A stretch of DNA of 64,000 nt from contig DAOVDU010000001.1 in the NCBI GenBank assembly GCA_030669305.1, positions 14,812 through 78,811 of the forward strand, given 5' to 3'. The stretch is from Candidatus Aminicenantes bacterium. GTDB taxonomy: Bacteria; Acidobacteriota; Aminicenantia; Aminicenantales; Aminicenantaceae. The translations under genes were made by a program, and so were the position numbers. The notes beneath the pieces were generated by a model. The model ran no database searches, was not told where the DNA came from, and was given only the letters and a program-made list of their open reading frames with translations. Below are positions 1-64,000 of this stretch, piece after piece. Within the stretch, counting starts at the first letter, position 1. Every line of letters begins with the position of its first letter.

Positions 1-768
1 AACCCTGATGCCCGGCTAATAGGATTTGACATCGATGAAAAATCTTTGCTGAAGGCAAAAGAGAAACTCGAACCCTATGCAGACAGGGTAGAGCTATATC
101 ACTCAGACTTCAAGTATCTCCCTGACCTTAATATAGATTTTTCCTCTATAATAGGGATCTTGCTGGATCTGGGAATCTCATCTTTTCAGCTAGATTCTCC
201 AGAAAGAGGGTTCAGCTTCAACCAGGAGGGTCCTCTAGACATGAGGATGGACTTCCGTAATAAATTCACTGCCTCTAAGATAGTCAATAAATACTCTGAA
301 TATAGACTCGCTCAAATATTCAAAGAATACGGCGAACTCAAGCAGGCAAAAAGGCTTGCCCGAGAAATCGTCTCCAGAAGAAAAACAAAAAAAATCGAAA
401 CTACGACTCAGCTTCGCCGACTTGTTGAAGAAATCTGCCGATGGAGACCTCAAAAAGGGAAAATTCATCCCGCAGCAAAACTCTTTCAAGCCATACGCAT
501 CGAACTGAATCAGGAATTAAAAAGCCTTTCCAGTTTTCTGGAGAGAATCTCAAAAAAAATCCCAAAAAAAGCCCATATCATCGCTATTTCTTTTCATTCG
601 TTGGAGGACAGGATAATAAAACATACTTTTGCCCATCTAGCCGCCTCAAATGATTCCCCTCCTTCCCTTAAAATTCTGACAAAAAAGCCTGTCATTCCCT
701 CTGATAAGGAGGTTGCCATAAACTTCAGAGCAAGGTCAGCTAAATTACGAGCCGTTGAGAAAATTTAG
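1..768 (+). CDS. rsmH: 16S rRNA (cytosine1402-N4)-methyltransferase RsmH/MraW, 5'-truncated at window edge
   Basis: Frame 1 is open from nt 1. Residues such as NPDARLIGFDIDE and LGISSFQLDSPERGFSF are typical of RsmH. It sits immediately upstream of ftsL-ftsI at the head of the dcw cluster. Confidence 0.85.
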   Translation, partial: NPDARLIGFDIDEKSLLKAKEKLEPYADRVELYHSDFKYLPDLNIDFSSIIGILLDLGISSFQLDSPERGFSFNQEGPLDMRMDFRNKFTASKIVNKYSEYRLAQIFKEYGELKQAKRLAREIVSRRKTKKIETTTQLRRLVEEICRWRPQKGKIHPAAKLFQAIRIELNQELKSLSSFLERISKKIPKKAHIIAISFHSLEDRIIKHTFAHLAASNDSPPSLKILTKKPVIPSDKEVAINFRARSAKLRAVEKI

Positions 769-1068
769 ATGGTAAGAAAAAAATATAACAAAAAAGAAAT
801 TGCCATCGGGATATCCTGCATAATAACTGTCATTTTGATTCTAAGCTTTTACATCTGGCACCAGACAGAATCTATCAATTTAGGGTATAGAACGGGAGAA
901 CTGGAGGAAGAAGTTCTTAATCTAAAGAAAGAAGTTGAAAAACTGGAAACAATAAAATCGTCCCTTCTTTCTCTTGATAAAGTTGAAAAAATCGCCAAAG
1001 ATGAGCTGAAAATGGATCCTGCAAAAGATGAACAGATTATTTACGAAAATTTCAATAATAATCCTTAA
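769..1068 (+). CDS. ftsL: cell division protein FtsL-like (single TM plus coiled coil)
   Basis: 99 aa with an N-terminal TM (IAIGISCIITVILILSFYIW) followed by a heptad-rich coiled coil. Positioned between rsmH and ftsI, with its ATG directly after the rsmH stop. Confidence 0.7.
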   Translation: MVRKKYNKKEIAIGISCIITVILILSFYIWHQTESINLGYRTGELEEEVLNLKKEVEKLETIKSSLLSLDKVEKIAKDELKMDPAKDEQIIYENFNNNP

Positions 1069-1079
1069 AAATAGATCCA

Positions 1080-2834
1080 ATGAGAAGTTTGTATCAGAAA
1101 AAAGTCAAGAAAAGAACCATCATACTGGTCTTTTTTTTCATGCTTTGGATTTGCCTACTTATCTTCCGCCTCACTCAACTTCAAGTGATAAACCATTCTC
1201 GCTTGAAAGCTGAAGTTGTCGAGCAAAACCAGAATAGGTACGTGATCCATCCGAAAAGAGGAACTATTTATGACCGGACAGGTAACATTCTAGCCAGGAG
1301 CATCCCGAGAAAATCAGTTTTTTTTACTCCTTTTAAAGGCGAACCTCACAAACTCCAGCTTGAAACAATCTTGATGCTAAAAAAAGTATTAAATTTATCC
1401 AGTGGAGATCTTCAAAGAATAAAAGCAAGAATTGCTAAAAATGATCCATTCATCTGGGTAAAACGAAAAATCGATTCTGAAAAAGCAGATAAAGTAAAAA
1501 AACTCCACTTGAATGGAATTCATTTTATGGAAGAGAACAAAAGATTCTATCCGCAAGGCAAACTCGCTGCCCATATTCTGGGAAGAGTAAACATAGATGA
1601 CATTGGAGCAAGCGGGATTGAATACAAATACAATTCAGTACTAGAAGGGAAAAAAGGGGAACGTCTCATCTTAAGAGACGCGAAAAGAAGAGAATACCGC
1701 TTTGAGACAATAAAAGAACCAATAGATGGCAAAGACATAATCCTTACAATCGATGAGACAATCCAGTACATTGCTGAAAAGGAACTGGAAAAAGGCGTCC
1801 TCAAAAGTAAGGCTGATTGGGGAACAGTAATCATCTCTCATCCTTCAACTGGAGAAATCCTCGCCATGGCCAACTACCCCTTTTTCAATCTCAACAACAT
1901 CCCCCCCTCTCTACTCTTAAAACTGGACAGGAACAAAGCTATTCATCATTTATTTGACCCTGGCTCCACCTTTAAAATCATTACAGCTTCAGCAGCGTTA
2001 GAATCTGAAAGTGTTAGCTTTAACGACTCTTTTGACTGCAGTGAAGGCGCCATTAAAGTAGCCGGAAAGGCAATCAGAGACCACGACAGATTTGAAACTC
2101 TCTCATTTCCTGAGGTCATCATTCATTCTTCCAACGTGGGAACAGTTCAAATCGGCCAACGCATCGGTGAAGAAATTCTCTTCAACATGATAAAAACTTT
2201 TGGATTTGGAAAAAAAACAAAGATTGACCTTCCCGCTGAAGAAAACGGAATCTTCAGATCTTTAGACGAATGGACCGACATTTCTGTTGCTTCACATTCA
2301 ATAGGCTACGAAATATCAGTTACTCCAATTCAAATGCTTCAGGCAATAAACATCATTGCGAACAAAGGTATTATCATCCATCCCAAAATTGTAAAAAAAA
2401 GCCCAATTTCCTCTGATGAAGTAAAAGAGAGACTGCCACAATATCCAAGAGTCATTTCAGAGGAAACAGCATCTAAACTAGCTTTAATTCTACAAGGAGT
2501 AGTCCAGGAAGGCACGGGAAAAGCTGCCCACATCGAGGGTTATTCGGTTGTTGGAAAGACGGGAACAGCCCAGAAATATGACCCTTCCACAGGAGGCTAT
2601 TCTTCATCTGCACACATAGCCTCATTTATCGGGTGTGTCTTAGGAGACGAACCCGTTTTTTCCATGATTGTGGTTATCGATGACCCCAAAGGTCAATTTT
2701 ATGGTGGGCAAGTTGCGGCTCCTATATTCCGAGAGACCGCCTCAAAGGTTCTTCGATATCTTCACATTCCCCGCCAAAAAAACCCTGTGGAAACTTTAAT
2801 CACAGCGAAATACTGGAGGCAAACTGGAGAATGA
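1080..2834 (+). CDS. ftsI: peptidoglycan D,D-transpeptidase FtsI (PBP3-type penicillin-binding protein)
   Basis: N-terminal TM. Transpeptidase motifs SxxK (GSTFK), SxN (HSSN) and KTG (GKTGTA). dcw position. Confidence 0.9.
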   Translation: MRSLYQKKVKKRTIILVFFFMLWICLLIFRLTQLQVINHSRLKAEVVEQNQNRYVIHPKRGTIYDRTGNILARSIPRKSVFFTPFKGEPHKLQLETILMLKKVLNLSSGDLQRIKARIAKNDPFIWVKRKIDSEKADKVKKLHLNGIHFMEENKRFYPQGKLAAHILGRVNIDDIGASGIEYKYNSVLEGKKGERLILRDAKRREYRFETIKEPIDGKDIILTIDETIQYIAEKELEKGVLKSKADWGTVIISHPSTGEILAMANYPFFNLNNIPPSLLLKLDRNKAIHHLFDPGSTFKIITASAALESESVSFNDSFDCSEGAIKVAGKAIRDHDRFETLSFPEVIIHSSNVGTVQIGQRIGEEILFNMIKTFGFGKKTKIDLPAEENGIFRSLDEWTDISVASHSIGYEISVTPIQMLQAINIIANKGIIIHPKIVKKSPISSDEVKERLPQYPRVISEETASKLALILQGVVQEGTGKAAHIEGYSVVGKTGTAQKYDPSTGGYSSSAHIASFIGCVLGDEPVFSMIVVIDDPKGQFYGGQVAAPIFRETASKVLRYLHIPRQKNPVETLITAKYWRQTGE

Positions 2835-4312
2835 AGCTCAAGGATTTACTAGCCGGAGTTCCTTTTTTGCATCTCAGCGGAAAAGAAGACAATGAAATTC
2901 AGGGAATCTCTTATTCCTCGAAGACGATCAAGCTTGATTACTTATTCGCAGCATTAAAAGGGGAAAAAGCGGATGGACTTGACTTTATCGATGAAGCTCT
3001 AGAAAAAGGGGCAGGAGCTGTTCTCTCAGAAAAGCCTGCTCCACTAAATTTCAAAAAAAGCTGGATACAGGTCTCAGATGCGCGAGAGGCACTGGCCTTA
3101 TGCTCAGCAAATTTTTATTCTCACCCGTCCAAAGAATTGAAAGTTATTGGCATCACAGGAACAAAAGGAAAAACAACAATTACCTATTTGCTCGAAGAAA
3201 TATTAAAAGAATCTCATCTCTCCCCTGGAGTTATCGGCACAATATCCTACCGGGGCCCAAACATGAAAATATCTGCTAAAAGGACTACTCCTGAAGCGCC
3301 TGACTTACAAAGAATGATGCGAGAAATGCTTGACCATGGAGCGACTCACTGCCTGATGGAAGTTTCTTCTCATTCTTTAGAACTTAAGAGAGTCGTAGGA
3401 ATAGGGTTTGATGTAGTGGTCTTTACAAATTTAAGCGGTGAACATTTGGACTATCATCATACAATGGAACGTTATTTTGATGCCAAAAAAAAACTTTTCT
3501 ATCTTAAACCAGACAAGAGAATCGCTAGAATCGCTGTGATCAACTCGGATGACTTCTGGGGGAAAAAATTGATATCCGAGCTTCGTATGGGTATCATCAC
3601 CTATGGTCTCAAGCCACCTGCGATGATCCATGTCGAAAAATTCACGCTCTCAGAAAAAGGAATAGAACTGCAGGCTAAATTTCCGACAGGCGGGATGACA
3701 GTCTCCTCTCCACTTCTAGGCAAGCCGAACCTGTACAACATCCTGGCTTCAATAGCCACAACTTTGACATTGAATCTGCCTGTTCGAGCGATAATTAAAG
3801 GGATATTCACTCTTCAGGGCGTACCCGGAAGGTTTGAAAAAATAGAAAATTCCATAGGACTCAATATCTTCGTGGATTACGCCCACACTGATGACGCTTT
3901 GAAAAATCTGCTTGAAACTGTTCGAGAGCTAAATCCCAGGAAAATTCTCTTGGTTTTTGGCGCAGGAGGAGATCGGGATAAAACAAAAAGAGCGAGGATG
4001 GGAGAGATCGCCGGGACTCTTGCCGACTGGAGCATTCTCACTTCCGATAATCCGCGTTCCGAAGATCCCTTAGCTATCCTCTCAGATATTGAAAAAGGTA
4101 TCAGAAAAACAGGAATTAAAAAATACGAAGTTCTTTCCGACAGGAAAAAGGCTATTAAACATGCGCTCTCTCTCGCACAAAAAGGGGATTACGTCCTTGT
4201 TGCCGGAAAAGGCCACGAAGATTATCAAATAATCAAAGACAAAGTTATACACTTTGACGATGCAGAAGTCATCAGAGAAATCCTCAAAGAGATGGAGGCT
4301 ATCAAAAATTGA
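2831..4312 (+). CDS. murE: UDP-MurNAc-L-Ala-D-Glu:meso-diaminopimelate ligase MurE
   Basis: Mur ligase P-loop GITGTKGKTT. The DNPR motif (SDNPRSEDP) is diagnostic of meso-DAP specificity. ATGA overlap with ftsI. Confidence 0.9.
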   Translation: MKLKDLLAGVPFLHLSGKEDNEIQGISYSSKTIKLDYLFAALKGEKADGLDFIDEALEKGAGAVLSEKPAPLNFKKSWIQVSDAREALALCSANFYSHPSKELKVIGITGTKGKTTITYLLEEILKESHLSPGVIGTISYRGPNMKISAKRTTPEAPDLQRMMREMLDHGATHCLMEVSSHSLELKRVVGIGFDVVVFTNLSGEHLDYHHTMERYFDAKKKLFYLKPDKRIARIAVINSDDFWGKKLISELRMGIITYGLKPPAMIHVEKFTLSEKGIELQAKFPTGGMTVSSPLLGKPNLYNILASIATTLTLNLPVRAIIKGIFTLQGVPGRFEKIENSIGLNIFVDYAHTDDALKNLLETVRELNPRKILLVFGAGGDRDKTKRARMGEIAGTLADWSILTSDNPRSEDPLAILSDIEKGIRKTGIKKYEVLSDRKKAIKHALSLAQKGDYVLVAGKGHEDYQIIKDKVIHFDDAEVIREILKEMEAIKN

Positions 4313-5691
4313 CTAAACTCAGGTTGAGGCAGGTTGCAGAGAAAACTCATGGGAAAATACTGCAAGGCTCTTCTTCTCTTACATTTCATAAATTCAACAT
4401 CGACTCCCGATTTACAGAACCAGGGGAACTCTTCTTTGCTCTAATCGCCAAAAGAAACGGCCATGATTTTGTCCCCCATGCCATAGAAAAAGGAGCCGCG
4501 GGAGCAGTCATTTCCCAATCAATTTTTTCCCCTGATAAAAATTTTGCCATAATCCAGGTCAATGATACTCTTAAAGCTCTTCAGGAGCTCGCAAAAAAAG
4601 TTCTTTTGGAACACAAAGTTCATGTTGTCGGGATAACCGGAAGCATTGGTAAAACAACCACAAAAGAGTTCACCTCAAGCTTGCTTTCCCGCAACTTCAA
4701 GGTTCTCAAATCAGAGGGTAACTTTAATAATCATATAGGACTTCCTCTTTCTCTCCTTAAACTGACAAAAAAGCATGAGGTTGCCGTTCTTGAAATGGGA
4801 TTGAGCGCTCCTGGCGAAATATCAACACTGACTCAAATCGCTCCTCCAGATATCGCTGTAATAACTAATGTTTACCCGGTTCATCTTCAGTTTTTTTGCA
4901 ACATTGAAGAGATTGCTTCAGCTAAAAAAGAAATTCTCGAAGGAATAAAAAAACAAGGAACTGCGGTTCTCAACGGTGACGATCCCCTTGTTAAAAAAAT
5001 TGCAAAAGACTGGAAAGGGAAGAAACTTTTTTTTGGTCTATCAAAAGAAAACCATATTCGTGCTCAAAATATTCAAAAGACAGGGATGAAAGGAATTTCT
5101 TTTGAACTTGTCTACGGAAAAAAGCAGAAAAAGATAAATATTCCGTTCCTTTATTTAAGCCACCTCTATAATTTCCTCGCGGCTGCAGCTGTAGCTTCAG
5201 CTTTTTCTGTTTCTATTGAAGATATCCATTCGCTAACAAAAACTCTAAAACCTTTTTCCATGCGTGGAACCCTCTCTAGGTTGAAAAACAAAATTATCCT
5301 CATAGATGACACTTATAACTCGAATCCCGCTGCATTAGAATTAGCTTTAAAGGAATTAGCAGGTCTTCCGAGCAAAAGAAAAGTGGCTGTCTTAGGGGAC
5401 ATGTTGGAACTTGGAGAAAAAGAGATTGATTATCATACTCAGGCTGGAAAACAAGTAAGCACTTGGGGATGGGACATTTTAGTAACAATAGGCCCACTCA
5501 GCCAGCATATGGCCGAAGGGGCAATTTCCTCTGGAAAAAAAAGGGATCAAATTTTTTCATTCGAAGATTCCGAGGAAGCTGCAGAGAATATATGGTCTCT
5601 TCTTGAAGAAGGTGATCTTGTTCTCGTCAAAGGGTCAAGGGGAATGAAAACTGAAAAAATCATCGAGAGGTTAAAACAGAAAGGATCATAA
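4309..5691 (+). CDS. murF: UDP-MurNAc-tripeptide:D-Ala-D-Ala ligase MurF
   Basis: P-loop GITGSIGKTTTKE. Mur ligase domain order, dcw synteny, and 4-nt overlap with murE. Confidence 0.9.
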   Translation: MTKLRLRQVAEKTHGKILQGSSSLTFHKFNIDSRFTEPGELFFALIAKRNGHDFVPHAIEKGAAGAVISQSIFSPDKNFAIIQVNDTLKALQELAKKVLLEHKVHVVGITGSIGKTTTKEFTSSLLSRNFKVLKSEGNFNNHIGLPLSLLKLTKKHEVAVLEMGLSAPGEISTLTQIAPPDIAVITNVYPVHLQFFCNIEEIASAKKEILEGIKKQGTAVLNGDDPLVKKIAKDWKGKKLFFGLSKENHIRAQNIQKTGMKGISFELVYGKKQKKINIPFLYLSHLYNFLAAAAVASAFSVSIEDIHSLTKTLKPFSMRGTLSRLKNKIILIDDTYNSNPAALELALKELAGLPSKRKVAVLGDMLELGEKEIDYHTQAGKQVSTWGWDILVTIGPLSQHMAEGAISSGKKRDQIFSFEDSEEAAENIWSLLEEGDLVLVKGSRGMKTEKIIERLKQKGS

Positions 5692-5692
5692 C

Positions 5693-6781
5693 ATGCTTTA
5701 TTGGCTTTTGGTGCCCTTAAAAAAATACTCTATATTCTTCAATGTATTCGGTTATATCACGGTCAGAACAGCTCTTTCAGGAATAACTGCCTTGCTTATA
5801 TGCCTTATTTTGGGCCCATGGGTCATCAAACTGCTTAAAAAATACCAGATCAGAGAAGAGATCAGGCCTGAAGGTCCGGAATCTCATTTCGAAAAGAAAG
5901 GAACTCCATCTATGGGTGGAATTCTCATTATTGGAGCTACATTAATCCCAACTCTCCTCTGGGGAAACCTGAGCAACACCTATATTTGGCTTGCAATGAT
6001 CACCATGTTTTCCTTCGGGATCCTTGGCTTTTGGGATGATTTTTTGAAAATTAAAAAACGAAAATCTTTGGGGCTCATCATCCGCCATAAGCTAATTTTT
6101 CAGATTCTCCTTTCGGCAGCTATCGGGATTACCCTGGTTTATTTAGGCTTTAGAGGACAGTTTGATCTTCATCTGAGTCTGCCTTTTATTAAGAAATGGA
6201 TCCCCTATTTGGGCTGGTTCTATCTACCATGGATAATGTTTATCATCATCGGTTCTTCAAACTCCGTCAATCTCGCTGACGGCCTGGATGGACTAGCCAT
6301 TGGTCTCACGCTCATCAGTGTTAGCGCTTTTACTGCTCTCTCCTATTTCGCCGGACGCACTGACTGGTCTGGGTATTTAAACATTCCAAGGGTTCCTCAA
6401 GCTGCGGAGCTCACAATATTTGCTGGAGCCATGGCTGGAGCATGTTTGGGCTTTCTCTGGTATAACTGCCATCCAGCTCAACTCTTTATGGGAGATGTAG
6501 GAGCCTTATCTTTAGGCGGAACCATTGGGGCGATTTCCATAATGATAAAACAAGAATTTCTCCTTTTTATGGTAGCTGGAGTTTTTATCCTGGAAGCACT
6601 CTCTGTTCTGCTTCAAGTTTCCTACTTTAGACTGACAGGAGGAAAAAGAATTTTTAAGATGGCTCCTCTCCATCATCACTTCGAACTTATGGGATGGTCT
6701 GAGCAAAAAATTGTGGTTAGGTTCTGGATCGCCAGCATCATATTTGCCCTTTTCAGCCTCACCACCTTAAAACTGAGATAG
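5693..6781 (+). CDS. mraY: phospho-N-acetylmuramoyl-pentapeptide transferase MraY
   Basis: About 10 TM segments. Conserved MraY stretches (NSVNLADGLDGLA, HHHFEL). Synteny. Confidence 0.92.
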   Translation: MLYWLLVPLKKYSIFFNVFGYITVRTALSGITALLICLILGPWVIKLLKKYQIREEIRPEGPESHFEKKGTPSMGGILIIGATLIPTLLWGNLSNTYIWLAMITMFSFGILGFWDDFLKIKKRKSLGLIIRHKLIFQILLSAAIGITLVYLGFRGQFDLHLSLPFIKKWIPYLGWFYLPWIMFIIIGSSNSVNLADGLDGLAIGLTLISVSAFTALSYFAGRTDWSGYLNIPRVPQAAELTIFAGAMAGACLGFLWYNCHPAQLFMGDVGALSLGGTIGAISIMIKQEFLLFMVAGVFILEALSVLLQVSYFRLTGGKRIFKMAPLHHHFELMGWSEQKIVVRFWIASIIFALFSLTTLKLR

Positions 6782-6782
6782 A

Positions 6783-8150
6783 ATGAATTTAGAAGGAAAA
6801 AAAGTCCTTGTCGTTGGCCTGGGAAAAACTGGAGAAGCCCTCTGCAATTTTCTGCTCAGTCGAGGAGCTCGAGTGAAAGTCAGTGAAAAGAAAACCACTG
6901 AAGATTTGGGTCGAAAAATCCATTTCTGGTCCCAAAAAGGAGTTTTGGTTGAGGCAGGGAGACATGATAAAAAATCATTCCTCGAAGCAGATCTGATCAT
7001 ACCAAGCCCAGGAGTTCCTCCTCTCCCTGAACTCAAAGAGGCAAAAAAGCACGGAGTAAAAATTCTTTCAGAAGTCGAACTTGCATATAGATTCTTAAAA
7101 GGGGAAATCGTGGGCATAACAGGGTCTAACGGAAAATCCACTACAGCCGCACTAACCCATAAAATCCTTAAAGAAGGGGGGTTGGATAGTTATTTAGCAG
7201 GAAATATAGGGATACCTTTGATCAATTTTGTCGCTGGCAGCAGGGAGGATCATATCTATGTGACAGAGCTTTCAAGTTTTCAGCTTGAGTATATTGAACA
7301 ATTCCGAGCATCAGTATCAGTTTTTCTAAATATTTCTCCAGATCATCTCGACTGGCATAAGAGTTTTGATGATTATTATGAGGCGAAAAAGAAGCTTATA
7401 ACTTTTCAAAAAGAAAGCGACATAGCTATTCTTAATCAAGATGACCCTCTCGTCTGGGCATCTATAAAAGGAGTACAGTCTCAAATCTATTCATTTAGCC
7501 AAAAAAGTGAAATCTCCAGGGGATGTTATCTTCAAGGAGGCTGGATTTTTCTTTCGGAAAAAAAGGACGAAAGGCTGATGCACGTCTCTGAAATTCCTCT
7601 TCTTGGAGTACACAACCAGGAAAATGTTATGGCTGCTTCCCTGGTTGGGTCTATTTTTGGCATTCCCTTAACACGCATCAAAAAGTCAATCAAAAGCTTT
7701 AAAGGGCTTGAACATCGCCTGGAAAAAGTCTTAACACTGAAAGGAGTGGATTTTTATAATGATTCCAAAGCCACAAACATAGATTCAACTTTAAAATCAA
7801 TCCAGAGTTTTGACAAGAAAATCGTTCTTATCCTGGGAGGAAGAGACAAGCAAGGTGACTTTACAAAACTGAGGACGCCCATTAAAAAGAAGGTAAAAAA
7901 GATCATTCTTATTGGCGAAGCTAAAGAAAAAATTGAGCATGTTTTAAAGGGTTCTGTTCCGATGGAGAAAGGTTCATCTCTAGGAGATGCTGTGAGGATC
8001 AGCTATTCTACAGCTAAGCCTGGAGAAGTTGTGCTTCTTGCACCAGCCTGTACAAGCTTTGATATGTTTCGAAATTTTGAAGAAAGGGGTGAAGTCTTTA
8101 AGAAGGAAGTTTTTGCACTCAAAAAAAATATGGATAAAAAAAAGGCATAA
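6783..8150 (+). CDS. murD: UDP-MurNAc-L-Ala:D-Glu ligase MurD
   Basis: N-terminal Rossmann GLGKTG and Mur ligase P-loop GITGSNGKSTT. Synteny. Confidence 0.9.
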   Translation: MNLEGKKVLVVGLGKTGEALCNFLLSRGARVKVSEKKTTEDLGRKIHFWSQKGVLVEAGRHDKKSFLEADLIIPSPGVPPLPELKEAKKHGVKILSEVELAYRFLKGEIVGITGSNGKSTTAALTHKILKEGGLDSYLAGNIGIPLINFVAGSREDHIYVTELSSFQLEYIEQFRASVSVFLNISPDHLDWHKSFDDYYEAKKKLITFQKESDIAILNQDDPLVWASIKGVQSQIYSFSQKSEISRGCYLQGGWIFLSEKKDERLMHVSEIPLLGVHNQENVMAASLVGSIFGIPLTRIKKSIKSFKGLEHRLEKVLTLKGVDFYNDSKATNIDSTLKSIQSFDKKIVLILGGRDKQGDFTKLRTPIKKKVKKIILIGEAKEKIEHVLKGSVPMEKGSSLGDAVRISYSTAKPGEVVLLAPACTSFDMFRNFEERGEVFKKEVFALKKNMDKKKA

Positions 8151-8154
8151 AGAT

Positions 8155-9267
8155 ATGGAAGCTTTCAGACCTTACCGCTTTGATAAAACTCTTTTTCTTA
8201 CAACTCTTATCTTGATCTCCTTTGGACTAATCATGGTCTTTAGTTCATCAGCCATATTGTCAAGCGAAAAACATCATCAGCCCTTTCATTTTTTCATCAA
8301 TCAGATCATAGGAGTAGGAATTGGCATTATCTTCATTCTTTTAATACTTCCTTTGAGGACTCCGTTTTACCAAAACACTTCAGTAATCTATGGATTGCTT
8401 CTCCTGACACTCGTGCTGTTAACCTTGTGCCTTATCATGCCCTCTTATGGGAAAACAGGTCGTTGGGTTCATTTCCTTGGATTGCGCTTCCAGCCGACGG
8501 AACTAGCCAAAATCAGTTTAATTCTCTTTTTTTCCTCTTTTCTCGATCGTAAAAAAGATAAAATAAATGAAATTCAAAGCTTATTTTTCCCCTTAGCCAT
8601 CCTCTTTATTTTCATCATGTTGATTATCAAAGAGCCTGACTACGGCACTGCACTACTAATCTTATTCATCTGTACATTCATGCTTTTCATTGGCGGAGTA
8701 AAGCTTAGATACTTTTTCTATCTTGGAATCATTTCTATAGGTTTTTTCGCTTTTTATCTTTTTCAGGCAAGTTACAGGTTAGATAGAATTTTCGCATTTC
8801 TATCTCCTGCAAAAGATCCCTTAGGACGGGGGTTCCAGGTTATCCAGTCAAAATTAGCCGTGGGTTCAGGAGGTCTTCTGGGAGTCAGCATAGGAGAAAG
8901 CACACAGAAACTTTTCTTTCTTCCCTGTGCTCATACCGATTACATATACGCGATTGTAGGAGAAGAACTTGGCCTCATCGGCACTCTAGCCGTTCTCTTT
9001 CTCTTTATCATCTTCCTCTGGAGAGGATTGCTTATTTCCTGGAGAGCACCCAACCTTTTCAGCCAAATTGCAGCCGCAGGAATCACTTTAGCAATCTTTT
9101 CTCAAGCGATGCTGAACATAAGCGTAGTACTCGGATTGGGCCCCCCGACTGGCCTCCCACTTCCTTTATTTAGTTTCGGAAGATCTTCTCTTACCTGTAC
9201 TCTTTTCAGCATAGGCATTCTTCTCCATATTTCACAACGAAGAGGTTCTACAAGAAGTAAAAAATGA
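8155..9267 (+). CDS. ftsW: peptidoglycan glycosyltransferase FtsW (SEDS family)
   Basis: Polytopic membrane protein in the FtsW/RodA family (QPTELAKISLILFFSSFL..., PTGLPLPLFSFG). I chose the start at the ATG 4 nt after the murD stop (MEAFRPYRF...). The track ORF from 8029 would overlap murD by 120 nt. Confidence 0.85.
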   Translation: MEAFRPYRFDKTLFLTTLILISFGLIMVFSSSAILSSEKHHQPFHFFINQIIGVGIGIIFILLILPLRTPFYQNTSVIYGLLLLTLVLLTLCLIMPSYGKTGRWVHFLGLRFQPTELAKISLILFFSSFLDRKKDKINEIQSLFFPLAILFIFIMLIIKEPDYGTALLILFICTFMLFIGGVKLRYFFYLGIISIGFFAFYLFQASYRLDRIFAFLSPAKDPLGRGFQVIQSKLAVGSGGLLGVSIGESTQKLFFLPCAHTDYIYAIVGEELGLIGTLAVLFLFIIFLWRGLLISWRAPNLFSQIAAAGITLAIFSQAMLNISVVLGLGPPTGLPLPLFSFGRSSLTCTLFSIGILLHISQRRGSTRSKK

Positions 9268-10364
9268 ATCGCAAAAAAATAATCATAAGTGGAGGTGGTA
9301 CTGCAGGCCATCTCTACCCTGCTCTAGTTGTAGGACAGAAATTGAAGGAAAAAGATCCTGATATTTCTCTCACTTTTGTGGGGAGCAGTCGTGGTTTAGA
9401 AAAAAAACTAATGAAACATTATAAGGCAAATTTCATTACCTTAAAAATTGAAGGAATAAAAGGAAAAGGTTTAAAAATCTTCAAATCTCTTTTTATTCTT
9501 CCCTATTCTTTCGTCAAATCACTGGCAATCTTGCTGAGAACAAAACCTCAACTTGTTATCGGGGTGGGAGGGTACAGTTCAGGTCCAATCGTCCTCCTTG
9601 CCTCCTGGATGAAAACACCTACTTTGATTATGGAACAAAACATCTGTCCCGGATTCACGAACAGGCTTCTTCTGCCATGGGTGCAGAAAGCTGCTGTCTC
9701 TTTTGAAGGTTCCCTTTCTTATTTCAGAGGAAAAGGAATATTCACAGGAAATCCTGTGAGAGAGGAATTTTATTCCCTCCCTCCCAAAGAAAAAAATAGC
9801 AAGCTGACTCTCTTTATTTTTGGTGGAAGCCAAGGATCACATTTTTTAAACAAAGGAATTGTTCTCTCTCTTCCAGTTTTAAAAAAAGAAAGGGGAACTT
9901 TAAGAATCTTTCATCAGACAGGCAAAAAGGATTTTGAATGGGTTAAAGAGAGTTACATGCAAAACGGATTTGAAGATGTGATTGTCAGCCCTTTCTTTTT
10001 CGATATGGCAGAATATTTCAAAAGATCAGATCTAATCATCAGCCGGGCCGGAGCAACAACCATAGCAGAGCTGATCGCTGCGCAAAAAGCCTCGTTACTG
10101 GTTCCTTTTGCAAAGGCAACAGACAATCACCAGGTCTTGAATGCCCGAGAATTAGAAAAAATGAATGCAACTGAAGTTATCACAGAAGAAAAGTTTACAC
10201 CCGAGCTTTTCACCGGCAAAATATTCCGTTATATGAAAGACAAGGAAAAGATAAACCAAATGGAAAAAAACTTGGCCCCCCTCAAGAAAGAAAAGATTTC
10301 AGAAAATATCGCGGACCTCTGTTTCGAACTCATGAAAACAAAACGTCAGGAGAAAATAATTTGA
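9264..10364 (+). CDS. murG: UDP-GlcNAc:lipid I GlcNAc transferase MurG
   Basis: N-terminal GGGTAGHLYPAL motif and GT28 architecture. Synteny. Confidence 0.9.
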   Translation: MNRKKIIISGGGTAGHLYPALVVGQKLKEKDPDISLTFVGSSRGLEKKLMKHYKANFITLKIEGIKGKGLKIFKSLFILPYSFVKSLAILLRTKPQLVIGVGGYSSGPIVLLASWMKTPTLIMEQNICPGFTNRLLLPWVQKAAVSFEGSLSYFRGKGIFTGNPVREEFYSLPPKEKNSKLTLFIFGGSQGSHFLNKGIVLSLPVLKKERGTLRIFHQTGKKDFEWVKESYMQNGFEDVIVSPFFFDMAEYFKRSDLIISRAGATTIAELIAAQKASLLVPFAKATDNHQVLNARELEKMNATEVITEEKFTPELFTGKIFRYMKDKEKINQMEKNLAPLKKEKISENIADLCFELMKTKRQEKII

Positions 10365-11749
10365 GGAAACAAGCTTCCAAGAAGCTCAAACACATCCACA
10401 TGATAGGAATCGGTGGCACTGGCATGAATGGAATCGCAGAGGTTCTGTTCAATCTCGGTTACAAAGTCTCAGGGACAGATATCAACGAAAACGAAGCCAC
10501 GCAACGACTTGTCAGCCTTGGGGTAGAAATATCAATCGGTCACAAGGCCGAAAAAGTAGAGGGAGCAGATGTTGTCGTCATCTCCTCTGCTATCAAAGAA
10601 GATAATGTAGAAGTAGGAGAAGCAAGGCGGCAGAAAATACCAGTTATACCGAGGGCAGAAATGCTGGCAGAATTGATGAGAATGAAATACGGAATCGCCG
10701 TAGCAGGTTCTCACGGAAAGACATCTACTACTTCAATGATTGCACAAGTCCTTGAGGTAGCCGGGTTTGATCCAACAATCATCGTCGGCGGTCGATTAAA
10801 TACAATCGGTGCTCATGCAAAATTGGGCGAAGGAGATTTCATCGTAGCTGAAGCCGATGAAAGCGACCGATCCTTTCTATATCTATCTCCTTTTATTGCA
10901 GTGCTTACTAACCTTGATGAAGAGCATCTGGACCAGTATAAATCTTTGGATGAAATCAAAAAAACATTTGTCAATTTTGCAAATAAAGTTCCTTTTTACT
11001 GTCCAATCGTCCTGTGTCTCGACGACTCCAACCTCCAAAGTCTGGTTCCATCGCTAGAGAGAAGGATTATCACTTATGGATTTTCTGCTCAAGCCGACAT
11101 ATTTGCCAGAGGTCAGCAGTTTGAAAAATTCTCAAGCATTTCAACCCTTTATTGGAAGGGAAAAAAATTGGGAAATTTAAACCTAAACGTCCCCGGCATT
11201 CACAGCATATATAATGCCATGGCAGCAGTAGCTGTGGGCATGGACTTGGACATTCCTGTATCGAATATTTTCCAGGCTCTGGAAAATTACAGGGGGATCG
11301 GTCGCCGCTTTGAACTAAAGAAAAAAATAAACAACATTATGGTTATAGAAGACTATGCCCATCATCCAACAGAAATTAAAACTACTCTTGATGCAGCAAA
11401 GAAAGGATGGCCTCGAAGGATTATAGCAATTTTCCAACCCCATCGATACTCACGTCTTTCTCTTCTCATGAAAAAATTCGGCACAGCATTCAACGAGGCA
11501 GATATTCTCATCATCACAGAAGTTTACCCTGCAGGGGAGAACCCGATAGCAGGTGTATCAGGAAAAGCTCTCTATAAGGAAATTCTGCAATTCGGACATA
11601 AAAATATCTATTTTGAACAGGATCTAAAAAAAATACCTTCAATAGTAGGAAAACTTGCTTTGCAAAAAGATATGATCATTGTCATGGGAGCAGGAAATAT
11701 CTCCAGGGTAATTCCTGGTATCATCGAAAGACTGGGAAGGAAAAAATAA
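10361..11749 (+). CDS. murC: UDP-MurNAc:L-alanine ligase MurC
   Basis: GIGGTGMNGIA and GSHGKTSTTSM motifs. Synteny. Confidence 0.9.
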   Translation: MRKQASKKLKHIHMIGIGGTGMNGIAEVLFNLGYKVSGTDINENEATQRLVSLGVEISIGHKAEKVEGADVVVISSAIKEDNVEVGEARRQKIPVIPRAEMLAELMRMKYGIAVAGSHGKTSTTSMIAQVLEVAGFDPTIIVGGRLNTIGAHAKLGEGDFIVAEADESDRSFLYLSPFIAVLTNLDEEHLDQYKSLDEIKKTFVNFANKVPFYCPIVLCLDDSNLQSLVPSLERRIITYGFSAQADIFARGQQFEKFSSISTLYWKGKKLGNLNLNVPGIHSIYNAMAAVAVGMDLDIPVSNIFQALENYRGIGRRFELKKKINNIMVIEDYAHHPTEIKTTLDAAKKGWPRRIIAIFQPHRYSRLSLLMKKFGTAFNEADILIITEVYPAGENPIAGVSGKALYKEILQFGHKNIYFEQDLKKIPSIVGKLALQKDMIIVMGAGNISRVIPGIIERLGRKK

Positions 11750-11751
11750 GT

Positions 11752-12612
11752 ATGGCCACTAATCTTAATCCAGCTTTCAAATACAGATCTAACATTCTCC
11801 TCTCCCGGCCCACGCATTTCAGACGAGGAAACGGAAAAATAAAAACTAAAAAAATCCAGAGGAAAATGAGGCTGAAACTTAAACATATTCTTTTCGCCTT
11901 TTTTCTTCTGGGCGGAATATTTTATTCTATCCAGCAATTCTATCTCTTCTTAATCTCATGGGACAAACTGAACGTCAAAGAGATAGAAGTCGTCTGCCGC
12001 AGACAAGAAATCAAAGAAGAAATTCAACAAATTCTAAAAGGAGAAAAACTAGGAAATATTCTTCTTCTGAATATCGGGCATCTCCAAGAAGGGTTGACTA
12101 AGCATAGATGGATCAAAGAGGTCCTGGTAAGGAAAAACTTTCCTTCTTCCTTAAGGATTGAACTCATTGAAAGAACTCCTTATGCACTCCTGAAAAAGGA
12201 AAAATTATTCCTTATCGATGCAGATGGAGTTCAACTTGAACAAATTTATCCAAATGAAAAAATGAACCTCCCTCTTCTTGTAGATTCAAACAATTTCGAG
12301 AAAGATTATGAAGAAAAACTAAAATTAGCATGGGAATGCCTTGAGGGTTTAAAATCCTCAGAGAAAAAACAGATCGATCTTTTAGATTTATCTGATTACG
12401 AAAATGTATCAATAAGGCTGAAAGAATCACAAACATGGCTTATCCTCGGCAATGATCAATATGCAGAGAAACTTCGATTATTCCGACAGATCAGTGCCAA
12501 GTTAGAGAAACAAGGAGCTTTAGAATATGTCGATCTTCGCTTCGAAGACCGTTTATACATCAAACCTATTAAAAATTTAAACGGAAATACCTTCAAGAAG
12601 GAGGCTAACTGA
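11752..12612 (+). CDS. ftsQ: cell division protein FtsQ/DivIB (POTRA domain)
   Basis: Single N-terminal TM then a POTRA-like region. Located between murC and ftsA. Confidence 0.75.
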   Translation: MATNLNPAFKYRSNILLSRPTHFRRGNGKIKTKKIQRKMRLKLKHILFAFFLLGGIFYSIQQFYLFLISWDKLNVKEIEVVCRRQEIKEEIQQILKGEKLGNILLLNIGHLQEGLTKHRWIKEVLVRKNFPSSLRIELIERTPYALLKKEKLFLIDADGVQLEQIYPNEKMNLPLLVDSNNFEKDYEEKLKLAWECLEGLKSSEKKQIDLLDLSDYENVSIRLKESQTWLILGNDQYAEKLRLFRQISAKLEKQGALEYVDLRFEDRLYIKPIKNLNGNTFKKEAN

Positions 12613-13835
12613 TGCCTAAAAACGATTATATTGTAGGATTTGACATCGGGACAAAAAAAGTGGCCGCAATTATCGGCGAAATCACTGAAGAGAAAAAAAT
12701 TGAGATTATTGGCATAGGTACAGCCGACTCCAGAGGCCTGAGAAAAGGAGTCGTTGTCAATTTAGACGCTACTGTAGATGCCATTAAAAAGGCTCAAGAA
12801 GAAGCTGAGCTTATGGCTGGAGTAGAAATTGATTCAGCCTATATTGGCATTTCCGGTGCTCATATAAAAAGCTTCAACAGTAGAGGAGTTATTGCTGTTT
12901 CTGGCAGAAATAAGGAGGTTAACCGCGAAGACATCAAACGCGTAATAGACCAGTCTAAAGCTGTATCTATCCCCCCTGATAGAGAAATCATTCATATAAT
13001 TCCTCAGGAATTTGTTGTTGATGATCAAGACGGCATCAAAGATCCTCTCGGTATGAGCGGGATAAAGCTTGAAGTGAATGTTCACATTGTCACGGGCGCT
13101 ATAACCTCTGTCCAAAATTTAAGAACTTGTGTCTCTCGGGCAGGCATTGAGATCGAACAAATAGTTCTCAACCAGATCGCAACAAGCGCATCTATCCTTA
13201 CCCACGACGAAATGGAGCTCGGAGTTGGATTAATTGATATCGGAGGGGGGACAACTGAAGTAGCCATTTTCGAACGAGGAAGTCTATGGTACACATCCGT
13301 GATCCCGATAGGAGGAGATAATTTTACAAATGATATAGCTGTCGGCCTCCGGACTCCTATCCCGGATGCAGAAAAAATAAAGAAAAAATACGGCTGTGTG
13401 TCCGGCCCCCTCACAAATGAACAGGAAACCATAGAAGTCCCTACAGTCGGACGTGGGAAAAAGCCGCGTGTTCTCTCCAGACAGTTATTAGCTGATATTA
13501 TCCAGCCAAGAGCAGAAGAAATCTTTCGCTTGGTCGATAATGACATCAAAAGGATGGGATATGAAAAATCCCTCAATTCAGGGATAGTTCTTACTGGAGG
13601 GACAGCATTACTGGAAGGCCTGGAAGAAGTGGCTGAGGAAACTTTTGATTTGCCTGTAAGGCGTGGCGATCCCAGCGGCATCGGTGGCTTAGTGGATAGA
13701 GTCAGCACTCCTGACTACGCCGCTGGAGTCGGCCTCATCTTATATGGATTTATTCAGTGTAAAGGAAAGGGTATATCTAAAGACAGAAAACAGGGCTTCT
13801 TGTCAAAACTAAAAGATTGGATTAAAGAGACATAG
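12612..13835 (+). CDS. ftsA: cell division protein FtsA (actin-like ATPase)
   Basis: VGFDIGTKKV phosphate-1 and DIGGGTTEV phosphate-2 actin-fold motifs. Immediately upstream of ftsZ. Confidence 0.92.
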   Translation: MPKNDYIVGFDIGTKKVAAIIGEITEEKKIEIIGIGTADSRGLRKGVVVNLDATVDAIKKAQEEAELMAGVEIDSAYIGISGAHIKSFNSRGVIAVSGRNKEVNREDIKRVIDQSKAVSIPPDREIIHIIPQEFVVDDQDGIKDPLGMSGIKLEVNVHIVTGAITSVQNLRTCVSRAGIEIEQIVLNQIATSASILTHDEMELGVGLIDIGGGTTEVAIFERGSLWYTSVIPIGGDNFTNDIAVGLRTPIPDAEKIKKKYGCVSGPLTNEQETIEVPTVGRGKKPRVLSRQLLADIIQPRAEEIFRLVDNDIKRMGYEKSLNSGIVLTGGTALLEGLEEVAEETFDLPVRRGDPSGIGGLVDRVSTPDYAAGVGLILYGFIQCKGKGISKDRKQGFLSKLKDWIKET

Positions 13836-13844
13836 GAGGGAAAA

Positions 13845-15056
13845 ATGACTGAGCAAATAAAAAGCAACTTAAAATTTCATTTAGTCGAAGAGCACATTGG
13901 CGCTAAAATCAAGGTTATCGGCATTGGCGGCGGGGGGGGAAACGCTACTAACAGGATGATAGAGACACAAATTGGAGGAGTAGAATTTATCGCCGTCAAT
14001 ACAGACCTCCAAGCGCTCAATGCCAACAAATCTGGAACAAAAATCCAGATCGGCAGCCAATTGACAAAAGGATTGGGGTCAGGAGGTAGACCTGACATTG
14101 GGAAAGAAGCTGCCATGGAAGATACGGAAAAATTGATCAAGGTCCTTGAAGGAGCGGATATGGTCTTTCTGACTACTGGACTCGGAGGCGGCACAGGTAC
14201 AGGAGCAATACCGATTCTAGCGAATCTTGCCTCAGAAATGGATATTTTGGCCATTGCCATCGTTACTCTTCCCTTTGAATTCGAAGGAAAAATTAGAGCA
14301 AAGCAAGCTGAAGAAGGCCTGAGCGAATTGAAATCTGCTGTTGACACAGTTATTTCCATTCCAAATGAACGGCTGCTAGAGACAGTAAATCTGGACACTT
14401 CAATTCAAGATGCTTTCAAAATGGCTGACGATATTTTGCGTCAGGCAGTCCAGGGAATATCCGATCTCATCACCAGACCAGGACTGATCAATCTAGACTT
14501 TGCTGACGTCAAATCTATTATGAAAGGTATGGGCATGGCTTTCATGGGGACAGGAATTGCCTCAGGAGAAAACAGGGCAGTCGATGCCGCCCATAAAGCT
14601 ATCTCCAGTCCGCTCCTTATAGACACCTCAATAGAGGGAGCACACGGAGTTCTCATCAACATAACAGGAGGCAAAGACATCACTCTTCACGAAGTTTCAA
14701 AGGCTTCCGAGCTTATCCACAGTATGGCACATCCAGAGGCCAACATCATTTTTGGCACAGTCATCGACGAAAGCATGAAAGAAATGGTTAAAGTCACTGT
14801 CATCGCTACAGGTTTTGACTTATCGTCAGAAAGGGAATCAGCCACTCCTGAAGAATTTGGGCCCCCTCGTCGAGAAAGCCCCCCCCCATTCCTGGCTCCA
14901 CAAGAGACACCTCCTTATATATTCGAACCAAAAGGAAGAGAAACTCTCTGGCAAAGGCCTGCGTGGGAAAAACAATGGGAACCCTATGAAACACCCTCTT
15001 TTATAAGAAGAAACAAACACACATCACTGAGGAAGTTTCCTCATGAAGCCAGCTGA
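13845..15056 (+). CDS. ftsZ: cell division GTPase FtsZ
   Basis: Tubulin signature GGGTGTG. NAT and NTD stretches. Pro-rich linker and C-terminal IPSFIRRNK peptide resembling the FtsA/ZipA-binding tail. Confidence 0.95.
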
Positions 15057-16338
15057 TCTTGCTATAATCAATTGCAGTCATCTTGTTACTTGCCAAGGTC
15101 CGATACCTAAAAGAAAAGATTCCCTCCTGGATATCGGACTTGTAGATAAAGGCTGCATTGCTTCCTATAGAGGAAAAATTGTATTCATAGGCGAAGAAAA
15201 AAAGTTCAATAAAGAAATTCTTTTAGAAAAAAAAGGCGTTCATATCGATGGAAGCGGCCTAGTTGGACTTCCAGGTTTTGTAGACTCCCACACACACCTT
15301 CCTTTCGCCGGAAACAGAGAGGAAGAATTTATCCTCCGTCTTAAAGGCTACACATATCAACAGCTTGCAGAAAGAGGTTTAGGTATTCAAACAACCGTGA
15401 ATGCAACCCGTCAGGCATCAATGGATGAACTCACCTCTTTATGTTTAGCCCGCCTTGACAATATGCTTCTTCACGGGACAACAACAGCAGAGGCAAAAAG
15501 TGGCTATGGATTAAATCTTAAGGACGAAATAAAGCAATTGAGAACTCTGCAGGAACTCAATAAGATTCATCCAATAGATATCGTCCCCACTTTCATGGGC
15601 GCCCACGAAGTCCCAAAAGAATACAAAGCCCGAAAAGACGACTACATAAACCTCCTCATTCATAAAATCCTCCCGGAAGTAAAAGAAAACAACCTGGCTG
15701 AATTTTTCGATGTCTATTGTGAAGAAGGAGTTTATTCTGTCGAGGAATCGAGGAAATTAATCAGAGCAGCAAGAGAAGCAGGATTAAAAATCAAAATCCA
15801 CGCCGATGAATTCGCTCCTCTTGGAGGAGCACAGCTTGCTGCAGAGGAAGGAGCTATTTCTGCAGACCATTTAATCGCAATCACTGATGAAGGCATAAAG
15901 AAACTTGCAGAAAGTTCGACGACAGCGACACTTCTCCCCGGAGTATCCTTTTTCCTCATGCAAGAGAAGAAAGCACCTGCCCGCAAACTCATCGAACAAG
16001 GAGCAATTGTTGCTCTTGCTACGGATTTTAACCCAGGAAGCTCAATGACAGAGTCTATGTTTTTCATCATGCAGCTGGCTGTCTTTTCTTTGAAAATGGG
16101 CATCGAAGAGGCCATCAACGCCACAACCTCTAACGCCGCCTATGCTTTGGGAAAGCATAAAGAAGTGGGGAGTCTGGAAGTTGGAAAGAAAATGGACCTC
16201 ATCCTCTGTGATGCACCCAATTATCCCCATCTTATCTATCACTTCGGCATTAATCCCATAAAATATGTCATAAAAGGCGGACATGTCGTCGTCAAGAATG
16301 GGAAAGTCTTGCAAAAATCCAAATACCAAACGGATTAG
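15043..16338 (+). CDS. hutI: imidazolonepropionase (amidohydrolase superfamily)
   Basis: [23 protein letters not shown] and DFNPGSS align closely with HutI over most of the length from memory. 14-nt overlap with the ftsZ 3' end. Confidence 0.8.
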
Positions 16339-16600
16339 TTTAAGGTTAAAAGTTTAAGGTTTAAGGTATTTATATTTTTAATTTAGTATTATTCCTTAAA
16401 CATTCAACCTTAAACCAATTCCTGCTCTTGCCTTAAACATTAAACATTCAACCTTAAACCAATTCCTGCTCTTGCCTTAAACATTAAACATTCAACCTTA
16501 AACCAGTTTCTGCTCTTGCCTTAAACATTAAACATTTAACCTTAAACCAGTATATGTTTCGAATTTCGGATTTGGTGCTTGGTATTTGGTGCTTTTTACT
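16339..16600. mobile_element. MITE-like intergenic element, copy 1 (TTAAAC-rich family), with an internal 44-bp tandem repeat of about 3.3 copies
   Basis: Left end CCAAATACCAAAC and right end GGATTTGGTGCTTGGTATTTGGTGCTTTTT are inverted (AGCACCAAAT core). The inverted core GGAATAATACTAAA..AAAAATATAAATACCTTAAAC is shared with copies at 29970, 31619 and 42405. Unit CCTTAAACATTAAACATTCAACCTTAAACCAATTCCTGCTCTTG repeats from about 16396 to 16550. Confidence 0.55.
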
Positions 16601-16602
16601 TT

Positions 16603-17175
16603 CTATGCTATAGCAGCCTTTATCAGCTCTTCTATCTTAGCTGCGGATAGCTGCCCAAGTCGGCGACAAACTTTTGAACTCGTCCCCTTCTTTCTGATCT
16701 CAGAGCAGTGCAAAGGCGCTTGAGATATCCACCACTTCCAGTATTGTTTAACCAATCGGCTGCTATACTCTTTTGCTTCTTTTCGCTCTTTCTTCAACAT
16801 GCTAGCCGAGAAACCAATCCCCATGATTCCAGCAGTGAGGAATCCGCAGAGATCTTTATGGTATAATCCTCCCCCGAAGCCTGCGGCTGCCCAAACCAAA
16901 TCCTCTGATTTCCCAAGAAATCTCAGTGATACCATCAGGAGAGATTCTGCACAGCTGTAACCTTTGCCAAAATAGTTCATCAAATCCTCAGCCATTATTG
17001 ACTTCTCAATCAGTTTAAGTTCTTCAGGAGTCAATTCTTCCCTGAGCTCTTGGGGTACTTGGCTTAAATTTGCAGAAAACGGAAACATGGCAGATAATCG
17101 GCTCCCCACTAACAGGCTTGATGCAGATGCAATAAAGACTCTTCTGGATAGTTTTAAACTCTCAGCTTTTTTCAT
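16603..17175 (-). CDS. C_GCAxxG_C_C family protein with Tat signal peptide
   Basis: SRRVFIASASSLLVGS twin-arginine signal. YSCAESLL and HCSEIRKKG cysteine motifs. I chose the internal start MKKAESL, preceded by AAGGAGG at 5-nt spacing, over the first ATG at 17202. Confidence 0.6.
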   Translation of the reverse strand: MKKAESLKLSRRVFIASASSLLVGSRLSAMFPFSANLSQVPQELREELTPEELKLIEKSIMAEDLMNYFGKGYSCAESLLMVSLRFLGKSEDLVWAAAGFGGGLYHKDLCGFLTAGIMGIGFSASMLKKERKEAKEYSSRLVKQYWKWWISQAPLHCSEIRKKGTSSKVCRRLGQLSAAKIEELIKAAIA

Positions 17176-17205
17176 GATTCCTCCTTTACAAAGAGCATCC
17201 ATAAT

Positions 17206-18174
17206 CTATGAACGAAGCTTAAATAAGGGCTCCAGGTTCGAAGCAAGAAGGCGCAGACGGCGTTCTTCTCTGTCGTTAAGAGGCGTAAAACTGTGAGCAA
17301 TATCTAAGGCTCTTCTAAAGAGCCGCACATCCCCTGGAGGAATGGCAGATGTTATAGGCTGGGAAAGAGCAAAACAAAGGGCAAGATTAGTTTCTTCAGG
17401 GTTTAAAATAGGCTGATACCAATTCTTCGGCCAGTATTTTTGTAATTCTTCATTCGGCCATGGCTGCCTGGCCATAGCCTTGATAGCAAGAATTCCCATC
17501 TTTTTTTCTTTTGCTTTTTTGATTACCTCTGGTCCAAAATCCGCCTTGAAATAGCACACATAATTGACAGGAAAAAGAATTGTATCAAAATCAAACCTTT
17601 CCATGGCTCTCAAGGCCGCCTCAGAAGAATGGGCAGAAAACCCAATATATTTTACCTTTCCTCCATCCTTAGCCTTGAGAATAGCCCTCATTGCTCCATC
17701 CCATCTCAAGGCCCGATTCACATCTGCAATTTCCGTTAAAGCATGAAGCTGGTAGAGATCAAAATAGTCGGTTTGAAGTTTTTCCAGGGATTGATTAAGC
17801 TCCTCTTCAGCTCCTCTTCTATCTCTTTTTTCTGTTTTACAGGCGAGAAACACCTTCTCCCTGAAAGGTTTAAGGGCCGAGCCAAGAAGCTCCTCAGCAT
17901 TATCGTAGGTAGGAGCAACGTCAAAATAATTAATACCGTGTTCCACAGCTTCCCGTACAATCTCATTCACTCTTTCCTGCCCCTCATTCATAAGTACTAC
18001 TCCACCCAAGCCTAATATTGAAATTTTTTCCCCAGTTCGGCCTAAGATTCGCTTTGGCAGAGGCTTATATCCGATTTCTCCAAATTTATCTTTAGCCAAT
18101 CCGTCTAAACTTTTTAAGCCGGAGATCCCAGATAATCCAATTAAGCTCATCTGAAGAAAATTTCTTCGTTTCAT
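17206..18174 (-). CDS. aldo/keto reductase, Tat-exported
   Basis: KRRNFLQMSLIGLSG Tat signal. AKR core (GINYFDVAPTYDNAEELLG, YIGFSAHS). Start chosen at the Met preceded by AAGAGG rather than the first ATG at 18240. Confidence 0.7.
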   Translation of the reverse strand: MKRRNFLQMSLIGLSGISGLKSLDGLAKDKFGEIGYKPLPKRILGRTGEKISILGLGGVVLMNEGQERVNEIVREAVEHGINYFDVAPTYDNAEELLGSALKPFREKVFLACKTEKRDRRGAEEELNQSLEKLQTDYFDLYQLHALTEIADVNRALRWDGAMRAILKAKDGGKVKYIGFSAHSSEAALRAMERFDFDTILFPVNYVCYFKADFGPEVIKKAKEKKMGILAIKAMARQPWPNEELQKYWPKNWYQPILNPEETNLALCFALSQPITSAIPPGDVRLFRRALDIAHSFTPLNDREERRLRLLASNLEPLFKLRS

Positions 18175-18236
18175 GCATTTTCCTCTTACATTATTTTTCC
18201 AAATTCTACCAAATCCTAAAGAAAAAGGAAAATCTA

Positions 18237-19757
18237 TCAAAAATACTTATCCATCATTCGGTACTGGATAGCTTCGGAAATATGAACAGGGCTGATATTC
18301 TCTTCTCCATTTAAATCTGCAATCGTCCTGGCGACTTTTAAAACTCGAGTATAAGCTCTGGCACTGAACCCCAGCTTGTCGACAGCCATTTCTAAAAGTT
18401 CTTTTCCTTCGTCATCAACCTGACAGTACTTTTTAACCTCTTTTGTTCCCATTTGGGCATTACTGTATATTTTTCTCCCCTTGAACCTTTGAAGCTGCCT
18501 TTCCCGGGCATTGATAACTCTCTTTCTTATCTCAATTGAGCTCTCCCCTTCAAATTTGGAAATAATGTCCTTGAATTCTACCCTAGGCACGTCAACTTGA
18601 ATATCAATACGGTCGAGCAAAGGACCGGATACCTTCGAGTAATAACGGCCTCTCTGGGCGTCGGTACATTCAAAATCCGCTGAAGAAAGCCCGTAATAGG
18701 CATCTTCGCAGGGATTCATGGCAGCAACAAGCATAATGGAGGTAGGAAAAGTCACGGCCATAGAAGCGCGAGAAATAGTAACTTTTCTATCTTCCAAAGG
18801 CTGCCTTAAATCCTCAAGAACATGTTTTCGGAATTCAGGAAGTTCATCCAGAAACAATACTCCATTGTTAGCCAAGGAAACTTCTCCGGGTTTTGGAATA
18901 GTTCCTCCTCCTATTAAACCGGCATATGAAATTGTGTGATGAGGAGCTCGAAACGGTCTCTCACTGATAGCTCCTTTATCCTTTAATAATCCCGAAACGC
19001 TGTATATTTGGGTCGCTTCAATGATTTCCTCAAAAGTCATAGGCGGCAATATCGTAGGTAATCTTCTGGCCAGCATGGTTTTTCCTGCTCCAGGGGGACC
19101 GATTAAAAGGACATTATGGAAGCCTGCCGCTGCAACTTCCAGGGCTCGTTTGACATGCTGCTGCCCCTTAATTTCCTGAAAATCCAAATCACAGTCAGGC
19201 TGAGGCAGAAGTTCCTGTAAAGTACATATGCTAGGAGCTACAGATTCAGGGCAGTTAAGCAATTGTATAACCTGCACTAAATTTTCCAAGGCATAGATAT
19301 CCATATCCTGCACCAGTGCTGCTTCTTTTAAATTCTCCTTAGGAACAACAATTCCCTGAAAGCCCTTTTTTTTAGCAAGAACAGTGGAGGAAAGGATACC
19401 TTTTCCTGGCTTTAATTTCCCGTCCAAAGCCAATTCACCTAAAAATAAAAACTCGCGGAGTCTTTCTTCAGGAAACAAGTCTAAATGAGCTAGGAAACCT
19501 AGAGAGATAGGAAGATCAAAAGCTGAGCCTTCCTTTTTCCTATCTGCAGGAGCTAAATTGATGATGATTTTCCGTGAAGGAAATTTATATCCACAATTCT
19601 TCAGCGCCGCTCTCACTCTTTCTCTGCTTTCCCGCACTGAAGCATCAGGAAGTCCTACAATGACAAAACCAGGGAATCCAAAAGATATATCAACTTCAAC
19701 ATCAACAATATAGGCCTCGATTCCTATCAAAGAGGCACTGGCGATTTTAAAAAGCAT
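18237..19757 (-). CDS. comM: YifB/ComM family Mg-chelatase-like AAA+ ATPase
   Basis: N-terminal Lon-like domain (GIEAYIVDVEVDIS). Walker A GPPGAGKTM. C-terminal ComM helix-turn-helix region. Full-length homology to YifB. Confidence 0.85.
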   Translation of the reverse strand: MLFKIASASLIGIEAYIVDVEVDISFGFPGFVIVGLPDASVRESRERVRAALKNCGYKFPSRKIIINLAPADRKKEGSAFDLPISLGFLAHLDLFPEERLREFLFLGELALDGKLKPGKGILSSTVLAKKKGFQGIVVPKENLKEAALVQDMDIYALENLVQVIQLLNCPESVAPSICTLQELLPQPDCDLDFQEIKGQQHVKRALEVAAAGFHNVLLIGPPGAGKTMLARRLPTILPPMTFEEIIEATQIYSVSGLLKDKGAISERPFRAPHHTISYAGLIGGGTIPKPGEVSLANNGVLFLDELPEFRKHVLEDLRQPLEDRKVTISRASMAVTFPTSIMLVAAMNPCEDAYYGLSSADFECTDAQRGRYYSKVSGPLLDRIDIQVDVPRVEFKDIISKFEGESSIEIRKRVINARERQLQRFKGRKIYSNAQMGTKEVKKYCQVDDEGKELLEMAVDKLGFSARAYTRVLKVARTIADLNGEENISPVHISEAIQYRMMDKYF

Positions 19758-19851
19758 CTTCTTTCAGATATAAAGACGAATAGATTCATGCAGTTATATC
19801 AAAGAATATGAAGAAAAAGGGGGGAAATGGGAAAAGGGGATAAAAAGGAGC

Positions 19852-20655
19852 CTATTTTTTCGGGGATCCTGTAAAATCTTGAGCTAAACTATCTATCTCA
19901 TTCTCAATATCCCTCTGGGATTTGAATTTTACTTTTGTAATTTTAATAGGAGCAATTTTCTCTTTATATGCAAACTCTATTTCTTCTTTCTTTTCTTTTT
20001 TTTCTTCTTTTTTTATTTCTGGTTTTTCTCTTTCTTCCGGCTTTTCTTCCGGCTTTCTCTTTTCTCCAAAGATTTTTTCTCTCACTATAGGGACAGTTAA
20101 CTTTGCAATCTCTCTTAAAGACTCAAAAACTCCTACTCCATTAATGGCACTGGACTCAATATGGGGAAGCCCTCGTGGGTTTAGCAGATTATTAAAGGTT
20201 TCTACTGGAATGAGATTCTCTAAATCACGCTTGTTGTATTGGAAAACAAGAGGAACAAAATTTAAATCCACGTTTTGTTCAAGAAAATTTTTCCTCAAGC
20301 CATCAAAGTTCTCCAAATTTGCATCGACAAGAGGAATCTGAGAATCAGCAACAAAAATAACACCATCTGCTCCTTTAAGCACACTTTTTCTAGAGGCTTC
20401 ATAAAAAACCTGGCCTGGGACAGTCATGAGTTGAAAATGAATCTTGAAGTCTCGGATCATACCTGCTTTTATGGGTAACAAATCAAAAAAAATAGTCCTT
20501 TCTATATCCGTCTCAAGACAGATTAAATCACCCCGCGAATCCTCGTCCATTTTGCTGTAGATAAAGCGTAGGTTTGTTGTTTTGCCGCTTAGACCAGGCC
20601 CGTAATAAATAATTTTTATGGCCAAGTTTTTGGTCGTATAATTTATATATGCCAT
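19852..20655 (-). CDS. mglA: MglA-family Ras-like small GTPase with a ~70-aa Lys/Glu-rich C-terminal extension
   Basis: KIIYYGPGLSGKTTNLRFIY, TVPGQVFYEASRK and QYNKRDL align near-colinearly with Myxococcus MglA as I recall it. Tail EEKPEEREKPEIKKEEKKEKKEE. Confidence 0.8.
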   Translation of the reverse strand: MAYINYTTKNLAIKIIYYGPGLSGKTTNLRFIYSKMDEDSRGDLICLETDIERTIFFDLLPIKAGMIRDFKIHFQLMTVPGQVFYEASRKSVLKGADGVIFVADSQIPLVDANLENFDGLRKNFLEQNVDLNFVPLVFQYNKRDLENLIPVETFNNLLNPRGLPHIESSAINGVGVFESLREIAKLTVPIVREKIFGEKRKPEEKPEEREKPEIKKEEKKEKKEEIEFAYKEKIAPIKITKVKFKSQRDIENEIDSLAQDFTGSPKK

Positions 20656-20805
20656 CTGCCTCTAAATTCTCACATCACCTGAGACAATTCTTAACATAAT
20701 CCTTGAACAGAGTCAAATCTTTTCCTTTTTCCTTACTTTTGCTTTCTCTCATCTCCCATTTATGTGGAAGAATACAATTGAGTCCGTTTAGTCCATTTCA
20801 ATAAT

Positions 20806-21984
20806 TTAGTCGGTTTCGTCCATTAAATATCCAAAGAGGTGGGAATACTTTTCAACAACCCTGGACCAGGAATAATTTTCCTGGACATATTTCAGGCCAT
20901 TCTCTCCCATGATTCTTCTTAACTTTGAATCAGACAGGAAAAGATCCAAAACACTTTCAAACTCTTTATAATCGGAGTAGCACAAACCGCTTTTTCCCTC
21001 AAGACAATGCTGTTTGAGAGGGTCGGTTTTTTCTTGGACTAAAACAGGCGTCTGGGCTGCCATCGACTCTAAAGCTGCCATGCATAAGCTTTCAAGATGA
21101 GAAGGATGGACAGTCACACAGGCAGAAGCCATGGCACTATTTTTTTCCTCAGGAGGAAGAAAACCAAGATATTTTATTCTAGGATAAGAAGGTAAATCCA
21201 TTAAAAGCTTTCCGATCAGGATAAGTGTCAAATCAGGACTTTTTCTGCTGTATCTAAGGAAATAATCGACGAGTTCTTGACAGCCTTTTCCTGGTTCTAT
21301 ACGGCCTGCATAAAGGATAAAAGGAAGCATAATCCCATGTTTTTTACAAAAATCAGGACTCCCTAGGTTTTTTGGAATCTCTACTCCAACACCTACAATA
21401 TCCTGGTATTTGTGTTCAAAAGAAAACAGACGGCTGAGCATTTGCTTTTCTGATGCTGTATTAAACATGAAAGCTTTAGGAGTAGAAAATACCTCTTTCA
21501 TGATATCTAGGTGTAAAGCGGGCTCATCATGAGCTGTGGGAACAAGGGCTTTTTTTTCTTTAATTCTTTGGAGCCCCCAGTAAGTATTGTAATACAGGTA
21601 GGTAAAAAAGATGAAAATGTCGTGGTCTTTCTCTTCTCTCTCTAATGTTTCAACAAGAGCGGGACAACAAGGCCCTTGCCTTTCCATCCATTCTATCTCA
21701 TCTTCACGCGTATGTTCATGAAAGAAAATCCAATCAGAATACTTGTTAAACGAATCAATGTCTCTCTCTTTTTCCACTCTAAAGCGTTTAATAACAACTC
21801 CATTAAGAATAGACTCACCAGGAGAATACTCATTTTTCCATGTGATGTAATCTTTAGCTGCTGTTGTATAGACCGTACAGTCATATCCTGCGTCGACTAA
21901 TTTTTCTGCAATCTGGCGGCAGTGAAGCTCAGAACCTCCCATGACTTCGCTGCCATACCGCTGGACTACAAAGGCTATTCGCAT
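20806..21984 (-). CDS. GT4-family glycosyltransferase (type A; paralog of 24186..25361)
   Basis: N-terminal [23 protein letters not shown] Glyco_trans_4-like domain and C-terminal GT1 domain. About 45% identity by eye to the ORF at 24186. Confidence 0.75.
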
Positions 21985-22060
21985 ACTATCTCCAAATCTA
22001 AAGAATTCAAGAGTCAGAATCCAGAATCCTAAAAAATTTTTTAATTCTGTATTCTGAATT

Positions 22061-23122
22061 CTATATTCTATTAATCATTTGAAGCAAAAATTTCTCTCTT
22101 TCCATCTCCTTAAACTTCTTCAACCTTCGGCGCTGTCCTTCAATTATCCCTTCCCTCAACTTCATATCATTAGCCACAATATTGACCAGTTCTCCGACAT
22201 AATCCTTTCTCTTATTCTTGATCAACACACCTGCTCCTCCTAATGTATAGGGAACAGCTGTACAATCATAGGCAATAATGGGTAGGTCAAAAATCATACT
22301 CTCGATAAAAGGGAGCCCAAATCCCTCATGTTCACTTAACGAAAGAAACAAGTTTGAAGCTTTGTAAATGGCAAACATTTCCTCATCAGAAATATGTCCT
22401 GTAAAACAAATTTCCTCTGGCTTTAAATAAAACTCATCTGCGAGGGTAACTAAACTCTTGTAATATTTGGGAAGGGATGCGATTTTACCGACTATAATCA
22501 GCCTTACTAGGGGAGAGATATATTTTTTGTAGTAAAAAATAACCTTGATAAGATCATCAATCCTCTTATTGGGCGCAACCCTCCCCACAAAAAGAATATT
22601 GGTTCTATCATCTTTAAAGAGATTGTACATAAGACGACTCATTGGTTTTTTGTACTTTTTAAAATCAACAAAAAGAGGAAAAATTTTAGCTTTTTTAAAG
22701 CCAATATTAAGAAGTTCCTGGCGATTAAACTCGGAATCAGCTAAAGCTAATGCAACTTTAGGGGCCAGCGATACGAGTTCCTCCCTGCCAATTCGGGAAA
22801 TTCTGACCATTTCCTGGCTAAAATCCTTAAAAAATCCATGTGGTGTGAGGTTATGATATATCATCGTTTTTCCGCTGGGGAGGCTGGCAAAAGCATGGGT
22901 TAAAGGAGAGGGCAGAGCAAAATGTAAAATAGTAACATCCGAAGGAGAAGGCTTCGGGAAAGAAGAAAAAATTTTCGACTCTTCCTCCAGGCCTCTATCT
23001 CGTGTTAAACAGTATATCTCAGATTGAAAACCCTGAGATAAAAAAAATCTTTTCATATGAAAGGCTGTATCTCCTATGGCATCACCCCAATGAAACGCAG
23101 GAACAAGCTGGTCTACTCTCAT
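22061..23122 (-). CDS. GT4-family glycosyltransferase (type B; paralog of 23119..24186)
   Basis: EX7E-type motif [24 protein letters not shown] donor-binding region. Confidence 0.75.
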
Positions 23123-24186
23123 CCTATGCTCACCCGTTCTATATGATTGAGCAGGGTCCGGCCTACATTTTCCCTCTTGTATTTCTCCAGAGCCTTGAGC
23201 TGAGATGAAATCACATCTTTTCTGAAGGCTTCATCTCTGTTCAGTATATCCAATAGAACCGCTGTCTTGAAAAAATCTTTTTCACGAAGGAGGATTCCTC
23301 CGCTATTCATAGTCTCCTCCACCGCGCCAGCCGCATAGGCAACAACAGGAATTTTCATATAAAAAGACTCTAAAAGAGGAACTCCAAATCCTTCATGCTC
23401 ACTCATGCTCAAATAGACATGAGCAAGCCTGAAATATGCGATAAGTTCAGAAAATTCAACATGCCCTGTAAAATGAACATCATTCAATTCCAATCTTTCC
23501 ACTAAATCCCGGAGAACAGCAAAATACCGTTCCATCCCTCTAAAATCTCCGGCCAAAATGAGCTGAGAATTTGGATTGAAATATTTTTTATAGAAATAAA
23601 AGGTCTTAATAACATCCTCAAACTTTTTGTTAGGAATCATGCGTCCCACGAAAAGAATGGTCCATTTTCCATTGGAAAAAAGTTTCTGAACGACAGGGTC
23701 TCCTTCCTGGTCAAATTTTGAAAAATTCAAAAGAAGAGGCTGCACACCTGTATTGGTATATCCAAACACCTCAAGTTCTTTTCGGTTAAATTCTGAATCT
23801 CCGAGGGCCAAATCAACTTTATCTATAAAAAGCTTGATCTCCAGACGTCCTTTATAGCACTCCCTGGCCAGAATCCTGTGATAGTCCAAGAAAAACTCAT
23901 AGGGTGTGATATTGTGATAAATCATGATTCTCCTGTCTGGAATGCGAAAAAACATCTTGGATACAGGCGATCCGATGGAAAAATGAAATATGACCACATT
24001 TTGGGGAGAGCTAATTTTTTTATACTCCCTGTAATCTCTCATGTATTTGGCCATCTTTGGCTCATAGAACCGGATGAATATCTCAGATTTATATCCTTTT
24101 TCTTTGAGAACTTTTTGTATTTCAAGCATTTCATCGGAGATTGCATCCCCATAAGTCAAGGAAGTCGCAAATTGATGAATTTCCAC
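23119..24186 (-). CDS. GT4-family glycosyltransferase (type B')
   Basis: SEHEGFGVPLLESF and FVGRMIPNKK. 4-nt overlap with the downstream GT. Confidence 0.75.
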   Translation of the reverse strand: MEIHQFATSLTYGDAISDEMLEIQKVLKEKGYKSEIFIRFYEPKMAKYMRDYREYKKISSPQNVVIFHFSIGSPVSKMFFRIPDRRIMIYHNITPYEFFLDYHRILARECYKGRLEIKLFIDKVDLALGDSEFNRKELEVFGYTNTGVQPLLLNFSKFDQEGDPVVQKLFSNGKWTILFVGRMIPNKKFEDVIKTFYFYKKYFNPNSQLILAGDFRGMERYFAVLRDLVERLELNDVHFTGHVEFSELIAYFRLAHVYLSMSEHEGFGVPLLESFYMKIPVVAYAAGAVEETMNSGGILLREKDFFKTAVLLDILNRDEAFRKDVISSQLKALEKYKRENVGRTLLNHIERVSIG

Positions 24187-25361
24187 TATTTTTCCTTTTC
24201 AAGCTGGTCAAGGATTGAAAGATACTTATTCTCGATAACTTCCCATGTATAATTCTGTCTGAAGTACTCCTGGCCGTTTTTCCCCATCGCCTCACAAAGT
24301 CCAGGCGATGAGATGAGAAGCCCCAAGGCTTCTCTAAACTCTTCATAATTTTCATAGAAGAGACCAGCGTTGCTCCGCATACACTGTCCTTTTAGCACTT
24401 CGCATCGGGCATTAGCCAAGACTGGGATCCGCAAGGCCCAGGCTTCGAGAGTAACCATGGAAAGGCTTTCATAGAATGAGGGCATCATTAAAAGCAACGC
24501 CCCTTCAAGAGCAGAAAACTTATCTTCCTCTGATAAAAATCCAAGATAGGCTATATCAGAATGGGAAGGAATCTTCAATTTGTTGCTACCGACCAAGACC
24601 AGTTTTATATCAGAGCCAATTTCATCTTTAAACCTGAGAAAACAATCAAAAAGCTTATGGCATCCTTTGTTCTTATCAATCCTTCCTATATAGATAATGT
24701 AATCTCCTCCAATCTGGTATTTTCGGCGAAATCCTTCCGAGGAAAACTGTGAAGGGATCTCTGTTCCCACTCCAATAATATCCCCTAGTACATCCATATT
24801 CTGGGAGAGAGAATTTATCATATTCTTTTCTTCTACAGAATTGTAGATTATAGCGCGCGGCTTTCTGAATAAATCTTTGAAGATTTTAAGGTAAATTACA
24901 GGGTCATGCTCCGCTGTAGGTACCAGGATGCTCTTTTGGGGCAAAGAGTTTATTCCGCAGTACGAATGGTAATAGCGGTAGCTGAAAAAAATAAAATAAT
25001 CATAATCATTCTGGTGTTCATTTATGTACTTAATTAACGAAGGAGAGTAAGGGCCTTCTTCCTCCAGCCACTTCAGTTCGTCCTCGAGTCTATGCTCATT
25101 TTCCAGGATGTAATTCTGGATGCGGCCAAACCTCTTCGGGTCCCTTGTTCGAGTCACTGAAAACCTTTTTACAGGAATGCCGTTAATAACCTCTTCTCCC
25201 CTAGGATAATGATCTTTCCATGTGATATAGTCAAAAGCCTTTGTTGTTAACACCTCGACTTCAAAGTATTTCTTCATATGTTCGGCTACCCAGCGGCAGT
25301 GTAACTCTGCACCTCCGCTTATTTCTAAACCATATCTTTGGACGACAAAAGCTAATTTCAT
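24186..25361 (-). CDS. GT4-family glycosyltransferase (type A')
   Basis: [23 protein letters not shown]. Colinear with the ORF at 20806. Confidence 0.75.
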   Translation of the reverse strand: MKLAFVVQRYGLEISGGAELHCRWVAEHMKKYFEVEVLTTKAFDYITWKDHYPRGEEVINGIPVKRFSVTRTRDPKRFGRIQNYILENEHRLEDELKWLEEEGPYSPSLIKYINEHQNDYDYFIFFSYRYYHSYCGINSLPQKSILVPTAEHDPVIYLKIFKDLFRKPRAIIYNSVEEKNMINSLSQNMDVLGDIIGVGTEIPSQFSSEGFRRKYQIGGDYIIYIGRIDKNKGCHKLFDCFLRFKDEIGSDIKLVLVGSNKLKIPSHSDIAYLGFLSEEDKFSALEGALLLMMPSFYESLSMVTLEAWALRIPVLANARCEVLKGQCMRSNAGLFYENYEEFREALGLLISSPGLCEAMGKNGQEYFRQNYTWEVIENKYLSILDQLEKEK

Positions 25362-26041
25362 TTGAAAATCTCTTTCTCTATTGCTTTTTCTTTTCTTCCC
25401 AAAAACTCAAAATCTTTTTCCATGATTCGAATCTTAACCTTCAGGTTCTCCTGTTCGATCTTTAATTTGGTGAGTTCAACCACAATATTGTGAGAAAGAC
25501 TATGAAGAAGTTTAGTGTACTCCAAAGCTTTATTCAGGCCTTCGAAAGCAAGGTCTACTCTCTTGTTTGTTGCCTGATTGAGATGATCCAGTTTTTCATG
25601 AATTTTACCAAGCTCACCCTCCAGTTTTTCATTCAATAAATCCAATCTTCTGTTTGTCTGATCAAAATTGTTTTGTGTTTCCTGATGGACAGGGAATATC
25701 ATAACCTTAATAAGAGGGGAAAATGGCTTCATGACTCTCAGCAACAACTTCTTTACTTTTGCTTTTGTTCCAGAGGGTTCCTCGGGTCCAGCAGGAGACG
25801 GACCAAAAGAAGAGTAGAATGCCTCATTTTTTAGATCGCCTTCTGCCGCCTTTATTGGCTGTGTAGCAATTTTTCTTTTGATCTGATCCATAATATCAGC
25901 GACATCGATATTGTCGTAGTCTATGTTTATTTCTTCTTTTTTTATGAATTTCTTTTGTTCTTTTTTGTCTGTCATAAAATACTCCTCTATTTCTTTATTC
26001 TTCCTTTTTAAACAGAAAGTCTTCATAAACACTCTGGACAT
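25358..26041 (-). CDS. coiled-coil protein of unknown function (first genes of the GT operon)
   Basis: Open reading frame with a long heptad-rich C-terminal half (LDLLNEKLEGELGKIHEKLDHLN...). No enzymatic motifs. The start is uncertain, with alternative Mets at residues 6 and 23. Confidence 0.45.
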   Translation of the reverse strand: MSRVFMKTFCLKRKNKEIEEYFMTDKKEQKKFIKKEEINIDYDNIDVADIMDQIKRKIATQPIKAAEGDLKNEAFYSSFGPSPAGPEEPSGTKAKVKKLLLRVMKPFSPLIKVMIFPVHQETQNNFDQTNRRLDLLNEKLEGELGKIHEKLDHLNQATNKRVDLAFEGLNKALEYTKLLHSLSHNIVVELTKLKIEQENLKVKIRIMEKDFEFLGRKEKAIEKEIFK

Positions 26042-26243
26042 CCTGGATATCAGGAAGAGGATGAAGCTTCATCTCCTCGATTTCTTGTATCTCTTTTTCA
26101 GTAAAGATTCCTTCTTTCTTTTTCTTTGCGATTAATTCTTTAATCTCTTCCATAATCCTATCTTGATCTTCTTTCTTAATGCTCTTTATCTCTAAAAAAT
26201 CAGCCATTTTGTTCACCCTCTTGTTAGATTCGCGTACATTCAC
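25995..26243 (-). CDS. small acidic Lys/Glu-rich protein (82 aa), hypothetical
   Basis: ORF only. It overlaps the next gene by about 47 nt. Low-complexity charged sequence. Confidence 0.3.
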   Translation of the reverse strand: MNVRESNKRVNKMADFLEIKSIKKEDQDRIMEEIKELIAKKKKEGIFTEKEIQEIEEMKLHPLPDIQDVQSVYEDFLFKKEE

Positions 26244-26306
26244 TTTTCAGTTATTTATTTTAAAAAAAACAACAAAATAAAAGCAAACCACCATTCAATC
26301 TTTAAA

Positions 26307-26420
26307 GTTAATCTGTTAGTCGGTTAGTCTGTTAGTCGGTTATTTTAATTAAAATATTCAACTGACTAACTGATCAACAGTCTAACTGTCTAACTGACAA
26401 ACTGTCTAACTGACTAACAG
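26307..26420. repeat. octamer-array hairpin element (CNGTTARW arrays in inverted orientation around palindromic AT core TATTTTAATTAAAATA)
   Basis: CTGTTAGTCGGTTAGTCTGTTAGTCGGTTA, then the AT core, then ACTGACTAACTGATCAACAGTCTAACTGTCTAACTGAC... read directly. Confidence 0.8.
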
Positions 26421-26426
26421 AAATTT

Positions 26427-28433
26427 TTAACGAATATATCCTAAGGCTTTCAACTGTTCTAATAATTCCTCATCGATCTCAGGCCTGGATATTTTTCTCT
26501 TCTTTGCCTTGCTGTAGATTTCATTAATTTGCTGGATTATCTGGTTGACAAGCACGGATTTTTTATCAGCTATGTTCTTTCTTTCTATCGAATCTTGTTT
26601 TAAATCATAAAGTTCTATAGGTTTTAAAGCAGGAGGGGCATAGAGAAAAAAATCCAGATCTTTCATACTGAATTTTTTATTGAGAATGAGTTTGTCTTTT
26701 CCCATATTCATGGAGATTTTCCGTGGAATGCGGGAATTCAAAATATTACTTCCTATGTCCGCTAAAAATTTTCTATCTCCTTTCTCTTTTCCTTCTATCA
26801 CAGGAAATAAACTCCTGCCGTCAATGTTCAAATCAGAAAAATCTATCCCCATCTCCTCCAAGATGGTCGGCATGACATCTACAAGAGAGACAATATTTCC
26901 GATCTCTTTCCCTTTAAATTTTGATCCTGGGAATTTAATGACAAGTGGAACTTTCAGAGATTCATCATAAAGACTATGCCCATGTCCCCAGCCCTTATGA
27001 TCATAAAACTCCTCGCCATGGTCACTGGTAAATATGATCATCGTCTGGTCATAAAGCTCCATCTCTTTAAGCTTCCCTATAAGAGGCCCTATAAGTTTTT
27101 CATCTGTATAGCGGATTTCTCCATCATATAGGTCGATGATATTCTGGCGTTCTTCCTCAGGAAGTCTCTTAAACAAACCTGGCTTCCCACCCAGGTAACT
27201 GACTAAATCTATGTGTCTCCATTTAGCTCCTTCCTTAGTAAACATCGTTTTATAGGGATAAGGACAGGCATAAGGGTTATGAGTCTGATAAGTATGGAGA
27301 AAAAGAAAAAAATTCTTATTTTTCTCTCTGTCAAGCCATTCTGAAACAACACGAAATAAAAGTTCAGCTGAATCCTGCTGAAAAACTCCCCCTACTCCAT
27401 CACGATATGTATCAAAGCCTTTGGAGAATCCATAAACAGAGCTGACAAATCCTCCTCCCGTAAAAGAAGAACAAAATAAATGATTCTGCCGTAAAATATC
27501 AGCCAGGGTGAGGACAGCAGGGTCCATTTTCTCTCTGTCATAATAGACTTGATGATGAACTCCATGCAATGAGGTTAAAAGCGAGACATGAGAAGGGAGG
27601 GTCCATGGCGAAGAAGCATATGTATTAAGGAACAAAGCACTGTCTGAAGCTAGGGAATCAATGTTAGGGCTCGTGTCTCTATTATATCCATAACAACCTA
27701 AGTGATCAGCCCTGAGAGTATCAATAGAAATAAGGATAATATTACGAAGGCTTCTTTCTTTCCTGTACAGGACTGGATTATACCAAAAGGAAAAATTATG
27801 TTCTCCACCTTCTGTAACAAGCGACAACTCTACTTCTTCCTGAGTATAAGGAACGTCGATACAATGCCTGGAAAAAGAATGTTTTTCATCCTTGTCAGGA
27901 AATGGAAGGTGTTTTTGGAAAATTGTCTTTTTTCTTCCTTTTGTTTCAAAGGAGATTAAAAAAGTAGCGCCTCTTTCTTTGTTCCCAGTAGATTTGATAA
28001 GTTCTTCTGAATTTTCATCCCTGACATTGCCAATACCAAATTCTAATAAGGAATTCTCTGGAATATTAAGGCTGAAAGTGAATTTACTCTTTGGAGGAGA
28101 AAAAAGCACATTTATCTCTGCTCCACCAAGTTTTAATTTCCTCTTTATTCCAAAAGGATTATCTCCAGAACCTAAGTCCAGGATCTGGTGAGACTTTAAA
28201 GGGAAATACCTATTCGATTCTCCCGATTCTTTGGAAATTTGAATCAGCGGTGAATGAATAATATTTTCTTTATCAAGATTATCAATTAATCTATAGAGTT
28301 TAAATTCGGACAAAGGAGATTTTGCGCAATTACTTAGAAAAAACAAGGGAAATAGGAAAATAAGAGCCTTTTTTTTCATAAACATCGAGTTACTGCCAAT
28401 TGGCATTTTAATTGATTTAATCTCTGTGTTCAA
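26427..28433 (-). CDS. alkaline-phosphatase-superfamily (sulfatase-fold) lipoprotein with Thr/His in place of the FGly Cys/Arg
   Basis: DTLRADHLGCYGY metal-binding motif. The nucleophile region is TLPSHVSLLTS instead of C-x-P-x-R-x-S-L-L-T-G. Signal peptide MKKKALIFLFPLFFLSNC, with the likely true start about 18 codons inside the ORF. Confidence 0.7.
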   Translation of the reverse strand: MNTEIKSIKMPIGSNSMFMKKKALIFLFPLFFLSNCAKSPLSEFKLYRLIDNLDKENIIHSPLIQISKESGESNRYFPLKSHQILDLGSGDNPFGIKRKLKLGGAEINVLFSPPKSKFTFSLNIPENSLLEFGIGNVRDENSEELIKSTGNKERGATFLISFETKGRKKTIFQKHLPFPDKDEKHSFSRHCIDVPYTQEEVELSLVTEGGEHNFSFWYNPVLYRKERSLRNIILISIDTLRADHLGCYGYNRDTSPNIDSLASDSALFLNTYASSPWTLPSHVSLLTSLHGVHHQVYYDREKMDPAVLTLADILRQNHLFCSSFTGGGFVSSVYGFSKGFDTYRDGVGGVFQQDSAELLFRVVSEWLDREKNKNFFLFLHTYQTHNPYACPYPYKTMFTKEGAKWRHIDLVSYLGGKPGLFKRLPEEERQNIIDLYDGEIRYTDEKLIGPLIGKLKEMELYDQTMIIFTSDHGEEFYDHKGWGHGHSLYDESLKVPLVIKFPGSKFKGKEIGNIVSLVDVMPTILEEMGIDFSDLNIDGRSLFPVIEGKEKGDRKFLADIGSNILNSRIPRKISMNMGKDKLILNKKFSMKDLDFFLYAPPALKPIELYDLKQDSIERKNIADKKSVLVNQIIQQINEIYSKAKKRKISRPEIDEELLEQLKALGYIR

Positions 28434-28436
28434 TGT

Positions 28437-28613
28437 TTTAATCTGTTAGTCTGTTAATCTGTTAGTCTGTTAATCGGTTAGACTGTTAATCTGTTAGTCA
28501 GTTAGTCTGTTAGTCAGTTAGTCTGTTAATCAGTTAATATTTTATTTATCTTAAATGGGATGTTAGGAGTTAACAGACTAAACGGGCCTGACGGACTCAA
28601 CAGACATAACTGA
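28437..28613. repeat. octamer array (about 12 direct CTGTTAGT/CTGTTAAT units) plus a degenerate inverted partial array
   Basis: Read directly. It sits immediately upstream of the sulfatase-like gene start. Confidence 0.8.
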
Positions 28614-28721
28614 GAGAAAATTTGAACTTCCTTTTTTATTATTATATTATCTTTTTATCCGGACAGGTGAGAAAAATTCAATTAAACTAAAATCTTTTTT
28701 TAAAGGAAGGAATACATTTTT

Positions 28722-29195
28722 ATGGAAATTAAAAAAAAATTAAGAATTGGAGTTATCGGAGGAGCAAAACCGGATACTGAATCCCGCCAGACTGCCTTCA
28801 AGCTCGGACAATTAATCGCAGAAAAAAAGGCAATCCTTGTCTGTGGAGGGCTCAGTGGAGTGATGGAAGCTGCTGCCCGAGGGGCAAAGCAATCTGGGGG
28901 ATTGACTGTGGGCATCCTCCCAGGAATTTCCCCTAAGGACGCAAACCCATACATAGATATTGCGATTGCAACAGGATTAGGATACAGCCGTAATTCTCTT
29001 GTGGCCTTGAACTCTGATATCTTAATCGCTGTAGACGGGCAATACGGAACTCTCACTGAAATCGCTTATGGCTGCATCTACAGGAAAAAAATCATTGGAA
29101 TTGGGACATGGGACATTGAGAGTGTAATCAAGGCTGACACAGCTGAGGAAGCCATAGACTTAGCGCTAAAAGATTATTTTCCGCTGGTCAGATAA
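28722..29195 (+). CDS. TIGR00725/LOG-like (SLOG Rossmann) family protein
   Basis: RIGVIGGAKPDTE...ILVCGGLSGVMEAAARGA...GILPG pattern typical of LOG/TIGR00725 proteins. Confidence 0.6.
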   Translation: MEIKKKLRIGVIGGAKPDTESRQTAFKLGQLIAEKKAILVCGGLSGVMEAAARGAKQSGGLTVGILPGISPKDANPYIDIAIATGLGYSRNSLVALNSDILIAVDGQYGTLTEIAYGCIYRKKIIGIGTWDIESVIKADTAEEAIDLALKDYFPLVR

Positions 29196-29225
29196 GATAG
29201 TGATATAATAGGGACGTTCCCCATT

Positions 29226-29966
29226 ATGGTCCCCATTATGCAAAATTATAAGATAAAAATCAGCTACGACGGCACGGATTACCATGGCTGGCAGCGTCAG
29301 CCTGATAGAAAAACAATTCAAGGCCTGCTTGAAAATGCACTTTTCAAACTCTGCTCAAAGAAAATCAATGTTATCGGAGCAGGAAGAACAGACTCAGGAG
29401 TGCATGCACATGGACAGGTAGCCCATTTCAAAGCCGCTCTAAACCTCAGCGACGAAGAGTTCTTCCAGGCCTTGAACGGGCAACTCCCCAAAGATATAAG
29501 GATAATCTCGCTCAAAAGTGTAGACACAAATTTTCACGCCCGCAAAATGGCCAAATCAAAAATATACCAATACAGAATATATAACTCACCTGACATCAGT
29601 CCATTTCTTTTCAGGTATGTTCTTCAATGGTCATCGCCGCTTGATGTGGAATCGATGGAAGAAGCAGCTAAACATTTCGTTAGAGATGCAGACTTTACTC
29701 CATTCTCTTCCAATCGCTTTCTACATCCGATAAGGAAAGTATTTCGCTCGGAGATCATAAGAAAAGGCAAGGAAATTATCTACACGGTCGAAGCGAACGG
29801 ATTTTTAAGATATATGGTTCGGACCATGGTGGGAACTCTCCTTGAAATCGGCAGAGGAAGGATTCCACCTGACAGTATACGCGAACTCTTCAAACAAGGA
29901 AAACGTTCTCTCGAAAGCCCCACGGCTCCAGCACGTGGACTGTGCCTTATGAAAGTCAAATATTAG
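29226..29966 (+). CDS. truA: tRNA pseudouridine(38-40) synthase TruA
   Basis: IKISYDGTDYHGWQRQP and GAGRTDSGVHAHGQV, with the catalytic Asp in RTDSGVHA. Confidence 0.85.
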   Translation: MVPIMQNYKIKISYDGTDYHGWQRQPDRKTIQGLLENALFKLCSKKINVIGAGRTDSGVHAHGQVAHFKAALNLSDEEFFQALNGQLPKDIRIISLKSVDTNFHARKMAKSKIYQYRIYNSPDISPFLFRYVLQWSSPLDVESMEEAAKHFVRDADFTPFSSNRFLHPIRKVFRSEIIRKGKEIIYTVEANGFLRYMVRTMVGTLLEIGRGRIPPDSIRELFKQGKRSLESPTAPARGLCLMKVKY

Positions 29967-29969
29967 AAT

Positions 29970-30075
29970 GCCAAAACCTATATTGGTTTAAGGTTGAATG
30001 TTTAATGTTAAAGGAATAATAATAAATGAAAAATATAAATACCTTAAACCTTAAACTTTAAACCTTAAACTAATC
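29970..30075. mobile_element. MITE-like element, copy 2 (truncated, lacks the right TIR)
   Basis: GGTTTAAGGTTGAATGTTTAATGTTAAAGGAATAATAATAAATGAAAAATATAAATACCTTAAACCTTAAACTTTAAACCTTAAACTAATC matches the cores at 31685 and 42430. Confidence 0.5.
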
Positions 30076-30158
30076 CGTTGAGTCCGTTAAATAAAAAGGC
30101 GAGACGAACAAAAGGCATGTCATTGCGAGCTTTCGAAGAAAGCGTGGCAATCCCATAA

Positions 30159-30276
30159 GTTCAGTTGGTCAGTTAGTCGGTTAATCAGTTGGTCAGTTAA
30201 ATATTTTAATTAAAATAACAGACTAACCGATTAACAGACTATCCGATTAACAGACTAACAGACTAACCGAAATCAG
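30159..30276. repeat. octamer-array hairpin element with TATTTTAATTAAAATA core, followed by a T-rich tract
   Basis: Inverted arrays flank the AT core. TTTTGAGTTTTGAGTTTTTT follows, so it probably acts as a terminator between the convergent truA and rimI genes. Confidence 0.75.
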
Positions 30277-30312
30277 TTTTGAGTTTTGAGTTTTTTCTCC
30301 TCACTCCTTACT

Positions 30313-30798
30313 TTAAGCGAAGCTCTTTCCCATAAGCATGGCATCTTCCCTGGGATCACTGTAGTAGTTCCTTCTTATCCCCAAAACCTTGAACCCTAAC
30401 TTGTTGTATAAAGAGAGCGCAGCATAATTGGACGGCCTAACTTCCAGCAACACAAACTCTGCTCCTTCTCTCTTGATCTGAACGATAACCTGCCGAATAA
30501 CAGCTTCAGCAATTCCCATCATTCTAAAATCAGGGCTGACAGCAATATTGCTGATTTGGATCTCTTTTTCTACATGCCAATAAATAATGTACCCAATGAC
30601 CTTGTTTAGAGGCCTATAAACAATCACATAAGCGTTCGATATCGGGTAATTATCTATTTCTCCCTTAAAGGAAGAAACATGCCAAGGTTTGGAATAAGAA
30701 AGATTCTCAATTTTTAAAACATCAGGAAGGTCATCCTCCTCCATTCTTCTCAAATAAAAAAAATCCTGGGGGAGTTTAGCTTTCTTAATGACGTTCAT
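30313..30798 (-). CDS. rimI: ribosomal-protein-alanine N-acetyltransferase RimI (GNAT)
   Basis: GNAT motif A region (RMMGIAEAVIRQ). Conserved pairing with tsaB and a 14-nt overlap with it. Confidence 0.75.
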   Translation of the reverse strand: MNVIKKAKLPQDFFYLRRMEEDDLPDVLKIENLSYSKPWHVSSFKGEIDNYPISNAYVIVYRPLNKVIGYIIYWHVEKEIQISNIAVSPDFRMMGIAEAVIRQVIVQIKREGAEFVLLEVRPSNYAALSLYNKLGFKVLGIRRNYYSDPREDAMLMGKSFA

Positions 30799-31465
30799 CC
30801 GCCTGAGACTTCCGAAAGTATAGTGGTTCGACTTTGCAAAAATCCATTCCTTTATTCTCCTTTAATATTTCATAGCCAAGCAGCCCAACCTCGTTGGCTA
30901 TAAAGAGCGAACGTGATGGAAATCTGACCTTATCTTTAAAATACTGAAAAATTTTGTTCTTGTAAACATAAACTCCGGTGCCGATAAAGAAAATTATCCT
31001 GTGGGAAGGAAGAAGTGAGAAGAAGCGATCAGGAGAATAAGCGCCCTGACGAACAATTTCCTTAAGCTCGCTTCCCCTTGAATCGAAAAGAGCAGCATAG
31101 ATCTCGCCTTTTTTGGCATCCAATAAAGGACAGAGAAGGCGGCTCTGCGGGTGCTGTAGCTTTAACGCAAGTGCTTTTAAGGTTGAAACTGGCGCGATTG
31201 GCTTTCCGGAAGCATACGCAAAAGACTTAACCGTACTCAGCCCGATCCTGATTCCTGTAAAAGATCCCGGGCCTACAGCCAATGCAAAACCATCGATGTT
31301 TCTAATCTTCAAACCTCTGTTTTTTAGCAGAAATTGGACAGCCGGAAGAAGCCTTTCGGAATATGTCGTGGAAGAATCTATATTTACCTCGGATAGAAGC
31401 TTAGTATTCTTTAAAATCGCTATTGATCCAGCAGAAGTAGTTGTGTCCACTGAAAGAATTAACAT
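30785..31465 (-). CDS. tsaB: tRNA t6A37 threonylcarbamoyladenosine biosynthesis protein TsaB
   Basis: MLILSVDTTTSAGSIAIL N-terminus and an inactive Kae1/YgjD-like fold. Gene pair with rimI. Confidence 0.8.
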   Translation of the reverse strand: MLILSVDTTTSAGSIAILKNTKLLSEVNIDSSTTYSERLLPAVQFLLKNRGLKIRNIDGFALAVGPGSFTGIRIGLSTVKSFAYASGKPIAPVSTLKALALKLQHPQSRLLCPLLDAKKGEIYAALFDSRGSELKEIVRQGAYSPDRFFSLLPSHRIIFFIGTGVYVYKNKIFQYFKDKVRFPSRSLFIANEVGLLGYEILKENKGMDFCKVEPLYFRKSQADERH

Positions 31466-31618
31466 AGCAGTCCTATCTCCAGTTTAGCGTTTTACTGTAG
31501 TAGAAAAATCCATCGGTTCTTTGTATTTAATATATCATTTAAACCATCGCTCATGGGCTCAATAAATTCTTATTTAATATTATTCAAAGAGTAAAATATT
31601 TTGTCAATGCATATAAAA

Positions 31619-31822
31619 TTCCAAATTACAATTTCCAAATACCAAACAAGCACCAAAATCCCAATGCCCGAAACCTTTTTGGTTTAAGGTTAAATGTTTA
31701 AGGCAAGAGTGGAAATTGGATTAAGGTTGAATGTTTAATGTTTAAGGATTAATACTAAAAGAAAAATATAAATACCTTAAACTTTAAACTTTAAACTAAT
31801 CATTTGGAATTTGGTGCTTTTT
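31619..31822. mobile_element. MITE-like element, copy 3 (most complete, about 205 bp, imperfect ~20-bp TIRs)
   Basis: Left ...AAGCACCAAAATCCCAATG. Right CATTTGGAATTTGGTGCTTTTT, which is the reverse complement ...AGCACCAAATTCCAAATG. Internal core as in the other copies. Confidence 0.55.
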
Positions 31823-32026
31823 ATTTTTAAAGCAAATCTTTAATAGTCGCTGCAACTATTCCGCAAAACCTTCTAGGCGCTCCGAAAATAGGATAATCGC
31901 TATGAAAATAAAATAGCAGGTAGGCTTATTAAATATATATATGCTGGCTGTTGGGGGAAATAAGCAAAAGGGGGTTATGAAGTGTTTACAGCCAGCATAA
32001 ACAATTGTTTTAAATATACATATAAT

Positions 32027-32062
32027 AAAGAAAAAAGTCAATCACCTTTAAAGGTGATTTTT
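32027..32062. terminator. bidirectional intrinsic-terminator-like hairpin (TCACCTTTAAAGGTGA flanked by T/A runs)
   Basis: Perfect 16-bp palindrome with TTTTT on the + side and AAAAAAG on the other. Lies about 110 bp past the last gene of the minus-strand ECF operon. Confidence 0.5.
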
Positions 32063-32166
32063 AAGGGATGATATTTATTAGGAGAAAACCAGAAATACAA
32101 AGAAAAAAGGGAAATGGAAGGATTTTTCCATTTTTCTCAAATGTCTTTCCGGTTGGCGTTAAATTT

Positions 32167-32553
32167 CTATTCCAGCCAAACCTTCACTACTTCGTCGTCT
32201 TCGTAGACTTCAACCAGCACCATCGGACCGAGTTTTTTAAGCTCCGCAAAAATCTCCTTGAGGTCAATATCATAGTCATCACAATCGATTCTCAGATTCT
32301 TATCAGGGCTACATTTGATAAAAATATCAACTAATGAAATTGGAAGTGTAATCCGGACTTTATCTTTTTTCGTGCGGGTATCTGTAACAAGGACCTTGAA
32401 CCACTTCACTTCTGTCCCAGCCTTATACTCGGGATTATTCTTGACAGCCTTCTTGATCGCCTGAATGTTATCCTTGCGCTCGGCCAAGAGAAAGCTCATC
32501 AGAAAAAGGGTCAAAGTGAACACGACTAACACAATAATTGCAGCTTTTTTCAT
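32167..32553 (-). CDS. small secreted protein (128 aa) sharing a C-terminal module with the upstream TPR/HEAT protein
   Basis: Signal/TM MKKAAIIVLVVFTLTLFLMSFLLA. Its C-terminus DLKEIFAELKKLGPMVLVEVYEDDEVVKVWLE parallels DLDKIVKELMEFRGKIIEIKTEKSIIKIWID of the ORF at 32566. Confidence 0.5.
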   Translation of the reverse strand: MKKAAIIVLVVFTLTLFLMSFLLAERKDNIQAIKKAVKNNPEYKAGTEVKWFKVLVTDTRTKKDKVRITLPISLVDIFIKCSPDKNLRIDCDDYDIDLKEIFAELKKLGPMVLVEVYEDDEVVKVWLE

Positions 32554-32565
32554 TGTTGCCTCCTT

Positions 32566-33432
32566 TTAATCTATCCAAATTTTAATAATTGATTTCTCTG
32601 TTTTAATTTCGATGATTTTCCCTCTAAATTCCATGAGCTCTTTGACGATTTTATCCAGATCATAGCCTTCTTTTCTCATTTCAGCCTTCTCCTTTTCAGG
32701 AATAGCGCTTAAAGCAAGATCGGCAAGGGCCCAGGGAATATTTAGAGAAAACTCAGGTTCCTTTTTCCATCTATTAATAATTTTTAAATGGAAAATTCTT
32801 GCCCTTCTCCCGTATCCTTTCTCATCGAAATCTCTCAAGGCATCCGGATCAATACGAAGCAAGTCAATCTTTGCCCGGTCTCTAAGTTCAGCATCCTGTT
32901 CATTCTTTAATATTTCTTTTAAGATTGGAATTCCTTTGCTTGCAATCCTTTTGTCCTTTACATAACTCAGCCTATGGGCGGCATAGTATCTAACAACCTT
33001 GTGTGGACGGGAAAGCCTTGTTTCAATTTCTCTCAAATAGGACTTTTTTCCTTTTTCATAGAGCCTGAAGGCTAAATCTATAATCGAACCTTCAGAATCA
33101 TCGGTTAAACTTACGTTGCGGTCTTTAAGCAGGATGTACTTTTTATACACATTGAGGGCCTCGACCTCGTTTCCTCTCTGTTCTTCCAGACATTTCCCTT
33201 TGTAAAAAAGAGCATGGGAAAACCAGGGACTGTCAGGATATTTCTCCAGAAGCTCTTCCAGCTTTTCCTGAGCTTGCTCCCATTTTTTATCAAAAATGAG
33301 AATCTTAGCTTCCTGGAAAAGTTTCTCATCTGGCAGCGTCTGAGCATTTACTTGAAAGAAAAAGGAAGCTAAAAAAATTATTCCAAAACTTATCGTTATT
33401 TTTCTCAATTTATATATCATTTTATACCTCAC
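32566..33432 (-). CDS. secreted TPR / HEAT(PBS-lyase)-like repeat protein
   Basis: Signal peptide. TPR-like FQEAKILIFDKKWEQAQEKLEELLEKYPDSPW. HEAT-like AAHRLSYVKDKRIASKGIPILKEILKNEQDAELRDRA. Confidence 0.55.
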   Translation of the reverse strand: MRYKMIYKLRKITISFGIIFLASFFFQVNAQTLPDEKLFQEAKILIFDKKWEQAQEKLEELLEKYPDSPWFSHALFYKGKCLEEQRGNEVEALNVYKKYILLKDRNVSLTDDSEGSIIDLAFRLYEKGKKSYLREIETRLSRPHKVVRYYAAHRLSYVKDKRIASKGIPILKEILKNEQDAELRDRAKIDLLRIDPDALRDFDEKGYGRRARIFHLKIINRWKKEPEFSLNIPWALADLALSAIPEKEKAEMRKEGYDLDKIVKELMEFRGKIIEIKTEKSIIKIWID

Positions 33433-34228
33433 TCTTTTCCAATTCCTTTTTCACTATTTTTATCTTCAGCAAAACCTGCCTCTCTACTATTAGATCTTGA
33501 ATTCTCTTAAGCTCTGCCATAGAAATCTGTTCGCTTATCTGAATCAGCTCAAAGAAGAGGAGTTCGATCTGATCGCAGATTGCCTTAGCCTTTGCCATGT
33601 GGAACTTGTCCAACTGCTGATTGATGTATTTTTTCTTCGACAGCAAATCTCTTGCTTTCTGGGAAGCATAATTGCTCTGCCAGAATCCAGCTGACTCATC
33701 TAGAGAAGATTGGACAAAATCTAAAAGTAAGTATTGACTTCTCTCGAGATAATCTATTGTATTTCTCCTGGCCATTTCAAGTTCTGCCCATTCCAAAAAA
33801 CTCTGGGGCACAATAATCTCTCCATTTTTTACCACCTGGAGATGAGGGGTGCGAAAAATCATGAAAGCGACTGCTGCTCCTATTAAAATCCCTAAAAAGA
33901 GTCCTGCATAAACTGGCCTGAGTTTGGGTTGGAATATTGATTGTAAAAAACTTCTGAGCCATGATTGGCGAATCATAGAAGTTCCTTCCTCAAAAGCAGC
34001 CTCTGAAATCTTCTCTTGGAGGGCTTCCCAATCTATAGAGGCCATAACATTTTCTATTTCTGGATTTAAAGAATCCGCTCCATTTTTGACTTCTTTTAAT
34101 CTATCAAGTTCACTCCTGCATAGAGAACATGTATCAAGGTGGGACTCCAAACTTTTCTTTTCATCCCCCTGAAGCTCTCCGTAAAGGAAAGCCACCAAAT
34201 TCTTTTGATATTTCTTGCATTCCTTCAT
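33422..34228 (-). CDS. zf-HC2 anti-sigma factor (single TM)
   Basis: HLDTCSLCRSELDRL zinc-finger motif and TM VYAGLFLGILIGAAVAFMIF. Overlaps the sigma factor gene by 4 nt. Confidence 0.7.
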   Translation of the reverse strand: MKECKKYQKNLVAFLYGELQGDEKKSLESHLDTCSLCRSELDRLKEVKNGADSLNPEIENVMASIDWEALQEKISEAAFEEGTSMIRQSWLRSFLQSIFQPKLRPVYAGLFLGILIGAAVAFMIFRTPHLQVVKNGEIIVPQSFLEWAELEMARRNTIDYLERSQYLLLDFVQSSLDESAGFWQSNYASQKARDLLSKKKYINQQLDKFHMAKAKAICDQIELLFFELIQISEQISMAELKRIQDLIVERQVLLKIKIVKKELEKSEV

Positions 34229-34806
34229 GTTTGTCTCCCCAAATAAGGACTCATTAGAGCCCTAAGATTTTGAACCGCTTTAAAATGGAGAGATTTTACG
34301 GTTCCCAAAGCTATATTTAAAATCTGTGCAATCTCTCTGTATTCAAGCTGGTTGTAATGCTTCATCACAAAAATCATCCGCTGCTTTTCAGATAACTTCT
34401 CCAAACAACTGGAAAATGGCTCTTTTAAATCCGACGAGCCATGGCTCTCATTTGAGTCTGTGGCTGGTAAATTCATCTCATCGATATTTCTTTCTCTATT
34501 AAATGTACTTTCTCTACTGTAATTCTTCCGGTAATAATCTATGCAGATGTTCCTTGCAACCTGGAGAAGCCAACTCTGAAAATTTCTTCCTTTGTGAAAC
34601 ATGTCAGCTTTCTGGTAAAACCTTAAAAAGGTCTCCTGGACAATATCCAGAGCATCCTCTTTGTTACGAAAATAAGAGAAAGCAAGCAAAAAAACCTTTT
34701 TTTGGTAAAGGCGAGTCACAGTCATAAAAGCTTCCCTATCTCCTTCCTTGATTTTTTCAACCAGGGTATATACATTTTCATTCTCTACGACTCTCTCCGG
34801 TTTCAT
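34225..34806 (-). CDS. ECF-type RNA polymerase sigma-70 factor
   Basis: Region 2 (DIVQETFLRFYQKADMF) and region 4 helix-turn-helix (YREIAQILNIALGTVKSLHFKAVQNL). Confidence 0.85.
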   Translation of the reverse strand: MKPERVVENENVYTLVEKIKEGDREAFMTVTRLYQKKVFLLAFSYFRNKEDALDIVQETFLRFYQKADMFHKGRNFQSWLLQVARNICIDYYRKNYSRESTFNRERNIDEMNLPATDSNESHGSSDLKEPFSSCLEKLSEKQRMIFVMKHYNQLEYREIAQILNIALGTVKSLHFKAVQNLRALMSPYLGRQT

Positions 34807-34960
34807 TATTTTTAAATATTAAAAAAAAAATTGGCTTTTTCATTCAAGCCAAATCAGTATTTTGTTCTCCTCATCTTTTCCATTCTTCACCTCATTTGAG
34901 TATCTTCAAAGTGTATTACGGATATACTTTTAAAAAGGTTCATGCTTAGTAAAAGTTTTT

Positions 34961-35201
34961 CTGTTAGTCAGTTAATCCGTTAGTCTGTTTATCTGTTAAT
35001 AAGTTTAATTCATATAATTGATAAAAAAGAAATTATATTAAAATGACGATATCAATAATTACCTATTATCCCCACAAATGGAAGAAGAACCAAATAAGAT
35101 AACTGATTAACTGACTAACCGACTAACAGTCTAACTGATTAACTGACTAACAGTCTAACCGTCTAACCGATTAACCGACTAACAGTCTAACCGATTAACT
35201 G
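34961..35201. repeat. octamer-array element: left array 34961-35000, right inverted array 35101-35201, separated by about 100 bp of AT-rich sequence
   Basis: Read directly. The right array holds about 12 units of TAACTGAC/TAACCGAC type. Confidence 0.8.
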
Positions 35202-35205
35202 AAGC

Positions 35206-36492
35206 TTAGCCGTATTTCATCCACTTCACAATTTCTTTAAAATTCGGGCGTTTTCCGTACATCAAGATTCCCACCCTGTAGATTTTTGCAGTAATCCAGA
35301 TCATCAGAAGTGTGGTCAGGACGAGTAGCACGATTGAACCCGCGATTTGAGTGAAAGGAGGGAGCAGGACACAAATGCGCAGGAGCATTAAAATCGGAGC
35401 GAAAAAGGGAATCATGGATAAAACTACAGAGAAAGAGCTGTTTGGGCTTTTCATCACAAACAACATAAGCAGTATTGGGACAATTAGAAACATTGTCACT
35501 GGCATAACTAAACTCTGAGCTTCTTTTTCCGAGTTCACCATCGACCCGATGGCAGCATAAAGGGTTGCATAAAGAAAATATCCGAGAATAAAGAATATGA
35601 CAAAATAGATGAAAATATAAGACGGAATGGTCGGCACCTCAAACGCAGCAGCCGCAGGGAAAAACCTTAAAATCAAGTCTTTGCTGTACTGCGAAACAGC
35701 AAGTCCAAAGAGGGCCCAGATTGCATACTGTGTAAATCCCACAGCAGCAATTCCCACAATTTTTCCGGTCATGAGCTGAAAAGGCTTTAGAGAAGAAAGG
35801 ACAATCTCGACGACCCTCGAACTTTTCTCTTCAATAACACCTCTCAAGATTATCTGGCCATAAAATATAAGCGTCATGTAGAGGATAAGCACTAATAAAT
35901 AAGAAATGATAAAGGTTCCTCCTGTGTCCTTTTCTACTCCTCTCTTTGTCACTTTTTTGGTCGTTAATTTCACAGGACGCATATATTCGCCTATTTTTTG
36001 GGGATCTAATCCTTCTCCCCTTAACCTTTTCCCGATGATAATGCTGCTTAAAGCCTGGTTGATGTTTCCCCTCTTGTCAAAATCAGATACATGCTCCGAG
36101 ACATATTCAGCCTCTCCTCCTTCTGAGATATCTTTGGGAATAAAAATATAGGCAGAAAGTTCTTTATTGAGGACTTTTTTGTTTAACTCCTGGAGAAGCT
36201 CCTCAATATTGGCAGAAGGCCTAAACTCTTCCAGGAGATATCTACGGGTCCCATCCTTAAGTTTTTGATCCAGTTTATTATCAAGTTCCATAAAAACTTC
36301 TCGAGTTTTATCTATAACACCAATACGTTCCTGTTGGTCAACAGAAATAAACTGGATAGCAACAGGGACTACGATAAAGGCCGCCATGACTACAGGGCCT
36401 AAAATTGTCCCAATTATAAAGCCTTTAGTCCGGATAATCTGAATATATTCTCTTTTAATGACTGACAGTATCTTGTGCATTTTTTTCTCCAA
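35206..36492 (-). CDS. ABC-2 family transporter permease (NatB-like)
   Basis: N-terminal TM, a large extracytoplasmic loop, then 5 C-terminal TMs. Coupled to the upstream ATPase. Confidence 0.75.
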   Translation of the reverse strand: MEKKMHKILSVIKREYIQIIRTKGFIIGTILGPVVMAAFIVVPVAIQFISVDQQERIGVIDKTREVFMELDNKLDQKLKDGTRRYLLEEFRPSANIEELLQELNKKVLNKELSAYIFIPKDISEGGEAEYVSEHVSDFDKRGNINQALSSIIIGKRLRGEGLDPQKIGEYMRPVKLTTKKVTKRGVEKDTGGTFIISYLLVLILYMTLIFYGQIILRGVIEEKSSRVVEIVLSSLKPFQLMTGKIVGIAAVGFTQYAIWALFGLAVSQYSKDLILRFFPAAAAFEVPTIPSYIFIYFVIFFILGYFLYATLYAAIGSMVNSEKEAQSLVMPVTMFLIVPILLMLFVMKSPNSSFSVVLSMIPFFAPILMLLRICVLLPPFTQIAGSIVLLVLTTLLMIWITAKIYRVGILMYGKRPNFKEIVKWMKYG

Positions 36493-37375
36493 CTATATCG
36501 ATGAAAATAGCATTCAATGAAGGTTCTCTGACCTCAAATTTATTGATCTTGATTCTTCCGACCAATTTATTCAATAAATCCTGAGGATCGGTCTGCTCTT
36601 TTATTTTTATTTCCATAAATTTTCCGTAGTCATCAATTTTATCGGTCCCGGGAAAGTTTTTTATAAAACCTGCGTCTCCCTCATAATCCAGAACAACTGT
36701 GTTCTTTCCATACTGCTTTTTTATTTGATTTAAGTTTCCCTCCAATACCCTTTCAGCTTTGTTAATAAGGCAGATATTATTACAAATCATCTCTATCTGT
36801 TCCATACGGTGAGTGGAAAAAATGATTGTTCCCCCCTTCCCTCTCATTTCCAGCATGATATCTTTTAACAATTTTGTGTTTATTGGATCCAGTCCGCCAA
36901 ATGGTTCATCAAGAATTATGATTTCAGGCTGATGGATGACAGTGGCAATAAACTGAAGTTTTTGCTGCATTCCCCGAGAAAGTTCTTCTACTTTTTTTTG
37001 TTTCCAATCTGCGAGGTCAAACCTCTCAAGCCAGAAGTCAATTCTCTTTCGCGCTTCCTGTCTTTTCAGGCCCTTCAAATCTGCCAGAAAAAGAAGAATC
37101 TCCCCTACTTTCATCTTGGGATAAAACCCCCTGTCTTCAGGAAGATATCCTACTCTTTGTTTCATCCCTTCATCCATTTTCCCGTCTAGAACCTTGATCG
37201 CACCTTCATCTGGAATGATAATGTCCATAACCATGCGGATTGTAGTTGTCTTTCCTGCTCCGTTGGGCCCTAAAAGGCCATAAATACTTGCTTTTGGGAT
37301 GTTGAATGAAAGGTTTTTCACTGCATAGAAATCACCAAACCTTTTGGAAATGTTTTCAATCTCAAGAGCGTTCAT
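36455..37375 (-). CDS. ABC transporter ATP-binding protein (ABC-2 type)
   Basis: Walker A GPNGAGKTTT, signature LSRGMQQKL and Walker B IIILDEPFGGLD. Confidence 0.9.
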   Translation of the reverse strand: MNALEIENISKRFGDFYAVKNLSFNIPKASIYGLLGPNGAGKTTTIRMVMDIIIPDEGAIKVLDGKMDEGMKQRVGYLPEDRGFYPKMKVGEILLFLADLKGLKRQEARKRIDFWLERFDLADWKQKKVEELSRGMQQKLQFIATVIHQPEIIILDEPFGGLDPINTKLLKDIMLEMRGKGGTIIFSTHRMEQIEMICNNICLINKAERVLEGNLNQIKKQYGKNTVVLDYEGDAGFIKNFPGTDKIDDYGKFMEIKIKEQTDPQDLLNKLVGRIKINKFEVREPSLNAIFIDIVGEKNAQDTVSH

Positions 37376-37470
37376 GTTATTATCCTTTTTTTTTAAATCA
37401 GTTAACCAGTTTGTCGATTATCTATTTTAGAATAAACATAAAAAAAAGCAAATTTCTATTTTGTGGATTA

Positions 37471-37553
37471 TTGATTAACAGATTAACTGACTAACTGATT
37501 AACTGACTAACTGACTAACTGACTAACTGACTAACAGATTAACAGATTAACAG
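37471..37553. repeat. octamer array (about 10 units TAACTGAC/TAACAGAT) in the divergent spacer between the ABC operon and sppA
   Basis: Read directly. Confidence 0.8.
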
Positions 37554-37651
37554 AACAAAAAATTCTATAGTTCCATGATGTCATATTTTCTGTTATATTT
37601 AATCCTAAAAACTCTGACAAGAATATTTCGACAATTTGAGTAGGAGGAAAA

Positions 37652-39367
37652 ATGAAAAAAGGAACATACGTCCTGATCATATTTTTAATTTTTTTCTTTA
37701 TAATCCTCGCAACAATCGTTTCTTTCATTTATTTCGAGTTTGGGAGGCCTCCGGCAATAAAAGCTCGCTCTTATCTTGAAGTCAAGCTTTCAGGAGGGCT
37801 GCAAGAGAAAGCAGCTCCTGATTTTCTGATGAGTATGTTTATGGGAAGAAAACCTCTTTCGATGTATGATATCTGGATGAATGTACAAAAAGCTAAAGTT
37901 GACAGACGTATTAAAGGCCTTATTTTGCGCCTTGGTTATATTCAGTGCGACTGGGCAAAAATAAACGAACTTAGGGAAATCATCCTGGATTTTAGAAAAT
38001 CAGGGAAAAAGGTATATGCTGTCATCGATGAGGCCATTGATTTTGACAAAGAATATTATCTGGCTACTGCCTGCGACAAAATTATCCTTCATCCTCAGGG
38101 TTTGATGGTTATAAACGGAATCGGTGGCTACATTCCATTCATTAAAAAAACTCTGGATAAGCTCGGTGTCGAAGCTGAAGTAGAACACGTGGAAGAATAC
38201 AAGACAGCCTCTAGCATGTTTACAGAAGAAGGGTTTACTCCAGCACACAAAGAGATGATGGAATCAATCTATGAAAATATTTTTTCTCAATATATCAAAG
38301 TCATTGCAGAGACTAGAGGAAAAAGCGAGACAGAAATAAAAAAACTTATCGACCATGGTTATTTCCAGGCTAATAAAGCAAAGGAATCGGGTTTAGTCGA
38401 TGAACTCCTCTATGAAGACGAATTCGAAAGTTTTCTTCAGGAGGAAGGAGAAAAAATACACAAAATCACATATGAGCAGTATTCAAAGATTAAACCTTCC
38501 TCTCTTGGTTTAAACAAAGGAAAAAAAATTGCATTGATTTACGGAATAGGACTTATCCACACCGGCGAAGGCCTTCTCGGTCAAACCATGGGCAGTTCAA
38601 CAGTAGCACGGTTGATAAGAAGAGCTCGGAAGGATAAATCTATTGCAGCAGTAGTGTTTCGAGTAGACAGCCCCGGAGGTTCATCCGTGGCATCAGACAT
38701 CATAGGAAGGGAAGTAGCCTTAACCAAAAAGGAAAAACCTGTAATTGTTTCCATGTCTGATGTTGCTGGATCAGGCGGATACTGGGTTTCCATGGCTGCC
38801 CATAAAATCGTTGCACAACCTCAAACACTTACAGGATCTATTGGAGTTGTTTTCACTAAATTCAACCTGGTAAAACTATATGAAAAAATTGGAATAACAG
38901 GAGAAAAACTCACCTACGGAAAAAGGGCAGACATATTTTCTACATTCAGAAGACTCACACCTGAAGAAAGAGACTTCATCAAGCAAGAAATTCTGTGGAC
39001 CTATGAGCAATTCCTGATCAAAGTCGCAGATGGCAGGAATATGAAAAGAGAGGAAGTTGACAAGATCGGAAAAGGCCGTGTCTGGACCGGAAGCCAGGCA
39101 AAAGAGCAGGGCCTGGTAGATGAAATCGGAGGGCTGTCAAAAGCAATAGAGCTAGCAAAAGAATTAGCAGGTATTCCCGCCGATGAAGAAGTTAAGCTTG
39201 TAGTCTGGCCCAAAAAAGTCTCATTCTTTAATGCCCTTATCAGAAAAAGATTGTCATATACAAACCTTGGCCTTAATCCCAGATTGGAAAAAATGTTTTC
39301 TACGTTTAAGGTGCTTGAGAGAGAAAGAACCTTGGTATTAATGCCCTTCTGGATTGCACCTGAATAA
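37652..39367 (+). CDS. sppA: signal peptide peptidase SppA (protease IV, 67K two-domain type)
   Basis: N-terminal TM and two ClpP/crotonase-like domains. The S49 active-site region is DSPGGSSVASD. Confidence 0.85.
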   Translation: MKKGTYVLIIFLIFFFIILATIVSFIYFEFGRPPAIKARSYLEVKLSGGLQEKAAPDFLMSMFMGRKPLSMYDIWMNVQKAKVDRRIKGLILRLGYIQCDWAKINELREIILDFRKSGKKVYAVIDEAIDFDKEYYLATACDKIILHPQGLMVINGIGGYIPFIKKTLDKLGVEAEVEHVEEYKTASSMFTEEGFTPAHKEMMESIYENIFSQYIKVIAETRGKSETEIKKLIDHGYFQANKAKESGLVDELLYEDEFESFLQEEGEKIHKITYEQYSKIKPSSLGLNKGKKIALIYGIGLIHTGEGLLGQTMGSSTVARLIRRARKDKSIAAVVFRVDSPGGSSVASDIIGREVALTKKEKPVIVSMSDVAGSGGYWVSMAAHKIVAQPQTLTGSIGVVFTKFNLVKLYEKIGITGEKLTYGKRADIFSTFRRLTPEERDFIKQEILWTYEQFLIKVADGRNMKREEVDKIGKGRVWTGSQAKEQGLVDEIGGLSKAIELAKELAGIPADEEVKLVVWPKKVSFFNALIRKRLSYTNLGLNPRLEKMFSTFKVLERERTLVLMPFWIAPE

Positions 39368-39368
39368 A

Positions 39369-39500
39369 ATCTGTTTATCTGTTAATCGGTTAGTCTGTTT
39401 TGTCTGTTCTGAAATAAATAACTGACTAAATTGTCTAAGCTAATTCCTTGTCTTGCCTGTCTTGCCAGCGAAGCGTTGTCTTGCCTGTCTTGCCCTTTCT
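39369..39500. repeat. degenerate octamer hairpin (39369-39440) plus a third repeat family (TTGTCTTGCCTGTCTTGCC x2 around AGCGAAGCG, 39447-39500)
   Basis: Read directly. Related sequence recurs at 47941-48035. Confidence 0.6.
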
Positions 39501-42393
39501 AATATGCATACGACGATGGACATATCGTCTTAAAATCGCAGAAGCTGCAGTTGTGCCAATCAGGCTTGGCTCTATAATCTTGGCTGCGAATCCCTGCCTC
39601 AGCCTTCATAATATTTTCCATGGCTTTTTCCAGATTTTTTCCCCCCTTTTGTGCATGGCCGATAATATCCGATTCCAAGAAATGAAGCTGTGTCTCGATC
39701 AGAGGGACCTCAAAGGTCTTAATAAAAGAGAGGGCATACAAATCCATTTGTAGGCTATCTCTCGTTTTTTTATCAGCTTCCTTTTGTTCTTTAACCTCTG
39801 TTGCTTTAAAATCAATGACAACCGCCCCTTTATCCCTATAATCAATCCTATCCCACCTGCCGATGAATTTTGCTCCATCAAACTGCCACTTGAAATTTTT
39901 TTCAAGGAAATGGGGAAGAATACCTGAAGATTCTTGCCTGTTGTAAAAGAGAGAAAGAGCCTTCTCCCCAGCCTTTTTTCTCATTTCTTCATGTTCACGA
40001 CTCAGAAACCCTTCATTAACCCAGCAGCTCTCATACTTTTTTAAAAATTCTTCCTTTGATACCCTTTCACCTGAAATCCTTTTTCTCAAGTAATAATGGA
40101 TTGCGTTATGGAGAATTCGACCAAAAACAATGTTGTGATGGGGAAGAACAGGAATCCGCATAATATGTCTGAATTTATATTTGAGAGGACATGTTAGATA
40201 ATCATTCACCTGGAAATAGCTAAGAGTCAAAATTTTTTTCTCTTCTATTTTAGGAGAAACTAAAGGTTGAGAACTGCGAGGAGCATATCTTTTAATTTCT
40301 TCTAAAGCCGAAGTCCGAAGTACATCATCGGGCATTACAGGAAGATCCAAAGCTTCTAGCACAAAAGGACTAACTTTTTTCAACCTTTTTAGACCGAAAT
40401 CCCTTGCACATGTCAAATATAGGTGTTTTTTAGCTCTCGTCATTCCAACATAAAAAAGACGCCTTTCCTCCTGGAGATAATTATCTCTTTCTGGTAGGCT
40501 CTCCTTTAAAATCTCATCAGGGACAGGAATTTTCTCTTTCCTCCATCGCCCTGGGAACCTATCTGCTATAAGACTCACCATGAATACAACGGGAAACTCC
40601 AGCCCTTTTGCCTTATGGACTGTGAGCACATTAACCGCATCTTCCTCCAATTCTGCCTCTGCAGTGGCAGGATTATCCCCTACTTGTTGAAGAAGATCCA
40701 GATGCTGGGCAAAGGAATAAACAGAGTCATCATCGGTCAATTCAGAAAAATTTTTTACCTTATCAAAGAAAATGCGGATGTTTTTTATCTTTAGCTCAGC
40801 TTGAAGGCTCCTCTGTTCAACAAGGGATTTTAAATAACCCGTCCTTTCAAGGAAAGAATACATAACACTGCCTGCATTCTGGGAGCTTGCCAGTTTGACA
40901 AAATAGAGCAAATCCTGAAAAATCTTCTTAACATTTGCCTCTGAAGGAGCAGAAATCTCTACAGGGGTGTGTCCCTCATTAATATTCTTGAATACTTTAT
41001 GTAAAGTAAGGTTTTTTTTATGCGAATAATTGGAGATGGCAGTCAAGTCATAAGGATCCGCTCTATAAATTTCAGAAAGAGCCAGGTAAAAGAGGCTTTT
41101 ACTATCTTCAAAATCAGTCAGAGCTTTTATAAAAGAGACAAGGGCTTTTACTTCTTCTTGAGAATACAGGCCCCGGCTTCCTGAGAATCTGAATGGGATC
41201 CCTTTCATATTCAAGGTTCTGAGGAAAGGGTCTGCATCTGCGTTACGCCTGACCAGAATAGCGATGTCTCTATAATGATATTCTTCTCGAAGCTTTTCCA
41301 AAATGATTTCAGCGACTTTATCAGCTTCATGGGAAAGAGTATCAAACGGAAGCATATGGATACTTTTTCCTTCGCTTTCTACCGAGGATTTAAGTGTTTT
41401 ATTTATTTCTTCTTGGACTTCTAAACGGTTGGGGTTATTTTGCTGGATCAGTAAATAAGCAGAATCGAGAATTGCTTGAGTAGATCGATAATTTTTGTTT
41501 AAAATGACTTTTTTATAATTAGGGTAAACTTTCCGAAAATTTTGGATATTGGTTAAGGAGGCACCTCTAAAACGAAAAATGCTCTGGTCGTCGTCCCCAA
41601 CAACCGTTAAATTATTATGTTTCGCAGCCAGAAGTTTAAGCAACTCGAACTGGATATAGTTTGTATCTTGGAATTCATCCACAAGAATGAATTTATATTT
41701 TTCCTGAAATGTATTAAGAACAGAAGACCTTTTCCTAAAAAGATCAACTACCAACACAACCTGGTCTTCAAAATCAATTTTCCCTTCTTTTCTCAGCTGC
41801 TCCTGATATTTTAAATAAACTTGAGCAATTTCCAGATGTTTGAGAGCCCATTCCTTTTCTACTTCATCCGAAGCCTTCTTATCAAGATTCCGAGAAAACT
41901 TTAGATATTCCTCTGGCTTTATATCTTCCTGTTTTAATCTTTTAATAACAGCCAGGAAATCCTGGATGTATCTTGTTGGCGAACTCAAGGGACGATAAAA
42001 TTTCAAAGGAAACTGGAAGAGATTCTCTCTGAAAAAAATTGCCTGCTCTACATCATCCAGAAGCTTAAAATCCGCAGAATAACCCAGTTCGAGTCCATAG
42101 TTCCTTAACACTCTTTCTCCAAATGAATTAAAGGTGCTGATTTCGACAAATGAGTAGCTGTAAGGGATTAAGAGATCAACCCTTTCCTCCATTTCATTTG
42201 CTGCTTTTTCAGTAAAGGTAACAGCAAGAATCTCTTCAGGTTTGGCTAATTTTGAGGCAATAAGATAGGCTATGCGATGAGTGATGACTTTTGTCTTTCC
42301 GGTTCCTGATCCAGCAATGATGATAAGAGGGCCCTCTCTATGAATAACAGCTTTCTTCTGTTCATCATTGAGGTCTCTTAATAAATGATGCAT
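39499..42393 (-). CDS. UvrD/PcrA-family SF1 helicase fused to a C-terminal Cas4/AddB-like PD-(D/E)xK Fe-S nuclease domain
   Basis: N-terminal AGSGTGKTKVITHRIAYLI Walker A and the usual helicase motifs. C-terminal YLTCPLKYKF...GRWDRIDY...VIDFKATE...DLYALSF...CSFCDFKTICP nuclease motifs. Confidence 0.8.
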   Translation of the reverse strand: MHHLLRDLNDEQKKAVIHREGPLIIIAGSGTGKTKVITHRIAYLIASKLAKPEEILAVTFTEKAANEMEERVDLLIPYSYSFVEISTFNSFGERVLRNYGLELGYSADFKLLDDVEQAIFFRENLFQFPLKFYRPLSSPTRYIQDFLAVIKRLKQEDIKPEEYLKFSRNLDKKASDEVEKEWALKHLEIAQVYLKYQEQLRKEGKIDFEDQVVLVVDLFRKRSSVLNTFQEKYKFILVDEFQDTNYIQFELLKLLAAKHNNLTVVGDDDQSIFRFRGASLTNIQNFRKVYPNYKKVILNKNYRSTQAILDSAYLLIQQNNPNRLEVQEEINKTLKSSVESEGKSIHMLPFDTLSHEADKVAEIILEKLREEYHYRDIAILVRRNADADPFLRTLNMKGIPFRFSGSRGLYSQEEVKALVSFIKALTDFEDSKSLFYLALSEIYRADPYDLTAISNYSHKKNLTLHKVFKNINEGHTPVEISAPSEANVKKIFQDLLYFVKLASSQNAGSVMYSFLERTGYLKSLVEQRSLQAELKIKNIRIFFDKVKNFSELTDDDSVYSFAQHLDLLQQVGDNPATAEAELEEDAVNVLTVHKAKGLEFPVVFMVSLIADRFPGRWRKEKIPVPDEILKESLPERDNYLQEERRLFYVGMTRAKKHLYLTCARDFGLKRLKKVSPFVLEALDLPVMPDDVLRTSALEEIKRYAPRSSQPLVSPKIEEKKILTLSYFQVNDYLTCPLKYKFRHIMRIPVLPHHNIVFGRILHNAIHYYLRKRISGERVSKEEFLKKYESCWVNEGFLSREHEEMRKKAGEKALSLFYNRQESSGILPHFLEKNFKWQFDGAKFIGRWDRIDYRDKGAVVIDFKATEVKEQKEADKKTRDSLQMDLYALSFIKTFEVPLIETQLHFLESDIIGHAQKGGKNLEKAMENIMKAEAGIRSQDYRAKPDWHNCSFCDFKTICPSSYAY

Positions 42394-42404
42394 ATCTTCC
42401 TGTA

Positions 42405-42532
42405 CGAAACAAATCCAAATGACCGAAACTTATATTAGTTTAATGTTAAAGGTTTAATGTTTAAAGAATAATACTAAATGAAAAATATAAATACTTTAAA
42501 CTTTAAACCTTAAACTGATCCATTTGGAATTT
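42405..42532. mobile_element. MITE-like element, copy 4
   Basis: ACAAATCCAAATGACCGAAAC...GTTTAATGTTAAAGGTTTAATGTTTAAAGAATAATACTAAATGAAAAATATAAATACTTTAAACTTTAAACCTTAAACTGATCCATTTGGAATTTTC. Confidence 0.5.
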
Positions 42533-42606
42533 TCTTAACATCTTGTGGAACTGAGATTTAATTATTGCTGTTAATTTAAATTTAACGACACAATCAGTAT
42601 ATAGCT

Positions 42607-42909
42607 TTATTTTTTGATTATAACTTTCTCATCTGGCTTCATCAGCCAGAGCTTTTCCCGGGCTTTCTTTTCGACCGCCTTAGGATTCTTCTCTAGTTCC
42701 TCTATGTCTCTCCTCAGTTTCATTTCCTTATGCTTAAGTCTTTCTATTTCTTGAATCAAGGCTTCCTTCTTTCTCTCAGTTCTGTATATTTCAATCAATC
42801 CCCGTTTTCCAAAGAGAGAAGCTATTAGCAAAACAAAAAACAGAAATACTATACTTGCCATTAAAATTTTTTTCCTGAAGGACAAATTGTTTTTCTCTTT
42901 TTTTGCCAT
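42607..42909 (-). CDS. ftsB: septum formation initiator FtsB/DivIC-like
   Basis: 100 aa. N-terminal TM then a coiled coil (EALIQEIERLKHKEMKLRRDIEELEKNP). Confidence 0.6.
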   Translation of the reverse strand: MAKKEKNNLSFRKKILMASIVFLFFVLLIASLFGKRGLIEIYRTERKKEALIQEIERLKHKEMKLRRDIEELEKNPKAVEKKAREKLWLMKPDEKVIIKK

Positions 42910-44309
42910 TAAGAAACCAACTCCAATCCAGATCTCATGAGCCTTTCCAGTTCTTTCTTGGAACCAGCTTCAGCATAGCAGCGGATGATAGGTTCTGTTC
43001 CTGAAAATCTGAGGAGAAACCAGTCGTCATCAGAAAAATCAAATTTGATTCCGTCTATGGTTTCAATATTAATGATTTTTCTGCCGTCAAGCTTAGACGG
43101 AGGGTTTTTTATCAATTTTCGCAGTTTTTTCTCTCTTTCAGGTTTAAAAGGGATGCTCTTCTGTTTTCCAACTCTTTTTCCGTATTTGCTAAACATATCA
43201 TCTATCTGCTCTGAAAGGCCTTTCGCCAAAGCAGCCACCATCTCTGCAACCAGTAACCCAGCCATAATGCCATCCTTTTCTGGAAGATGATCTTTTATGG
43301 CTAAACAAGCACTTTCTTCCCCCCCAAATATTATTTTTTTCTTTAAGAATAGATCAGCTAAATATTTAAATCCCACTGGAGTTTTAAACAATGGAAGGTC
43401 ATATCTGCGGGCGATTCGGTCTATTAAGTGAGTTGTGGCGACTGAGCGTGCAACTCCTCCTCTCCAATTTTTCTTTGAGACAAGATAGTCTAATAACAAA
43501 GACAGGATTAAATTCTGAATAATAAAATTCCCTTTATCATCGACAATTCCAAAACGATCCCCATCAGCATCTGTAGCGATCCCAAGGTGGCATTTCTTCT
43601 CTTTAACCAGCGTCTTTAGCTCCCCTAGATTCTCTTCAGTGCAAGAAGGCGTAATCCCGCCAAAATATGGATCGATGTAGCCATGAATCTCTTCTACAGG
43701 AATATGATTTTCTTCCAGAATTTCATCCAGATATTCCCGGCTTGTACCGTACAGAAGGTCGACTGCAATTTTAATCTTTGATTTCCGGATGAGATCAAAA
43801 TCTATTTTGTCCTGGATATAGGAAAGATAATCGTGCTGAAGATCAATTTTTTCAATAAATTCAACCTTTGGATAATAGGAACAAAAAGAATAATCTTTCA
43901 TCAATAACTTTATTTCTTCTTCTATTTTATCTGTCTCTTCTGGAAGTGCAGGAGCGCCGGTCTCTGTATTGAATTTTAGCCCGTTATATTCAGGGGGATT
44001 GAAAGAAGCAGTAAAATTAATGCCTGCCTGAGCGTTTCTCCTTATCACCTGGTAAGCCTGAGCCTGAGATGGAGCATCTCTATCTGACAGAAAGACGTGA
44101 ATCTGATTGTGGGAGAAAATCTTCGCACCTTCAAGAGCAAACCTCTCTGAAAGAAAACGGGTATCATAATTCATAATGACTGAAATCCGGTCCCCGGGAA
44201 ATCTTTTCTTGAGATAATTTGCTACTGCTTGAATTACTATTCTAACATTCTGAAAAGTGAATTCTTCCCCCATTACGGCTCGCCATCCCGAAGTGCCAAA
44301 TTTAATCAT
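42909..44309 (-). CDS. alpha-D-phosphohexomutase (phosphoglucomutase/phosphomannomutase family)
   Basis: KFGTSGWR, Mg-binding DADGDRFG and Ser loop FTASFNPPEYNG. Note F where the consensus TASHNP has H. Confidence 0.8.
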   Translation of the reverse strand: MIKFGTSGWRAVMGEEFTFQNVRIVIQAVANYLKKRFPGDRISVIMNYDTRFLSERFALEGAKIFSHNQIHVFLSDRDAPSQAQAYQVIRRNAQAGINFTASFNPPEYNGLKFNTETGAPALPEETDKIEEEIKLLMKDYSFCSYYPKVEFIEKIDLQHDYLSYIQDKIDFDLIRKSKIKIAVDLLYGTSREYLDEILEENHIPVEEIHGYIDPYFGGITPSCTEENLGELKTLVKEKKCHLGIATDADGDRFGIVDDKGNFIIQNLILSLLLDYLVSKKNWRGGVARSVATTHLIDRIARRYDLPLFKTPVGFKYLADLFLKKKIIFGGEESACLAIKDHLPEKDGIMAGLLVAEMVAALAKGLSEQIDDMFSKYGKRVGKQKSIPFKPEREKKLRKLIKNPPSKLDGRKIINIETIDGIKFDFSDDDWFLLRFSGTEPIIRCYAEAGSKKELERLMRSGLELVS

Positions 44310-44466
44310 ATCTATTTTATTTAATAATTAACATAACACTCAGGGAAAAGCAATAAATTTCGGTCTGTTCCGTCTGTTCCGATCCCGAGTATTTTCTGAT
44401 TATGACCCACACAAAATAGATAAGAACCTTTAAATTTAACTATTATTTGCAAATGAAGTAATATAG

Positions 44467-46905
44467 ATGGCAGTGGAAAAACTAAGAGTCCGCTCTCTTG
44501 TGGGAATATTCTTAATCTCATCAGCAACCCTTTGTCTGGAAATATCTCTTACAAGATATTTCTCGATTTCTCAACAGTACCACTTTGCATTCTTAGTGGT
44601 CAGTATAGCTTTCCTGGGATTTGGAGCCAGTGGATCTTTTTTATCTTTCTTTAAAAAACTTCACCAAATGGACCGAGACAAATTCCTGTCTTTTACTTCC
44701 TTTCTCTTTTCTATTACTATTCTTCTGAGTTTTCTTCTCTGTAATTCTATTCCTTTCGATTTCATCAAGCTTTCCTGGGATAAAAATCAAGTTTTTTTTA
44801 TCATCCTCTATTATTTCCTCCTCAGCATGCCTTTCTTCTTTGCTGGTATGACAATTTCTTTTGCTATAACCAGGGCTTCAAGCCTTGTTAACAAGATTTA
44901 TTTCTCTGATCTTCTGGGAGCAGGAACTGGCACTCTGCTTGCCATTTTTATATTCTTGCCCAAGGGAGACAAGGGCGTTATCCTCATTATTTCCTTTTTG
45001 GCTCTTGTTTCTTCTTTCCTCTTCTATACCAGGAGGTCATTCATTTTTAAATCTCTCCTGGCTTGTTTCATGGCAGCAGAAATAATTCTCTTTTTTGCCT
45101 CGCCCTCCTGGTTAAGCTTCAGGATATCTCCCTTCAAAGCCCTTCCTTTAGCCTTAAAATATCCACAGGCAAAACATCATCTCACAAAATGGAATGCTGT
45201 ATCACGAATAGATATTCTCGAGTCTCCTGCAGTAAGATATGCACCGGGTTTAAGCCTGCTGTATAACAAAAATCTCCCTCCCCAGCTCGGCTTATCCATT
45301 GATGGAAGTGAACTTACTGCTGTTACCGCCTTTAAAGATTCAAAGGACCCATCCCTGGAATTTTTCTCCTTCCTTCCCTCTTCCCTTTCCTATGCTTTCA
45401 AGGAAGAACCGCATGTGCTTATCATCGAACCCAAAGGGGGATTGGACGTTCTTGCGGCCCTTGCTTTCAAAGCCTCTCAAATCAAGGTCATTGAGAGCAA
45501 CCCCGGCATCGTTAAAATTCTTAGCGAGGAACTCTCTTCCTTTTCTGGCAAACTCTACAATAAAGAAAACATAGATATTGTATCTTCATACAGCCGGGCG
45601 GCTTTAAAAAGAGAAAAAGAATACTTTGATCTCATTGTATTTTCCCTGGCAGATATCTTTGGCTCATCCGGAACAGGCATGTATGGATTCGGGGAAAATT
45701 ATCTTTATACACTCGAGTCTTTTGTCAACATTTTAAACAGATTAACTCCTGAAGGAGTGGTCAGCATGAGTTTATACTTGCTCCCCCCTCCCCGTCAGGA
45801 AATAAGAATCCTGGCAACATGGATCGAAGCCTTAGAAAGGAGCGAAAAAGATCCCGCTTCCCATCTCATGGCTATCAGAAGCTGGGGGACAATAAGTTAT
45901 TTTGTTAAAAATAGCCCTTTCTCCAAAAAGGAAATCCAAAAGCTCAAAGATTTTGCTGACAAATGCCTCTTTGATCTTGTTTTCTATCCTGGCATAAAAG
46001 CCGATGAAGTAAACATCCACAATGAATTTGACAAGCCTCTATATTATAATTATGCAATTCAGCTTCTTTCGTCTTCAAAGAGAAAAGAGTTCTACAAAGA
46101 TTATCTATTCCAGGTAAAGCCTGTATCAGACAACCGGCCGTTTTTCTTCAACTTCTTCAAGCTTAATAAAATTAAAGATACTTACACAGCTCTCAGTCAA
46201 AAGTGGCTGCCATTTCTTCAAGGAGAATTTCTAGTGCCGGTTCTTTTCATCCAAGCCATCATCATAGCTTTTATACTGATACTGCTGCCGCTTTTTGTTT
46301 TTCGAAGGAGCAAAAGAAGCAGGAAAGATGTTTCTCTGAAAGTCTTTTTCTATTTCAGCCTGATCGGAATGGCATTTATGTTTGTGGAAATAACTTTTAT
46401 ACAAAAATTCATACTTTTTTTGGGCCATCCTTTATACTCCACCTCTGTCATCATTTTTTCTCTTCTCTTTTCCTCAGGATGGGGAAGTCTTTTCTCTAAG
46501 AAAATTCTAGGCCATAATTTAAAAAAGAATCTTAGGGTAAGCCTTGTTTTTTGCGTGGGGCTTATTGCTGCTTATCTTCTTATTTTCCCAGTCTTTTATG
46601 AAAAGTTTATAGGCCTCAATCTCTCTTTAAAAATTTTCCTGACTTTTTTGTTTATTTTTCCCCTCGGGTTCATGATGGGATTTCCTTTTCCTTCTGGAAT
46701 TCGAATGCTGGAGAAAAAAGAAAAGAGGCTTATTCCTTGGGCATGGGCAACCAATGCCTTTTCATCTGTAATTAACTCGATACTCGCGCTTATGATTGCA
46801 TTTTGGGGAGGATACAATATTGTCCTGATCCTGGCCGCCGGAGGCTATTTGCTTACGATTCCTTTTCTCGGCTTCTCCTGTCATAGGAACAAAACGGACA
46901 CCTGA
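44467..46905 (+). CDS. polytopic membrane protein with central spermidine-synthase-like (class I MTase-fold) domain
   Basis: About 7 N-terminal TMs. Central [34 protein letters not shown] resembles aminopropyltransferase folds. About 8 C-terminal TMs. Confidence 0.55.
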
Positions 46906-47586
46906 GATGTGTTTAACCTTTGGTTTCCCTTTAGTTTTGGTTATAAGAGTTAGAGTTTGAAAATAAAGCGTGCTCCCGAGAGGAATGATAAGCCTTCCTC
47001 CCTCCTTTAACTGATCTAAAAGAGGTGAAGGAACATGATTTGCTGCACAGGTGACAATAATGGCATCAAAAGGGGCAAATTCCTCCCAACCAAAATAGCC
47101 ATCTTCCCATTTCACACACACCTGATTGTAACTCAATCTTTCCAGCGTCTCTGATGCTTTCTTTGCCAAATTCTCTCTTATCTCAATCGAATAAACTTTA
47201 TCTGTCAGATGAGCAAGCACTGCAGCCTGGTAACCTGAACCAGTCCCGATCTCTAAAACTTTCTCTCCCTTTTTCAACTTAAGATATTGGGTCATAAGAG
47301 CTACTATATAGGGCTGGGAAATTGTCTGCCCCTCTTCAATTGGCAGAGGATAATCCTCGTAAGCTTGGCTGCGGTGTCGTTTGCTGACAAAAAGATGACG
47401 GGGAACTTTCCCCATCGTATCAAGCACGTTTCTGTCAGTTATATCTCGAGCAGCAAGCTGCCTCTGGACCATTTCTTTCCTCAGCCGTGTGTAAACTTCA
47501 TCCTCTCCTCCAAAGCACAAAAGATAAACAAACGCTAAAACTCCTGAAAGAGCAAAAATGATTACAAAAAATTTCCCTTTTTTCAT
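46762..47586 (-). CDS. pcm: protein-L-isoaspartate O-methyltransferase with N-terminal TM anchor
   Basis: [21 protein letters not shown] motif and PCMT-like flanks. The 3' end overlaps the convergent 812-aa gene by about 143 nt, so the exact stop is uncertain. Confidence 0.75.
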
Positions 47587-47631
47587 TTTCCTTATTCTCG
47601 CCCAAAAGAGAACTTAAATCAATCCCCTTCA

Positions 47632-47930
47632 TCGGTTAATCGGTTAATCTGTTAGTCTGTTAGTCAGTTGATCTGTTAAATATTCTAATTAGGCTCATCT
47701 CCAAAAGATTTGGTAGGATCATAAGGGGTCAAGGGGTCAGGGGTTCGAGTGACGTGCTGAAAAGTTACAAAGAGCAGAACGTTTGGCAAAAGTCCTATGA
47801 TTTTTGAAAGGTTCGAACCCTTTGCATCAACTAATCAGGAGAAAAATCTTTAATTAAAATAACTGACTAACTGATTAACTGACTAACAGACTAACAGACT
47901 AACAGATTAACTGATTAACTGATTAACTGA
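47632..47930. repeat. octamer-array hairpin element split by a ~180-bp insert (left array 47632-47680, right inverted array 47861-47930)
   Basis: Left array ends ...AAATATTCTAATTA. The right array begins after ...TTAATTAAAATA. So the palindromic AT core is interrupted by 47681-47860. Confidence 0.6.
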
Positions 47931-48280
47931 ATTGATGAGATTGTCACGCTTCGCTCGCAACAGAGGATTGCCACTCTTTCTTCGAAAGCTTGCAATGACA
48001 CCCCTTTTGCCTATCTTGCCTGTCTTGCTGTCTACTCTTTAGGGGTGAATAGAATATTGTGAAACTTCCCCCCTAAAATCCTCCTCCCCGGTGATTGACA
48101 ACCAAATTGGGATAGATATATAAAAGAAAAGAAGATAATAGAAAGATGGTAAAATATTTTTCTTTCTTGAGGAGGTCAATTACCATAATATTGGAGCAAA
48201 AAAAAATTTTTTAGTTTGACAAAACATTTTTTATTTGATATTTAATTACCAACCCAGGTGAATAAACTAATAACATATAC

Positions 48281-48766
48281 ATGAAGAATAAAGCTGTTTA
48301 TCCTGGCTCATTTGATCCTATAACTAACGGACATGTTGATATAATTCAAAGAGGGTTGGAAATTTTCGATAAAATATTGATTTCGGTTTTAAAAAATCCC
48401 AAAAAGGAACTACTTTTTTCGACTAAAGAAAGAGTAGATATGATTCAGACCATTTTTTCTAGTCAAGAGAAGGTCGAAGTAAAGGCTTTCGATGGTCTCC
48501 TTGTTGATTTCGCAAAAAAAAACAATGCCAAAATAATCATAAGAGGCCTAAGAGCCATCTCCGATTTTGAGTATGAATTTCAGATGACTTTAATGAACAG
48601 AAAACTTGATCCTGAAATTGAAACATTTTTTTTGATGCCCAATGTCAATTATTCTTTCCTCAGCTCAAAGTTGGTTAAGGAAGTCTCCATGTTGGGAGGT
48701 TGTCTCCAAGGCTTGGTTCCCATGGAAGTAGAAAAAAAACTGAAGAAAAAATTTAAAATAAATTGA
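48281..48766 (+). CDS. coaD: phosphopantetheine adenylyltransferase
   Basis: KAVYPGSFDPITNGHVDII nucleotidyltransferase motif. 161 aa. Confidence 0.9.
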   Translation: MKNKAVYPGSFDPITNGHVDIIQRGLEIFDKILISVLKNPKKELLFSTKERVDMIQTIFSSQEKVEVKAFDGLLVDFAKKNNAKIIIRGLRAISDFEYEFQMTLMNRKLDPEIETFFLMPNVNYSFLSSKLVKEVSMLGGCLQGLVPMEVEKKLKKKFKIN

Positions 48767-48804
48767 AAATTAACTTTATCTTATTATAATAAAAGAGGAA
48801 AAGA

Positions 48805-49884
48805 ATGTTCGGATTCAACAGAGAAAAAGAATTGCTTGGGTTAGACATTGGTTCTTACTCTATTAAGGCTGTCGAACTTAAGTCAAAAAAAAAGGAAATA
48901 GAAGAGCTCTACGAAGTCAAAAAAATTGGATATGAACTGCTTCCCCATGATGCAATAGTAGAGGGAACAATTATCGATTCTGCTGCTGTAGTTGAAACAA
49001 TAAAAATGATTTTTGATGAAAATAAGATTTCAAATAAGAATATTACCATTGGTATTTCAGGAAATGCAGTGATTATCAAAAAAATATCACTTCCCTCTAT
49101 GGAAACAGAAGAATTGGCCGAATCCATTATTTGGGAAGCCAAGCATAACATTCCCTATCCCTATGAAGAAACAAATGTTGATTATGCCATTCTAAAACCA
49201 TCTCAATATCCAGAGGAAACAAACCTTGATATTCTTCTTGTGGCAGCAAAAAAGGACAAGATTGCAAACTATAGTAGCGCAATCAATCAGGCCCGCAAGA
49301 ATTTGGAAGTAATTGACGTGGATGTTTTCGCCCTCCAAAATGCTCTGGAAGTAAACTATCCAGAGATCTTTAATGAAAAAACAATTGCTATAATTAATCT
49401 TGGAGCAAACATAACAAATGTCATCATAATCGAAAAGGGAATTCCTCAACTCTTCCGAGATTTATCCCTCGGAGGCTCCTTTTTTACAGAAAACATGAGC
49501 AAGGATTTAGGCATCAGCTTCGACGATGCTGAAAAGTTGCTTAAGGGCCTTCCGGTCAAAGATATTGAACCAGAACGGTTTCAGACAATCCTGAATATGA
49601 ATGTACAAAATATCATCGAAGAACTTGAAAAGACTTTTTCTTTCTACGAAGCTGGAGAAAAAAAAGAGAGGAAAATCGAACTCATTTTCCTTAGCGGTGG
49701 ACTTTCCAAATTGAAAGACTTATCAAGCAATTTTGAACAAAAGTTCAAAATTAAGACAGATATTTTTAACCCGTTCCGGAGAATTTATTTTGATGAAAGG
49801 AAATTCGATAGCATTTATTTGGAAGAAATGGCTGCTCTTTTCGGAGTGGCCACAGGGCTAGCGATAAGAAAAGTGGAAAAATAG
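48805..49884 (+). CDS. pilM: type IV pilus assembly protein PilM
   Basis: Actin-like ATPase fold beginning LGLDIGSYSIKAVEL. First gene of a pilMNOPQ-like operon. Confidence 0.8.
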   Translation: MFGFNREKELLGLDIGSYSIKAVELKSKKKEIEELYEVKKIGYELLPHDAIVEGTIIDSAAVVETIKMIFDENKISNKNITIGISGNAVIIKKISLPSMETEELAESIIWEAKHNIPYPYEETNVDYAILKPSQYPEETNLDILLVAAKKDKIANYSSAINQARKNLEVIDVDVFALQNALEVNYPEIFNEKTIAIINLGANITNVIIIEKGIPQLFRDLSLGGSFFTENMSKDLGISFDDAEKLLKGLPVKDIEPERFQTILNMNVQNIIEELEKTFSFYEAGEKKERKIELIFLSGGLSKLKDLSSNFEQKFKIKTDIFNPFRRIYFDERKFDSIYLEEMAALFGVATGLAIRKVEK

Positions 49885-49887
49885 ACA

Positions 49888-50505
49888 ATGATAAAAATAA
49901 ACTTATTAAAACCGGGAAAAAAAGAGATTAAAGAGGGGCCAACCCCTTTGGCCCCGGAATTTAAAGAAAAGAAAAAACAACCCCTATACAGCCTGATCAT
50001 CCTCGTTGTAATTATTGCTATTGCAGCTCTTTTCTTTTTTCAGAAATCATCTTTCAATAAAGAACAAAACCTTTTAAGAACTGCCCAGGAAGAAAAAAAG
50101 GAGCTGGAGTATGTTGAAGTTAAGTTAGCCCAATTGGAACAGCAAAGGGATCTTATTAACAGAAAAATCAGCCTCATCAGACGGCTACAATCGCATCAAG
50201 AAATTGCCGTTAGAATAATCGATGAACTAAGCAAGAATATTCCAGGCTGGGTCTGGCTAACCGAAACAACTTATGAGAACTATCTTTTGAAGATAAATGG
50301 TCAAGCACTATCCAATAATCTCATCGCAGACTACATCTTCAACTTGAACAAAAGTCCCTACTTCCGCAACGTTAGCCTTATTTCCTCAACTCAAAGTTCC
50401 TCAAGAACTAATAAGTATTTAGAATTTTCCCTAACAGCAAAATATGTTCTTCCTCCTGCGATTATGTCCCCAACAGGAGAAGCTGAAAAAAGGGAGGAAA
50501 AATGA
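49888..50505 (+). CDS. pilN: type IV pilus assembly protein PilN
   Basis: N-terminal KINLLKP motif, single TM and coiled coil. Confidence 0.75.
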   Translation: MIKINLLKPGKKEIKEGPTPLAPEFKEKKKQPLYSLIILVVIIAIAALFFFQKSSFNKEQNLLRTAQEEKKELEYVEVKLAQLEQQRDLINRKISLIRRLQSHQEIAVRIIDELSKNIPGWVWLTETTYENYLLKINGQALSNNLIADYIFNLNKSPYFRNVSLISSTQSSSRTNKYLEFSLTAKYVLPPAIMSPTGEAEKREEK

Positions 50506-51086
50506 GAGATTGGCCTTGGTATGGTTATGTTCTAATAGCAATTATTATTTTTGGGATTTTCTTTCTATTTTACTTCAGACCCAAAAATGAAGAACTTAAA
50601 GAGCTCAGAGAAGAAAGAATAATAGTTGAAAAAGATGTAGTAAGGCTGCAAGCAAAAAAAGATCAGCTGGATATAATAGAAGAAGAACTAAAACTCATGA
50701 GCGCAACCCTTAATGAATTAGAGGCCATCATGCCTCAAAAGGAAGAAATTGACGTTATTTTAAGACAAATCCAACAGCTCGCAAATGACACCCGACTAAA
50801 TATTACAAAATTCGTCCCAAAAGGGGAAATTGCCAAAGATTTTTATGCAGAAAAACCAATTTCAATAGAAATAACCGGAAATTATCATAACTTAGGAATA
50901 TTCTTTGATCGACTGAGCAATTTTTCGCGTCTTTTCAATATTGAGGATTTTTCAATAAAATCCCTTCGCTTACAATCTGAAGCCTCCACCATTTCAGCTA
51001 AATTGACAGCCAAAACTTATATTTCTCCTGAAGCACAGCCAGATCAAGAAGAAAGTGGAAAAAACATAGGAGAGGAGAAAAAATGA
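50502..51086 (+). CDS. pilO: type IV pilus assembly protein PilO
   Basis: Single TM, coiled coil and C-terminal PilO-like domain. Operon position, with a 4-nt overlap. Confidence 0.7.
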   Translation: MRDWPWYGYVLIAIIIFGIFFLFYFRPKNEELKELREERIIVEKDVVRLQAKKDQLDIIEEELKLMSATLNELEAIMPQKEEIDVILRQIQQLANDTRLNITKFVPKGEIAKDFYAEKPISIEITGNYHNLGIFFDRLSNFSRLFNIEDFSIKSLRLQSEASTISAKLTAKTYISPEAQPDQEESGKNIGEEKK

Positions 51087-51544
51087 GGAAAATAATCACG
51101 GTTTTTCTTTTTGTAAGCCTTCTCTGCTTAAGTTTTCACCCTCTTTCTGCTCAGGAAGTGAAAAAGAAAGCAGAAATGCAAAAAGGCACTGATGTATTAA
51201 AAAAGGAATCCTTTTCCTACAACCCGGCTGGAAGAAGAGATCCCTTTAAAAATCTACTCGTGGGGCAAGAAGTTAAGGATAAAACTTTGGCTGGAGGGAT
51301 TTCGCAAATCTCAATCAACGATGTCATTCTTATCGGTATTGCTAAGGCAAAAGGAAAATTGACTGCCATCATAAATGGTCCACAGGGATTCCCTTTCTAT
51401 CTTAAAATAGGAGATAGACTTCTTGATGGTTTCGTTCTTTCTATAAAAGATTCTAAAGTTATTTTCCGTAAGACAAAAGAAAGAGGCACGCCCCTATATA
51501 AATCGAAAGACATTGTCAAAGAAATAAATCCAGAGGAGCGATAA
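51083..51544 (+). CDS. pilP: type IV pilus assembly protein PilP-like
   Basis: Signal peptide and about 150 aa. Position between pilO and the secretin, with a 4-nt overlap. Confidence 0.55.
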   Translation: MRKIITVFLFVSLLCLSFHPLSAQEVKKKAEMQKGTDVLKKESFSYNPAGRRDPFKNLLVGQEVKDKTLAGGISQISINDVILIGIAKAKGKLTAIINGPQGFPFYLKIGDRLLDGFVLSIKDSKVIFRKTKERGTPLYKSKDIVKEINPEER

Positions 51545-51545
51545 T

Positions 51546-53906
51546 ATGAAAACGAAAAAATATTTGCAAGCACTCTCTCTATTATGCATCCTTCTTCTCA
51601 CGAGTGGATTTGCAAGCAACAATGAATCCTCAACTAACATAAATAATATATCTATCGAGCCTGGGAAACTCAATACAAAGATAATTCTAGAAGCAAGCTC
51701 TTCTCTTTCTATCTTTAATTCACACTACTCCAAGAAATTTCCTTCAACAATTGTCATTGATCTAGACAATGTAAAAACGATTCAGGAACCACAATTCATA
51801 CCAAATGAATCTACACTGATTAATAGAATAAAGATAGAAAAAATAGATATGGACAAGGCTCGCCTCCTCATCGACCTTAAGGAAAGAGTGCCTTATCGAA
51901 TCATTTCAGACAAAGAAAGCACAATAATTGAGTTAAATGAAATCCAGAAATCTCCAGGAGATTACACTCTTAATCCTGAAATAAAAAAAGAGCTAGAAAA
52001 AAGCACAAAGACCAACATTCATTTAAAAGGAATTAATGTCTCAGAGAATAAAGATAGGATTGATATCACTGCCAGGCTTAGCGATGAGGCTATCTCTCAA
52101 ATATTTGTTCTTGACAATCCGCTACGTCTTGTAGTCGATCTTTTCGATACATTATATTCCAAGCCAATATCAGTCTATCCAGTAAATAAGCTGGGAATAA
52201 AAAAAGTGAGAATAGCTCAGTTCCAAGTTTCAAACCCTTACACTATTACACGAATAGTCTTTGACATCACAGAACCCAAATTCTATACCATAGACTCAAG
52301 CATGGAAAAGATGGTCTTTTCTTTCTATAAGGAAACAGCTGCTCAATCAGTCCCTGTAATAGGCACTTCTGTTCCAACGGACGTCAAACCGAATTTTAAT
52401 GAGCAATATATCCCTCAAAAGCTGGAACAACCTGTAATAAAAAAAGTTAAACCTAATATAAAAGAAAAACCAGCACAAGAGAAAAAGAATCAAACTACAC
52501 AAGAAAAAATCGAGCCTGAAAAAACAACAGAAAACAAAAACATTGATCCTCCAAAACCCATTCAGTCAAACAAAAATGTGGTTTCTCCAAACGGAAACAG
52601 AACCCAGGAGGATCAGTTCAAGCCAAAAACCATAGCTGAGGCTGAAGAAAAATATTCAGGTGATTTAATCAGTCTAAGATTTAAAGATGCTGATTTGAGG
52701 GATGTTATTCTTTATATAGGAGACCATGCCGGATTAAATGTTGTTTTTGACCCTGATGTAAGAGGAGTTGTAACCTGTAACCTCGAGGATGTGCCTTGGG
52801 ATCAAGCTCTTGATGTTCTTATCAAAAATAACAAGATGGGTAAAACCATAGAAGGAAACATACTCCGGATTGCACCTATCAATGTTCTTATGAGGGAGCA
52901 GGATGATCAGCGAAGATTAGAGGAGAGTAAAGAATTAGCAGGGCCTATCCTGGTAAAAACTTTTACTCTATCCTATTCTAAAGCTGGAGACGTTCACGGG
53001 CTTTTGCGTTCTAAAATATCAGAAAGAGGTGAAATCATCGTTGACGGGCGAACTAACACATTAATAATATCTGATGTAAAAGATAGAATTGACCTTTTAG
53101 AGAAACTCATAGTTGTATTTGACACTCCAACTCCTCAAGTTTCTATAGAAGCCCGGATTGTGGAAGCAACATCCACATTTATCCGCAATCTCGGAGTCCA
53201 ATGGGGATTTAGAGGTATATCAGATCCTTTTTACGGCAACCAGACCTCCCTTCAATTCCCGCATACAGCAATAATTGACGGAGCACTCATTCCTCAAGGA
53301 ATCATAACAAAGGGTATCGGAGGGCCTTTAGGCGGTTATGCTGTCAATCTTCCTGCCCCTGCATTTACCACGGCCCTGGGTATCTCCTTCAGTAATGTAT
53401 TAGATACCTTCAGGATAGACATGGCTATTTCTGCTCTTGAGACTTCAGGAGACGGTCGAATCATCTCTAGTCCCACTGTTACTACTCAGAACAACCAAGA
53501 GGCAGAAATCATACAGGGCAGGCAAATTCCTGTTCAGACCGTAGCAAATTTTACCGTAACCACAAGATATGTTAATGCCGCCTTAGAACTCAGAGCTACC
53601 CCTCAGATTACTGCCGAGGGGACAATTATCATGCATATTGAAATACAGAACAATGCAGCCGACTTCGCCAACCTTGTCAACGGCATTCCTCCTATAACTA
53701 CTCAGAGCGCCACGACTACAGTCATGATTCCTGATGGAGGAACTACCGTAATCGGAGGAATATATAGAACCGAAGATTCTATAACTCGAGAAGGAGTTCC
53801 ATTTCTCCATAAAATACCTATTCTGGGAAACCTTTTCAAATCCTTCGCTCGAACAAAGCAGACTCGAGAACTGCTAATATTTATTACTCCCAGAATAATC
53901 AAATAA
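51546..53906 (+). CDS. pilQ: type IV pilus secretin PilQ (two AMIN domains, low-complexity linker, N0 and secretin domains)
   Basis: C-terminal secretin block GGIYRTEDSITREGVPFLHKIPILGNLFKSFARTKQTRELLIFITPRII. Two AMIN-like repeats in the N-terminal third. Confidence 0.85.
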   Translation: MKTKKYLQALSLLCILLLTSGFASNNESSTNINNISIEPGKLNTKIILEASSSLSIFNSHYSKKFPSTIVIDLDNVKTIQEPQFIPNESTLINRIKIEKIDMDKARLLIDLKERVPYRIISDKESTIIELNEIQKSPGDYTLNPEIKKELEKSTKTNIHLKGINVSENKDRIDITARLSDEAISQIFVLDNPLRLVVDLFDTLYSKPISVYPVNKLGIKKVRIAQFQVSNPYTITRIVFDITEPKFYTIDSSMEKMVFSFYKETAAQSVPVIGTSVPTDVKPNFNEQYIPQKLEQPVIKKVKPNIKEKPAQEKKNQTTQEKIEPEKTTENKNIDPPKPIQSNKNVVSPNGNRTQEDQFKPKTIAEAEEKYSGDLISLRFKDADLRDVILYIGDHAGLNVVFDPDVRGVVTCNLEDVPWDQALDVLIKNNKMGKTIEGNILRIAPINVLMREQDDQRRLEESKELAGPILVKTFTLSYSKAGDVHGLLRSKISERGEIIVDGRTNTLIISDVKDRIDLLEKLIVVFDTPTPQVSIEARIVEATSTFIRNLGVQWGFRGISDPFYGNQTSLQFPHTAIIDGALIPQGIITKGIGGPLGGYAVNLPAPAFTTALGISFSNVLDTFRIDMAISALETSGDGRIISSPTVTTQNNQEAEIIQGRQIPVQTVANFTVTTRYVNAALELRATPQITAEGTIIMHIEIQNNAADFANLVNGIPPITTQSATTTVMIPDGGTTVIGGIYRTEDSITREGVPFLHKIPILGNLFKSFARTKQTRELLIFITPRIIK

Positions 53907-53918
53907 GAGGATGAAAAA

Positions 53919-54521
53919 ATGAGAAAAAGGAAAAGTGTAAAAATTATGGCAATCATTCCGGTAATTCTCTTCCTTATCTCCTGTAACCCTATAGTAAACG
54001 ATTCTACATCAGACAGTAGGCTTATTATCACAAGCATGACCGGCTTTGATATGGAAGAGAATGAAGTGAATTTTATTCAATCAGACGTTCTTTATGAGAA
54101 TCCTGATACTGGAGAGACATCTATCAGCAGTGACCCAGGCAAGGCTACTTTTTCAGCAGAGCTTTTGAATCCAGCACCCATATTTGACCCATCGCACTAT
54201 AACAGCATAACCGTGACCAAGTATACTGTGTCTTTTTCTCGATCTGATGGAAAAAACACCGAAGGAGTAGATGTTCCCTATTCTTTTTCAGGCTCTCTTT
54301 CAGCTTTAGTAGAAATTGGTTCCACGACTGAAGTTGTATTTGTCGTAGTGAGAGAAGTAGCGAAGATGGAGCCTCCTTTGTTTAGTCTGAGAGAATGCCG
54401 AGGAGATGGGGTCATTCAGGCAACAGCCAAAATTGAATTTTACGGACATGATATAACTAACCATAATGTCAAATCCACAGGCTATCTGACTGTTTTCTTT
54501 GCCAACTATGTCAATGAATGA
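53919..54521 (+). CDS. lipoprotein of unknown function (lipobox LISC)
   Basis: Signal peptide plus lipobox. No recognised domain. Translationally adjacent to pilQ. Confidence 0.45.
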   Translation: MRKRKSVKIMAIIPVILFLISCNPIVNDSTSDSRLIITSMTGFDMEENEVNFIQSDVLYENPDTGETSISSDPGKATFSAELLNPAPIFDPSHYNSITVTKYTVSFSRSDGKNTEGVDVPYSFSGSLSALVEIGSTTEVVFVVVREVAKMEPPLFSLRECRGDGVIQATAKIEFYGHDITNHNVKSTGYLTVFFANYVNE

Positions 54522-55361
54522 GTGAGGATTGGAAAAATGAAAAATAAAAGAAATATTATCATAGTCTTTTCCCTGGCTTTAATTCTATCGTTCCTCCCTT
54601 CATGCAGAAACGCAGTAGAAGAACCTGCGCCTTTCGGACCTTCCAGCCTTTCGATTCTTCTTCATACCTCCGCCAATCCCAATGTGTTATTTGCCGGCTC
54701 TACACCCGAAGTAACAACCATAACGGCCAGTTTGAAGAAATTTGACGGAACCCCTTTATCCAACATAAGCATCCATTTTGAAGTCACACCTAACCTTGGC
54801 CATTTCGAAGGCAACCTATCGGTCAAAACAAAAACAACAGACTCAAGCGGCCTTGCCTCACTAAGTTACTACGGCCCTACTGCTCAAGATTTAACTGCTA
54901 ACCAAACTCTCTACATTTATGCTTATGCCGGCTGGGAAGGCAAGGAAATTATCGCGGAATTGACTCCTGTTTATATTGTTCGAGATAAATACGATCTCGA
55001 TCTTGTCTTCGAACTGATGGCCGATCCGAATGTGTTATGGTGCACTTCAGAAAGACCTGAATCTGTAATATTAGGAATTTTCACATTTGAGGACGGAATC
55101 CCTGTTGTAGGAAGAAAGGTCTTCTTTACAATTCTATCAGGACCAGGTGAATTTTCTGACGGCAAAACAAAAACCTATGTTGTGACTGATGAAGAAGGAG
55201 TAGCCACTATAACCTACATCGGACCCACAAATGACGAAATAGACTACGACCAGTTTGTCACAATCCGAGGGCAGCCAGAAACGTATTGGGCTGACCCTGA
55301 CAATAACAAATACTACTTGCACAAAGAAATGGAAATCCGCCTCATAAAAGGAACTGATTAA
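54522..55361 (+). CDS. lipoprotein with two tandem bacterial Ig-like (Big_1-like) repeats
   Basis: Lipobox LPSC. Internal repeat NVLFAGSTPEVTTITASL...DSSGLASLSYYGPT and NVLWCTSERPESVILGIF...DEEGVATITYIGPT. Confidence 0.5.
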   Translation: MRIGKMKNKRNIIIVFSLALILSFLPSCRNAVEEPAPFGPSSLSILLHTSANPNVLFAGSTPEVTTITASLKKFDGTPLSNISIHFEVTPNLGHFEGNLSVKTKTTDSSGLASLSYYGPTAQDLTANQTLYIYAYAGWEGKEIIAELTPVYIVRDKYDLDLVFELMADPNVLWCTSERPESVILGIFTFEDGIPVVGRKVFFTILSGPGEFSDGKTKTYVVTDEEGVATITYIGPTNDEIDYDQFVTIRGQPETYWADPDNNKYYLHKEMEIRLIKGTD

Positions 55362-55494
55362 CAGACAAACTGACTAACTGTCTAACTGACTAACTGATTA
55401 AACTGACTAACTAATTAACTGACTAACTGATTAAACTGACTAACTGATTAACAGACTAACCGTCTAACTGATTAACAGACAAACTGACTAACAG
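55354..55494. repeat. octamer array (about 17 units, single orientation) between the convergent pil-lipoprotein operon and priA
   Basis: Read directly. Confidence 0.8.
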
Positions 55495-55496
55495 AA

Positions 55497-57647
55497 TTAT
55501 TCATAAATAACAATCGATTTTCTTCCCTTGATTTGCTTGAGGGATTTTTTCAGGACCTCATCGAGGCTCCTCTTCCTCCTGGATTTCATTATAACCTGAA
55601 TCCTGTATTTTCCTCTAACCCTTGTCACCGATGCCAAAGCAGGACCCAATATCTCAACATTATCAGCCTGGCTCTTCACCTGTAAAGAAAATGCTCTGGA
55701 TTCCTTAGCTAAAGTTCTTAAATTATTTCCCAGGAACAGCACTTCAGCCATATGCGAAAATGGGGGATAGTTCATGATGCGGCGGTATTTAATTTCTTTA
55801 TTAAAAAAGCAGATGTATTCCCCAAAGGCAGCCTGCTGAATACTGAAGTGGTGAGGAAGAGCCGTCTGGACAAGGAATTCAGACTCTTCATCATCCCGGA
55901 CAAATTTCCTCATCTGGTGCAGGCTTTGAAAAGTTTTTTGGCTTGCTCTAAAATCAGAGAGAGTAAGAATTGTTTCTGGACAAAGAACAACAACCAAAGA
56001 TACAGGAGTTAAACCAGCTTGATGAACTAATAGCCGGGTCCCAAGAAGAAGATCAATTTTCCCTTTCTTAAAATGCAAAAGGATTCTTTCCCTCTCTTTT
56101 TTGCTCTTTATAACATCTGTATCAAAACACACAATCTTGCTTTGAGGAAATTTCTTTTTCAATTCCTCCTCAACGGCTTCGATACCGAAGCCTTTTTTTC
56201 TGATAATCCTGCTCCCACACTCAGGGCATTCATTCTTCTTAGGCAGAGAATAATTACAATAATGACAAACTAATCTTTCTTCTCTTTTATGATAGGTCAA
56301 GGCAATATCGCAATGAATGCAGCGAGGGATGTAGCTGCATCTCGAGCAGATGAGAAAAGGGGCATATCCGCGCCTGTTAATAAAAACTAGAATAGGCTGT
56401 TTCTTTTTTAATCTTTCTCCAATTTTTTTCTCAAGTATTTCGGAGATCACACCTCTTTCCCGCTTATCATCAACGATTTTGACTTTCCTTCCTTTTATCC
56501 CCTCGTCTAAACTCAACAAATAGCCATTCTTTTTAGCTTTGTAAAAAGCCTCAACAGAGGGAACAGCAGAACCATAGACCAAAACTGAAGCTTCTTGTTT
56601 TGCTCTTATCCACGCTCCTTTTCTGGCATCATAGGAAGGGCTCTCCCGTTGATAATAAGAGTCATCCTGTTCTTCATCCACAATAACCAACCCCAAATTC
56701 TCAAGCGGTGAAAAGAGACAAGAACGGGGCCCTACAACCACATCTACTTTCCCATCTTTTATCTTTTGCCATTCAAGTTCCTTCTTTCTTTCTGATAATT
56801 GGCTGTGGAGAAGAACGGCGTTCCCTCCCAATTTCTTCTCAAACTTTTCTAAAAGAGTTTTGGTCAAGGAAATTTCAGGGACAAGAAATAATACCCTCCT
56901 CCGCAGAGATAAAGCTTTTCTAATCAAACTGAAGTAAACCGCCTCTCTCTTCTCTTGGGAACCATAAAGAAAATAGGGCGAAAAAATCTTCTTGCCTGCC
57001 TTTCCAGCGATAAGGTGAACAGCCTGGAAAGATTTCTCATCCAAGGAAAAATCTATTTCAAGCTGAGTTGGCCCAGCAGGAACCGCCATCTCCTTTTTTC
57101 GATTTGCCTTTTTAACTTCTCTCTTGATCTGTATCAACCCTTTATTCTCCAGTCGAGAAAGCATATAAGACAAATTTTTTTCTTTGAATCTTCTTCTCAG
57201 GAAAATGTCACTGTATGGCCTTTTTTGCAGGAATTCCAAAATACTTCTCTCCCCTTGTGACATAGCTCCATTCTGGATGGCAACTTTCCCTTTCTCAGAG
57301 AGAGATATCCTCGCTTTGCTCTTAAGAACAAAAGAAGAGGGAAGCGAGGCCTGGAGAAGCTCCCCCCAGGCTGAATAATAAAACCTGCTAAGATTTCGGG
57401 TGAAAGCGAGAAAACTCGAGGAAAAAACTGGCTCTTTTTCCAGCACTTCCAAAATCTCCTTGAGTTTAAAGTCCTGAGCTAACCTCCTTTTTTTTAGACC
57501 AATAATAAAGCCAGTAAGTTTCCTTTGACGGAAGGGAACAAGTACTCTCGACCCGATTTTTGCTTCTTCAGAATATGCTTCTGGGATTATATAAAAAAAA
57601 GATAAATCAATAGGAAGAGAAAGGATGATTTCAGCATATAAGGTCAT
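55497..57647 (-). CDS. priA: primosomal protein N' (PriA helicase)
   Basis: 3'-DNA-binding N-terminus. Helicase core. Cys-rich zinc-binding region CSRCSYIPRCIHCD...CHYCNY...CPECGS. Confidence 0.9.
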   Translation of the reverse strand: MTLYAEIILSLPIDLSFFYIIPEAYSEEAKIGSRVLVPFRQRKLTGFIIGLKKRRLAQDFKLKEILEVLEKEPVFSSSFLAFTRNLSRFYYSAWGELLQASLPSSFVLKSKARISLSEKGKVAIQNGAMSQGERSILEFLQKRPYSDIFLRRRFKEKNLSYMLSRLENKGLIQIKREVKKANRKKEMAVPAGPTQLEIDFSLDEKSFQAVHLIAGKAGKKIFSPYFLYGSQEKREAVYFSLIRKALSLRRRVLFLVPEISLTKTLLEKFEKKLGGNAVLLHSQLSERKKELEWQKIKDGKVDVVVGPRSCLFSPLENLGLVIVDEEQDDSYYQRESPSYDARKGAWIRAKQEASVLVYGSAVPSVEAFYKAKKNGYLLSLDEGIKGRKVKIVDDKRERGVISEILEKKIGERLKKKQPILVFINRRGYAPFLICSRCSYIPRCIHCDIALTYHKREERLVCHYCNYSLPKKNECPECGSRIIRKKGFGIEAVEEELKKKFPQSKIVCFDTDVIKSKKERERILLHFKKGKIDLLLGTRLLVHQAGLTPVSLVVVLCPETILTLSDFRASQKTFQSLHQMRKFVRDDEESEFLVQTALPHHFSIQQAAFGEYICFFNKEIKYRRIMNYPPFSHMAEVLFLGNNLRTLAKESRAFSLQVKSQADNVEILGPALASVTRVRGKYRIQVIMKSRRKRSLDEVLKKSLKQIKGRKSIVIYE

Positions 57648-58291
57648 TTTTTGCCCAGGAAGGCCATCACTTTTTTCATGTCCTCCCAGACCATTCTTCG
57701 AATTTTCTTGTTGCCCTCATTTCTAATAAGATAAGAAGGATGAAAGGTCGGCATCACATTAATCTGATCAAATTTATAAAAGTCCCCCCGTAAAGCAGTC
57801 ATTCCCAGCTTGTTTGGAATAAAAAAATCAGCAGCCACTTTCCCCAAGGTAACAATGACTCTGGGGTTAATCATCTTGATTTGCTCAAAGAGATATCCTT
57901 TACACTTTTCAATTTCCTCCCTATTAGGAGTTCGGTTATTAGGCGGCCTGCACTTGATAATATTAGTGATATAAACTTCTTCTCTTTGAAAGTGCATGGC
58001 ATTTATTATTTTTGTAAGAAGCTGCCCTGCTTTCCCTATAAAAGGTCTCCCTTGTATATCTTCATCATGGCCAGGGGCTTCCCCGACAAATAGAAGTTCT
58101 GTTTTCTGATTCCCCTCTCCCGGCACAGCATTCTTTCTGCTCTGCGCCAGGGGGCACTTTTCACAGTGAAGGATACGTTCTTGAAGAGAAACAAAATGAG
58201 ACTTTTTTATTATGAACTCAGCCCCAATCAGTGAAAAAAATTTTAATTCCTCCTCAAGATCAAAAAGGAGTTTTTCAGCCGCTTTTCCCAA
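57644..58291 (-). CDS. udg: uracil-DNA glycosylase, family 4 (Fe-S)
   Basis: GEAPGHDEDIQGRPFIGKAGQLL motif and the HCEKCPLAQ Cys cluster. Confidence 0.85.
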   Translation of the reverse strand: MGKAAEKLLFDLEEELKFFSLIGAEFIIKKSHFVSLQERILHCEKCPLAQSRKNAVPGEGNQKTELLFVGEAPGHDEDIQGRPFIGKAGQLLTKIINAMHFQREEVYITNIIKCRPPNNRTPNREEIEKCKGYLFEQIKMINPRVIVTLGKVAADFFIPNKLGMTALRGDFYKFDQINVMPTFHPSYLIRNEGNKKIRRMVWEDMKKVMAFLGKK

Positions 58292-59483
58292 TTATCTCCT
58301 CCACTTCATCTAGTATTATCTTGCTTATCTCAAGTTTGCTTTTCTTCCCCGTTTTAATCATCCTTCCATCAGGGTGAATTATGCTTACCTGATTAAAATC
58401 TGATTCAAATCCCACGCCTTCTACAGATACATCATTGGCTACGATTAGATCAAGATTCTTCTCTTTTAATTTTTTGAGAGCATTGTGTATAACATTTTCT
58501 GTCTCGGCTGCAAACCCGACCAGGATCTTTTTGCCTTTTTTGTGGCTGATTTTATCCAAAACATCTTGAGTCCGAATAAGATCTACTTTTCCCGACGACT
58601 CTCGCTTTTTAATTTTCTGGAATGATACCTCGGCAAACTTGAAATCAGAGACAGCAGCAGCCATAATGACAATATCAGCCTTCTCAAAGTGTTTCAAAAT
58701 CTCCTCTTCCATTTCCTGGGCAGTCTGAATCTCTCTGAACTTGGTTTCTCTTGGTGGCTGAATATTAGTAGGGCCAGAAATTAGGATGACATCCGCCTCA
58801 CGTCTCTGAGCCTCCTCTGCAAGCTCATAGCCCATCTTGCCTGAAGATCGGTTAGTTAGAAAGCGGACAGAATCCATGAATTCCCGGGTCGGACCCGCTG
58901 ATACAAGAATTGTTTTTCCCCTTAAGCTATGGCTCTTATCTATCAACTTCAGCCCTTCTTCAACAATTTTCTCAGGGGCAGCAAGTCTTCCCCATCCTTC
59001 TTCTCGACAAGCCAAATAGCCCTTTTCTGGCTCAATAAACTTCACTCCTAGGGACTTAAGTTTTTTGATATTCTGCTGGGTTTGTCTGTGAAAATACATG
59101 GATTCATTCATGGCAGGAGCTATGATTACTGGACATTTGACAGCCATATAAAAAGTCGATAAAAAATCATCCGCTATGCCAGAGGCAAATTTTCCGATCA
59201 TATTGGCTGTGGCTGGAGCAACAAGAAAGAGAGATATTTCTTTGGCTAGAGCTACATGAGAAATCTCTTCAGAAAATTCATCACTAAAAGGATCTATGAA
59301 AATCTTATGACCAGAAAGAGCACTAAAAAGCAGAGGAGAAACCAATTGGGCAGCATTTTTTGTCATAATAACCTGAATTTGAAACTTTTTCTTCTGGAAG
59401 TTACGGATAATTTCACAAGATTTGTAAATACTGATTGATGAGCATATCCCCAAAGCGATTTTTTCCATTTCAGCCTCTTTCAT
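58275..59483 (-). CDS. coaBC: bifunctional phosphopantothenoylcysteine decarboxylase / phosphopantothenate-cysteine ligase
   Basis: N-terminal flavoprotein domain and C-terminal CoaB domain. 402 aa. Confidence 0.9.
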   Translation of the reverse strand: MKEAEMEKIALGICSSISIYKSCEIIRNFQKKKFQIQVIMTKNAAQLVSPLLFSALSGHKIFIDPFSDEFSEEISHVALAKEISLFLVAPATANMIGKFASGIADDFLSTFYMAVKCPVIIAPAMNESMYFHRQTQQNIKKLKSLGVKFIEPEKGYLACREEGWGRLAAPEKIVEEGLKLIDKSHSLRGKTILVSAGPTREFMDSVRFLTNRSSGKMGYELAEEAQRREADVILISGPTNIQPPRETKFREIQTAQEMEEEILKHFEKADIVIMAAAVSDFKFAEVSFQKIKKRESSGKVDLIRTQDVLDKISHKKGKKILVGFAAETENVIHNALKKLKEKNLDLIVANDVSVEGVGFESDFNQVSIIHPDGRMIKTGKKSKLEISKIILDEVEEIIGKSG

Positions 59484-60085
59484 ACTTCTTCAGAAAAACT
59501 TCGAAGGATAAGCATAATTTCCTTCTTGCAAGGATCGAAGCGGCATCTCGTGCTCAAAATGATTGATTTCAGCTCCTCCACAGCTTTTTCAAGCAGGTCA
59601 TTGATAATAATATAATCAAAATGATGATAATGCCTGATTTCTTTTTTTGCCACATCAAGCCTTTCATTAATCGATTCAGGGCTCTCTTCGCCTCTTTTTT
59701 CCAGTCTTTTTTTCAGCTCCAAATATAATGGAGGCATGATAAAGATGAAGATAGTTTTTTTTAGCTTCTCTTTTATTTGATGCGCGCCCTGGACATCAAT
59801 ATCCAAAAGAATATCTCCTTTTGTTGCCTTCTTCTCTAGCTCTCTTTTGGAAGTACCATAATAGTTACCATGAACAACAGCCCACTCAACCAGCTTCATA
59901 TCTTCAATCATCCTCTTAAATTCGCCTTCTGATACAAAATAATAATCCTTTCCCTCTTCCTCGGAATTTCTCTTTTTTCGGGTTGTATAAGAGACAGAAA
60001 AATCGATATTATCCAGTTCTTCCAGAACCCGACCAGCAAGCGTAGACTTCCCGCATCCTGATGGACCAGTGATAATAAAAAGCAT
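59480..60085 (-). CDS. gmk: guanylate kinase
   Basis: P-loop ITGPSGCGKSTL and a YYFVS-like NMP-binding region. Confidence 0.9.
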   Translation of the reverse strand: MLFIITGPSGCGKSTLAGRVLEELDNIDFSVSYTTRKKRNSEEEGKDYYFVSEGEFKRMIEDMKLVEWAVVHGNYYGTSKRELEKKATKGDILLDIDVQGAHQIKEKLKKTIFIFIMPPLYLELKKRLEKRGEESPESINERLDVAKKEIRHYHHFDYIIINDLLEKAVEELKSIILSTRCRFDPCKKEIMLILRSFSEEV

Positions 60086-60171
60086 CTTTTTTCCTAGTTT
60101 CCTATATTATCATAATATCAATTTTTCCAATTTATGTTAATAAGAGGATAATATAATAGAAGGGTAGAAAG

Positions 60172-60372
60172 TTCAAATTCCAAATAACAAATAAGCACCA
60201 AAATTCCAATTACAGGCGGTTGGTAAATACTGCTAAACTGCCATACTGCAGAAGAATAAGAAAATGGTAAATGGTTAATAGTTTTCTTGCCTTAAACCTT
60301 AAACTTTAAACCTTAAACTAGTTTGTTTGGAATTTGTTTGGAATTTGGATTCTGGAATTTGGGATTTTGAAT
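60172..60372. mobile_element. MITE-like element, copy 5 (variant internal sequence, reiterated right TIR)
   Basis: Left CAAATAACAAATAAGCACCAAAATTCCAATTAC. Internal CCTTAAACCTTAAACTTTAAACCTTAAACTA. Right TTTGGAATTTGTTTGGAATTTGGATTCTGGAATTTGGGATTTTG. Confidence 0.45.
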
Positions 60373-61250
60373 TATTCTAAATTCTGAACTTGTTGGCGGA
60401 TACTCTCTACCTCTCCCTTAATCATTAAGCTCCCTTTGATTATCTCAATATCATGTGCTTTAGAATTTAAGGTATTTGCCTCCCGATAAAGTTCCTGAGC
60501 AACAAAATCCAGTTTCTTCCCTACAGGTTCTTCAATTTTTGGAGAAAGAAGTTCCTGCGAATGATTCAAATGGCTCTTCAGTCTAGCAATTTCTTCTGTC
60601 AAATCGTATCGTTGAGCAAGATAGGCCGTTTCTTCGGCCAGCTTTTCCTGTGAAATCACAGCTTCCTGATCTAACTTTTTTAATCGTTCTGTCAATTTTT
60701 CTCGGATAAGAAAAGGCTGCTTTTTCGCAAGCCCTTCGATCAGGTTCACAGCTTTCCTTATATTCTGGAGATTTCTCCTAATCTCTCTTTTTATTTCCCT
60801 CCCCTCTCTAAGCCTTTCCTTTATAAGCACATCCAGGGCCTTTTCAAAACTTCTCTCTAAAAATTCAACTTCTTCTCCAGTCAAATCTTTTCTCGTCAGA
60901 TCCACAATATGCGGGATGCTAAACAAATTCTCCACTGAAAAACTCGACCTCTGATGCATCCTGGAAGACACCTTTTCCAGAGAAGAAAGGATCTCTCTCA
61001 ACAAATCTTCATTGATCCGAAGCTTCCAGCTCCCTTGATCCAGAAAATTCAAGCTAATGAAGACCTCAATTCTTCCTCTATGCAGCCTTTTCTGACAGGT
61101 AGCTCTAAGTTTGTTCTCTACTGCTCCGATTTGGTTCCCGCGGCAGCTCCAATCTAAGTAGCGGTGGTTTAGAGTTCGGATACTAATCTTTACAGAAATA
61201 GTTTTGGAATCAAACTTCTTTTCTGCATAGCCAGTCATGCTTCGGATCAA
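60372..61250 (-). CDS. yicC: YicC-family stress-induced protein
   Basis: MIRSMTGYA N-terminus and C-terminal DUF1732-like region. Adjacent to gmk as in many bacteria. Confidence 0.85.
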   Translation of the reverse strand: MIRSMTGYAEKKFDSKTISVKISIRTLNHRYLDWSCRGNQIGAVENKLRATCQKRLHRGRIEVFISLNFLDQGSWKLRINEDLLREILSSLEKVSSRMHQRSSFSVENLFSIPHIVDLTRKDLTGEEVEFLERSFEKALDVLIKERLREGREIKREIRRNLQNIRKAVNLIEGLAKKQPFLIREKLTERLKKLDQEAVISQEKLAEETAYLAQRYDLTEEIARLKSHLNHSQELLSPKIEEPVGKKLDFVAQELYREANTLNSKAHDIEIIKGSLMIKGEVESIRQQVQNLE

Positions 61251-63046
61251 AACGTAACCTCTTTTTCCTCAGGAAACTGCAAATCATACAATTTTCTGTA
61301 AATGCCGTTTTTTCTATACAGCTCCCTATGGGTACCAATTTCAGCAATACTGCCCTTATCCACAACAAAAATTTTGTCAGCATTTCGTATCGTAGATAAG
61401 CGATGGGCTATAACGAAAGTGGTCCTATTTTTCATAACATTTTTAAAGGCGATCTGGACTAGTCTTTCTGACTCAGAATCCAATGCTGAAGTGGCCTCAT
61501 CAAGAATAAGAATTGGCGGATCTTTTAGTAACGCTCTTGCAATGGCTAACCTTTGTCTCTCTCCGCTGGATAACAACCCTCCCCTTTCCCCTATCAGGGT
61601 ATCATAACCCTGAGGGAGTCTTTTTATAAAATCATGTGCTTTGGCAGCTTTAGCAGCTTCCTTAATTTTCTCTAAAGAAGTCTCTTCCATGCCATAAGCG
61701 ATGTTGTTACGTACGGTATCATTAAAGAGGATGAGCTCTTGAGTAACCAGTCCGATTTGGGACCTAAGAGAGGAAAGGGTTACTTCCCGGATATCAATTC
61801 CATCGATCATGATTCTCCCAGTGTTTGCCTCGTAAAAACGGGAAAGGAGATTAATTATGGTGGTCTTTCCAGCACCGCTCAATCCAATGAGAGCTACTGT
61901 TTCTGCAGGGAGCACCTCAAAGCTAACATCATGGAGAACATGGCTTGTCTCATTGTAGCTGAAAGAGACATTTTCAAACTTTATCTTTCCTTTCAAAGGA
62001 GGAAGAGGATATGCTTTAGGATGATCAACAATTTGAGGCTTAATTTCCAGGAGCTCTTGAACTCTTTCATAACATGCCACTCCATGCTGGATGACAACGT
62101 TTGCCCGGCTAATCCTCTTGATAGGTGTATACATCATAAAAATGGCTATGATAAAGGAGCCAAAAGCACCAGGGGTTATGTATCCTTCGGCAATCCTTCT
62201 TGTACCCACAAGAAGTATAAAAGCTCCGACGACACCGCCTAAAAATTCCATAAAAGGCGAGGATAAGCTCCCTATCCAGGCCAGCTTTATGCTGTTTTTG
62301 AAATACTTCAGAGTGGATTGAAAGAATTTCTTCATTTCAAATTTTTCCATAGTAAAAGCTTTGACTATCTTGTTGCCAGTAATGGTTTCATGGAGAAGAC
62401 TGTAAATCTGAGCCATCTTAATCTGATTTAACTTTCCCATCTTTTTTAGTTGCCGGCTGAAAATCGCCAAGGGAATAACAGCTAAGGGAGCTATGACAAA
62501 AGCCACTAAAGCCAAATGCCAATCGACGATAAACATCCTCACAAGAAGTGCAAAAAGAATAAAAACTTCCTGAATAAGATTTCCCATGCTTCCTGAGACT
62601 GCTTCCTGGATCTTATCAATATCGTTTGTTAACCTGGACATGAGTTCGCCGGTGGCTTTTCGGTCAAAAAAATTGGAGGATTGGTAAACCAGATGCTCAA
62701 AAAGATTATCTCTCATCCTTTTTACAATTTTATGACCGATGGACTTCATGAGAAAAGAGGAGAGGAAAGTAGACAATCCTTTTCCAAAAATAACAATGAC
62801 AAGGAGCACGGGCAGAAACCATATAAGCTCATCTCTGGTAATATGGAAATATCGATAAACGAACTCCATAGAACTCGCTTTTTCGGGAGATGCTTGAGAT
62901 ACAAAAAACATCTCATCTAAGATAGGCTGAATTAAATTAACAAAAACATAAGTAAAAAAAGCAACAAAGATCGTGAAAACAAAGGCAAGAATGAGTCTCC
63001 TTTTCTCTGTGAGCGTGAGTTTTAAAAGCTGGAATATTTGATTCAT
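61247..63046 (-). CDS. ABC exporter, fused permease/ATPase (MsbA-like)
   Basis: 6-TM domain then Walker A GLSGAGKTT, signature LSSGERQRLAIARA and Walker B ILILDEATSALD. Confidence 0.85.
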   Translation of the reverse strand: MNQIFQLLKLTLTEKRRLILAFVFTIFVAFFTYVFVNLIQPILDEMFFVSQASPEKASSMEFVYRYFHITRDELIWFLPVLLVIVIFGKGLSTFLSSFLMKSIGHKIVKRMRDNLFEHLVYQSSNFFDRKATGELMSRLTNDIDKIQEAVSGSMGNLIQEVFILFALLVRMFIVDWHLALVAFVIAPLAVIPLAIFSRQLKKMGKLNQIKMAQIYSLLHETITGNKIVKAFTMEKFEMKKFFQSTLKYFKNSIKLAWIGSLSSPFMEFLGGVVGAFILLVGTRRIAEGYITPGAFGSFIIAIFMMYTPIKRISRANVVIQHGVACYERVQELLEIKPQIVDHPKAYPLPPLKGKIKFENVSFSYNETSHVLHDVSFEVLPAETVALIGLSGAGKTTIINLLSRFYEANTGRIMIDGIDIREVTLSSLRSQIGLVTQELILFNDTVRNNIAYGMEETSLEKIKEAAKAAKAHDFIKRLPQGYDTLIGERGGLLSSGERQRLAIARALLKDPPILILDEATSALDSESERLVQIAFKNVMKNRTTFVIAHRLSTIRNADKIFVVDKGSIAEIGTHRELYRKNGIYRKLYDLQFPEEKEVTF

Positions 63047-63049
63047 CTC

Positions 63050-64000
63050 TTAAGCCGATGATGTAAAAAAACTCTTCTCCGCAATCTCAAATGCATTCAA
63101 GGCTGACCCGCAAGTCAAATTATCCGCTACGGCCCAGACCCAGAAGCCATTAGGAAATGATTCTTCTTTTTTGATAGGACCAATGAAAATCTTATCTTTT
63201 CCCGCCACTAAAACAGACGAGACAGGACTCGAAAGAGATAAAGGAGAGAGCTTAAAATAGGGAGATTTTTTAAAGAGATTTTCTAGAGCCAGAATGCTTG
63301 CTTTTTTTTCCAATTCTAAATAAGTCATAATTGAATAGGCATGAAATACAGGAGCCTGGACGACTGATAAAGAGATAGGAAAACTGCTGCTTTCAAGGAC
63401 TCTCCTTATTTCTGATATGATTTGTCTTTCAATTGAGGAAACGCCATTTTTATCAATTGCTTCAGTATGAGAAAGAAGATTAAAGGCTATCTGTGCCTTA
63501 AAAACTTTTTTTGAAAATGAAGAGCTGCTTAGTACAGCAACACTCTGACTCGCCAGCTCCTTAATCCCAGTGTCTCCAAATGCAGATACGGGTTGAAGAA
63601 CAAAAGCAATGGCCTTTAAAAGTCCAAATTTCTTGACAGTCGGATGAAAGAGATGGGAAAGGATGATCGTAACAGGATGAGGATTAGCAATAAGGCCAAA
63701 CTTCTCACTCAAAATAATATTGTCATTCACTCCCGCCACAACTATTGGAATCTTTTCTTCATCATTAAATGCTCCGCATAAATCGATTGCCCGAAATTTT
63801 GCCTTAGAGGCAAGAATCCCATATTCCCGGCTAATGCTTTTATCTGCTGCTAAAAAAACCAGGTCTGCCATTGAAATAGAATTCCTGTCTAGAGGGTAGA
63901 TGACTTTAGCCTCGCCCCGAAATTGAGTCAGTTTGCTGTATTCTGATTCGATGTCCGGGTCGAAAAAGTCAATTTTTTCAAGAGGGAATTTTTTCTTGCT
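63050..64000 (-). CDS. aspartate-semialdehyde dehydrogenase family protein lacking the catalytic Cys motif; 5' end lies beyond the window
   Basis: Colinear with Asd: LVFLAADKSISREYG, GLIANPHPVTIIL where Asd has IIANPNCSTI, APVFHAYS and WVWAVADNLTCGSALNAFEIAE. The frame stays open upstream of the first in-window Met to nt 64000. Confidence 0.7.
   Translation of the reverse strand, partial: SKKKFPLEKIDFFDPDIESEYSKLTQFRGEAKVIYPLDRNSISMADLVFLAADKSISREYGILASKAKFRAIDLCGAFNDEEKIPIVVAGVNDNIILSEKFGLIANPHPVTIILSHLFHPTVKKFGLLKAIAFVLQPVSAFGDTGIKELASQSVAVLSSSSFSKKVFKAQIAFNLLSHTEAIDKNGVSSIERQIISEIRRVLESSSFPISLSVVQAPVFHAYSIMTYLELEKKASILALENLFKKSPYFKLSPLSLSSPVSSVLVAGKDKIFIGPIKKEESFPNGFWVWAVADNLTCGSALNAFEIAEKSFFTSSA

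Follow-up and report, generated by a model that had tools for sequence, protein, structure and literature searches.

Composite hairpin-forming intergenic repeats with exchangeable cores in an uncultured Candidatus Aminicenantes species

The 64,000-nt stretch of DNA analyzed here (GCA_030669305.1, DAOVDU010000001.1:14812-78811; hereafter the window) comes from an uncultured species of an isolated Candidatus Aminicenantes lineage, and the small repeats in its intergenic regions raise the question of what kind of element they are and how they spread. The original prediction described them as five copies of one family of non-autonomous transposable elements (MITEs). First, we found a core of approximately 105-125 nt that was common to four sites (16312-16602, 29967-30088, 31619-31828 and 42405-42534), in which a 27-nt AT-rich loop is flanked by arms of degenerate GGTTTAA and TTAAACC heptamers. 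The core is usually enclosed by an outer pair of arms built of CCAAAT- and ATTTGG-type heptamers, which end at ..CCAATGACCGAAAC and, on the opposite side, at TTTGGAAT... An exact 28-mer, AAAAATATAAATACYTTAAACYTTAAAC, was present in the four copies (16352-16379 on the minus strand, and at 30029, 31762 and 42481 on the plus strand), compared with 0.00 occurrences expected from 100 shuffles, and an nhmmer profile of the core matched the same four sites with E-values of 2e-28 to 4e-32. Thus, the five-copy family held for these four sites, whereas the fifth has just the outer arms and a single inner arm in common with them. The copies occur in both orientations, copy 1 being inverted with respect to copies 2-4, and several lack arms, which agreed with the predicted variable truncation.

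Copy 1 (16312-16602, core on the minus strand), which was recognized by the 28-mer, the profile, Tandem Repeats Finder (TRF) and its fold, begins with an outer arm (16312-16338) that coincides with the end of an amidohydrolase gene, followed by an inner arm of the GGTTTAA type (16339-16366), the loop (16367-16393), the other inner arm (16394-16548), expanded to 3.5 x 44 nt, and a junction with outer arm (16549-16602) that ends in GGTGCTTTTT, 3 nt short of the stop codon of a convergent C_GCAxxG gene. The 44-bp tandem, previously estimated at about 3.3 copies, was recovered by TRF at 16396-16549 (period 44, 3.5 copies, 97% matches). Copy 2 (29967-30088, plus strand; 28-mer and profile) lies directly 3' of the TAG of truA and consists of junction (29967-29984), left arm (29985-30014), loop (30015-30041), right arm (30042-30070) and tail (30071-30088), without CCAAAT outer arms. 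Copy 3 (31619-31828, plus strand; 28-mer, profile and fold) is the most complete, with an outer left arm (31619-31674) ending in CCCAATGCCCGAAAC, a left inner arm of two units (31681-31747), the loop (31748-31774), a right arm (31775-31796) and an outer right arm with a T-run (31797-31828). The termini originally quoted for the whole family, AGCACCAAAAT.CCAATG.CCGAAAC and CATTTGGAATTTGGTGCTTTTT, were complete in this copy and shorter or different in the others. Copy 4 (42405-42534, plus strand), located between the stop codon of ftsB and the ribosome-binding site (RBS) of an addA-like gene, comprises an outer left arm (42405-42429, ..CCAAATGACCGAAAC), left arm (42437-42466), loop (42467-42493), right arm (42494-42515) and outer right arm (42516-42534). 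Site 5 (60172-60371, plus strand) adjoins the stop codon of yicC. Its two outer arms, at 60172-60216 and at 60319-60371, are those of the family, and its right arm of TTAAACC type (60290-60318) matches the one in copy 2 exactly. However, its interior (60217-60289) is different, being composed of ATTTACC/ATTAACC and TTTAGCAG units; the loop and left inner arm are missing, and the profile matched 60290-60337 only (E 2.6e-10).

All five copies are small (120-290 nt), poor in GC (22-31%) and closed by stop codons in all six frames. Tandem 7-nt units form arms of 25-70 nt, and TRF reported period-7 arrays at 30041-30070 and 60290-60318 and many more in the contig loci L069-L074. Long hairpins were predicted for all copies (-27.8 to -53 kcal/mol; z-scores of -3.3 to -5.6), none of 200 shuffles folded as well as the real copies, and the outer arms paired with each other in the predicted folds. 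In a covariation check the base pairs were nearly invariant across copies, with one double change from GC to AU. RNA transcribed from either strand would have a CA-rich 5' arm and a GU-rich 3' arm.

The HutI-like amidohydrolase gene (15043-16338, plus strand; Pfam Amidohydro_1, E 6e-23), whose homologues are named imidazolonepropionase in the sources, had been predicted to take its stop codon from the element, and a comparison of C-termini among relatives had been proposed. This comparison revealed that the conserved part of the protein stops at ..NGKVL. Since the profile match of copy 1 also extends to 16310, the tail QKSKYQTD and the TAG (16312-16338) are element sequence, and copy 1 seems to supply the last eight codons and the stop of the gene, remodelling its 3' end. 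Site 1 was empty in the distant relatives L009 and L011, in which the flanking genes lie almost end to end; by our reading of the alignment, the two stops in L011 are approximately 3 bp apart.

The repeats were not a cluster restricted to the window. Six or more further loci, in JGI metagenome contigs from this species, carried the core; six contig stretches shared with the window the element alone (87-92% identity). The core occupies at least 10 dispersed loci in a single Aminicenantes species. On the other hand, the core profile had no match in 65 loci (960 kb) from other Aminicenantes and related Acidobacteriota, in which period-7/8 arrays were also almost absent; searches with the exact core in GTDB representative genomes and viral contigs, and with copy 3 and its flanks in plasmids and phages, gave no match either. 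The core family is one recurrent combination within a far larger, genome-wide population of hairpins built from heptamer and octamer arrays, which have many different unit sequences. A purely local origin, in which each hairpin arose at its own site from a short terminator stem lengthened through polymerase slippage and nothing was copied from locus to locus, would be in line with the over-representation of intergenic heptameric repeats in bacteria, which has been attributed to polymerase slippage (PMC4692102), and with the unit-number changes that we observed between strains. However, the loop and junctions are non-repetitive and nevertheless 85-92% identical at no fewer than 10 unrelated loci, and a second hairpin, of GGAGTAA type, likewise has shared non-repetitive parts at two or more loci. 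Such an origin is hardly credible; it is contradicted by the shared loops, and slippage survives only as a process that resizes the arms.

Comparison with sister strains was based on metagenome assemblies of mixed populations, in which identical alleles recurred in 3-4 independent assemblies each. With flanks 95-99.8% identical, the element sites were hypervariable, and the changes comprised loss of the hairpin tip, loss of 44-nt units and microhomology deletions with an endpoint at a stop codon. At site 1, the intergenic region measures 112 nt in sister strains versus 264 nt in the window, a 67-nt tip and two 44-nt units being missing and 1.5 units left; strain B lost the tip and kept a perfect 13-bp outer stem and the T-run. 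Copy numbers of the 44-nt unit were 3.5 in copy 1 of the window, 1.5 in strain B, 0.5 in L085, and 2 in copy 3 and L072. At site 2 (truA/rimI), the intergenic length was 346 nt in the window, 76 nt in strain B, where only the junction, left arm and loop remain, fused to the rimI stop, and 20 nt in strains C and D, where a 19-nt junction remnant stands alone with no hairpin; these differences are deletions, because the strains still carry remnants of the element. At site 3, a 356-nt segment (31575-31930) consisting of copy 3 with 44 nt and 108 nt of flanking DNA was present in the window and absent in strains B, C and D. It is bounded by a 6-bp direct repeat, CTTATT, and its 152 nt of flank are unique within the 1.3 Mb compared; the event is unpolarised.

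Exchange of the interior was most evident at the last two sites. Strains B and C have a different hairpin at site 4 (GGAGTAA/CTCCTTA arms) between unchanged outer sequences, again an unpolarised event. At the same site, L105 and L102 are 99.81% identical outside the cassette (6 SNPs, each at least 730 nt away), yet their hairpin cores differ, which supports the view that the element has recently been mobile in some sense. At site 5, strain B has a mosaic interior of approximately 613 nt and strain C a 151-nt GGAGTAA-type hairpin, both within unchanged outer arms. Even one locus in two samples (L069 and L071) showed a two-heptamer difference. Over the approximately 40 kb compared, almost every structural difference of more than 20 nt fell in repeat-bearing intergenic DNA. 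Most between-strain differences are deletions, slippage and cassette replacement rather than clean insertions. Near-identical strains exchange the core as a cassette, with the outer arms around it conserved, and individual copies are dispensable.

These observations bear directly on the MITE label, which was appropriate insofar as the repeats are dispersed, non-coding, inverted-repeat hairpins. A classical MITE descends by deletion from a DDE-type insertion sequence, has terminal inverted repeats (TIRs) at its limits and is cut and pasted by a transposase encoded elsewhere, with a short target duplication. Small size, AT richness, hairpin formation, multiple copies and both orientations all agree with this model, as do a conserved left outer segment of approximately 65 nt that recurs in several copies, the terminal pair TCCAAATGACA / TGTCATTTGGA of L069 with ATA on both flanks, and the presence or absence of the CTTATT-bounded segment at site 3. 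However, alignment of 10-12 copies revealed no constant termini: the ends were ragged and copy-specific, similarity faded gradually, and copy 2, L073 and L074 have no outer arms, so the TIR-delimited boundaries that had been anticipated did not emerge. Nor did a target-site duplication consistent across copies. The two candidates were ATA at L069, which is trivially likely in AT-rich DNA, and CTTATT at site 3, which fits a microhomology deletion at least as well and encloses 152 nt of unique sequence, a cargo that a MITE would lack. Furthermore, the putative termini remain where they are when the interior is exchanged, contrary to the prediction of a cut-and-paste mechanism. As originally noted, no transposase is present in the window, and a domain search of its ORFs detected no transposase, integrase or Y1-transposase domain. 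A classical MITE therefore appears unlikely.

Genomic placement suggested a role in transcription as another possible explanation. According to our ORF calls, most of 12 sites examined follow a stop codon at a distance of no more than about 75 nt, several abutting or overlapping it, and arrays were present in all four convergent intergenic regions of the window. If the repeats were selected as two-way terminators, insulators or mRNA-stabilizing 3' structures, with dispersal being secondary, this position would be expected, as would a U-rich 3' arm on either strand, the T-runs that follow copies 1 and 3 (both ending in GGTGCTTTTT), outer arms conserved between strains around variable interiors, and the outer stem and T-run retained by strain B at site 1. 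Yet strains C and D do without a hairpin between truA and rimI, strains B, C and D do without site 3, and octamer-family arrays also occupy all four divergent promoter regions of the window, one of them in a single orientation with no hairpin. Ordinary short terminators coexist in the window (for example, 32040-32059 and 34831-34852), and a terminator consensus scan did not call the repeat copies, whose stems are AT-rich, 25-70 nt in length and closed by large loops. Copy 4 ends a few nucleotides upstream of the addA RBS inside a likely operon; a strong terminator there would be harmful, which counts against a terminator role. Selection for such a function thus seems improbable as the main explanation, and the element probably acts only incidentally as a two-way terminator or insulator.

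The heptamers might also be a regulatory motif cluster, the iterated targets of a protein that binds DNA or RNA and regulates neighboring genes. The non-coding 7% of the window holds 81 of 95 TAACHGA and 24 of 44 CCTTAAA motifs, and heptamer repeats of Nostoc have been linked to regulation. However, unit number and type vary freely at one gene pair in near-identical strains, many different unit sequences occur, and the arrays lie between convergent genes and adjoin unrelated housekeeping genes. This makes binding-site arrays a very unlikely explanation.

Among known systems, a close architectural resemblance was to the composite boxA-boxB(n)-boxC repeats (BOX) of Streptococcus pneumoniae and S. 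suis (PMC3049150). In architecture, both are small, modular, interspersed intergenic repeats whose two terminal modules pair into a stem-loop around an internal module in variable tandem number (approximately 45 nt in BOX; 44 nt here, in 0.5, 1.5, 2 or 3.5 copies). Both have the same internal module within different terminal modules, elements nested in one another, no clear target-site duplication, an uncertain mobilizing enzyme and the ability to form or modify ORF ends. The Aminicenantes repeats differ in phylum, in arms that are themselves arrays of 7-nt units, and in the replacement of the interior hairpin among near-identical strains within outer arms that stay constant, whereas BOX elements have been described as currently dormant (PMC3049150). 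Correia elements of Neisseria and Nezha of cyanobacteria are likewise AT-rich, shorter than 300 nt, multi-copy, non-coding, intergenic and strongly structured with inverted-repeat arms, but here constant termini and a reproducible target-site duplication were absent, no matching insertion sequence was seen in the window, and it is the interior that varies, not whether the element as such is present. REP, BIME and REPIN sequences, which are thought to move as hairpins via a single-copy RAYT in trans (PMC3116915), are also lineage-specific, hairpin-forming, mosaic palindromic clusters at gene 3' ends. Each REP unit consists of one imperfect palindrome (20-40 nt) whose head is conserved, REPINs pair such units in inverted orientation, and we rejected REP/REPIN membership given the 7-nt arrays in long arms and the lack of a Y1-transposase domain in the window. 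The STRR heptanucleotides of heterocystous cyanobacteria and the GGGNATC-type heptamers of Xanthomonas and Nostoc are tandem 7-nt units as well, confined to intergenic regions, sometimes inverted pairs between convergent genes, and variable in length and sequence among close relatives (PMC4692102); intergenic enrichment and unit numbers differing between relatives were also observed here. However, the Aminicenantes units are AT-rich and stop-codon-rich, not G-rich, and are arranged as recurring hairpins in which the inner arms are nested within outer ones and the non-repetitive loops are conserved.

Foldback (FB) transposons are eukaryotic, kilobase-sized elements, some with a transposase-coding middle. 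Their long inverted arms of short tandem repeats, variable middle and unstable structure would be similar, although size and host differ and the likeness implies neither homology nor the same enzyme. In our reading, the Aminicenantes repeats may represent a new BOX/BIME/foldback-like mosaic repeat family.

Taken together, we favor, with a probability of about 0.6, the view that these sites are members of a population of composite intergenic repeats, specific to this lineage, that are non-coding and form hairpins, and whose core is swapped as a cassette and later resized. Copying might proceed by short-homology recombination or template switching at an extruded hairpin via the shared outer arms, or by a putative hairpin-specific enzyme acting in trans. 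The outer-arm homology of only approximately 13-30 nt is short for RecA-dependent conversion and counts against this explanation. After exchange, slippage of heptamers and 44-nt units, tip loss and microhomology deletions halting at neighboring stop codons reshape the copies. Because all frames on both strands are closed by TAA or TAG, the element may abut or overlap gene ends.

More tentatively, the lineage may harbor an undescribed hairpin-targeted mobility system, a possibility that we rate well below the favored view, in which the outer arms (..CCAATGACCGAAAC / cargo / TTTGGAAT..) would serve as docking frames at gene 3' ends. TTAAACC-type hairpins, GGAGTAA-type hairpins and larger mosaics would be inserted, excised and exchanged in these frames by a dedicated enzyme or by hairpin-specific replication template switching. 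If true, such a system would produce strain-level turnover of cassettes with perfectly conserved flanks.

The five intervals read in the window (sites 1-5: 16312-16602 on the minus strand, 29967-30088, 31619-31828, 42405-42534 and 60172-60371) showed a common architecture: degenerate GGTTTAA units make up a left arm and TTAAACC units a right arm, the two inner arms are mutually reverse-complementary, and they enclose an AT-rich loop (consensus GGAATAATACTAAATGAAAAATATAAATACC). Several copies have a second, outer arm pair composed of CCAAAT-type and ATTTGG-type units, and the end sequences named for the family are AAATTCCAAATTACAATTTCC.., or ..GAAAC / TTTGGAAT... The 28-mer AAAAATATAAATACYTTAAACYTTAAAC was found four times in the window (16352-16379 on the minus strand; 30029, 31762 and 42481 on the plus strand), against an expectation of 0.00 in 100 dinucleotide shuffles of the window. 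An nhmmer profile of the core (the loop between its inner arms), made from ten copies, identified exactly four full sites in the window (E 2e-28 to 4e-32) and only a partial match at site 5 (60290-60337, E 2.6e-10). Thus, of the five copies originally predicted, those at sites 1-4 were recovered, whereas site 5 has a different interior and has only the outer arms and the right arm in common with them, the latter identical to the right arm of copy 2. The 44-nt tandem repeat reported in copy 1 was confirmed by TRF (16396-16549, 3.5 copies, 97% matches); its unit equals one left arm plus a 14-nt linker. All copies have a GC content of 22-31% and contain 2-10 stop codons per frame in the six frames. 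Single-strand folding gave three values of -47, -27.8 and -53 kcal/mol (z -3.35, -5.6 and -3.3), and none of the shuffles was as stable. In a covariation test the base pairs were nearly invariant among copies, so the test favours neither side.

The gene content of the window is housekeeping (dcw cluster, HutI-like amidohydrolase, truA, tsaB/rimI, ftsB, an addA-like helicase-nuclease, pilMNOQ, priA, gmk and yicC), no transposase domain is present in it, as had been stated, and no integrase domain either. By its amidohydrolase locus, the host belongs to Candidatus Aminicenantes. Among 5.8 billion proteins, the nearest relatives form one cluster at 98% identity and the next reach at most 77%; the host lineage is isolated. 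Rfam gave no match at the gathering threshold in the whole window; at E <= 1, the region 29900-32200 gave only sub-threshold miRNA-precursor models on an octamer hairpin, which are matches to a generic long hairpin. A tRNA-like GGTTCGAA motif had been suspected at 47.7 kb, and the search for tRNA and tmRNA detected none.

Outside the window, the exact core occurred in six stretches of JGI metagenome contigs, which resemble the window through the element alone (87-92% identity over 80-146 nt) and represent other loci; the family is indeed dispersed. These loci are rich in further heptamer arrays, commonly inverted pairs (AAATTCC, CTCCTCA/GAGGAGT, AAACTCA, ACGCAAA, ATTAACC, ATTTACC and others). 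The exact core had no match in GTDB representative genomes, where the species is thus not represented, and none in viral contigs; copy 3 with its flanks gave no blastn match to plasmids and phages. The core profile found nothing in 65 loci (960 kb) from other Aminicenantes and related Acidobacteriota, from which period-7/8 arrays are also essentially absent. The exception is locus L053, from a distant Acidobacteriota MAG whose amidohydrolase is 50% identical. It has its own inverted heptamer/octamer arrays (4927-5040, 10762-10795 and 13166-13302; AGAACTC / GAGTTCT or AGAACTC / TTCTTGAG, CTCAGAA / CTGAGTT), one inverted pair lying directly after the stop codon of the orthologous amidohydrolase, so the inverted-array architecture recurs independently with other units. 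Logan short-read contigs of the window's strain stop 31-40 nt past the amidohydrolase stop or inside other elements, as expected at a repeat. We found no paper on repeats in Aminicenantes.

Most informative were the sister strains, which provided alleles of all five sites. Their contigs, taken from protein-cluster members, have 95-98% nucleotide identity in the flanks to the window (strain A): strain B (ERZ27249619 k141_233644 and Ga0209979_1000092), strain C (ERZ27251159 k141_1478446 and Ga0114920) and strain D (Ga0247425). All are metagenome assemblies, and the alleles recur in independent assemblies. First, the intergenic region at site 1 has a length of 264 nt in A and of 112 nt in B. Two 44-nt units are missing from B, together with a 67-nt piece that comprises one arm, the loop and part of the other arm; locus L085 has half a 44-nt unit, and the convergent C_GCAxxG gene is also gone there. 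Second, the site 2 region is 346 nt in A, 76 nt in B and 20 nt in C and D. In B, the junction, left arm and loop are joined directly to the rimI stop (AAATAC followed by TTTAAGCG), and in C and D there is AATCCAAAACCTATATTGG followed by TTTAAGCG alone. This 19-nt remnant corresponds to the junction module of the element itself, which was therefore ancestral at this site; B and C/D are independent deletions via TTTAAG microhomology that end at the rimI stop codon. Third, B, C and D do not have a 356-nt segment of site 3 that comprises copy 3 with 44 and 108 nt of flank. A 6-bp direct repeat (CTTATT) marks the junction, the flanks of this indel were unique in 1.3 Mb searched for repeats of them, and a deletion is the favoured explanation.

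Sites 4 and 5 differ in hairpin type. At site 4, A and loci L075 and L105 have the TTAAACC-type core, and B and C (seven independent assemblies) have another hairpin with GGAGTAA/CTCCTTA arms and the loop AACAGGAATAAAAATATTTTG; the outer sequences are identical around both. Over 3157 nt, L105 and L102 share 99.81% identity, and outside the cassette (L105 1866-1967) they differ by six SNPs, the nearest more than 730 nt away. Thus, at least one core was recently replaced between unchanged flanks, which makes the family a currently or recently mobile cassette. At site 5, the outer arms are alike in A, B and C. The interior that they enclose measures 134 nt in A; in B it consists of mosaic modules (about 613 nt), and in C of a GGAGTAA-type hairpin (151 nt). 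The window has no GGAGTAA-type loop, and in the same regions B and C have no intact TTAAACC-type cores. Over the approximately 40 kb compared, nearly all structural differences of more than 20 nt fall in repeat-bearing intergenic regions, except for three gene-content indels. Separately, a 128-aa ORF without Pfam match (32167-32553) is missing in strain C as a 411-nt indel (window 32133-32545 vs L097/L098). In strain B, an insertion of 2.8 kb separates the aldo/keto reductase and ChlI-like genes (window 18227-18331 vs L081-L084 and L086) and encodes an AAA_14/DUF4143 ATPase, a TPR protein and a HicB-like antitoxin; the window and L085 do not have this insertion.

What kind of element is this? 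The family exists as a dispersed set of hairpin-forming repeats specific to one lineage. The original prediction called it MITE-like. Its ends are not constant, the conserved boundary being internal (..CCAATGACCGAAAC, followed by differing interiors), inspection of all copies by eye found no consistent target-site duplications, and no partner transposase is known; the family therefore does not fit the MITE definition (PMC3049150). Two other candidates were rejected: the units recall GTTRRRY of integron attC sites but misfit the core-site consensus, and the window has no integrase; IS200/IS605-type elements have two separate subterminal hairpins, in contrast with the single foldback here. By analogy, the closest architectural match is the BOX composite repeat. 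Its terminal modules pair and exist in alternative forms, the number of tandem copies of its internal module (about 45 nt) varies, and its elements insert into one another with no clear duplication (PMC3049150). Unlike in BOX, the arms here are themselves heptamer arrays, resembling the intergenic heptameric repeats of cyanobacteria and Xanthomonas, which also differ among close relatives and in some cases are arranged as inverted pairs between convergent genes (PMC4692102). The BOX-like architecture and heptamer-array arms together point, with a probability of roughly 60%, to a mosaic foldback repeat. The shared outer arms would mediate its copying or exchange at the hairpin, which may rely on template switching, on short-homology recombination or on a hairpin-specific enzyme. 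The repeat would change in size by slippage and be worn down by tip deletions and microhomology deletions.

Arrays of 7- or 8-nt units were also found in most longer intergenic regions of the window. An octamer family (TAACNGAY / RTCNGTTA) is more abundant, with about ten sites (26300-26420, 28438-28545, 30153-30270, 34953-35007, 35098-35205, 37472-37551, 39370-39400, 47631-47680, 47860-47930 and 55352-55492), often inverted arrays around the palindromic centre ATTTTAATTAAAAT. Most TAACHGA sites (81 of 95) are within the non-coding 7% of the window, one octamer hairpin (30150-30285) folds at -37.3 kcal/mol (z -5.9), the array at 55352-55492 fills a convergent intergenic region with 17 copies in one orientation, and unit numbers vary between strains. 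A GTCATTGCGAGC...GCAATCC module is present in both orientations (30120-30155 and 47940-48000), with several more copies in the strain B site-5 interior (L095/L096, about 3130-3330); the copy at 47.9 kb has a 27-nt microhomology deletion in B. An insert of about 165 nt with GGGGTCA heptamers occupies the exact centre of an octamer palindrome (window 47690-47850; L113); a clean insertion was sought via strain B, where the insert is present too. Its first approximately 70 nt recur at the loop position of a half TTAAACC-type element (L072 3040-3140), which hints that hairpin centres may be preferred landing sites. In a separate, likewise dispersed family of hairpins, the arms resemble Shine-Dalgarno and anti-Shine-Dalgarno sequences (AAGGAGT / CTCCTTA, CTCCTCA); members lie at site 4 (L091-L094, L102-L104), at site 5 (L106-L107) and in L074 (about 1879). 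One lies directly upstream of the addA-like start codon in B and C; the window has a half arm only (30296-30312). Small array types (39440-39498, 48010-48040, 22010-22060 and 30275-30312) include GTCTTGCCT units, a CAGAATC-arm hairpin, and GAGTTTT and CTCCTCA units.

The original prediction also held that copy 1 supplies the stop codon of the HutI-like gene (15043-16338, plus strand), and the comparison of C-termini bears this out. The core-profile match reaches 16310, the conserved amidohydrolase ends at ..NGKVL, and the tail QKSKYQTD with its TAG (16312-16338) reads AAATCCAAATACCAAACGGATTAG, the outer arm plus junction of other copies. The tail is common to all eight fetched cluster members, some of which vary by one residue (QKSKYQAD, QQSKYQTD, and a sequence of 430 residues that ends in ..KYQT). 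Tails in relatives are unrelated (0-9 residues). The convergent C_GCAxxG gene nearly adjoins in relatives L009 and L011, with, by our reading, about 3 bp between the two stops in L011; the C-terminus of its protein displayed no remodelling. With an element-derived tail common to the cluster and unlike those of relatives, this lineage thus acquired the element, which took the place of the native tail and stop and became fixed.

According to our ORF calls, the distance from a stop codon to the site downstream of it is no more than about 75 nt for most of the 12 sites, and several sites abut or overlap the stop. As RNA, either strand would have a 5' arm rich in CA and a 3' arm rich in GU, copies 1 and 3 ending in GGTGCTTTTT; a two-way terminator or insulator effect is plausible. 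However, a required role is hard to reconcile with the complete loss of the hairpin at site 2 in C and D and its absence at site 3 in B-D, with octamer arrays that also occupy divergent promoter regions (one array not being a hairpin), with the ordinary terminators also present in the window, or with copy 4 ending a few nt from the addA RBS. Tolerance accounts equally well for the close fit to stop codons: the units close all frames, and deletions cannot run into genes. In a sigma-70/terminator consensus scan, which is blind to long AT-rich hairpins, copies 3 and 5 lay upstream of good promoter-like sites, not on them. Both matches are on the minus strand just downstream of the copy: TTGACA-17-AATAAT (31579-31607, 11/12) upstream of tsaB, within the 356-nt segment missing from B-D, and TTAACA-17-TATTAT with TG (60112-60140) upstream of gmk.

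Our results reveal a dense, fast-evolving layer of non-coding hairpin DNA in an uncultured phylum without genetics, which occupies most of the longer intergenic regions, causes short-read assemblies to break and rewrites the 3' ends of genes. In practice, such sites are good strain markers, and they call for caution in MAG assembly and in the calling of gene ends. The natural alleles, in which the same flanks hold a tip-deleted, half, resized or wholly different hairpin, form an unusually clean record of repeat turnover and offer specific, testable cases of how heptamer-based repeats (STRR, BOX-like, BIME-like) may arise and move.

Follow-up and report, generated by a model that had tools for sequence, protein, structure and literature searches.

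The glycosyltransferase operon and the mglA gene described here are probably two separate genetic units that have long been neighbours (probability about 0.65). mglA carries a predicted promoter of its own and stays in position in relatives without the operon, which argues for neighbours and not for one functional unit. Both lie on the minus strand of the window, by which we mean the whole stretch of 64,000 nucleotides of Aminicenantes (Acidobacteriota) DNA that was analysed. An earlier note on this DNA had described a single operon coupling MglA to glycosyltransferases (GTs). That reading is not supported, given the promoter, the loci without the cassette, the broken junctions and the cassettes without mglA. 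The features needed for the argument are listed below.

26427..28433, minus strand: sulfatase/alkaline-phosphatase-superfamily protein, 668 aa, with a lipoprotein-like signal peptide (Pfam Sulfatase, 3.1e-45)
25995..26243, minus strand: CC82, ORF for a small, charged, putatively helical protein (no Pfam family)
25358..26041, minus strand: CC227, long-helix, coiled-coil-like protein (AlphaFold2 helix)
24186..25361, minus strand: GTA2, GT4 glycosyltransferase, A type (PF00534, 6.5e-18)
23119..24186, minus strand: GTB2, GT4 glycosyltransferase, B type (PF00534, 2.1e-21)
22061..23122, minus strand: GTB1, GT4 glycosyltransferase, B type (PF00534, 5.5e-23)
20806..21984, minus strand: GTA1, GT4 glycosyltransferase, A type, final cassette gene (PF00534, 6.1e-20)
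20687..20716, minus strand: predicted sigma-70-type promoter of mglA (conserved sequence pattern)
19852..20655, minus strand: mglA, Group-1 MglA Ras-like GTPase (E 5.5e-66 to 5ymx)
18237..19757, minus strand: yifB, Mg-chelatase-like AAA+ ATPase (TIGR00368, 1.8e-192)

All seven minus-strand ORFs from CC82 to mglA were recovered at the positions given in the earlier note. The run was said to end at mglA, but genes in the same direction start with the sulfatase-family gene at 28433 and extend beyond mglA as far as 16603, taking in yifB, an aldo-keto reductase gene and a gene for a GCAxxG protein. Neighbouring genes overlap by 1 nt at 24186 and by 4 nt at 23119-23122 and 25358-25361, sizes that had been swapped. 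The description of the junctions as overlaps or very short gaps fits most of them, but GTB1 and GTA1 are 76 nt apart and GTA1 and mglA 150 nt. The two small ORFs probably do not overlap either. Public gene calls place the likely true start of CC82 at 26207 (70 aa, call in locus L002) and that of CC227 at 25975 (205 aa), which leaves 19 nt between the two genes.

The assignment of the four enzymes to GT4, a family of retaining glycosyltransferases with a GT-B fold, was borne out by the HMM search, in which all four scored 65-82 bits against Pfam Glycos_transf_1 (gathering cut-off 26.4 bits). They form the two paralog pairs that had been proposed, GTA1 and GTA2 sharing 41% identity (E 3e-115) and GTB1 and GTB2 34% (E 3e-79), both over the full length. 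Between A and B types identity is 24% and is confined to the C-terminal domain. The quoted motifs QRYGxExxGGxELHCR, SEHEGFG and FVGRxxPNK are present, and all four translations carry an E-x7-E motif, for example EGFGVPLLE in the B type and ESLSMVTLE in the A type. An N-terminal PF13439 match was obtained for GTA1 only and is sub-threshold (19.7 bits, cut-off 28.5); the other three gave none. The C-terminal nucleotide-sugar-binding domain and E-x7-E are shared with MshA (3c4q), PimA (2gej) and sucrose-phosphate synthase (6kih), although the resemblance is slight (E about 1e-7) and does not extend beyond that domain. No NCBIfam equivalog model comes near its cut-off, so that assignment of a substrate is not possible. 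Pfam and NCBIfam searches of 19852-28433 gave no initiating phosphoglycosyl transferase, flippase, polymerase or ABC transporter/export gene, and a Wzx/Wzy- or ABC-transporter-dependent surface polysaccharide locus was rejected because these hallmark genes are absent. The nearest ABC-2 transporter pair lies at 35206-37375, with unrelated genes between it and the cassette. A GT4-conflict system (PF20706) was also rejected, this model scoring 17-19 bits where 26 are required, and a PADLOC search for anti-phage defence gave zero matches.

Upstream of the GT genes, the term coiled-coil used in the earlier note is reasonable for the 205-aa form of CC227, for which AlphaFold2 predicts a single continuous helix over residues 86-204 (pLDDT 80-98). 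Neither CC227 nor CC82 has a match in Pfam, NCBIfam or PDB, and the CC227 family comprises just 190 clusters among 1.84 billion representatives. In relatives that consist of a single gene, the N-terminal part aligns with the CC82 motif IMEEIKELIAKKKKEGIFTEKEIQEIEEMKL (hhalign probability 58%, tblastn E 1e-9 to 4e-6). All CC relatives are at most 375 aa long and free of fused domains. A GT4-homologous gene lies 3′ of the CC member in every examined locus with downstream sequence, immediately adjacent in most, and in minimal two-gene versions of the module the partner is GTB2. Since even distant CC members are followed by GT4 genes, the association of the CC protein is with GT4 and not with MglA, and from this gene context CC227 appears to be a dedicated partner of GT4 genes. 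GT4 enzymes accompanied by a coiled-coil protein are known from the E. coli O9a O-antigen, where the polymerase WbdA is held and controlled by WbdD. The long coiled-coil protein could likewise be a tether or organiser here, by analogy only. In contrast to WbdD, CC82 and CC227 carry no kinase or methyltransferase domain, so that a WbdD-like chain-length regulator was rejected; no sequence similarity to WbdD was detected, and unlike the WbdA/WbdD pathway the cassette comes without an ABC transporter or initiating transferase. The sulfatase-family gene is an optional first gene of the cassette. Of 24 loci with the cassette, 14 have it ahead of CC82, and at some of these a mere 3-13 nt or so lie between it and the CC82-homologous region; other loci lack it.

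The mirrored A-B order of the GT genes is real but not a local feature, as it recurs in the same order in unrelated high-GC bacteria. In L173 and L174 (GC 66%), STAS and UbiA genes are followed by CC, A2 (51% identity), B2 (42%), B1 (41%) and A1 (42%) and then by a convergent NtrC-type regulator. Each of these genes is closer to the window gene at the corresponding position than to the paralog of that gene. No MglA match was found within 10 kb on either side, and L167, L169, L175 and L176 resemble this pair. Similarly, loci with the order CC173-GTAb-GTAa (56-59% identity, among L139-L165) gave no MglA match over distances of up to 10 kb. The recurrence of CC, A2, B2, B1, A1 in 66%-GC bacteria without nearby mglA indicates that the mirrored order is an ancient operon design. 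On sequence comparison, the four GTs are distinct orthologous groups in an inherited operon architecture.

The ORF at 19852-20655 is, as judged from its sequence, a genuine Group-1 MglA. The earlier note had called it near-full-length; it is a true MglA, with a core that is complete over residues 1-189 (54% identity to the M. xanthus structure 5ymx) and followed by a K/E-rich C-terminal extension of 78 aa, whose motif is conserved across Acidobacteriota. The G1 P-loop GPGLSGKT (19-26) and G4 NKRD (141-144) align without gaps to M. xanthus MglA. G3 reads T78-V-P-G-Q82, in which Thr replaces the Asp of Ras and the catalytic Gln is kept, and R53 beside T54 of G2 is conserved as the intrinsic arginine finger, a feature of Group 1 MglA defined in PMC4316618. 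P-loop, R53-T54, TVPGQ and NKxD are the same in the MglA proteins of M. xanthus and Thermus thermophilus (5ymx, 6h17, 3t12), whereas those model proteins lack the extension, and the usual neighbour here is yifB, not mglB. In most Aminicenantes loci that are long enough to show it, yifB lies downstream of mglA, regardless of whether the cassette is present.

That the operon contains no MglB was confirmed. With M. xanthus MglB (100% identical to PDB 6h5b_B) as query, phmmer at E<10 gave zero matches among the ORFs of 50 aa or more, from all six frames, of the window and 165 related loci (85 genome and 80 metagenome loci), and thus no mglB up to 10 kb away in the related loci, although a very divergent MglB could escape this query. 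A coupled MglA/MglB module, with a Roadblock/LC7 gene within four genes of mglA, was rejected on this result. MglA-family GTPases without an adjacent MglB also include the MglA of Bdellovibrio bacteriovorus and SofG of M. xanthus, and the protein described here is probably much nearer to MglA proper than a SofG-like paralog would be. Such orphans make up 59 of 449 MglA proteins (Wuichet and Sogaard-Andersen 2014, PMC4316618); the same study lists Group 1 members in Acidobacteria and reports widely varying Group 1 gene neighbourhoods. The pilMNOPQ operon mentioned in the earlier note is present in the window at 48805-53906, with pilM, pilN, pilO, a gene at the pilP position and pilQ. The gene at the pilP position has no Pfam match.

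The earlier note had held that a promoter or terminator between 20655 and 20806, together with absence of the linkage from any other genome, would point to mere adjacency of GTA1 and mglA; this interval contains a conserved promoter pattern and no terminator-like site. The predicted promoter reads TTGACT-N17-(TG)TAAGAA, with the -35 element TTGACT at 20716-20711, TG at 20696-20695 and the -10 element TAAGAA at 20693-20688, ending 33 nt ahead of the mglA ATG at 20655. Among 56 Aminicenantes loci, 42 match the regular expression TTGAY-N12-14-NRTGNTA in the 120 nt before mglA, the background rate being 0.0034 per 120 nt. The pattern occurs whichever gene lies upstream: GTA1 (22/32), a divergent SLOG gene (14/18) or others (6/6). 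Most of the loci that fail the pattern carry near-variants. mglA thus has its own conserved sigma-70-type promoter, as predicted from this pattern, in the 150-nt gap.

Conservation of the neighbourhood, suggested earlier as a check on the linkage, holds for part of the relatives. GTA1 and mglA are adjacent in 32 of 56 scored Aminicenantes loci, with a protein identity of only 57-77%, and the adjacency reaches the deepest branches of a YifB tree (quick neighbour-joining, no support values). In 18 others (L020, L028, L031, L033, L035, L038-41, L044, L046-48, L050, L052, L055, L057 and L061), including L057, the nearest relative of the window, the GT genes are absent and mglA-yifB is preceded by TruA and a divergent SLOG gene. 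L053 and L054 have TruA and no SLOG match at that place. Cassette-less loci occupy at least three places on the YifB tree, nested among cassette-bearing branches. In three loci cassette and mglA are separated by unrelated DNA: by 7.2 kb in L021 (a SnoaL-like protein, S15 peptidase, ferredoxin and aldehyde:ferredoxin oxidoreductase), by 1.6 kb with an opposite-strand ORF in L049 and by 3.6 kb in L155. From these gene orders, the adjacency appears to be inherited within Aminicenantes, lost several times and dispensable for retention of mglA.

It is unlikely that the whole run forms a single long transcription unit containing an internal promoter, in which read-through from the GT genes would raise the dosage of mglA and the proteins would have no direct mechanistic link. 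The shared direction of the genes from 28433 to 16603 fits such a unit. A scan that detects only canonical intrinsic terminators gave no terminator-like hairpin in 20656-20805, where fold stability is not above that of shuffled sequence (z = +1.26). In the absence of such a hairpin, transcripts of the GT operon could extend into mglA. However, the 150-nt gap differs from the 1-4-nt overlaps inside the cassette, and the three loci just described tolerate insertions at the junction.

The missing terminator and the adjacency in 32 of 56 loci would also suit a functional coupling, in which MglA-GTP recruits or activates a CC/GT4 complex at one pole and thereby yields a spatially controlled surface glycan or 'slime'. 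Long-helix adaptors are among the typical effectors of MglA in Myxococcus, and the minimal CC+GT-B pair in L170-172 lies directly after a T2SSF/T2SSE/secretin cluster, which hints at a pilus-related theme. Further in favour of coupling, a related module adjoins mglA in another class of Acidobacteriota, in Vicinamibacteria-like genomes, where a lipoprotein, CC173 and two A-type GT4 genes run convergent to it (L064, L071, L077, L082 and 33 metagenome loci); in L077 the stop codons of module and mglA are 4 nt apart. A module beside mglA twice and in different orientations is more than one would expect by chance. We nevertheless consider the coupling unlikely. mglA has its own predicted promoter and remains intact, C-terminal tail included, in lineages without the cassette at the locus, and in several lineages a complete cassette occurs without mglA within 10 kb. 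Moreover, the cassette lacks the export, flippase, polymerase or initiating-transferase gene for such a glycan, and a literature search found no paper on MglA-glycosyltransferase coupling; the earlier note likewise knew of none.

If GT operon and mglA are two units side by side, the first would be the tightly packed operon CC82, CC227, GTA2, GTB2, GTB1, GTA1 (26243 to 20806), a representative of an old and self-contained module that occurs in several bacterial lineages and that a sulfatase-family lipoprotein gene leads in some. Its four distinct GT4 enzymes would act in sequence on the cytoplasmic side and may assemble, on an acceptor, a defined oligosaccharide or glycoconjugate. The long-helix protein, split into two genes here, may serve the GTs as dedicated scaffold or membrane adaptor. 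In the second unit, mglA would be transcribed from its own sigma-70-type promoter, probably with or just ahead of yifB. Its product would be a Group-1 MglA of the orphan kind, switching between GTP and GDP states and provided with an intrinsic arginine finger. By analogy to Myxococcus, Thermus and Bdellovibrio, this protein most likely gives the type IV pilus machinery, to which the pilMNOPQ genes of the window belong, its polarity.

The ORF listing of the window reproduced all seven minus-strand ORFs that an earlier note had read as one operon ending in mglA:

25995-26243, minus strand: CC82, small helical protein (70 aa likely)
25358-26041, minus strand: CC227, small helical protein (205 aa likely)
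24186-25361, minus strand: GTA2 (A2), glycosyltransferase
23119-24186, minus strand: GTB2 (B2), glycosyltransferase
22061-23122, minus strand: GTB1 (B1), glycosyltransferase
20806-21984, minus strand: GTA1 (A1), glycosyltransferase
19852-20655, minus strand: mglA, Ras-like polarity GTPase

The first six genes are called the cassette here, CC denotes the family of CC82 and CC227, and L-numbers denote homologous loci from genomes or metagenomes. Packing with overlaps or very short gaps applies from CC227 through GTB1, but GTB1 and GTA1 lie 76 nt apart and GTA1 and mglA 150 nt. At 24186 the genes overlap by 1 nt and not 4 nt, at 25358-25361 by 4 nt and not 1 nt, and the 4 nt given for 23119-23122 was right. 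The run is also not bounded by 26243 and 19852, as genes on the same strand extend beyond both ends: a sulfatase-family lipoprotein gene (26427-28433) upstream, and yifB (18237-19757), an aldo-keto reductase gene and a gene for a GCAxxG protein after mglA.

The membership of mglA in the operon was assessed by comparing the junction across 80 loci from a one-genome-per-species MglA scan, about 58 of them from Candidatus Aminicenantes (Acidobacteriota) and the remainder from Vicinamibacteria, Thermoanaerobaculia and other Acidobacteriota. The GTA1-mglA gap contains TTGACT (20716-20711) and TAAGAA (20693-20688), separated by a 17-nt spacer that ends in TG, and the element ends 33 nt before the ATG. 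Taken singly, this is an unremarkable consensus match. However, mglA is preceded by the same arrangement across the Aminicenantes set, with the strict pattern found in 42 of 56 loci against a background of 0.0034 matches per 120 nt; most loci without a strict match carry one-position variants. It occurs where GTA1 lies upstream on the same strand (22/32), where a divergent SLOG gene does (14/18) and with other neighbours (6/6). Conservation of the predicted promoter at the same place with or without the cassette means that mglA is probably transcribed on its own.

In 18 Aminicenantes loci, TruA-SLOG abuts mglA-yifB and no GT genes are present. A quick neighbour-joining tree of YifB places cassette-bearing loci on the deepest and most numerous branches; cassette-less loci are nested among them in three or more groups, and L057, the nearest relative of the window, belongs to one of these. 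Relatives without the cassette also include Saccharicenans MAGs. The simplest reading is that cassette and mglA were ancestrally adjacent and that the cassette was lost several times, with mglA-yifB retained. In three loci, unrelated genes part the cassette from mglA: by 7.2 kb in L021 (SnoaL-like protein, S15 peptidase, ferredoxin and aldehyde:ferredoxin oxidoreductase), by 1.6 kb with an opposite-strand ORF in L049, and by 3.6 kb in L155. The conserved predicted promoter, the loss of the cassette in 18 loci and these broken junctions all argue against a single operon that includes mglA. On the other hand, no terminator-like hairpin was found in the GTA1-mglA gap, so that read-through from the cassette into mglA is possible. 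Folding of the gap RNA was no more stable than that of shuffled sequence, and we therefore propose neither an attenuator nor a terminator. The best explanation, to which we give a probability of roughly 65%, is a conserved, self-contained CC/GT4 operon upstream of a separately promoted orphan mglA. Most of what the earlier note observed is right, as are its domain calls; its reading as an operon and a coupling lacks support.

The assignment of the four transferases and their pairing were borne out by a Pfam search and pairwise alignments. All four proteins score far over the Pfam Glycos_transf_1 threshold, and none reaches an NCBIfam equivalog cut-off. Among solved structures, generic GT4 enzymes come closest (MshA, PimA and sucrose-phosphate synthase; E about 1e-7), and the four proteins are therefore called GT4 without an assigned specificity. 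GTA1 and GTA2 share 41% identity over their full length and GTB1 and GTB2 share 34%, whereas A-type and B-type proteins share just 24%, confined to the C-terminal domain. Homologue searches with GTA1 or CC227 returned only close Aminicenantes orthologs, labelled ‘glycosyltransferase family 4’ or ‘hypothetical’.

More distant copies of the cassette show where its gene order comes from. L173 and L174, from a 66%-GC organism (1.8-Mb contig), carry STAS, UbiA, CC and four GT4 genes, followed by a convergent NtrC-type regulator. In order, the GT4 genes have as best window matches A2 (51%), B2 (42%), B1 (41%) and A1 (42%), so that each matches its positional counterpart better than the paralog. No MglA match was found within 10 kb on either side. 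L167 has the order DUF362, CC, A2, B2, B1, A1, and L169, L175 and L176 are alike, while six further loci (L166, L168, L170-172 and L177) hold a minimal pair of CC and one B2-like GT4. Since the same order is present by counterpart in L173 and L174, the ‘mirror’ A2-B2-B1-A1 is an old inherited operon design of four distinct orthologous groups and is independent of mglA. Recent local duplication was rejected because the 66%-GC counterparts outscore the paralogs for all four genes. Three loci of 71-74% GC (L142, L147 and L149) were left out, as simple ORF calls are unreliable there.

The neighbours of these copies vary. Upstream of the full cassette, the 64-68%-GC lineages have STAS and a UbiA-family prenyltransferase (L173-L175), STAS only (L176) or a DUF362 protein (L167 and L169). 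With UbiA as a neighbour, the acceptor might be prenyl-linked or a lipid. In L170, L171 and L172 (GC 67%), the minimal pair directly follows a cluster of T2SSF, T2SSE (MshEN), four small genes and a secretin together with an HU gene, and ThiI and a methyltransferase come after it.

No relatives of the helical proteins CC82 and CC227 turned up in Pfam, NCBIfam or PDB, where the searches returned just noise from coiled coils, for example Mediator or haemagglutinin HA2. For the 205-aa form of CC227, AlphaFold2 predicts a short helix at the N-terminus, then a disordered linker and an unbroken helix from residue 86 to 204 (pLDDT 80-98). A profile search of 1.84 billion representative proteins placed no more than 190 clusters in the family; its members are at most 375 aa long and have neither fused domains nor a consistent Pfam match. 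Distant CC proteins carry a CC82-like N-terminal motif (VDVxxIMxQIRxRIxEKRGxDYTExEIxELA) and the C-terminal motif of CC227 (HNLVVExTRLxIE), both on one protein in, for example, L168, L170-172 and L177. Judged from these shared motifs, the Aminicenantes pair is a split or duplicated form of one ancestral gene. Wherever the locus of a distant CC member extends downstream, a GT4-homologous gene comes after it, in most cases directly.

No flippase, polymerase, ABC transporter or initiating transferase was found in the cassette by ORF listing, Pfam or NCBIfam. A conflict or defence system was considered and dropped, as there were no matches to PADLOC defence models. A scan of the whole window with Rfam gave no RNA family. 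In 14 of 24 cassette-bearing loci, CC82 has a sulfatase-family gene before it, and in some of these loci the distance to the CC82-homologous region is as small as about 3-13 nt. The window copy (26427-28433) has a lipoprotein-like signal peptide and, by eye, TLPSH where true sulfatases have C/S-x-P-x-R. This points to threonine as the nucleophile, the pattern of phosphotransferases and phosphodiesterases in the alkaline-phosphatase superfamily, and away from a formylglycine sulfatase.

The product of 19852-20655 is a genuine MglA by structure match and conserved motifs, as had been proposed. Residues 1-189 match M. xanthus MglA (5ymx, E 5.5e-66; 54% identity, gap-free) and T. thermophilus MglA (3t12, E 2.1e-57). 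The P-loop, the R53/T54 arginine finger, T78VPGQ82 and N141KxD144 are kept, and these motifs are the Group 1 MglA marks defined by Wuichet and Sogaard-Andersen (PMC4316618). Added to this core is a 78-residue lysine/glutamate-rich C-terminal tail (residues 190-267; 19852-20085). Nearly all acidobacterial MglA proteins of the set (L006-L085) carry a C-terminal extension: the proteins have a median length of 270 aa (longest 522 aa) compared to about 195 aa in model MglA proteins, and near the end a motif of roughly TKxKxxSxxDIExELExLxxEF is conserved. No MglB is evident, in agreement with the earlier claim: phmmer with M. xanthus MglB (100% identical to PDB 6h5b_B) gave no match at E<10 in the window or in 165 loci, searched as six-frame ORFs, although very divergent Roadblock proteins may escape such a single-sequence query. 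Orphan MglA has precedents: of 449 MglA proteins surveyed in PMC4316618, 59 are orphans, among them Bdellovibrio MglA and SofG, and the same survey found that the neighbourhoods of Group 1 mglA genes vary widely. With no MglB adjacent in this lineage, the C-terminal motif may serve localisation or regulation. Among L006-L085, yifB follows mglA in most Aminicenantes loci of sufficient length, as it does in the window (18237-20655); in Vicinamibacteria and Thermoanaerobaculia the two are found about 2-10 kb apart or closer. The mglA-yifB pairing is steadier than that of GT and mglA. That acidobacterial MglA is usually an orphan with a conserved tail and yifB beside it bears on how MglA is regulated without a nearby MglB.

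A functional coupling of MglA to the glycosyltransferases was also weighed. Vicinamibacteria-like genomes have a related module that faces mglA convergently from the opposite strand; its genes encode a lipoprotein, a CC protein of 173 aa and a pair of A-type GT4 enzymes (44-49% identity to GTA2). In L077, one such locus, the stop codons of module and mglA are 4 nt apart. The CC proteins of both modules are homologous (hhalign probability 95%, C-terminal 33 residues). A scan with the L077 GT found the convergent arrangement in 33 metagenome loci, the matches being 68-100% identical to the query. At 56-59% identity, however, the module is present but mglA is absent over distances of up to 10 kb, and the module likewise stands without mglA in L114, L118 and L124 of the closer group. 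The CC/GT4 module thus adjoins mglA in two classes and two orientations and is unlinked elsewhere. This adjacency may reflect an old syntenic block, in keeping with the proximity of mglA and yifB in these classes, or it may be a real functional tie. In the strongest form of the latter, an orphan, tail-bearing acidobacterial MglA would directly control the site of a cytoplasmic four-GT4 assembly line organised by an undescribed long-helix family, and glycan synthesis would for the first time be seen under the control of a bacterial Ras-like polarity GTPase. The recurrence beside mglA in two acidobacterial classes and two different orientations speaks for it; we nevertheless regard this as improbable, and the coupling proposed earlier is a minority possibility that is not supported. 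A literature search on MglA with glycosyltransferases, or on Aminicenantes motility, returned nothing relevant.

The window is ordinary chromosome, since it holds a complete division/cell-wall cluster (ftsI, murE, murF, mraY, murD, ftsW, murG, murC, ftsA, ftsZ; 1080-15056). An identical copy of the cassette-mglA locus is present in the Logan runs SRR26080959-64. The pilMNOPQ operon mentioned in the earlier note is present at 48805-53906; the gene in the pilP position (51083-51544) has no Pfam match, with pilM, pilN, pilO and pilQ around it, and two more genes without clear families follow at 53919-55361. An 812-aa ORF (44467-46905, plus strand) and a 128-aa ORF (32167-32553, minus strand) match no Pfam family at the thresholds used.

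The novelty of the conserved CC/GT4 operon and its separately promoted neighbour is modest, and the helical partner family and the tail-bearing orphan MglA are the points worth following. Co-directional genes without a visible terminator can be separate units, which comparison of the same junction across relatives shows quickly; here it avoids annotating the Aminicenantes mglA into a glycan operon. The analysis also defines a compact conserved module of one long-helix protein and one to four GT4 enzymes in the fixed order A2-B2-B1-A1, a reasonable target for work on the envelope glycoconjugates of uncultured Acidobacteriota.

Follow-up and report, generated by a model that had tools for sequence, protein, structure and literature searches.

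MglA is a model for how a Ras-like switch sets cell polarity in bacteria. To our knowledge, all known regulation of MglA, in Myxococcus, Thermus and Bdellovibrio, acts via separate partners (MglB, RomR/RomX, RomY). Canonical MglA is a single-domain protein, seen as chains of 190-203 residues in the PDB and usually encoded beside mglB. The window, a stretch of 64,000 nucleotides from a Candidatus Aminicenantes bacterium, encodes an MglA of 267 amino acids and has no linked mglB. What is the extra C-terminal sequence, and what could it do for the GTPase that carries it?

The complete coding sequence lies on the minus strand (19852..20655). According to the ORF list and the sequence, it begins with ATG and encodes 267 amino acids plus a stop. 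Its translation matches exactly the protein quoted in an earlier reading of this DNA, made from the letters alone (the sequence-only reading). Residues 1-196 (20068..20655, minus strand) form an MglA GTPase core, as indicated by phmmer searches of the PDB, Foldseek and invariant residues. Residues 1-189 align one to one with residues 1-189 of M. xanthus MglA (PDB 5ymx/6h17, phmmer E = 5.5e-66), and core residues carry the same numbers in both proteins. The match to T. thermophilus MglA (3t12) has an E-value of 2e-57, and the nearest family other than MglA is Rab (E = 3e-05, both phmmer against the PDB). The AlphaFold model of the core superimposes on MglA crystal structures with TM-scores of 0.85-0.91 over about 190 columns, all 14 of the top 14 Foldseek matches are MglA, and the Foldseek alignment gives about 53% identity to the M. 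xanthus and T. thermophilus proteins. Hence the sequence-only reading was right to call the protein an MglA ortholog.

Judged by its residues, the core is a group-1 MglA with a complete set of catalytic residues. It contains a P-loop (G19-P-G21-L-S-G-K-T26, that is, GxxxxGKT with Gly at position 21), an intrinsic arginine finger (R53), a G3 motif in which Thr replaces the usual Asp (T78-V-P-G-Q82) and a G4 motif (N141-K-R-D144). All 147 sequences of a two-clade alignment share G19, G21, T26, R53, T54, D58, T78 and Q82. The one-to-one core, the G21 P-loop, R53, T78xxGQ82, NKxD and the fold are shared with M. xanthus and T. thermophilus MglA. The tailed family keeps Gly21, in contrast to Bdellovibrio MglA, which carries Ser21 and is presumed to be GTP-locked. 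The last helix of the core, α5 (residues 176-196), includes R181 and K185. AlphaFold extends it to about residue 196, which leaves a tail of about 70 amino acids (197-267). In the 150-bp gap 5' of the start codon sits a promoter-like site (TTGACT-18-AAGAAT; 20687..20716, minus strand). It comes from a consensus scan only, which found 6 sites in the region against 2.9 ± 1.7 expected, and is weak evidence for a promoter.

One explanation of the tail is an artefact: a sequencing or assembly frameshift in an A-rich stretch may have carried the frame beyond the true stop, or the tail region may be a separate small gene. The DNA of the charged part of the tail does carry A7-A8 homopolymer runs, and in other assemblies this part does contain frameshifts (L087 and the long-read bins L044, L054 and L055). 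However, the frame from the core into the end of the tail is unbroken in the window, and the same fused architecture is found in frame in 120 of the 120 best homologues, which are independent sequences from JGI, NCBI, ENA and Logan. These homologues cover 93-100% of the coding sequence, nearly all of them 98-100%. More than 100 homologues with identities of 59-95% carry the tail in frame, and in about 50 species-representative genomes its conserved end is in frame with the core. By our own estimate, the chance of 72 stop-free codons beyond the core at 39% GC is about 0.008. Alignment with the homologues answers two checks that the sequence-only reading asked for: no true stop lies near 20060, and other MglA proteins have such tails. 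A separate conserved gene in the tail region, which that reading had considered as well, is absent among the relatives. The short representatives that carry the module start within the MglA core or are split by a frameshift; they are contig-edge fragments and one frameshift-split copy (L087). We therefore assign an artefact next to no probability. Two further ORFs without a core (L088 and L089) lie on contigs of 1.4 kb or less. Two relatives (L057 and L058) are tail-less.

The tail has two parts. Residues 197-225 form a polyampholyte linker, GEKRKPEEKPEEREKPEIKKEEKKEKKEE (19981..20067, minus strand), whose 29 residues include 12 Lys/Arg and 12 Asp/Glu, for a net charge of 0. Across the family, the linker is 22-89 amino acids long and consists of 26% E, 19% K and 10% R. 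In some relatives a Pro/Ala-rich sequence takes its place. At a pLDDT of about 30-37, AlphaFold predicts the linker to be disordered. The sequence-only reading had proposed a tether and suggested a check for disorder by structure prediction; the predicted disorder and the variable length and composition among relatives agree with both.

Residues 226-267 form a conserved C-terminal module, IEFAYKEKIAPIKITKVKFKSQRDIENEIDSLAQDFTGSPKK (19855..19980, minus strand), defined by column conservation and profile searches. It starts with an Ile/Val-Glu-Phe (EF) motif, continues with a basic strand-like segment and ends in an acidic amphipathic helix. Six positions are conserved at 92-98% (F228 93%, K241 98%, K243 96%, E251 97%, L257 92%, F261 98%), although the sequences are only about 70% identical overall, and the module is still recognizable between classes with a full-length identity of about 45%. 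Such conservation indicates that the tail is under selection. Hence the description of the tail as Lys/Glu-rich, of low complexity and about 70 residues long holds for the length and the charged linker, but not for the last 40 or so residues, which are non-repetitive and conserved.

The strand-like segment (residues 236-246, PIKITKVKFKS, net charge +4; 19918..19950, minus strand) alternates hydrophobic and basic residues and is conserved as P-I-R-x-T-K-I-K-F-K-S in homologues. We assign it as a putative strand from this pattern, since AlphaFold leaves residues 236-246 unstructured at low confidence. The terminal helix (residues 247-262, QRDIENEIDSLAQDFT; 19870..19917, minus strand) is a helix in both AlphaFold runs, with a net charge of -4 and a hydrophobic moment of 0.55; its residues D249, E253, L254 and L257 are kept in both clades. 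Residues 197-267 contain no curated domain: Pfam and NCBIfam match the GTPase core only. The Foldseek alignments end at about 190 columns and do not reach the tail. A profile of the module finds nothing significant in the PDB, where the matches include de novo strand-helix designs (E = 0.3-0.7).

The tail could also be an inert spacer, a non-specific disordered bristle or solubility tag. The linker fits such a role, being a polyampholyte of drifting sequence, and AlphaFold confidence is low over the whole tail. The position-wise conservation of the module is not what one expects of an entropic bristle, however, nor is its recognizability across classes. Hence we regard a mere spacer as very improbable.

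The module also occurs outside this protein architecture. Among 1.84 billion representatives, the module profile matches solely the tailed MglA family and fusions with receiver domains. An iterative HMM built from the tail alone detects 56 of 82 tails, whereas 1640 shuffled decoys give no match. The HMM matches include two proteins from deep Aminicenantes in which MglA, the module and a GGDEF domain follow one another. The same linker and module stand behind a CheY-type receiver domain (PF00072, E = 9e-27) in the proteins P0138 and P0146. The gene for the receiver-module protein lies between the gene of a T2SSE pilus ATPase and the cheR and pilZ genes; the searches gave only two or three such proteins, each on a short contig. 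This distribution marks the module as a portable, autonomous unit. In the literature we found no paper that joins Aminicenantes and MglA, nor a description of an MglA-GGDEF fusion.

A more distant relationship connects the module to the long-tailed MglA proteins of Vicinamibacteria and Thermoanaerobaculia. A comparison with the motif in their tails by hhalign gives a probability of 94% and a score of 31.9, while 200 column shuffles score 8.2 ± 2.3, with a maximum of 15.8. In these two classes the motif is followed by a further domain of about 100 amino acids. Extended directly to these tails, the Aminicenantes module HMM has no match at E <= 1e-3, and it is the profile-profile comparison with its shuffled controls that establishes the homology. 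Some acidobacterial MglA variants add a beta-rich domain, others a GGDEF cyclase. A fused Roadblock domain is not found in the long extensions by Pfam or by phmmer with MglB.

Is there an MglB elsewhere at the locus? None of the 35 ORFs in the window matches Robl_LC7, in a Pfam search that covered every unassigned small or medium ORF and the neighboring genes. Tblastn, phmmer and jackhmmer searches with the PDB-verified M. xanthus MglB as query covered the window and 86 related loci, and their best E-value is 0.77. All in all, neither the 64-kb window nor the 6-10 kb around the orthologue in more than 80 related genomes showed an MglB or Roadblock gene, and the precomputed Pfam annotations of the neighbors of four close loci (L001-L004) contain no Robl_LC7. 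The sequence-only reading had noticed the missing neighbor, and both the window and the related loci agree. This absence is not in itself unusual, because 59 of 449 MglA proteins (13%) in a reference survey are orphans; mglB within four genes is typical (87%, PMC4316618). The acidobacterium Ca. Koribacter versatilis likewise lacks MglB, although it possesses MglA and RomR (PMC3983030).

The genes that do surround the tailed mglA are conserved. Downstream follows comM/yifB (Mg-chelatase-like AAA+; 18237..19757, minus strand; Pfam Mg_chelatase, E = 1e-90). In 36 related loci comM directly follows mglA, and the comM cluster spans 41 loci. We read this as conserved synteny and a functional link to mglA as putative at most. 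Upstream lie four GT4-family glycosyltransferase genes (20806..25361, minus strand), the nearest of which matches Pfam Glycos_transf_1. The same four-gene arrangement is found in L001, L003 and about 28-30 Aminicenantes loci. The window also encodes PilM, PilN, PilO and, by a match under the Pfam cut-off, a likely PilP; a putative pilQ follows.

Two known partners of MglA resemble the tail. The C-terminal (Ct) helix of M. xanthus MglB is likewise short, acidic and amphipathic, and it ends a flexible extension. The pocket on MglA that receives it (K181 and K185 of α5, and I67) is conserved in the tailed family: position 181 is Lys or Arg in 93-100% of the proteins, position 185 in 100%, and I67 is present in 89-100%. 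However, the tail-less L057 and L058 also keep the basic α5 residues, which are therefore not specific to tailed proteins. The MglB Ct-helix hangs on a Roadblock domain, whereas the helix in the window hangs on MglA itself; Pfam and NCBIfam find no Roadblock domain in the window protein. The module, unlike the MglB Ct-helix, also has the EF motif and the basic strand-like segment before its helix, and the two helices have no detectable sequence homology.

The other partner is RomR. It consists of a folded N-terminal receiver domain, a lineage-specific unstructured linker and an acidic helical C-terminus with an invariant Trp and Pro, and this RomR-C alone targets the poles (PMC3441718). RomR-C is able to stand in for the MglB Ct-helix. 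The window protein shares the layout, a Glu-rich-type helix (net charge -4) after a disordered linker, and the likeness is one of layout only. It differs in its folded domain, a GTPase instead of a receiver. P0138 and P0146 have the literal RomR architecture. Nowhere in the module alignment is there a Trp, unlike in RomR-C as described in the literature (PMC3441718), and this comparison gives no sign of homology.

From these observations, we consider it fairly probable that the protein is a functional MglA to which a docking module is tethered. We propose that a group-1 MglA, presumably able to cycle between nucleotide states, had its C-terminus extended in two steps, by the linker and then by the module. 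The charge-balanced Lys/Glu linker would act as a tether only, because relatives vary freely in its length and composition. The roughly 40-residue module at its end would be a portable protein-protein interaction peptide, a putative docking peptide with a putative target. By analogy, it may supply MglA in cis with what Myxococcus supplies in trans, the MglB Ct-helix and RomR-C. These acidic C-terminal helices of Myxococcus sit on unstructured linkers and dock at the α5/β2-β3 pocket of MglA, at a polar landmark or at both, and so set the site and the nucleotide state of MglA. That the terminal helix binds the allosteric pocket, its own (in cis) or that of another MglA molecule, is the narrower version that we prefer, and we hold it as possible rather than probable. 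A RomR-like receiver protein that carries the module could then compete for the MglA pocket. A model in which the tail is purely a Ct-helix mimic leaves the basic strand-like segment unaccounted for.

Structure prediction bears on where the module docks. A first AlphaFold model, from an alignment of 121 close homologues, has a mean pLDDT of 51, too low to be of use. A second run, with the 147-sequence alignment of two clades, yields a good core and no confident docking of the module (helix pLDDT about 50-57, strand segment below 50). AlphaFold thus leaves the module undocked, and binding in cis is without structural support. An undocked module is consistent with a tether in trans, in which the partner of the module would be a separate landmark or machine instead of MglA, such as a polar hub, part of a type IV pilus or a cytoskeletal filament, and MglA would thereby be anchored where it acts. 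This explanation is a sub-case of the docking module and a rival of its pocket-binding version. A core, a variable disordered linker and a conserved terminal peptide are the classic layout for binding a partner, and the three contexts of the module (MglA, receiver, MglA followed by GGDEF) fit a common external target. The location of the receiver-module gene in a pilus and chemosensory cluster, the pil genes in the window and the role of RomR-C in pole targeting point the same way. However, our analysis yielded no candidate partner, the conserved neighbors (GT4 genes and comM) are not known to be connected with MglA, and the basic α5 pocket is left unaccounted for, though another ligand could use it. 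Hence we treat a target in trans as a tentative possibility.

The tail could also be a built-in GAP that folds onto the switch regions, stimulates GTP hydrolysis and so replaces MglB. The sequence-only reading had raised the replacement of a GAP-interaction partner, and the lack of a linked mglB speaks for it. The residues that an MglB-type GAP repositions (G21, R53 and Q82) are all kept, and hence some activator is to be expected. However, MglB is a Roadblock dimer that stabilizes a large interface with the switch and β2 of MglA (PMC6785124), and a 40-residue peptide is unlike such a dimer in Pfam and in the profile search of the PDB. Unlinked GAPs are common, as the share of orphans illustrates, and AlphaFold lends this explanation no structural support either. 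A GAP in the tail is thus very improbable, and the docking module remains the reading we prefer.

A docking module on a GTPase has a parallel in design. In FtsZ, a disordered linker whose length varies connects the GTPase core to a short, conserved C-terminal peptide, which binds FtsA and ZipA. This likeness is a design analogy only; fold, peptide and biology are unrelated. Other orphan MglA proteins (Bdellovibrio MglA, SofG and that of Ca. Koribacter versatilis, also an acidobacterium) are likewise without a coupled mglB. The extensions of SofG differ in sequence. We think it rather unlikely, yet conceivable, that Acidobacteriota possess a hitherto undescribed class of MglA that carries its own pocket ligand in cis, with the strand-helix module in the role of the acidic helix of MglB or RomR. 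In such a class, polarity would be set without a linked MglB, the receiver module would compete for the pocket and thus couple the switch to chemosensory signals, and in deep Aminicenantes the fusion to a diguanylate cyclase (GGDEF) would tie the state of the GTPase to c-di-GMP synthesis.

For annotation, the consequence is immediate. Pipelines name tailed MglA proteins 'SRP receptor subunit beta', 'GTPase SAR1 family' or 'hypothetical', and the tail lies outside every Pfam and NCBIfam model. For biology, the whole phylum Acidobacteriota, which is abundant in the environment, keeps an MglA of another build, catalytically intact and joined to a conserved putative docking peptide, a terminal module that the well-studied MglA proteins do not have. 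Should the allosteric pocket be its binding site, the peptide would represent the MglB/RomR helix mechanism in a natural cis form and would offer a compact system to study how small GTPases are controlled allosterically. Should it have another target, it would point to a new polarity landmark in Acidobacteriota.

The tailed mglA gene (19852-20655, minus strand) begins with ATG and encodes 267 residues, and its translation is identical to the sequence quoted in the sequence-only reading. Residues 1-189 align gap-free with residues 1-189 of M. xanthus MglA (PDB 5ymx, 6h17 and 6hjh; E 5.5e-66). They also align gap-free with T. thermophilus MglA (3t12, E 2e-57), and the next-best solved family is Rab, at E 3e-05 only. 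All hallmarks of group-1 MglA are present, and the core belongs fully to that group: it has the P-loop (G19-P-G21-L-S-G-K-T26), the intrinsic arginine finger (R53), the G3 motif (T78-V-P-G-Q82) and the G4 motif (N141-K-R-D144), and most of these positions are invariant in every alignment we made. Pfam and NCBIfam give a weak, generic Ras/small_GTP signal in the core only and no match in the tail. An AlphaFold model, based on an alignment of two clades (Aminicenantes-type short tails and the long tails of Vicinamibacteria and Thermoanaerobaculia), superimposes on MglA crystal structures with TM scores of 0.85-0.91 over ~190 columns only. Helix alpha5 stops near residue 196. Hence, the protein continues for 70 residues beyond the core, which confirms the earlier observation of an MglA ortholog with a C-terminal tail.

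The tail has two parts, a linker (residues 197-225) and a terminal module (residues 226-267). The linker is a charge-balanced Lys/Glu segment with 12 K/R and 12 D/E, for which AlphaFold gives a pLDDT of ~30-37. In relatives it is 22 to 89 residues long and in some of them Pro/Ala-rich. The module has the consensus I-E-F-x(7)-P-I-R-x-T-K-I-K-F-K-S-Q-x-D-I-E-x-E-L-E-K-L-A-K-E-F, with F228 conserved at 93%, K241 at 98%, K243 at 96%, E251 at 97%, L257 at 92% and F261 at 98%. Its components are an EF motif, an alternating hydrophobic/basic segment (PIKITKVKFKS, net +4) and a helix that is both acidic and amphipathic (QRDIENEIDSLAQDFT; net charge -4, with a hydrophobic moment of 0.55). Neither a search of the PDB with the module profile nor a structure search found a solved structure covering the tail.

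The tail could have been a run-on past the true stop created by a sequencing error. The linker DNA contains runs of A7-A8, so this concern, raised in the sequence-only reading, was reasonable. The best 120 of 7,962 homologues, drawn from JGI, NCBI, ENA and Logan assemblies, are 59-95% identical to the window protein, 254-323 aa long and span 93-100% of the query, with 98-100% for almost every one. Their alignments stay in frame from the core through the C-terminus, and the module is in frame with the core in about 50 of 80 species-representative genomes. In-frame tails from several assembly sources thus rule out a run-on. A separate, conserved small gene in the tail region fails as an explanation as well, because the short 'proteins' that match the module are contig-edge fragments starting inside the MglA core.

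In other assemblies the A-rich linker is a hotspot of frame breaks. The module is out of the core's frame in the long-read 'MFD' bins L044, L054 and L055 (about 6560-6800). On the 1-kb contig L087 a stop ends the core and the tail resumes 12 nt on in another frame (236-248). The frame-broken copies all go back to the fused gene, as errors or as pseudogenes; homopolymer errors are the most likely cause, and real phase variation may be another. On two very short contigs (L088:526-765 and L089:193-561) the module ends ORFs with an N-terminal part that bears no relation to MglA; the ORF in L088 still lies just upstream of comM. Chimeric assembly, rearrangement or a rare standalone version of the module may account for these two.

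Longer extensions, of 140-330 residues, occur in MglA orthologues of Vicinamibacteria and Thermoanaerobaculia (L064-L086, e.g. L066:6001-7284 and L079:6001-7341). They consist of a Pro/Ala-rich linker, a conserved block (V-E-F-A-E-E-D-T-x-K-x-x-V-R-x-V-K-T-R-x-x-x-D-I-x-x-E-L-E-K-L-R), a second linker and a C-terminal domain of ~70-100 residues. This domain has no Pfam match, and its sequence pattern looks beta-rich (e.g. ...SFEVTVPKEALGRSRKATVTLRLQDGDG...LLLALKFNVHGK). The HMM of the Aminicenantes module does not reach the conserved block. Profile-profile comparison aligns the two in register over 32 columns (94% probability, score 31.9), compared to a score of 8.2 +/- 2.3 (maximum 15.8) for 200 column-shuffled profiles. 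When 147 sequences are aligned jointly, F228, D249, E253 and L257 each reach at least 90% conservation. The long form is abundant in metagenomes: the best 120 matches of a profile search all measure between 364 and 416 aa. The window protein therefore carries the short form of an extension that occurs in several Acidobacteriota classes. The only close relatives lacking a tail are L057 and L058. The acidobacterial-type gene is also present in many 'binchicken' and SRP-derived MAGs titled 'uncultured Eubacteriales/Clostridia bacterium' (L015-L017, L023-L026, L029, L030, L075 and L085). These titles look like mislabels, so the organism names in them are unfit for describing taxonomic distribution.

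Among 1.84 billion cluster representatives, a module profile of 44 positions finds only 25 proteins, nearly all of them fragments or full-length copies of tailed MglA. An exception, P0138 (L005:682-1242; 186 aa), combines a CheY-type receiver (PF00072; E 9e-27) and a Lys/Glu linker with the same module, and P0146 shares this architecture. The P0138 gene is flanked by a T2SSE-family pilus ATPase gene on one side and by cheR and pilZ on the other. In a sister clade of receivers (P0158 and P0161) a charged linker leads to a different acidic helix (EEEDINKEIRDIYTIM). In two deep-branching Aminicenantes genomes (L059:169-1476 and L060:6001-7308) a single ORF encodes MglA, linker, module and GGDEF. 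The module in these fusions is found at E ~1e-10 by an iterative search with the tail alone (zero shuffled decoys), and the GGDEF domain by Pfam at E ~5e-34. Our full-text literature search found no paper describing an MglA-GGDEF fusion.

The absence of an adjacent mglB, also claimed from the sequence, holds. No Roadblock/LC7 domain occurs among the 35 window ORFs scanned, including every unassigned small or medium ORF. Using M. xanthus MglB (full-length and mismatch-free against PDB 6h5b_B) as a probe, tblastn, phmmer and jackhmmer return nothing better than E 0.77 in the window and 86 related loci (6-10 kb flank). The same probe picks up Thermus MglB at E 3e-17. Hence, a canonical MglB in the searched loci would probably have shown. 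Orphan MglA is already documented: it accounts for 59 of 449 in a reference survey (PMC4316618), and Ca. Koribacter versatilis, itself an acidobacterium, combines MglA and RomR with a lack of MglB (PMC3983030). Missing adjacency alone is thus not new.

Four consecutive GT4-family glycosyltransferase genes, mglA and comM/yifB follow one another in the window, with ftsQ-ftsA-ftsZ a few genes on, an order conserved in Aminicenantes. The GT4 genes (20806-25361, minus strand; 392, 353, 355 and 391 aa) show an A-B-B'-A' pattern in which the outer pair start alike, and the four lie upstream of mglA in about 28-30 Aminicenantes loci. Upstream of them are two overlapping Lys/Glu-rich ORFs of 227 and 82 aa (25358-26243, minus strand) without a Pfam match; L001 and L003 have small ORFs without a Pfam match at the same position. 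The Mg-chelatase-like AAA+ gene comM/yifB (18237-19757, minus strand) lies directly downstream of mglA and is the next downstream gene in 36 related loci; its cluster is found in 41 loci, of which four are not of the Aminicenantes type. This proximity may reflect co-function (for example, pilus-dependent DNA uptake) or synteny alone. The last genes of the dcw cell-wall and division cluster (1-15056, plus strand), ftsQ-ftsA-ftsZ, lie about 5 kb from mglA. At a distance of about 28 kb there is a type IV pilus cluster (48805-53906, plus strand) of the pilM-pilN-pilO-pilP-pilQ kind; Pfam confirms its PilM, PilN and PilO, the likely PilP matches below the Pfam cut-off, and the putative pilQ next to it takes its assignment from position only.

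In tailed MglA a disordered tether of drifting sequence joins the folded switch domain to a conserved peptide at the terminus, and this peptide is reused on other domains. Tethered docking motifs are designed in this way. The window protein is probably a functional MglA with such a docking module. Where the module would dock is a more tentative matter. The closest functional precedents come from within the MglA system. In M. xanthus the MglB Ct-helix, acidic and on a disordered extension, binds a pocket of MglA that consists of alpha5 (K181/K185) and the beta2-beta3 loop (L64/I67), and it stimulates nucleotide exchange. RomR's C-terminal helix, rich in Glu, can stand in for it, and the presence of such acidic helices co-varies with basic alpha5 residues (PMC6785124). 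RomR itself consists of a receiver domain, a lineage-specific unstructured linker and the acidic, helical RomR-C, which targets poles on its own (PMC3441718). Tailed MglA likewise carries an acidic helix on a disordered linker, and P0138 and P0146 show a RomR-like layout. Tailed MglA also keeps K/R at positions 181 (93-100%) and 185 (100%), and I67 (89-100%). Given these precedents and the residues kept, our preferred model is that the acidic helix of the module would dock on the allosteric pocket of MglA, either in cis or on another MglA molecule, with the receiver-module protein as a competitor for the same pocket.

Pocket docking is possible rather than probable. The basic residues are kept in tail-less relatives too, and the model leaves the basic strand-like segment unaccounted for. 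No homology between the tail helix and MglB or RomR can be demonstrated, and the module lacks the Trp of RomR-C as described. AlphaFold leaves the helix at a pLDDT of ~50-57 and the strand-like segment below 50. The main rival, in which the module's target would be some other landmark or machine, fits the evidence nearly as well, and we hold it just as tentatively. It has an analogue in FtsZ, whose C-terminal peptide is a tethered binder of separate partners. A tail acting as an intramolecular GAP is unlikely, and an inert spacer is ruled out because the module is conserved.

The window protein departs from group-1 MglA in its two-part build and in having no link to mglB. The reference survey treats MglA as single-domain (PMC4316618). 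Pipelines name tailed MglA proteins 'SRP receptor subunit beta', 'GTPase SAR1 family', 'MglA' or 'hypothetical', and our full-text search found no paper linking MglA with Aminicenantes. Tailed MglA is a real, well-conserved architecture in several Acidobacteriota classes; we infer its mechanism, which is experimentally tractable. The current understanding of MglA is not overturned. Specialists in bacterial polarity would find three features noteworthy: a module attached in cis, the reuse of this module on a RomR-like receiver, and the fusions to GGDEF. An MglA-module-GGDEF fusion would couple a Ras-like switch directly to c-di-GMP synthesis.
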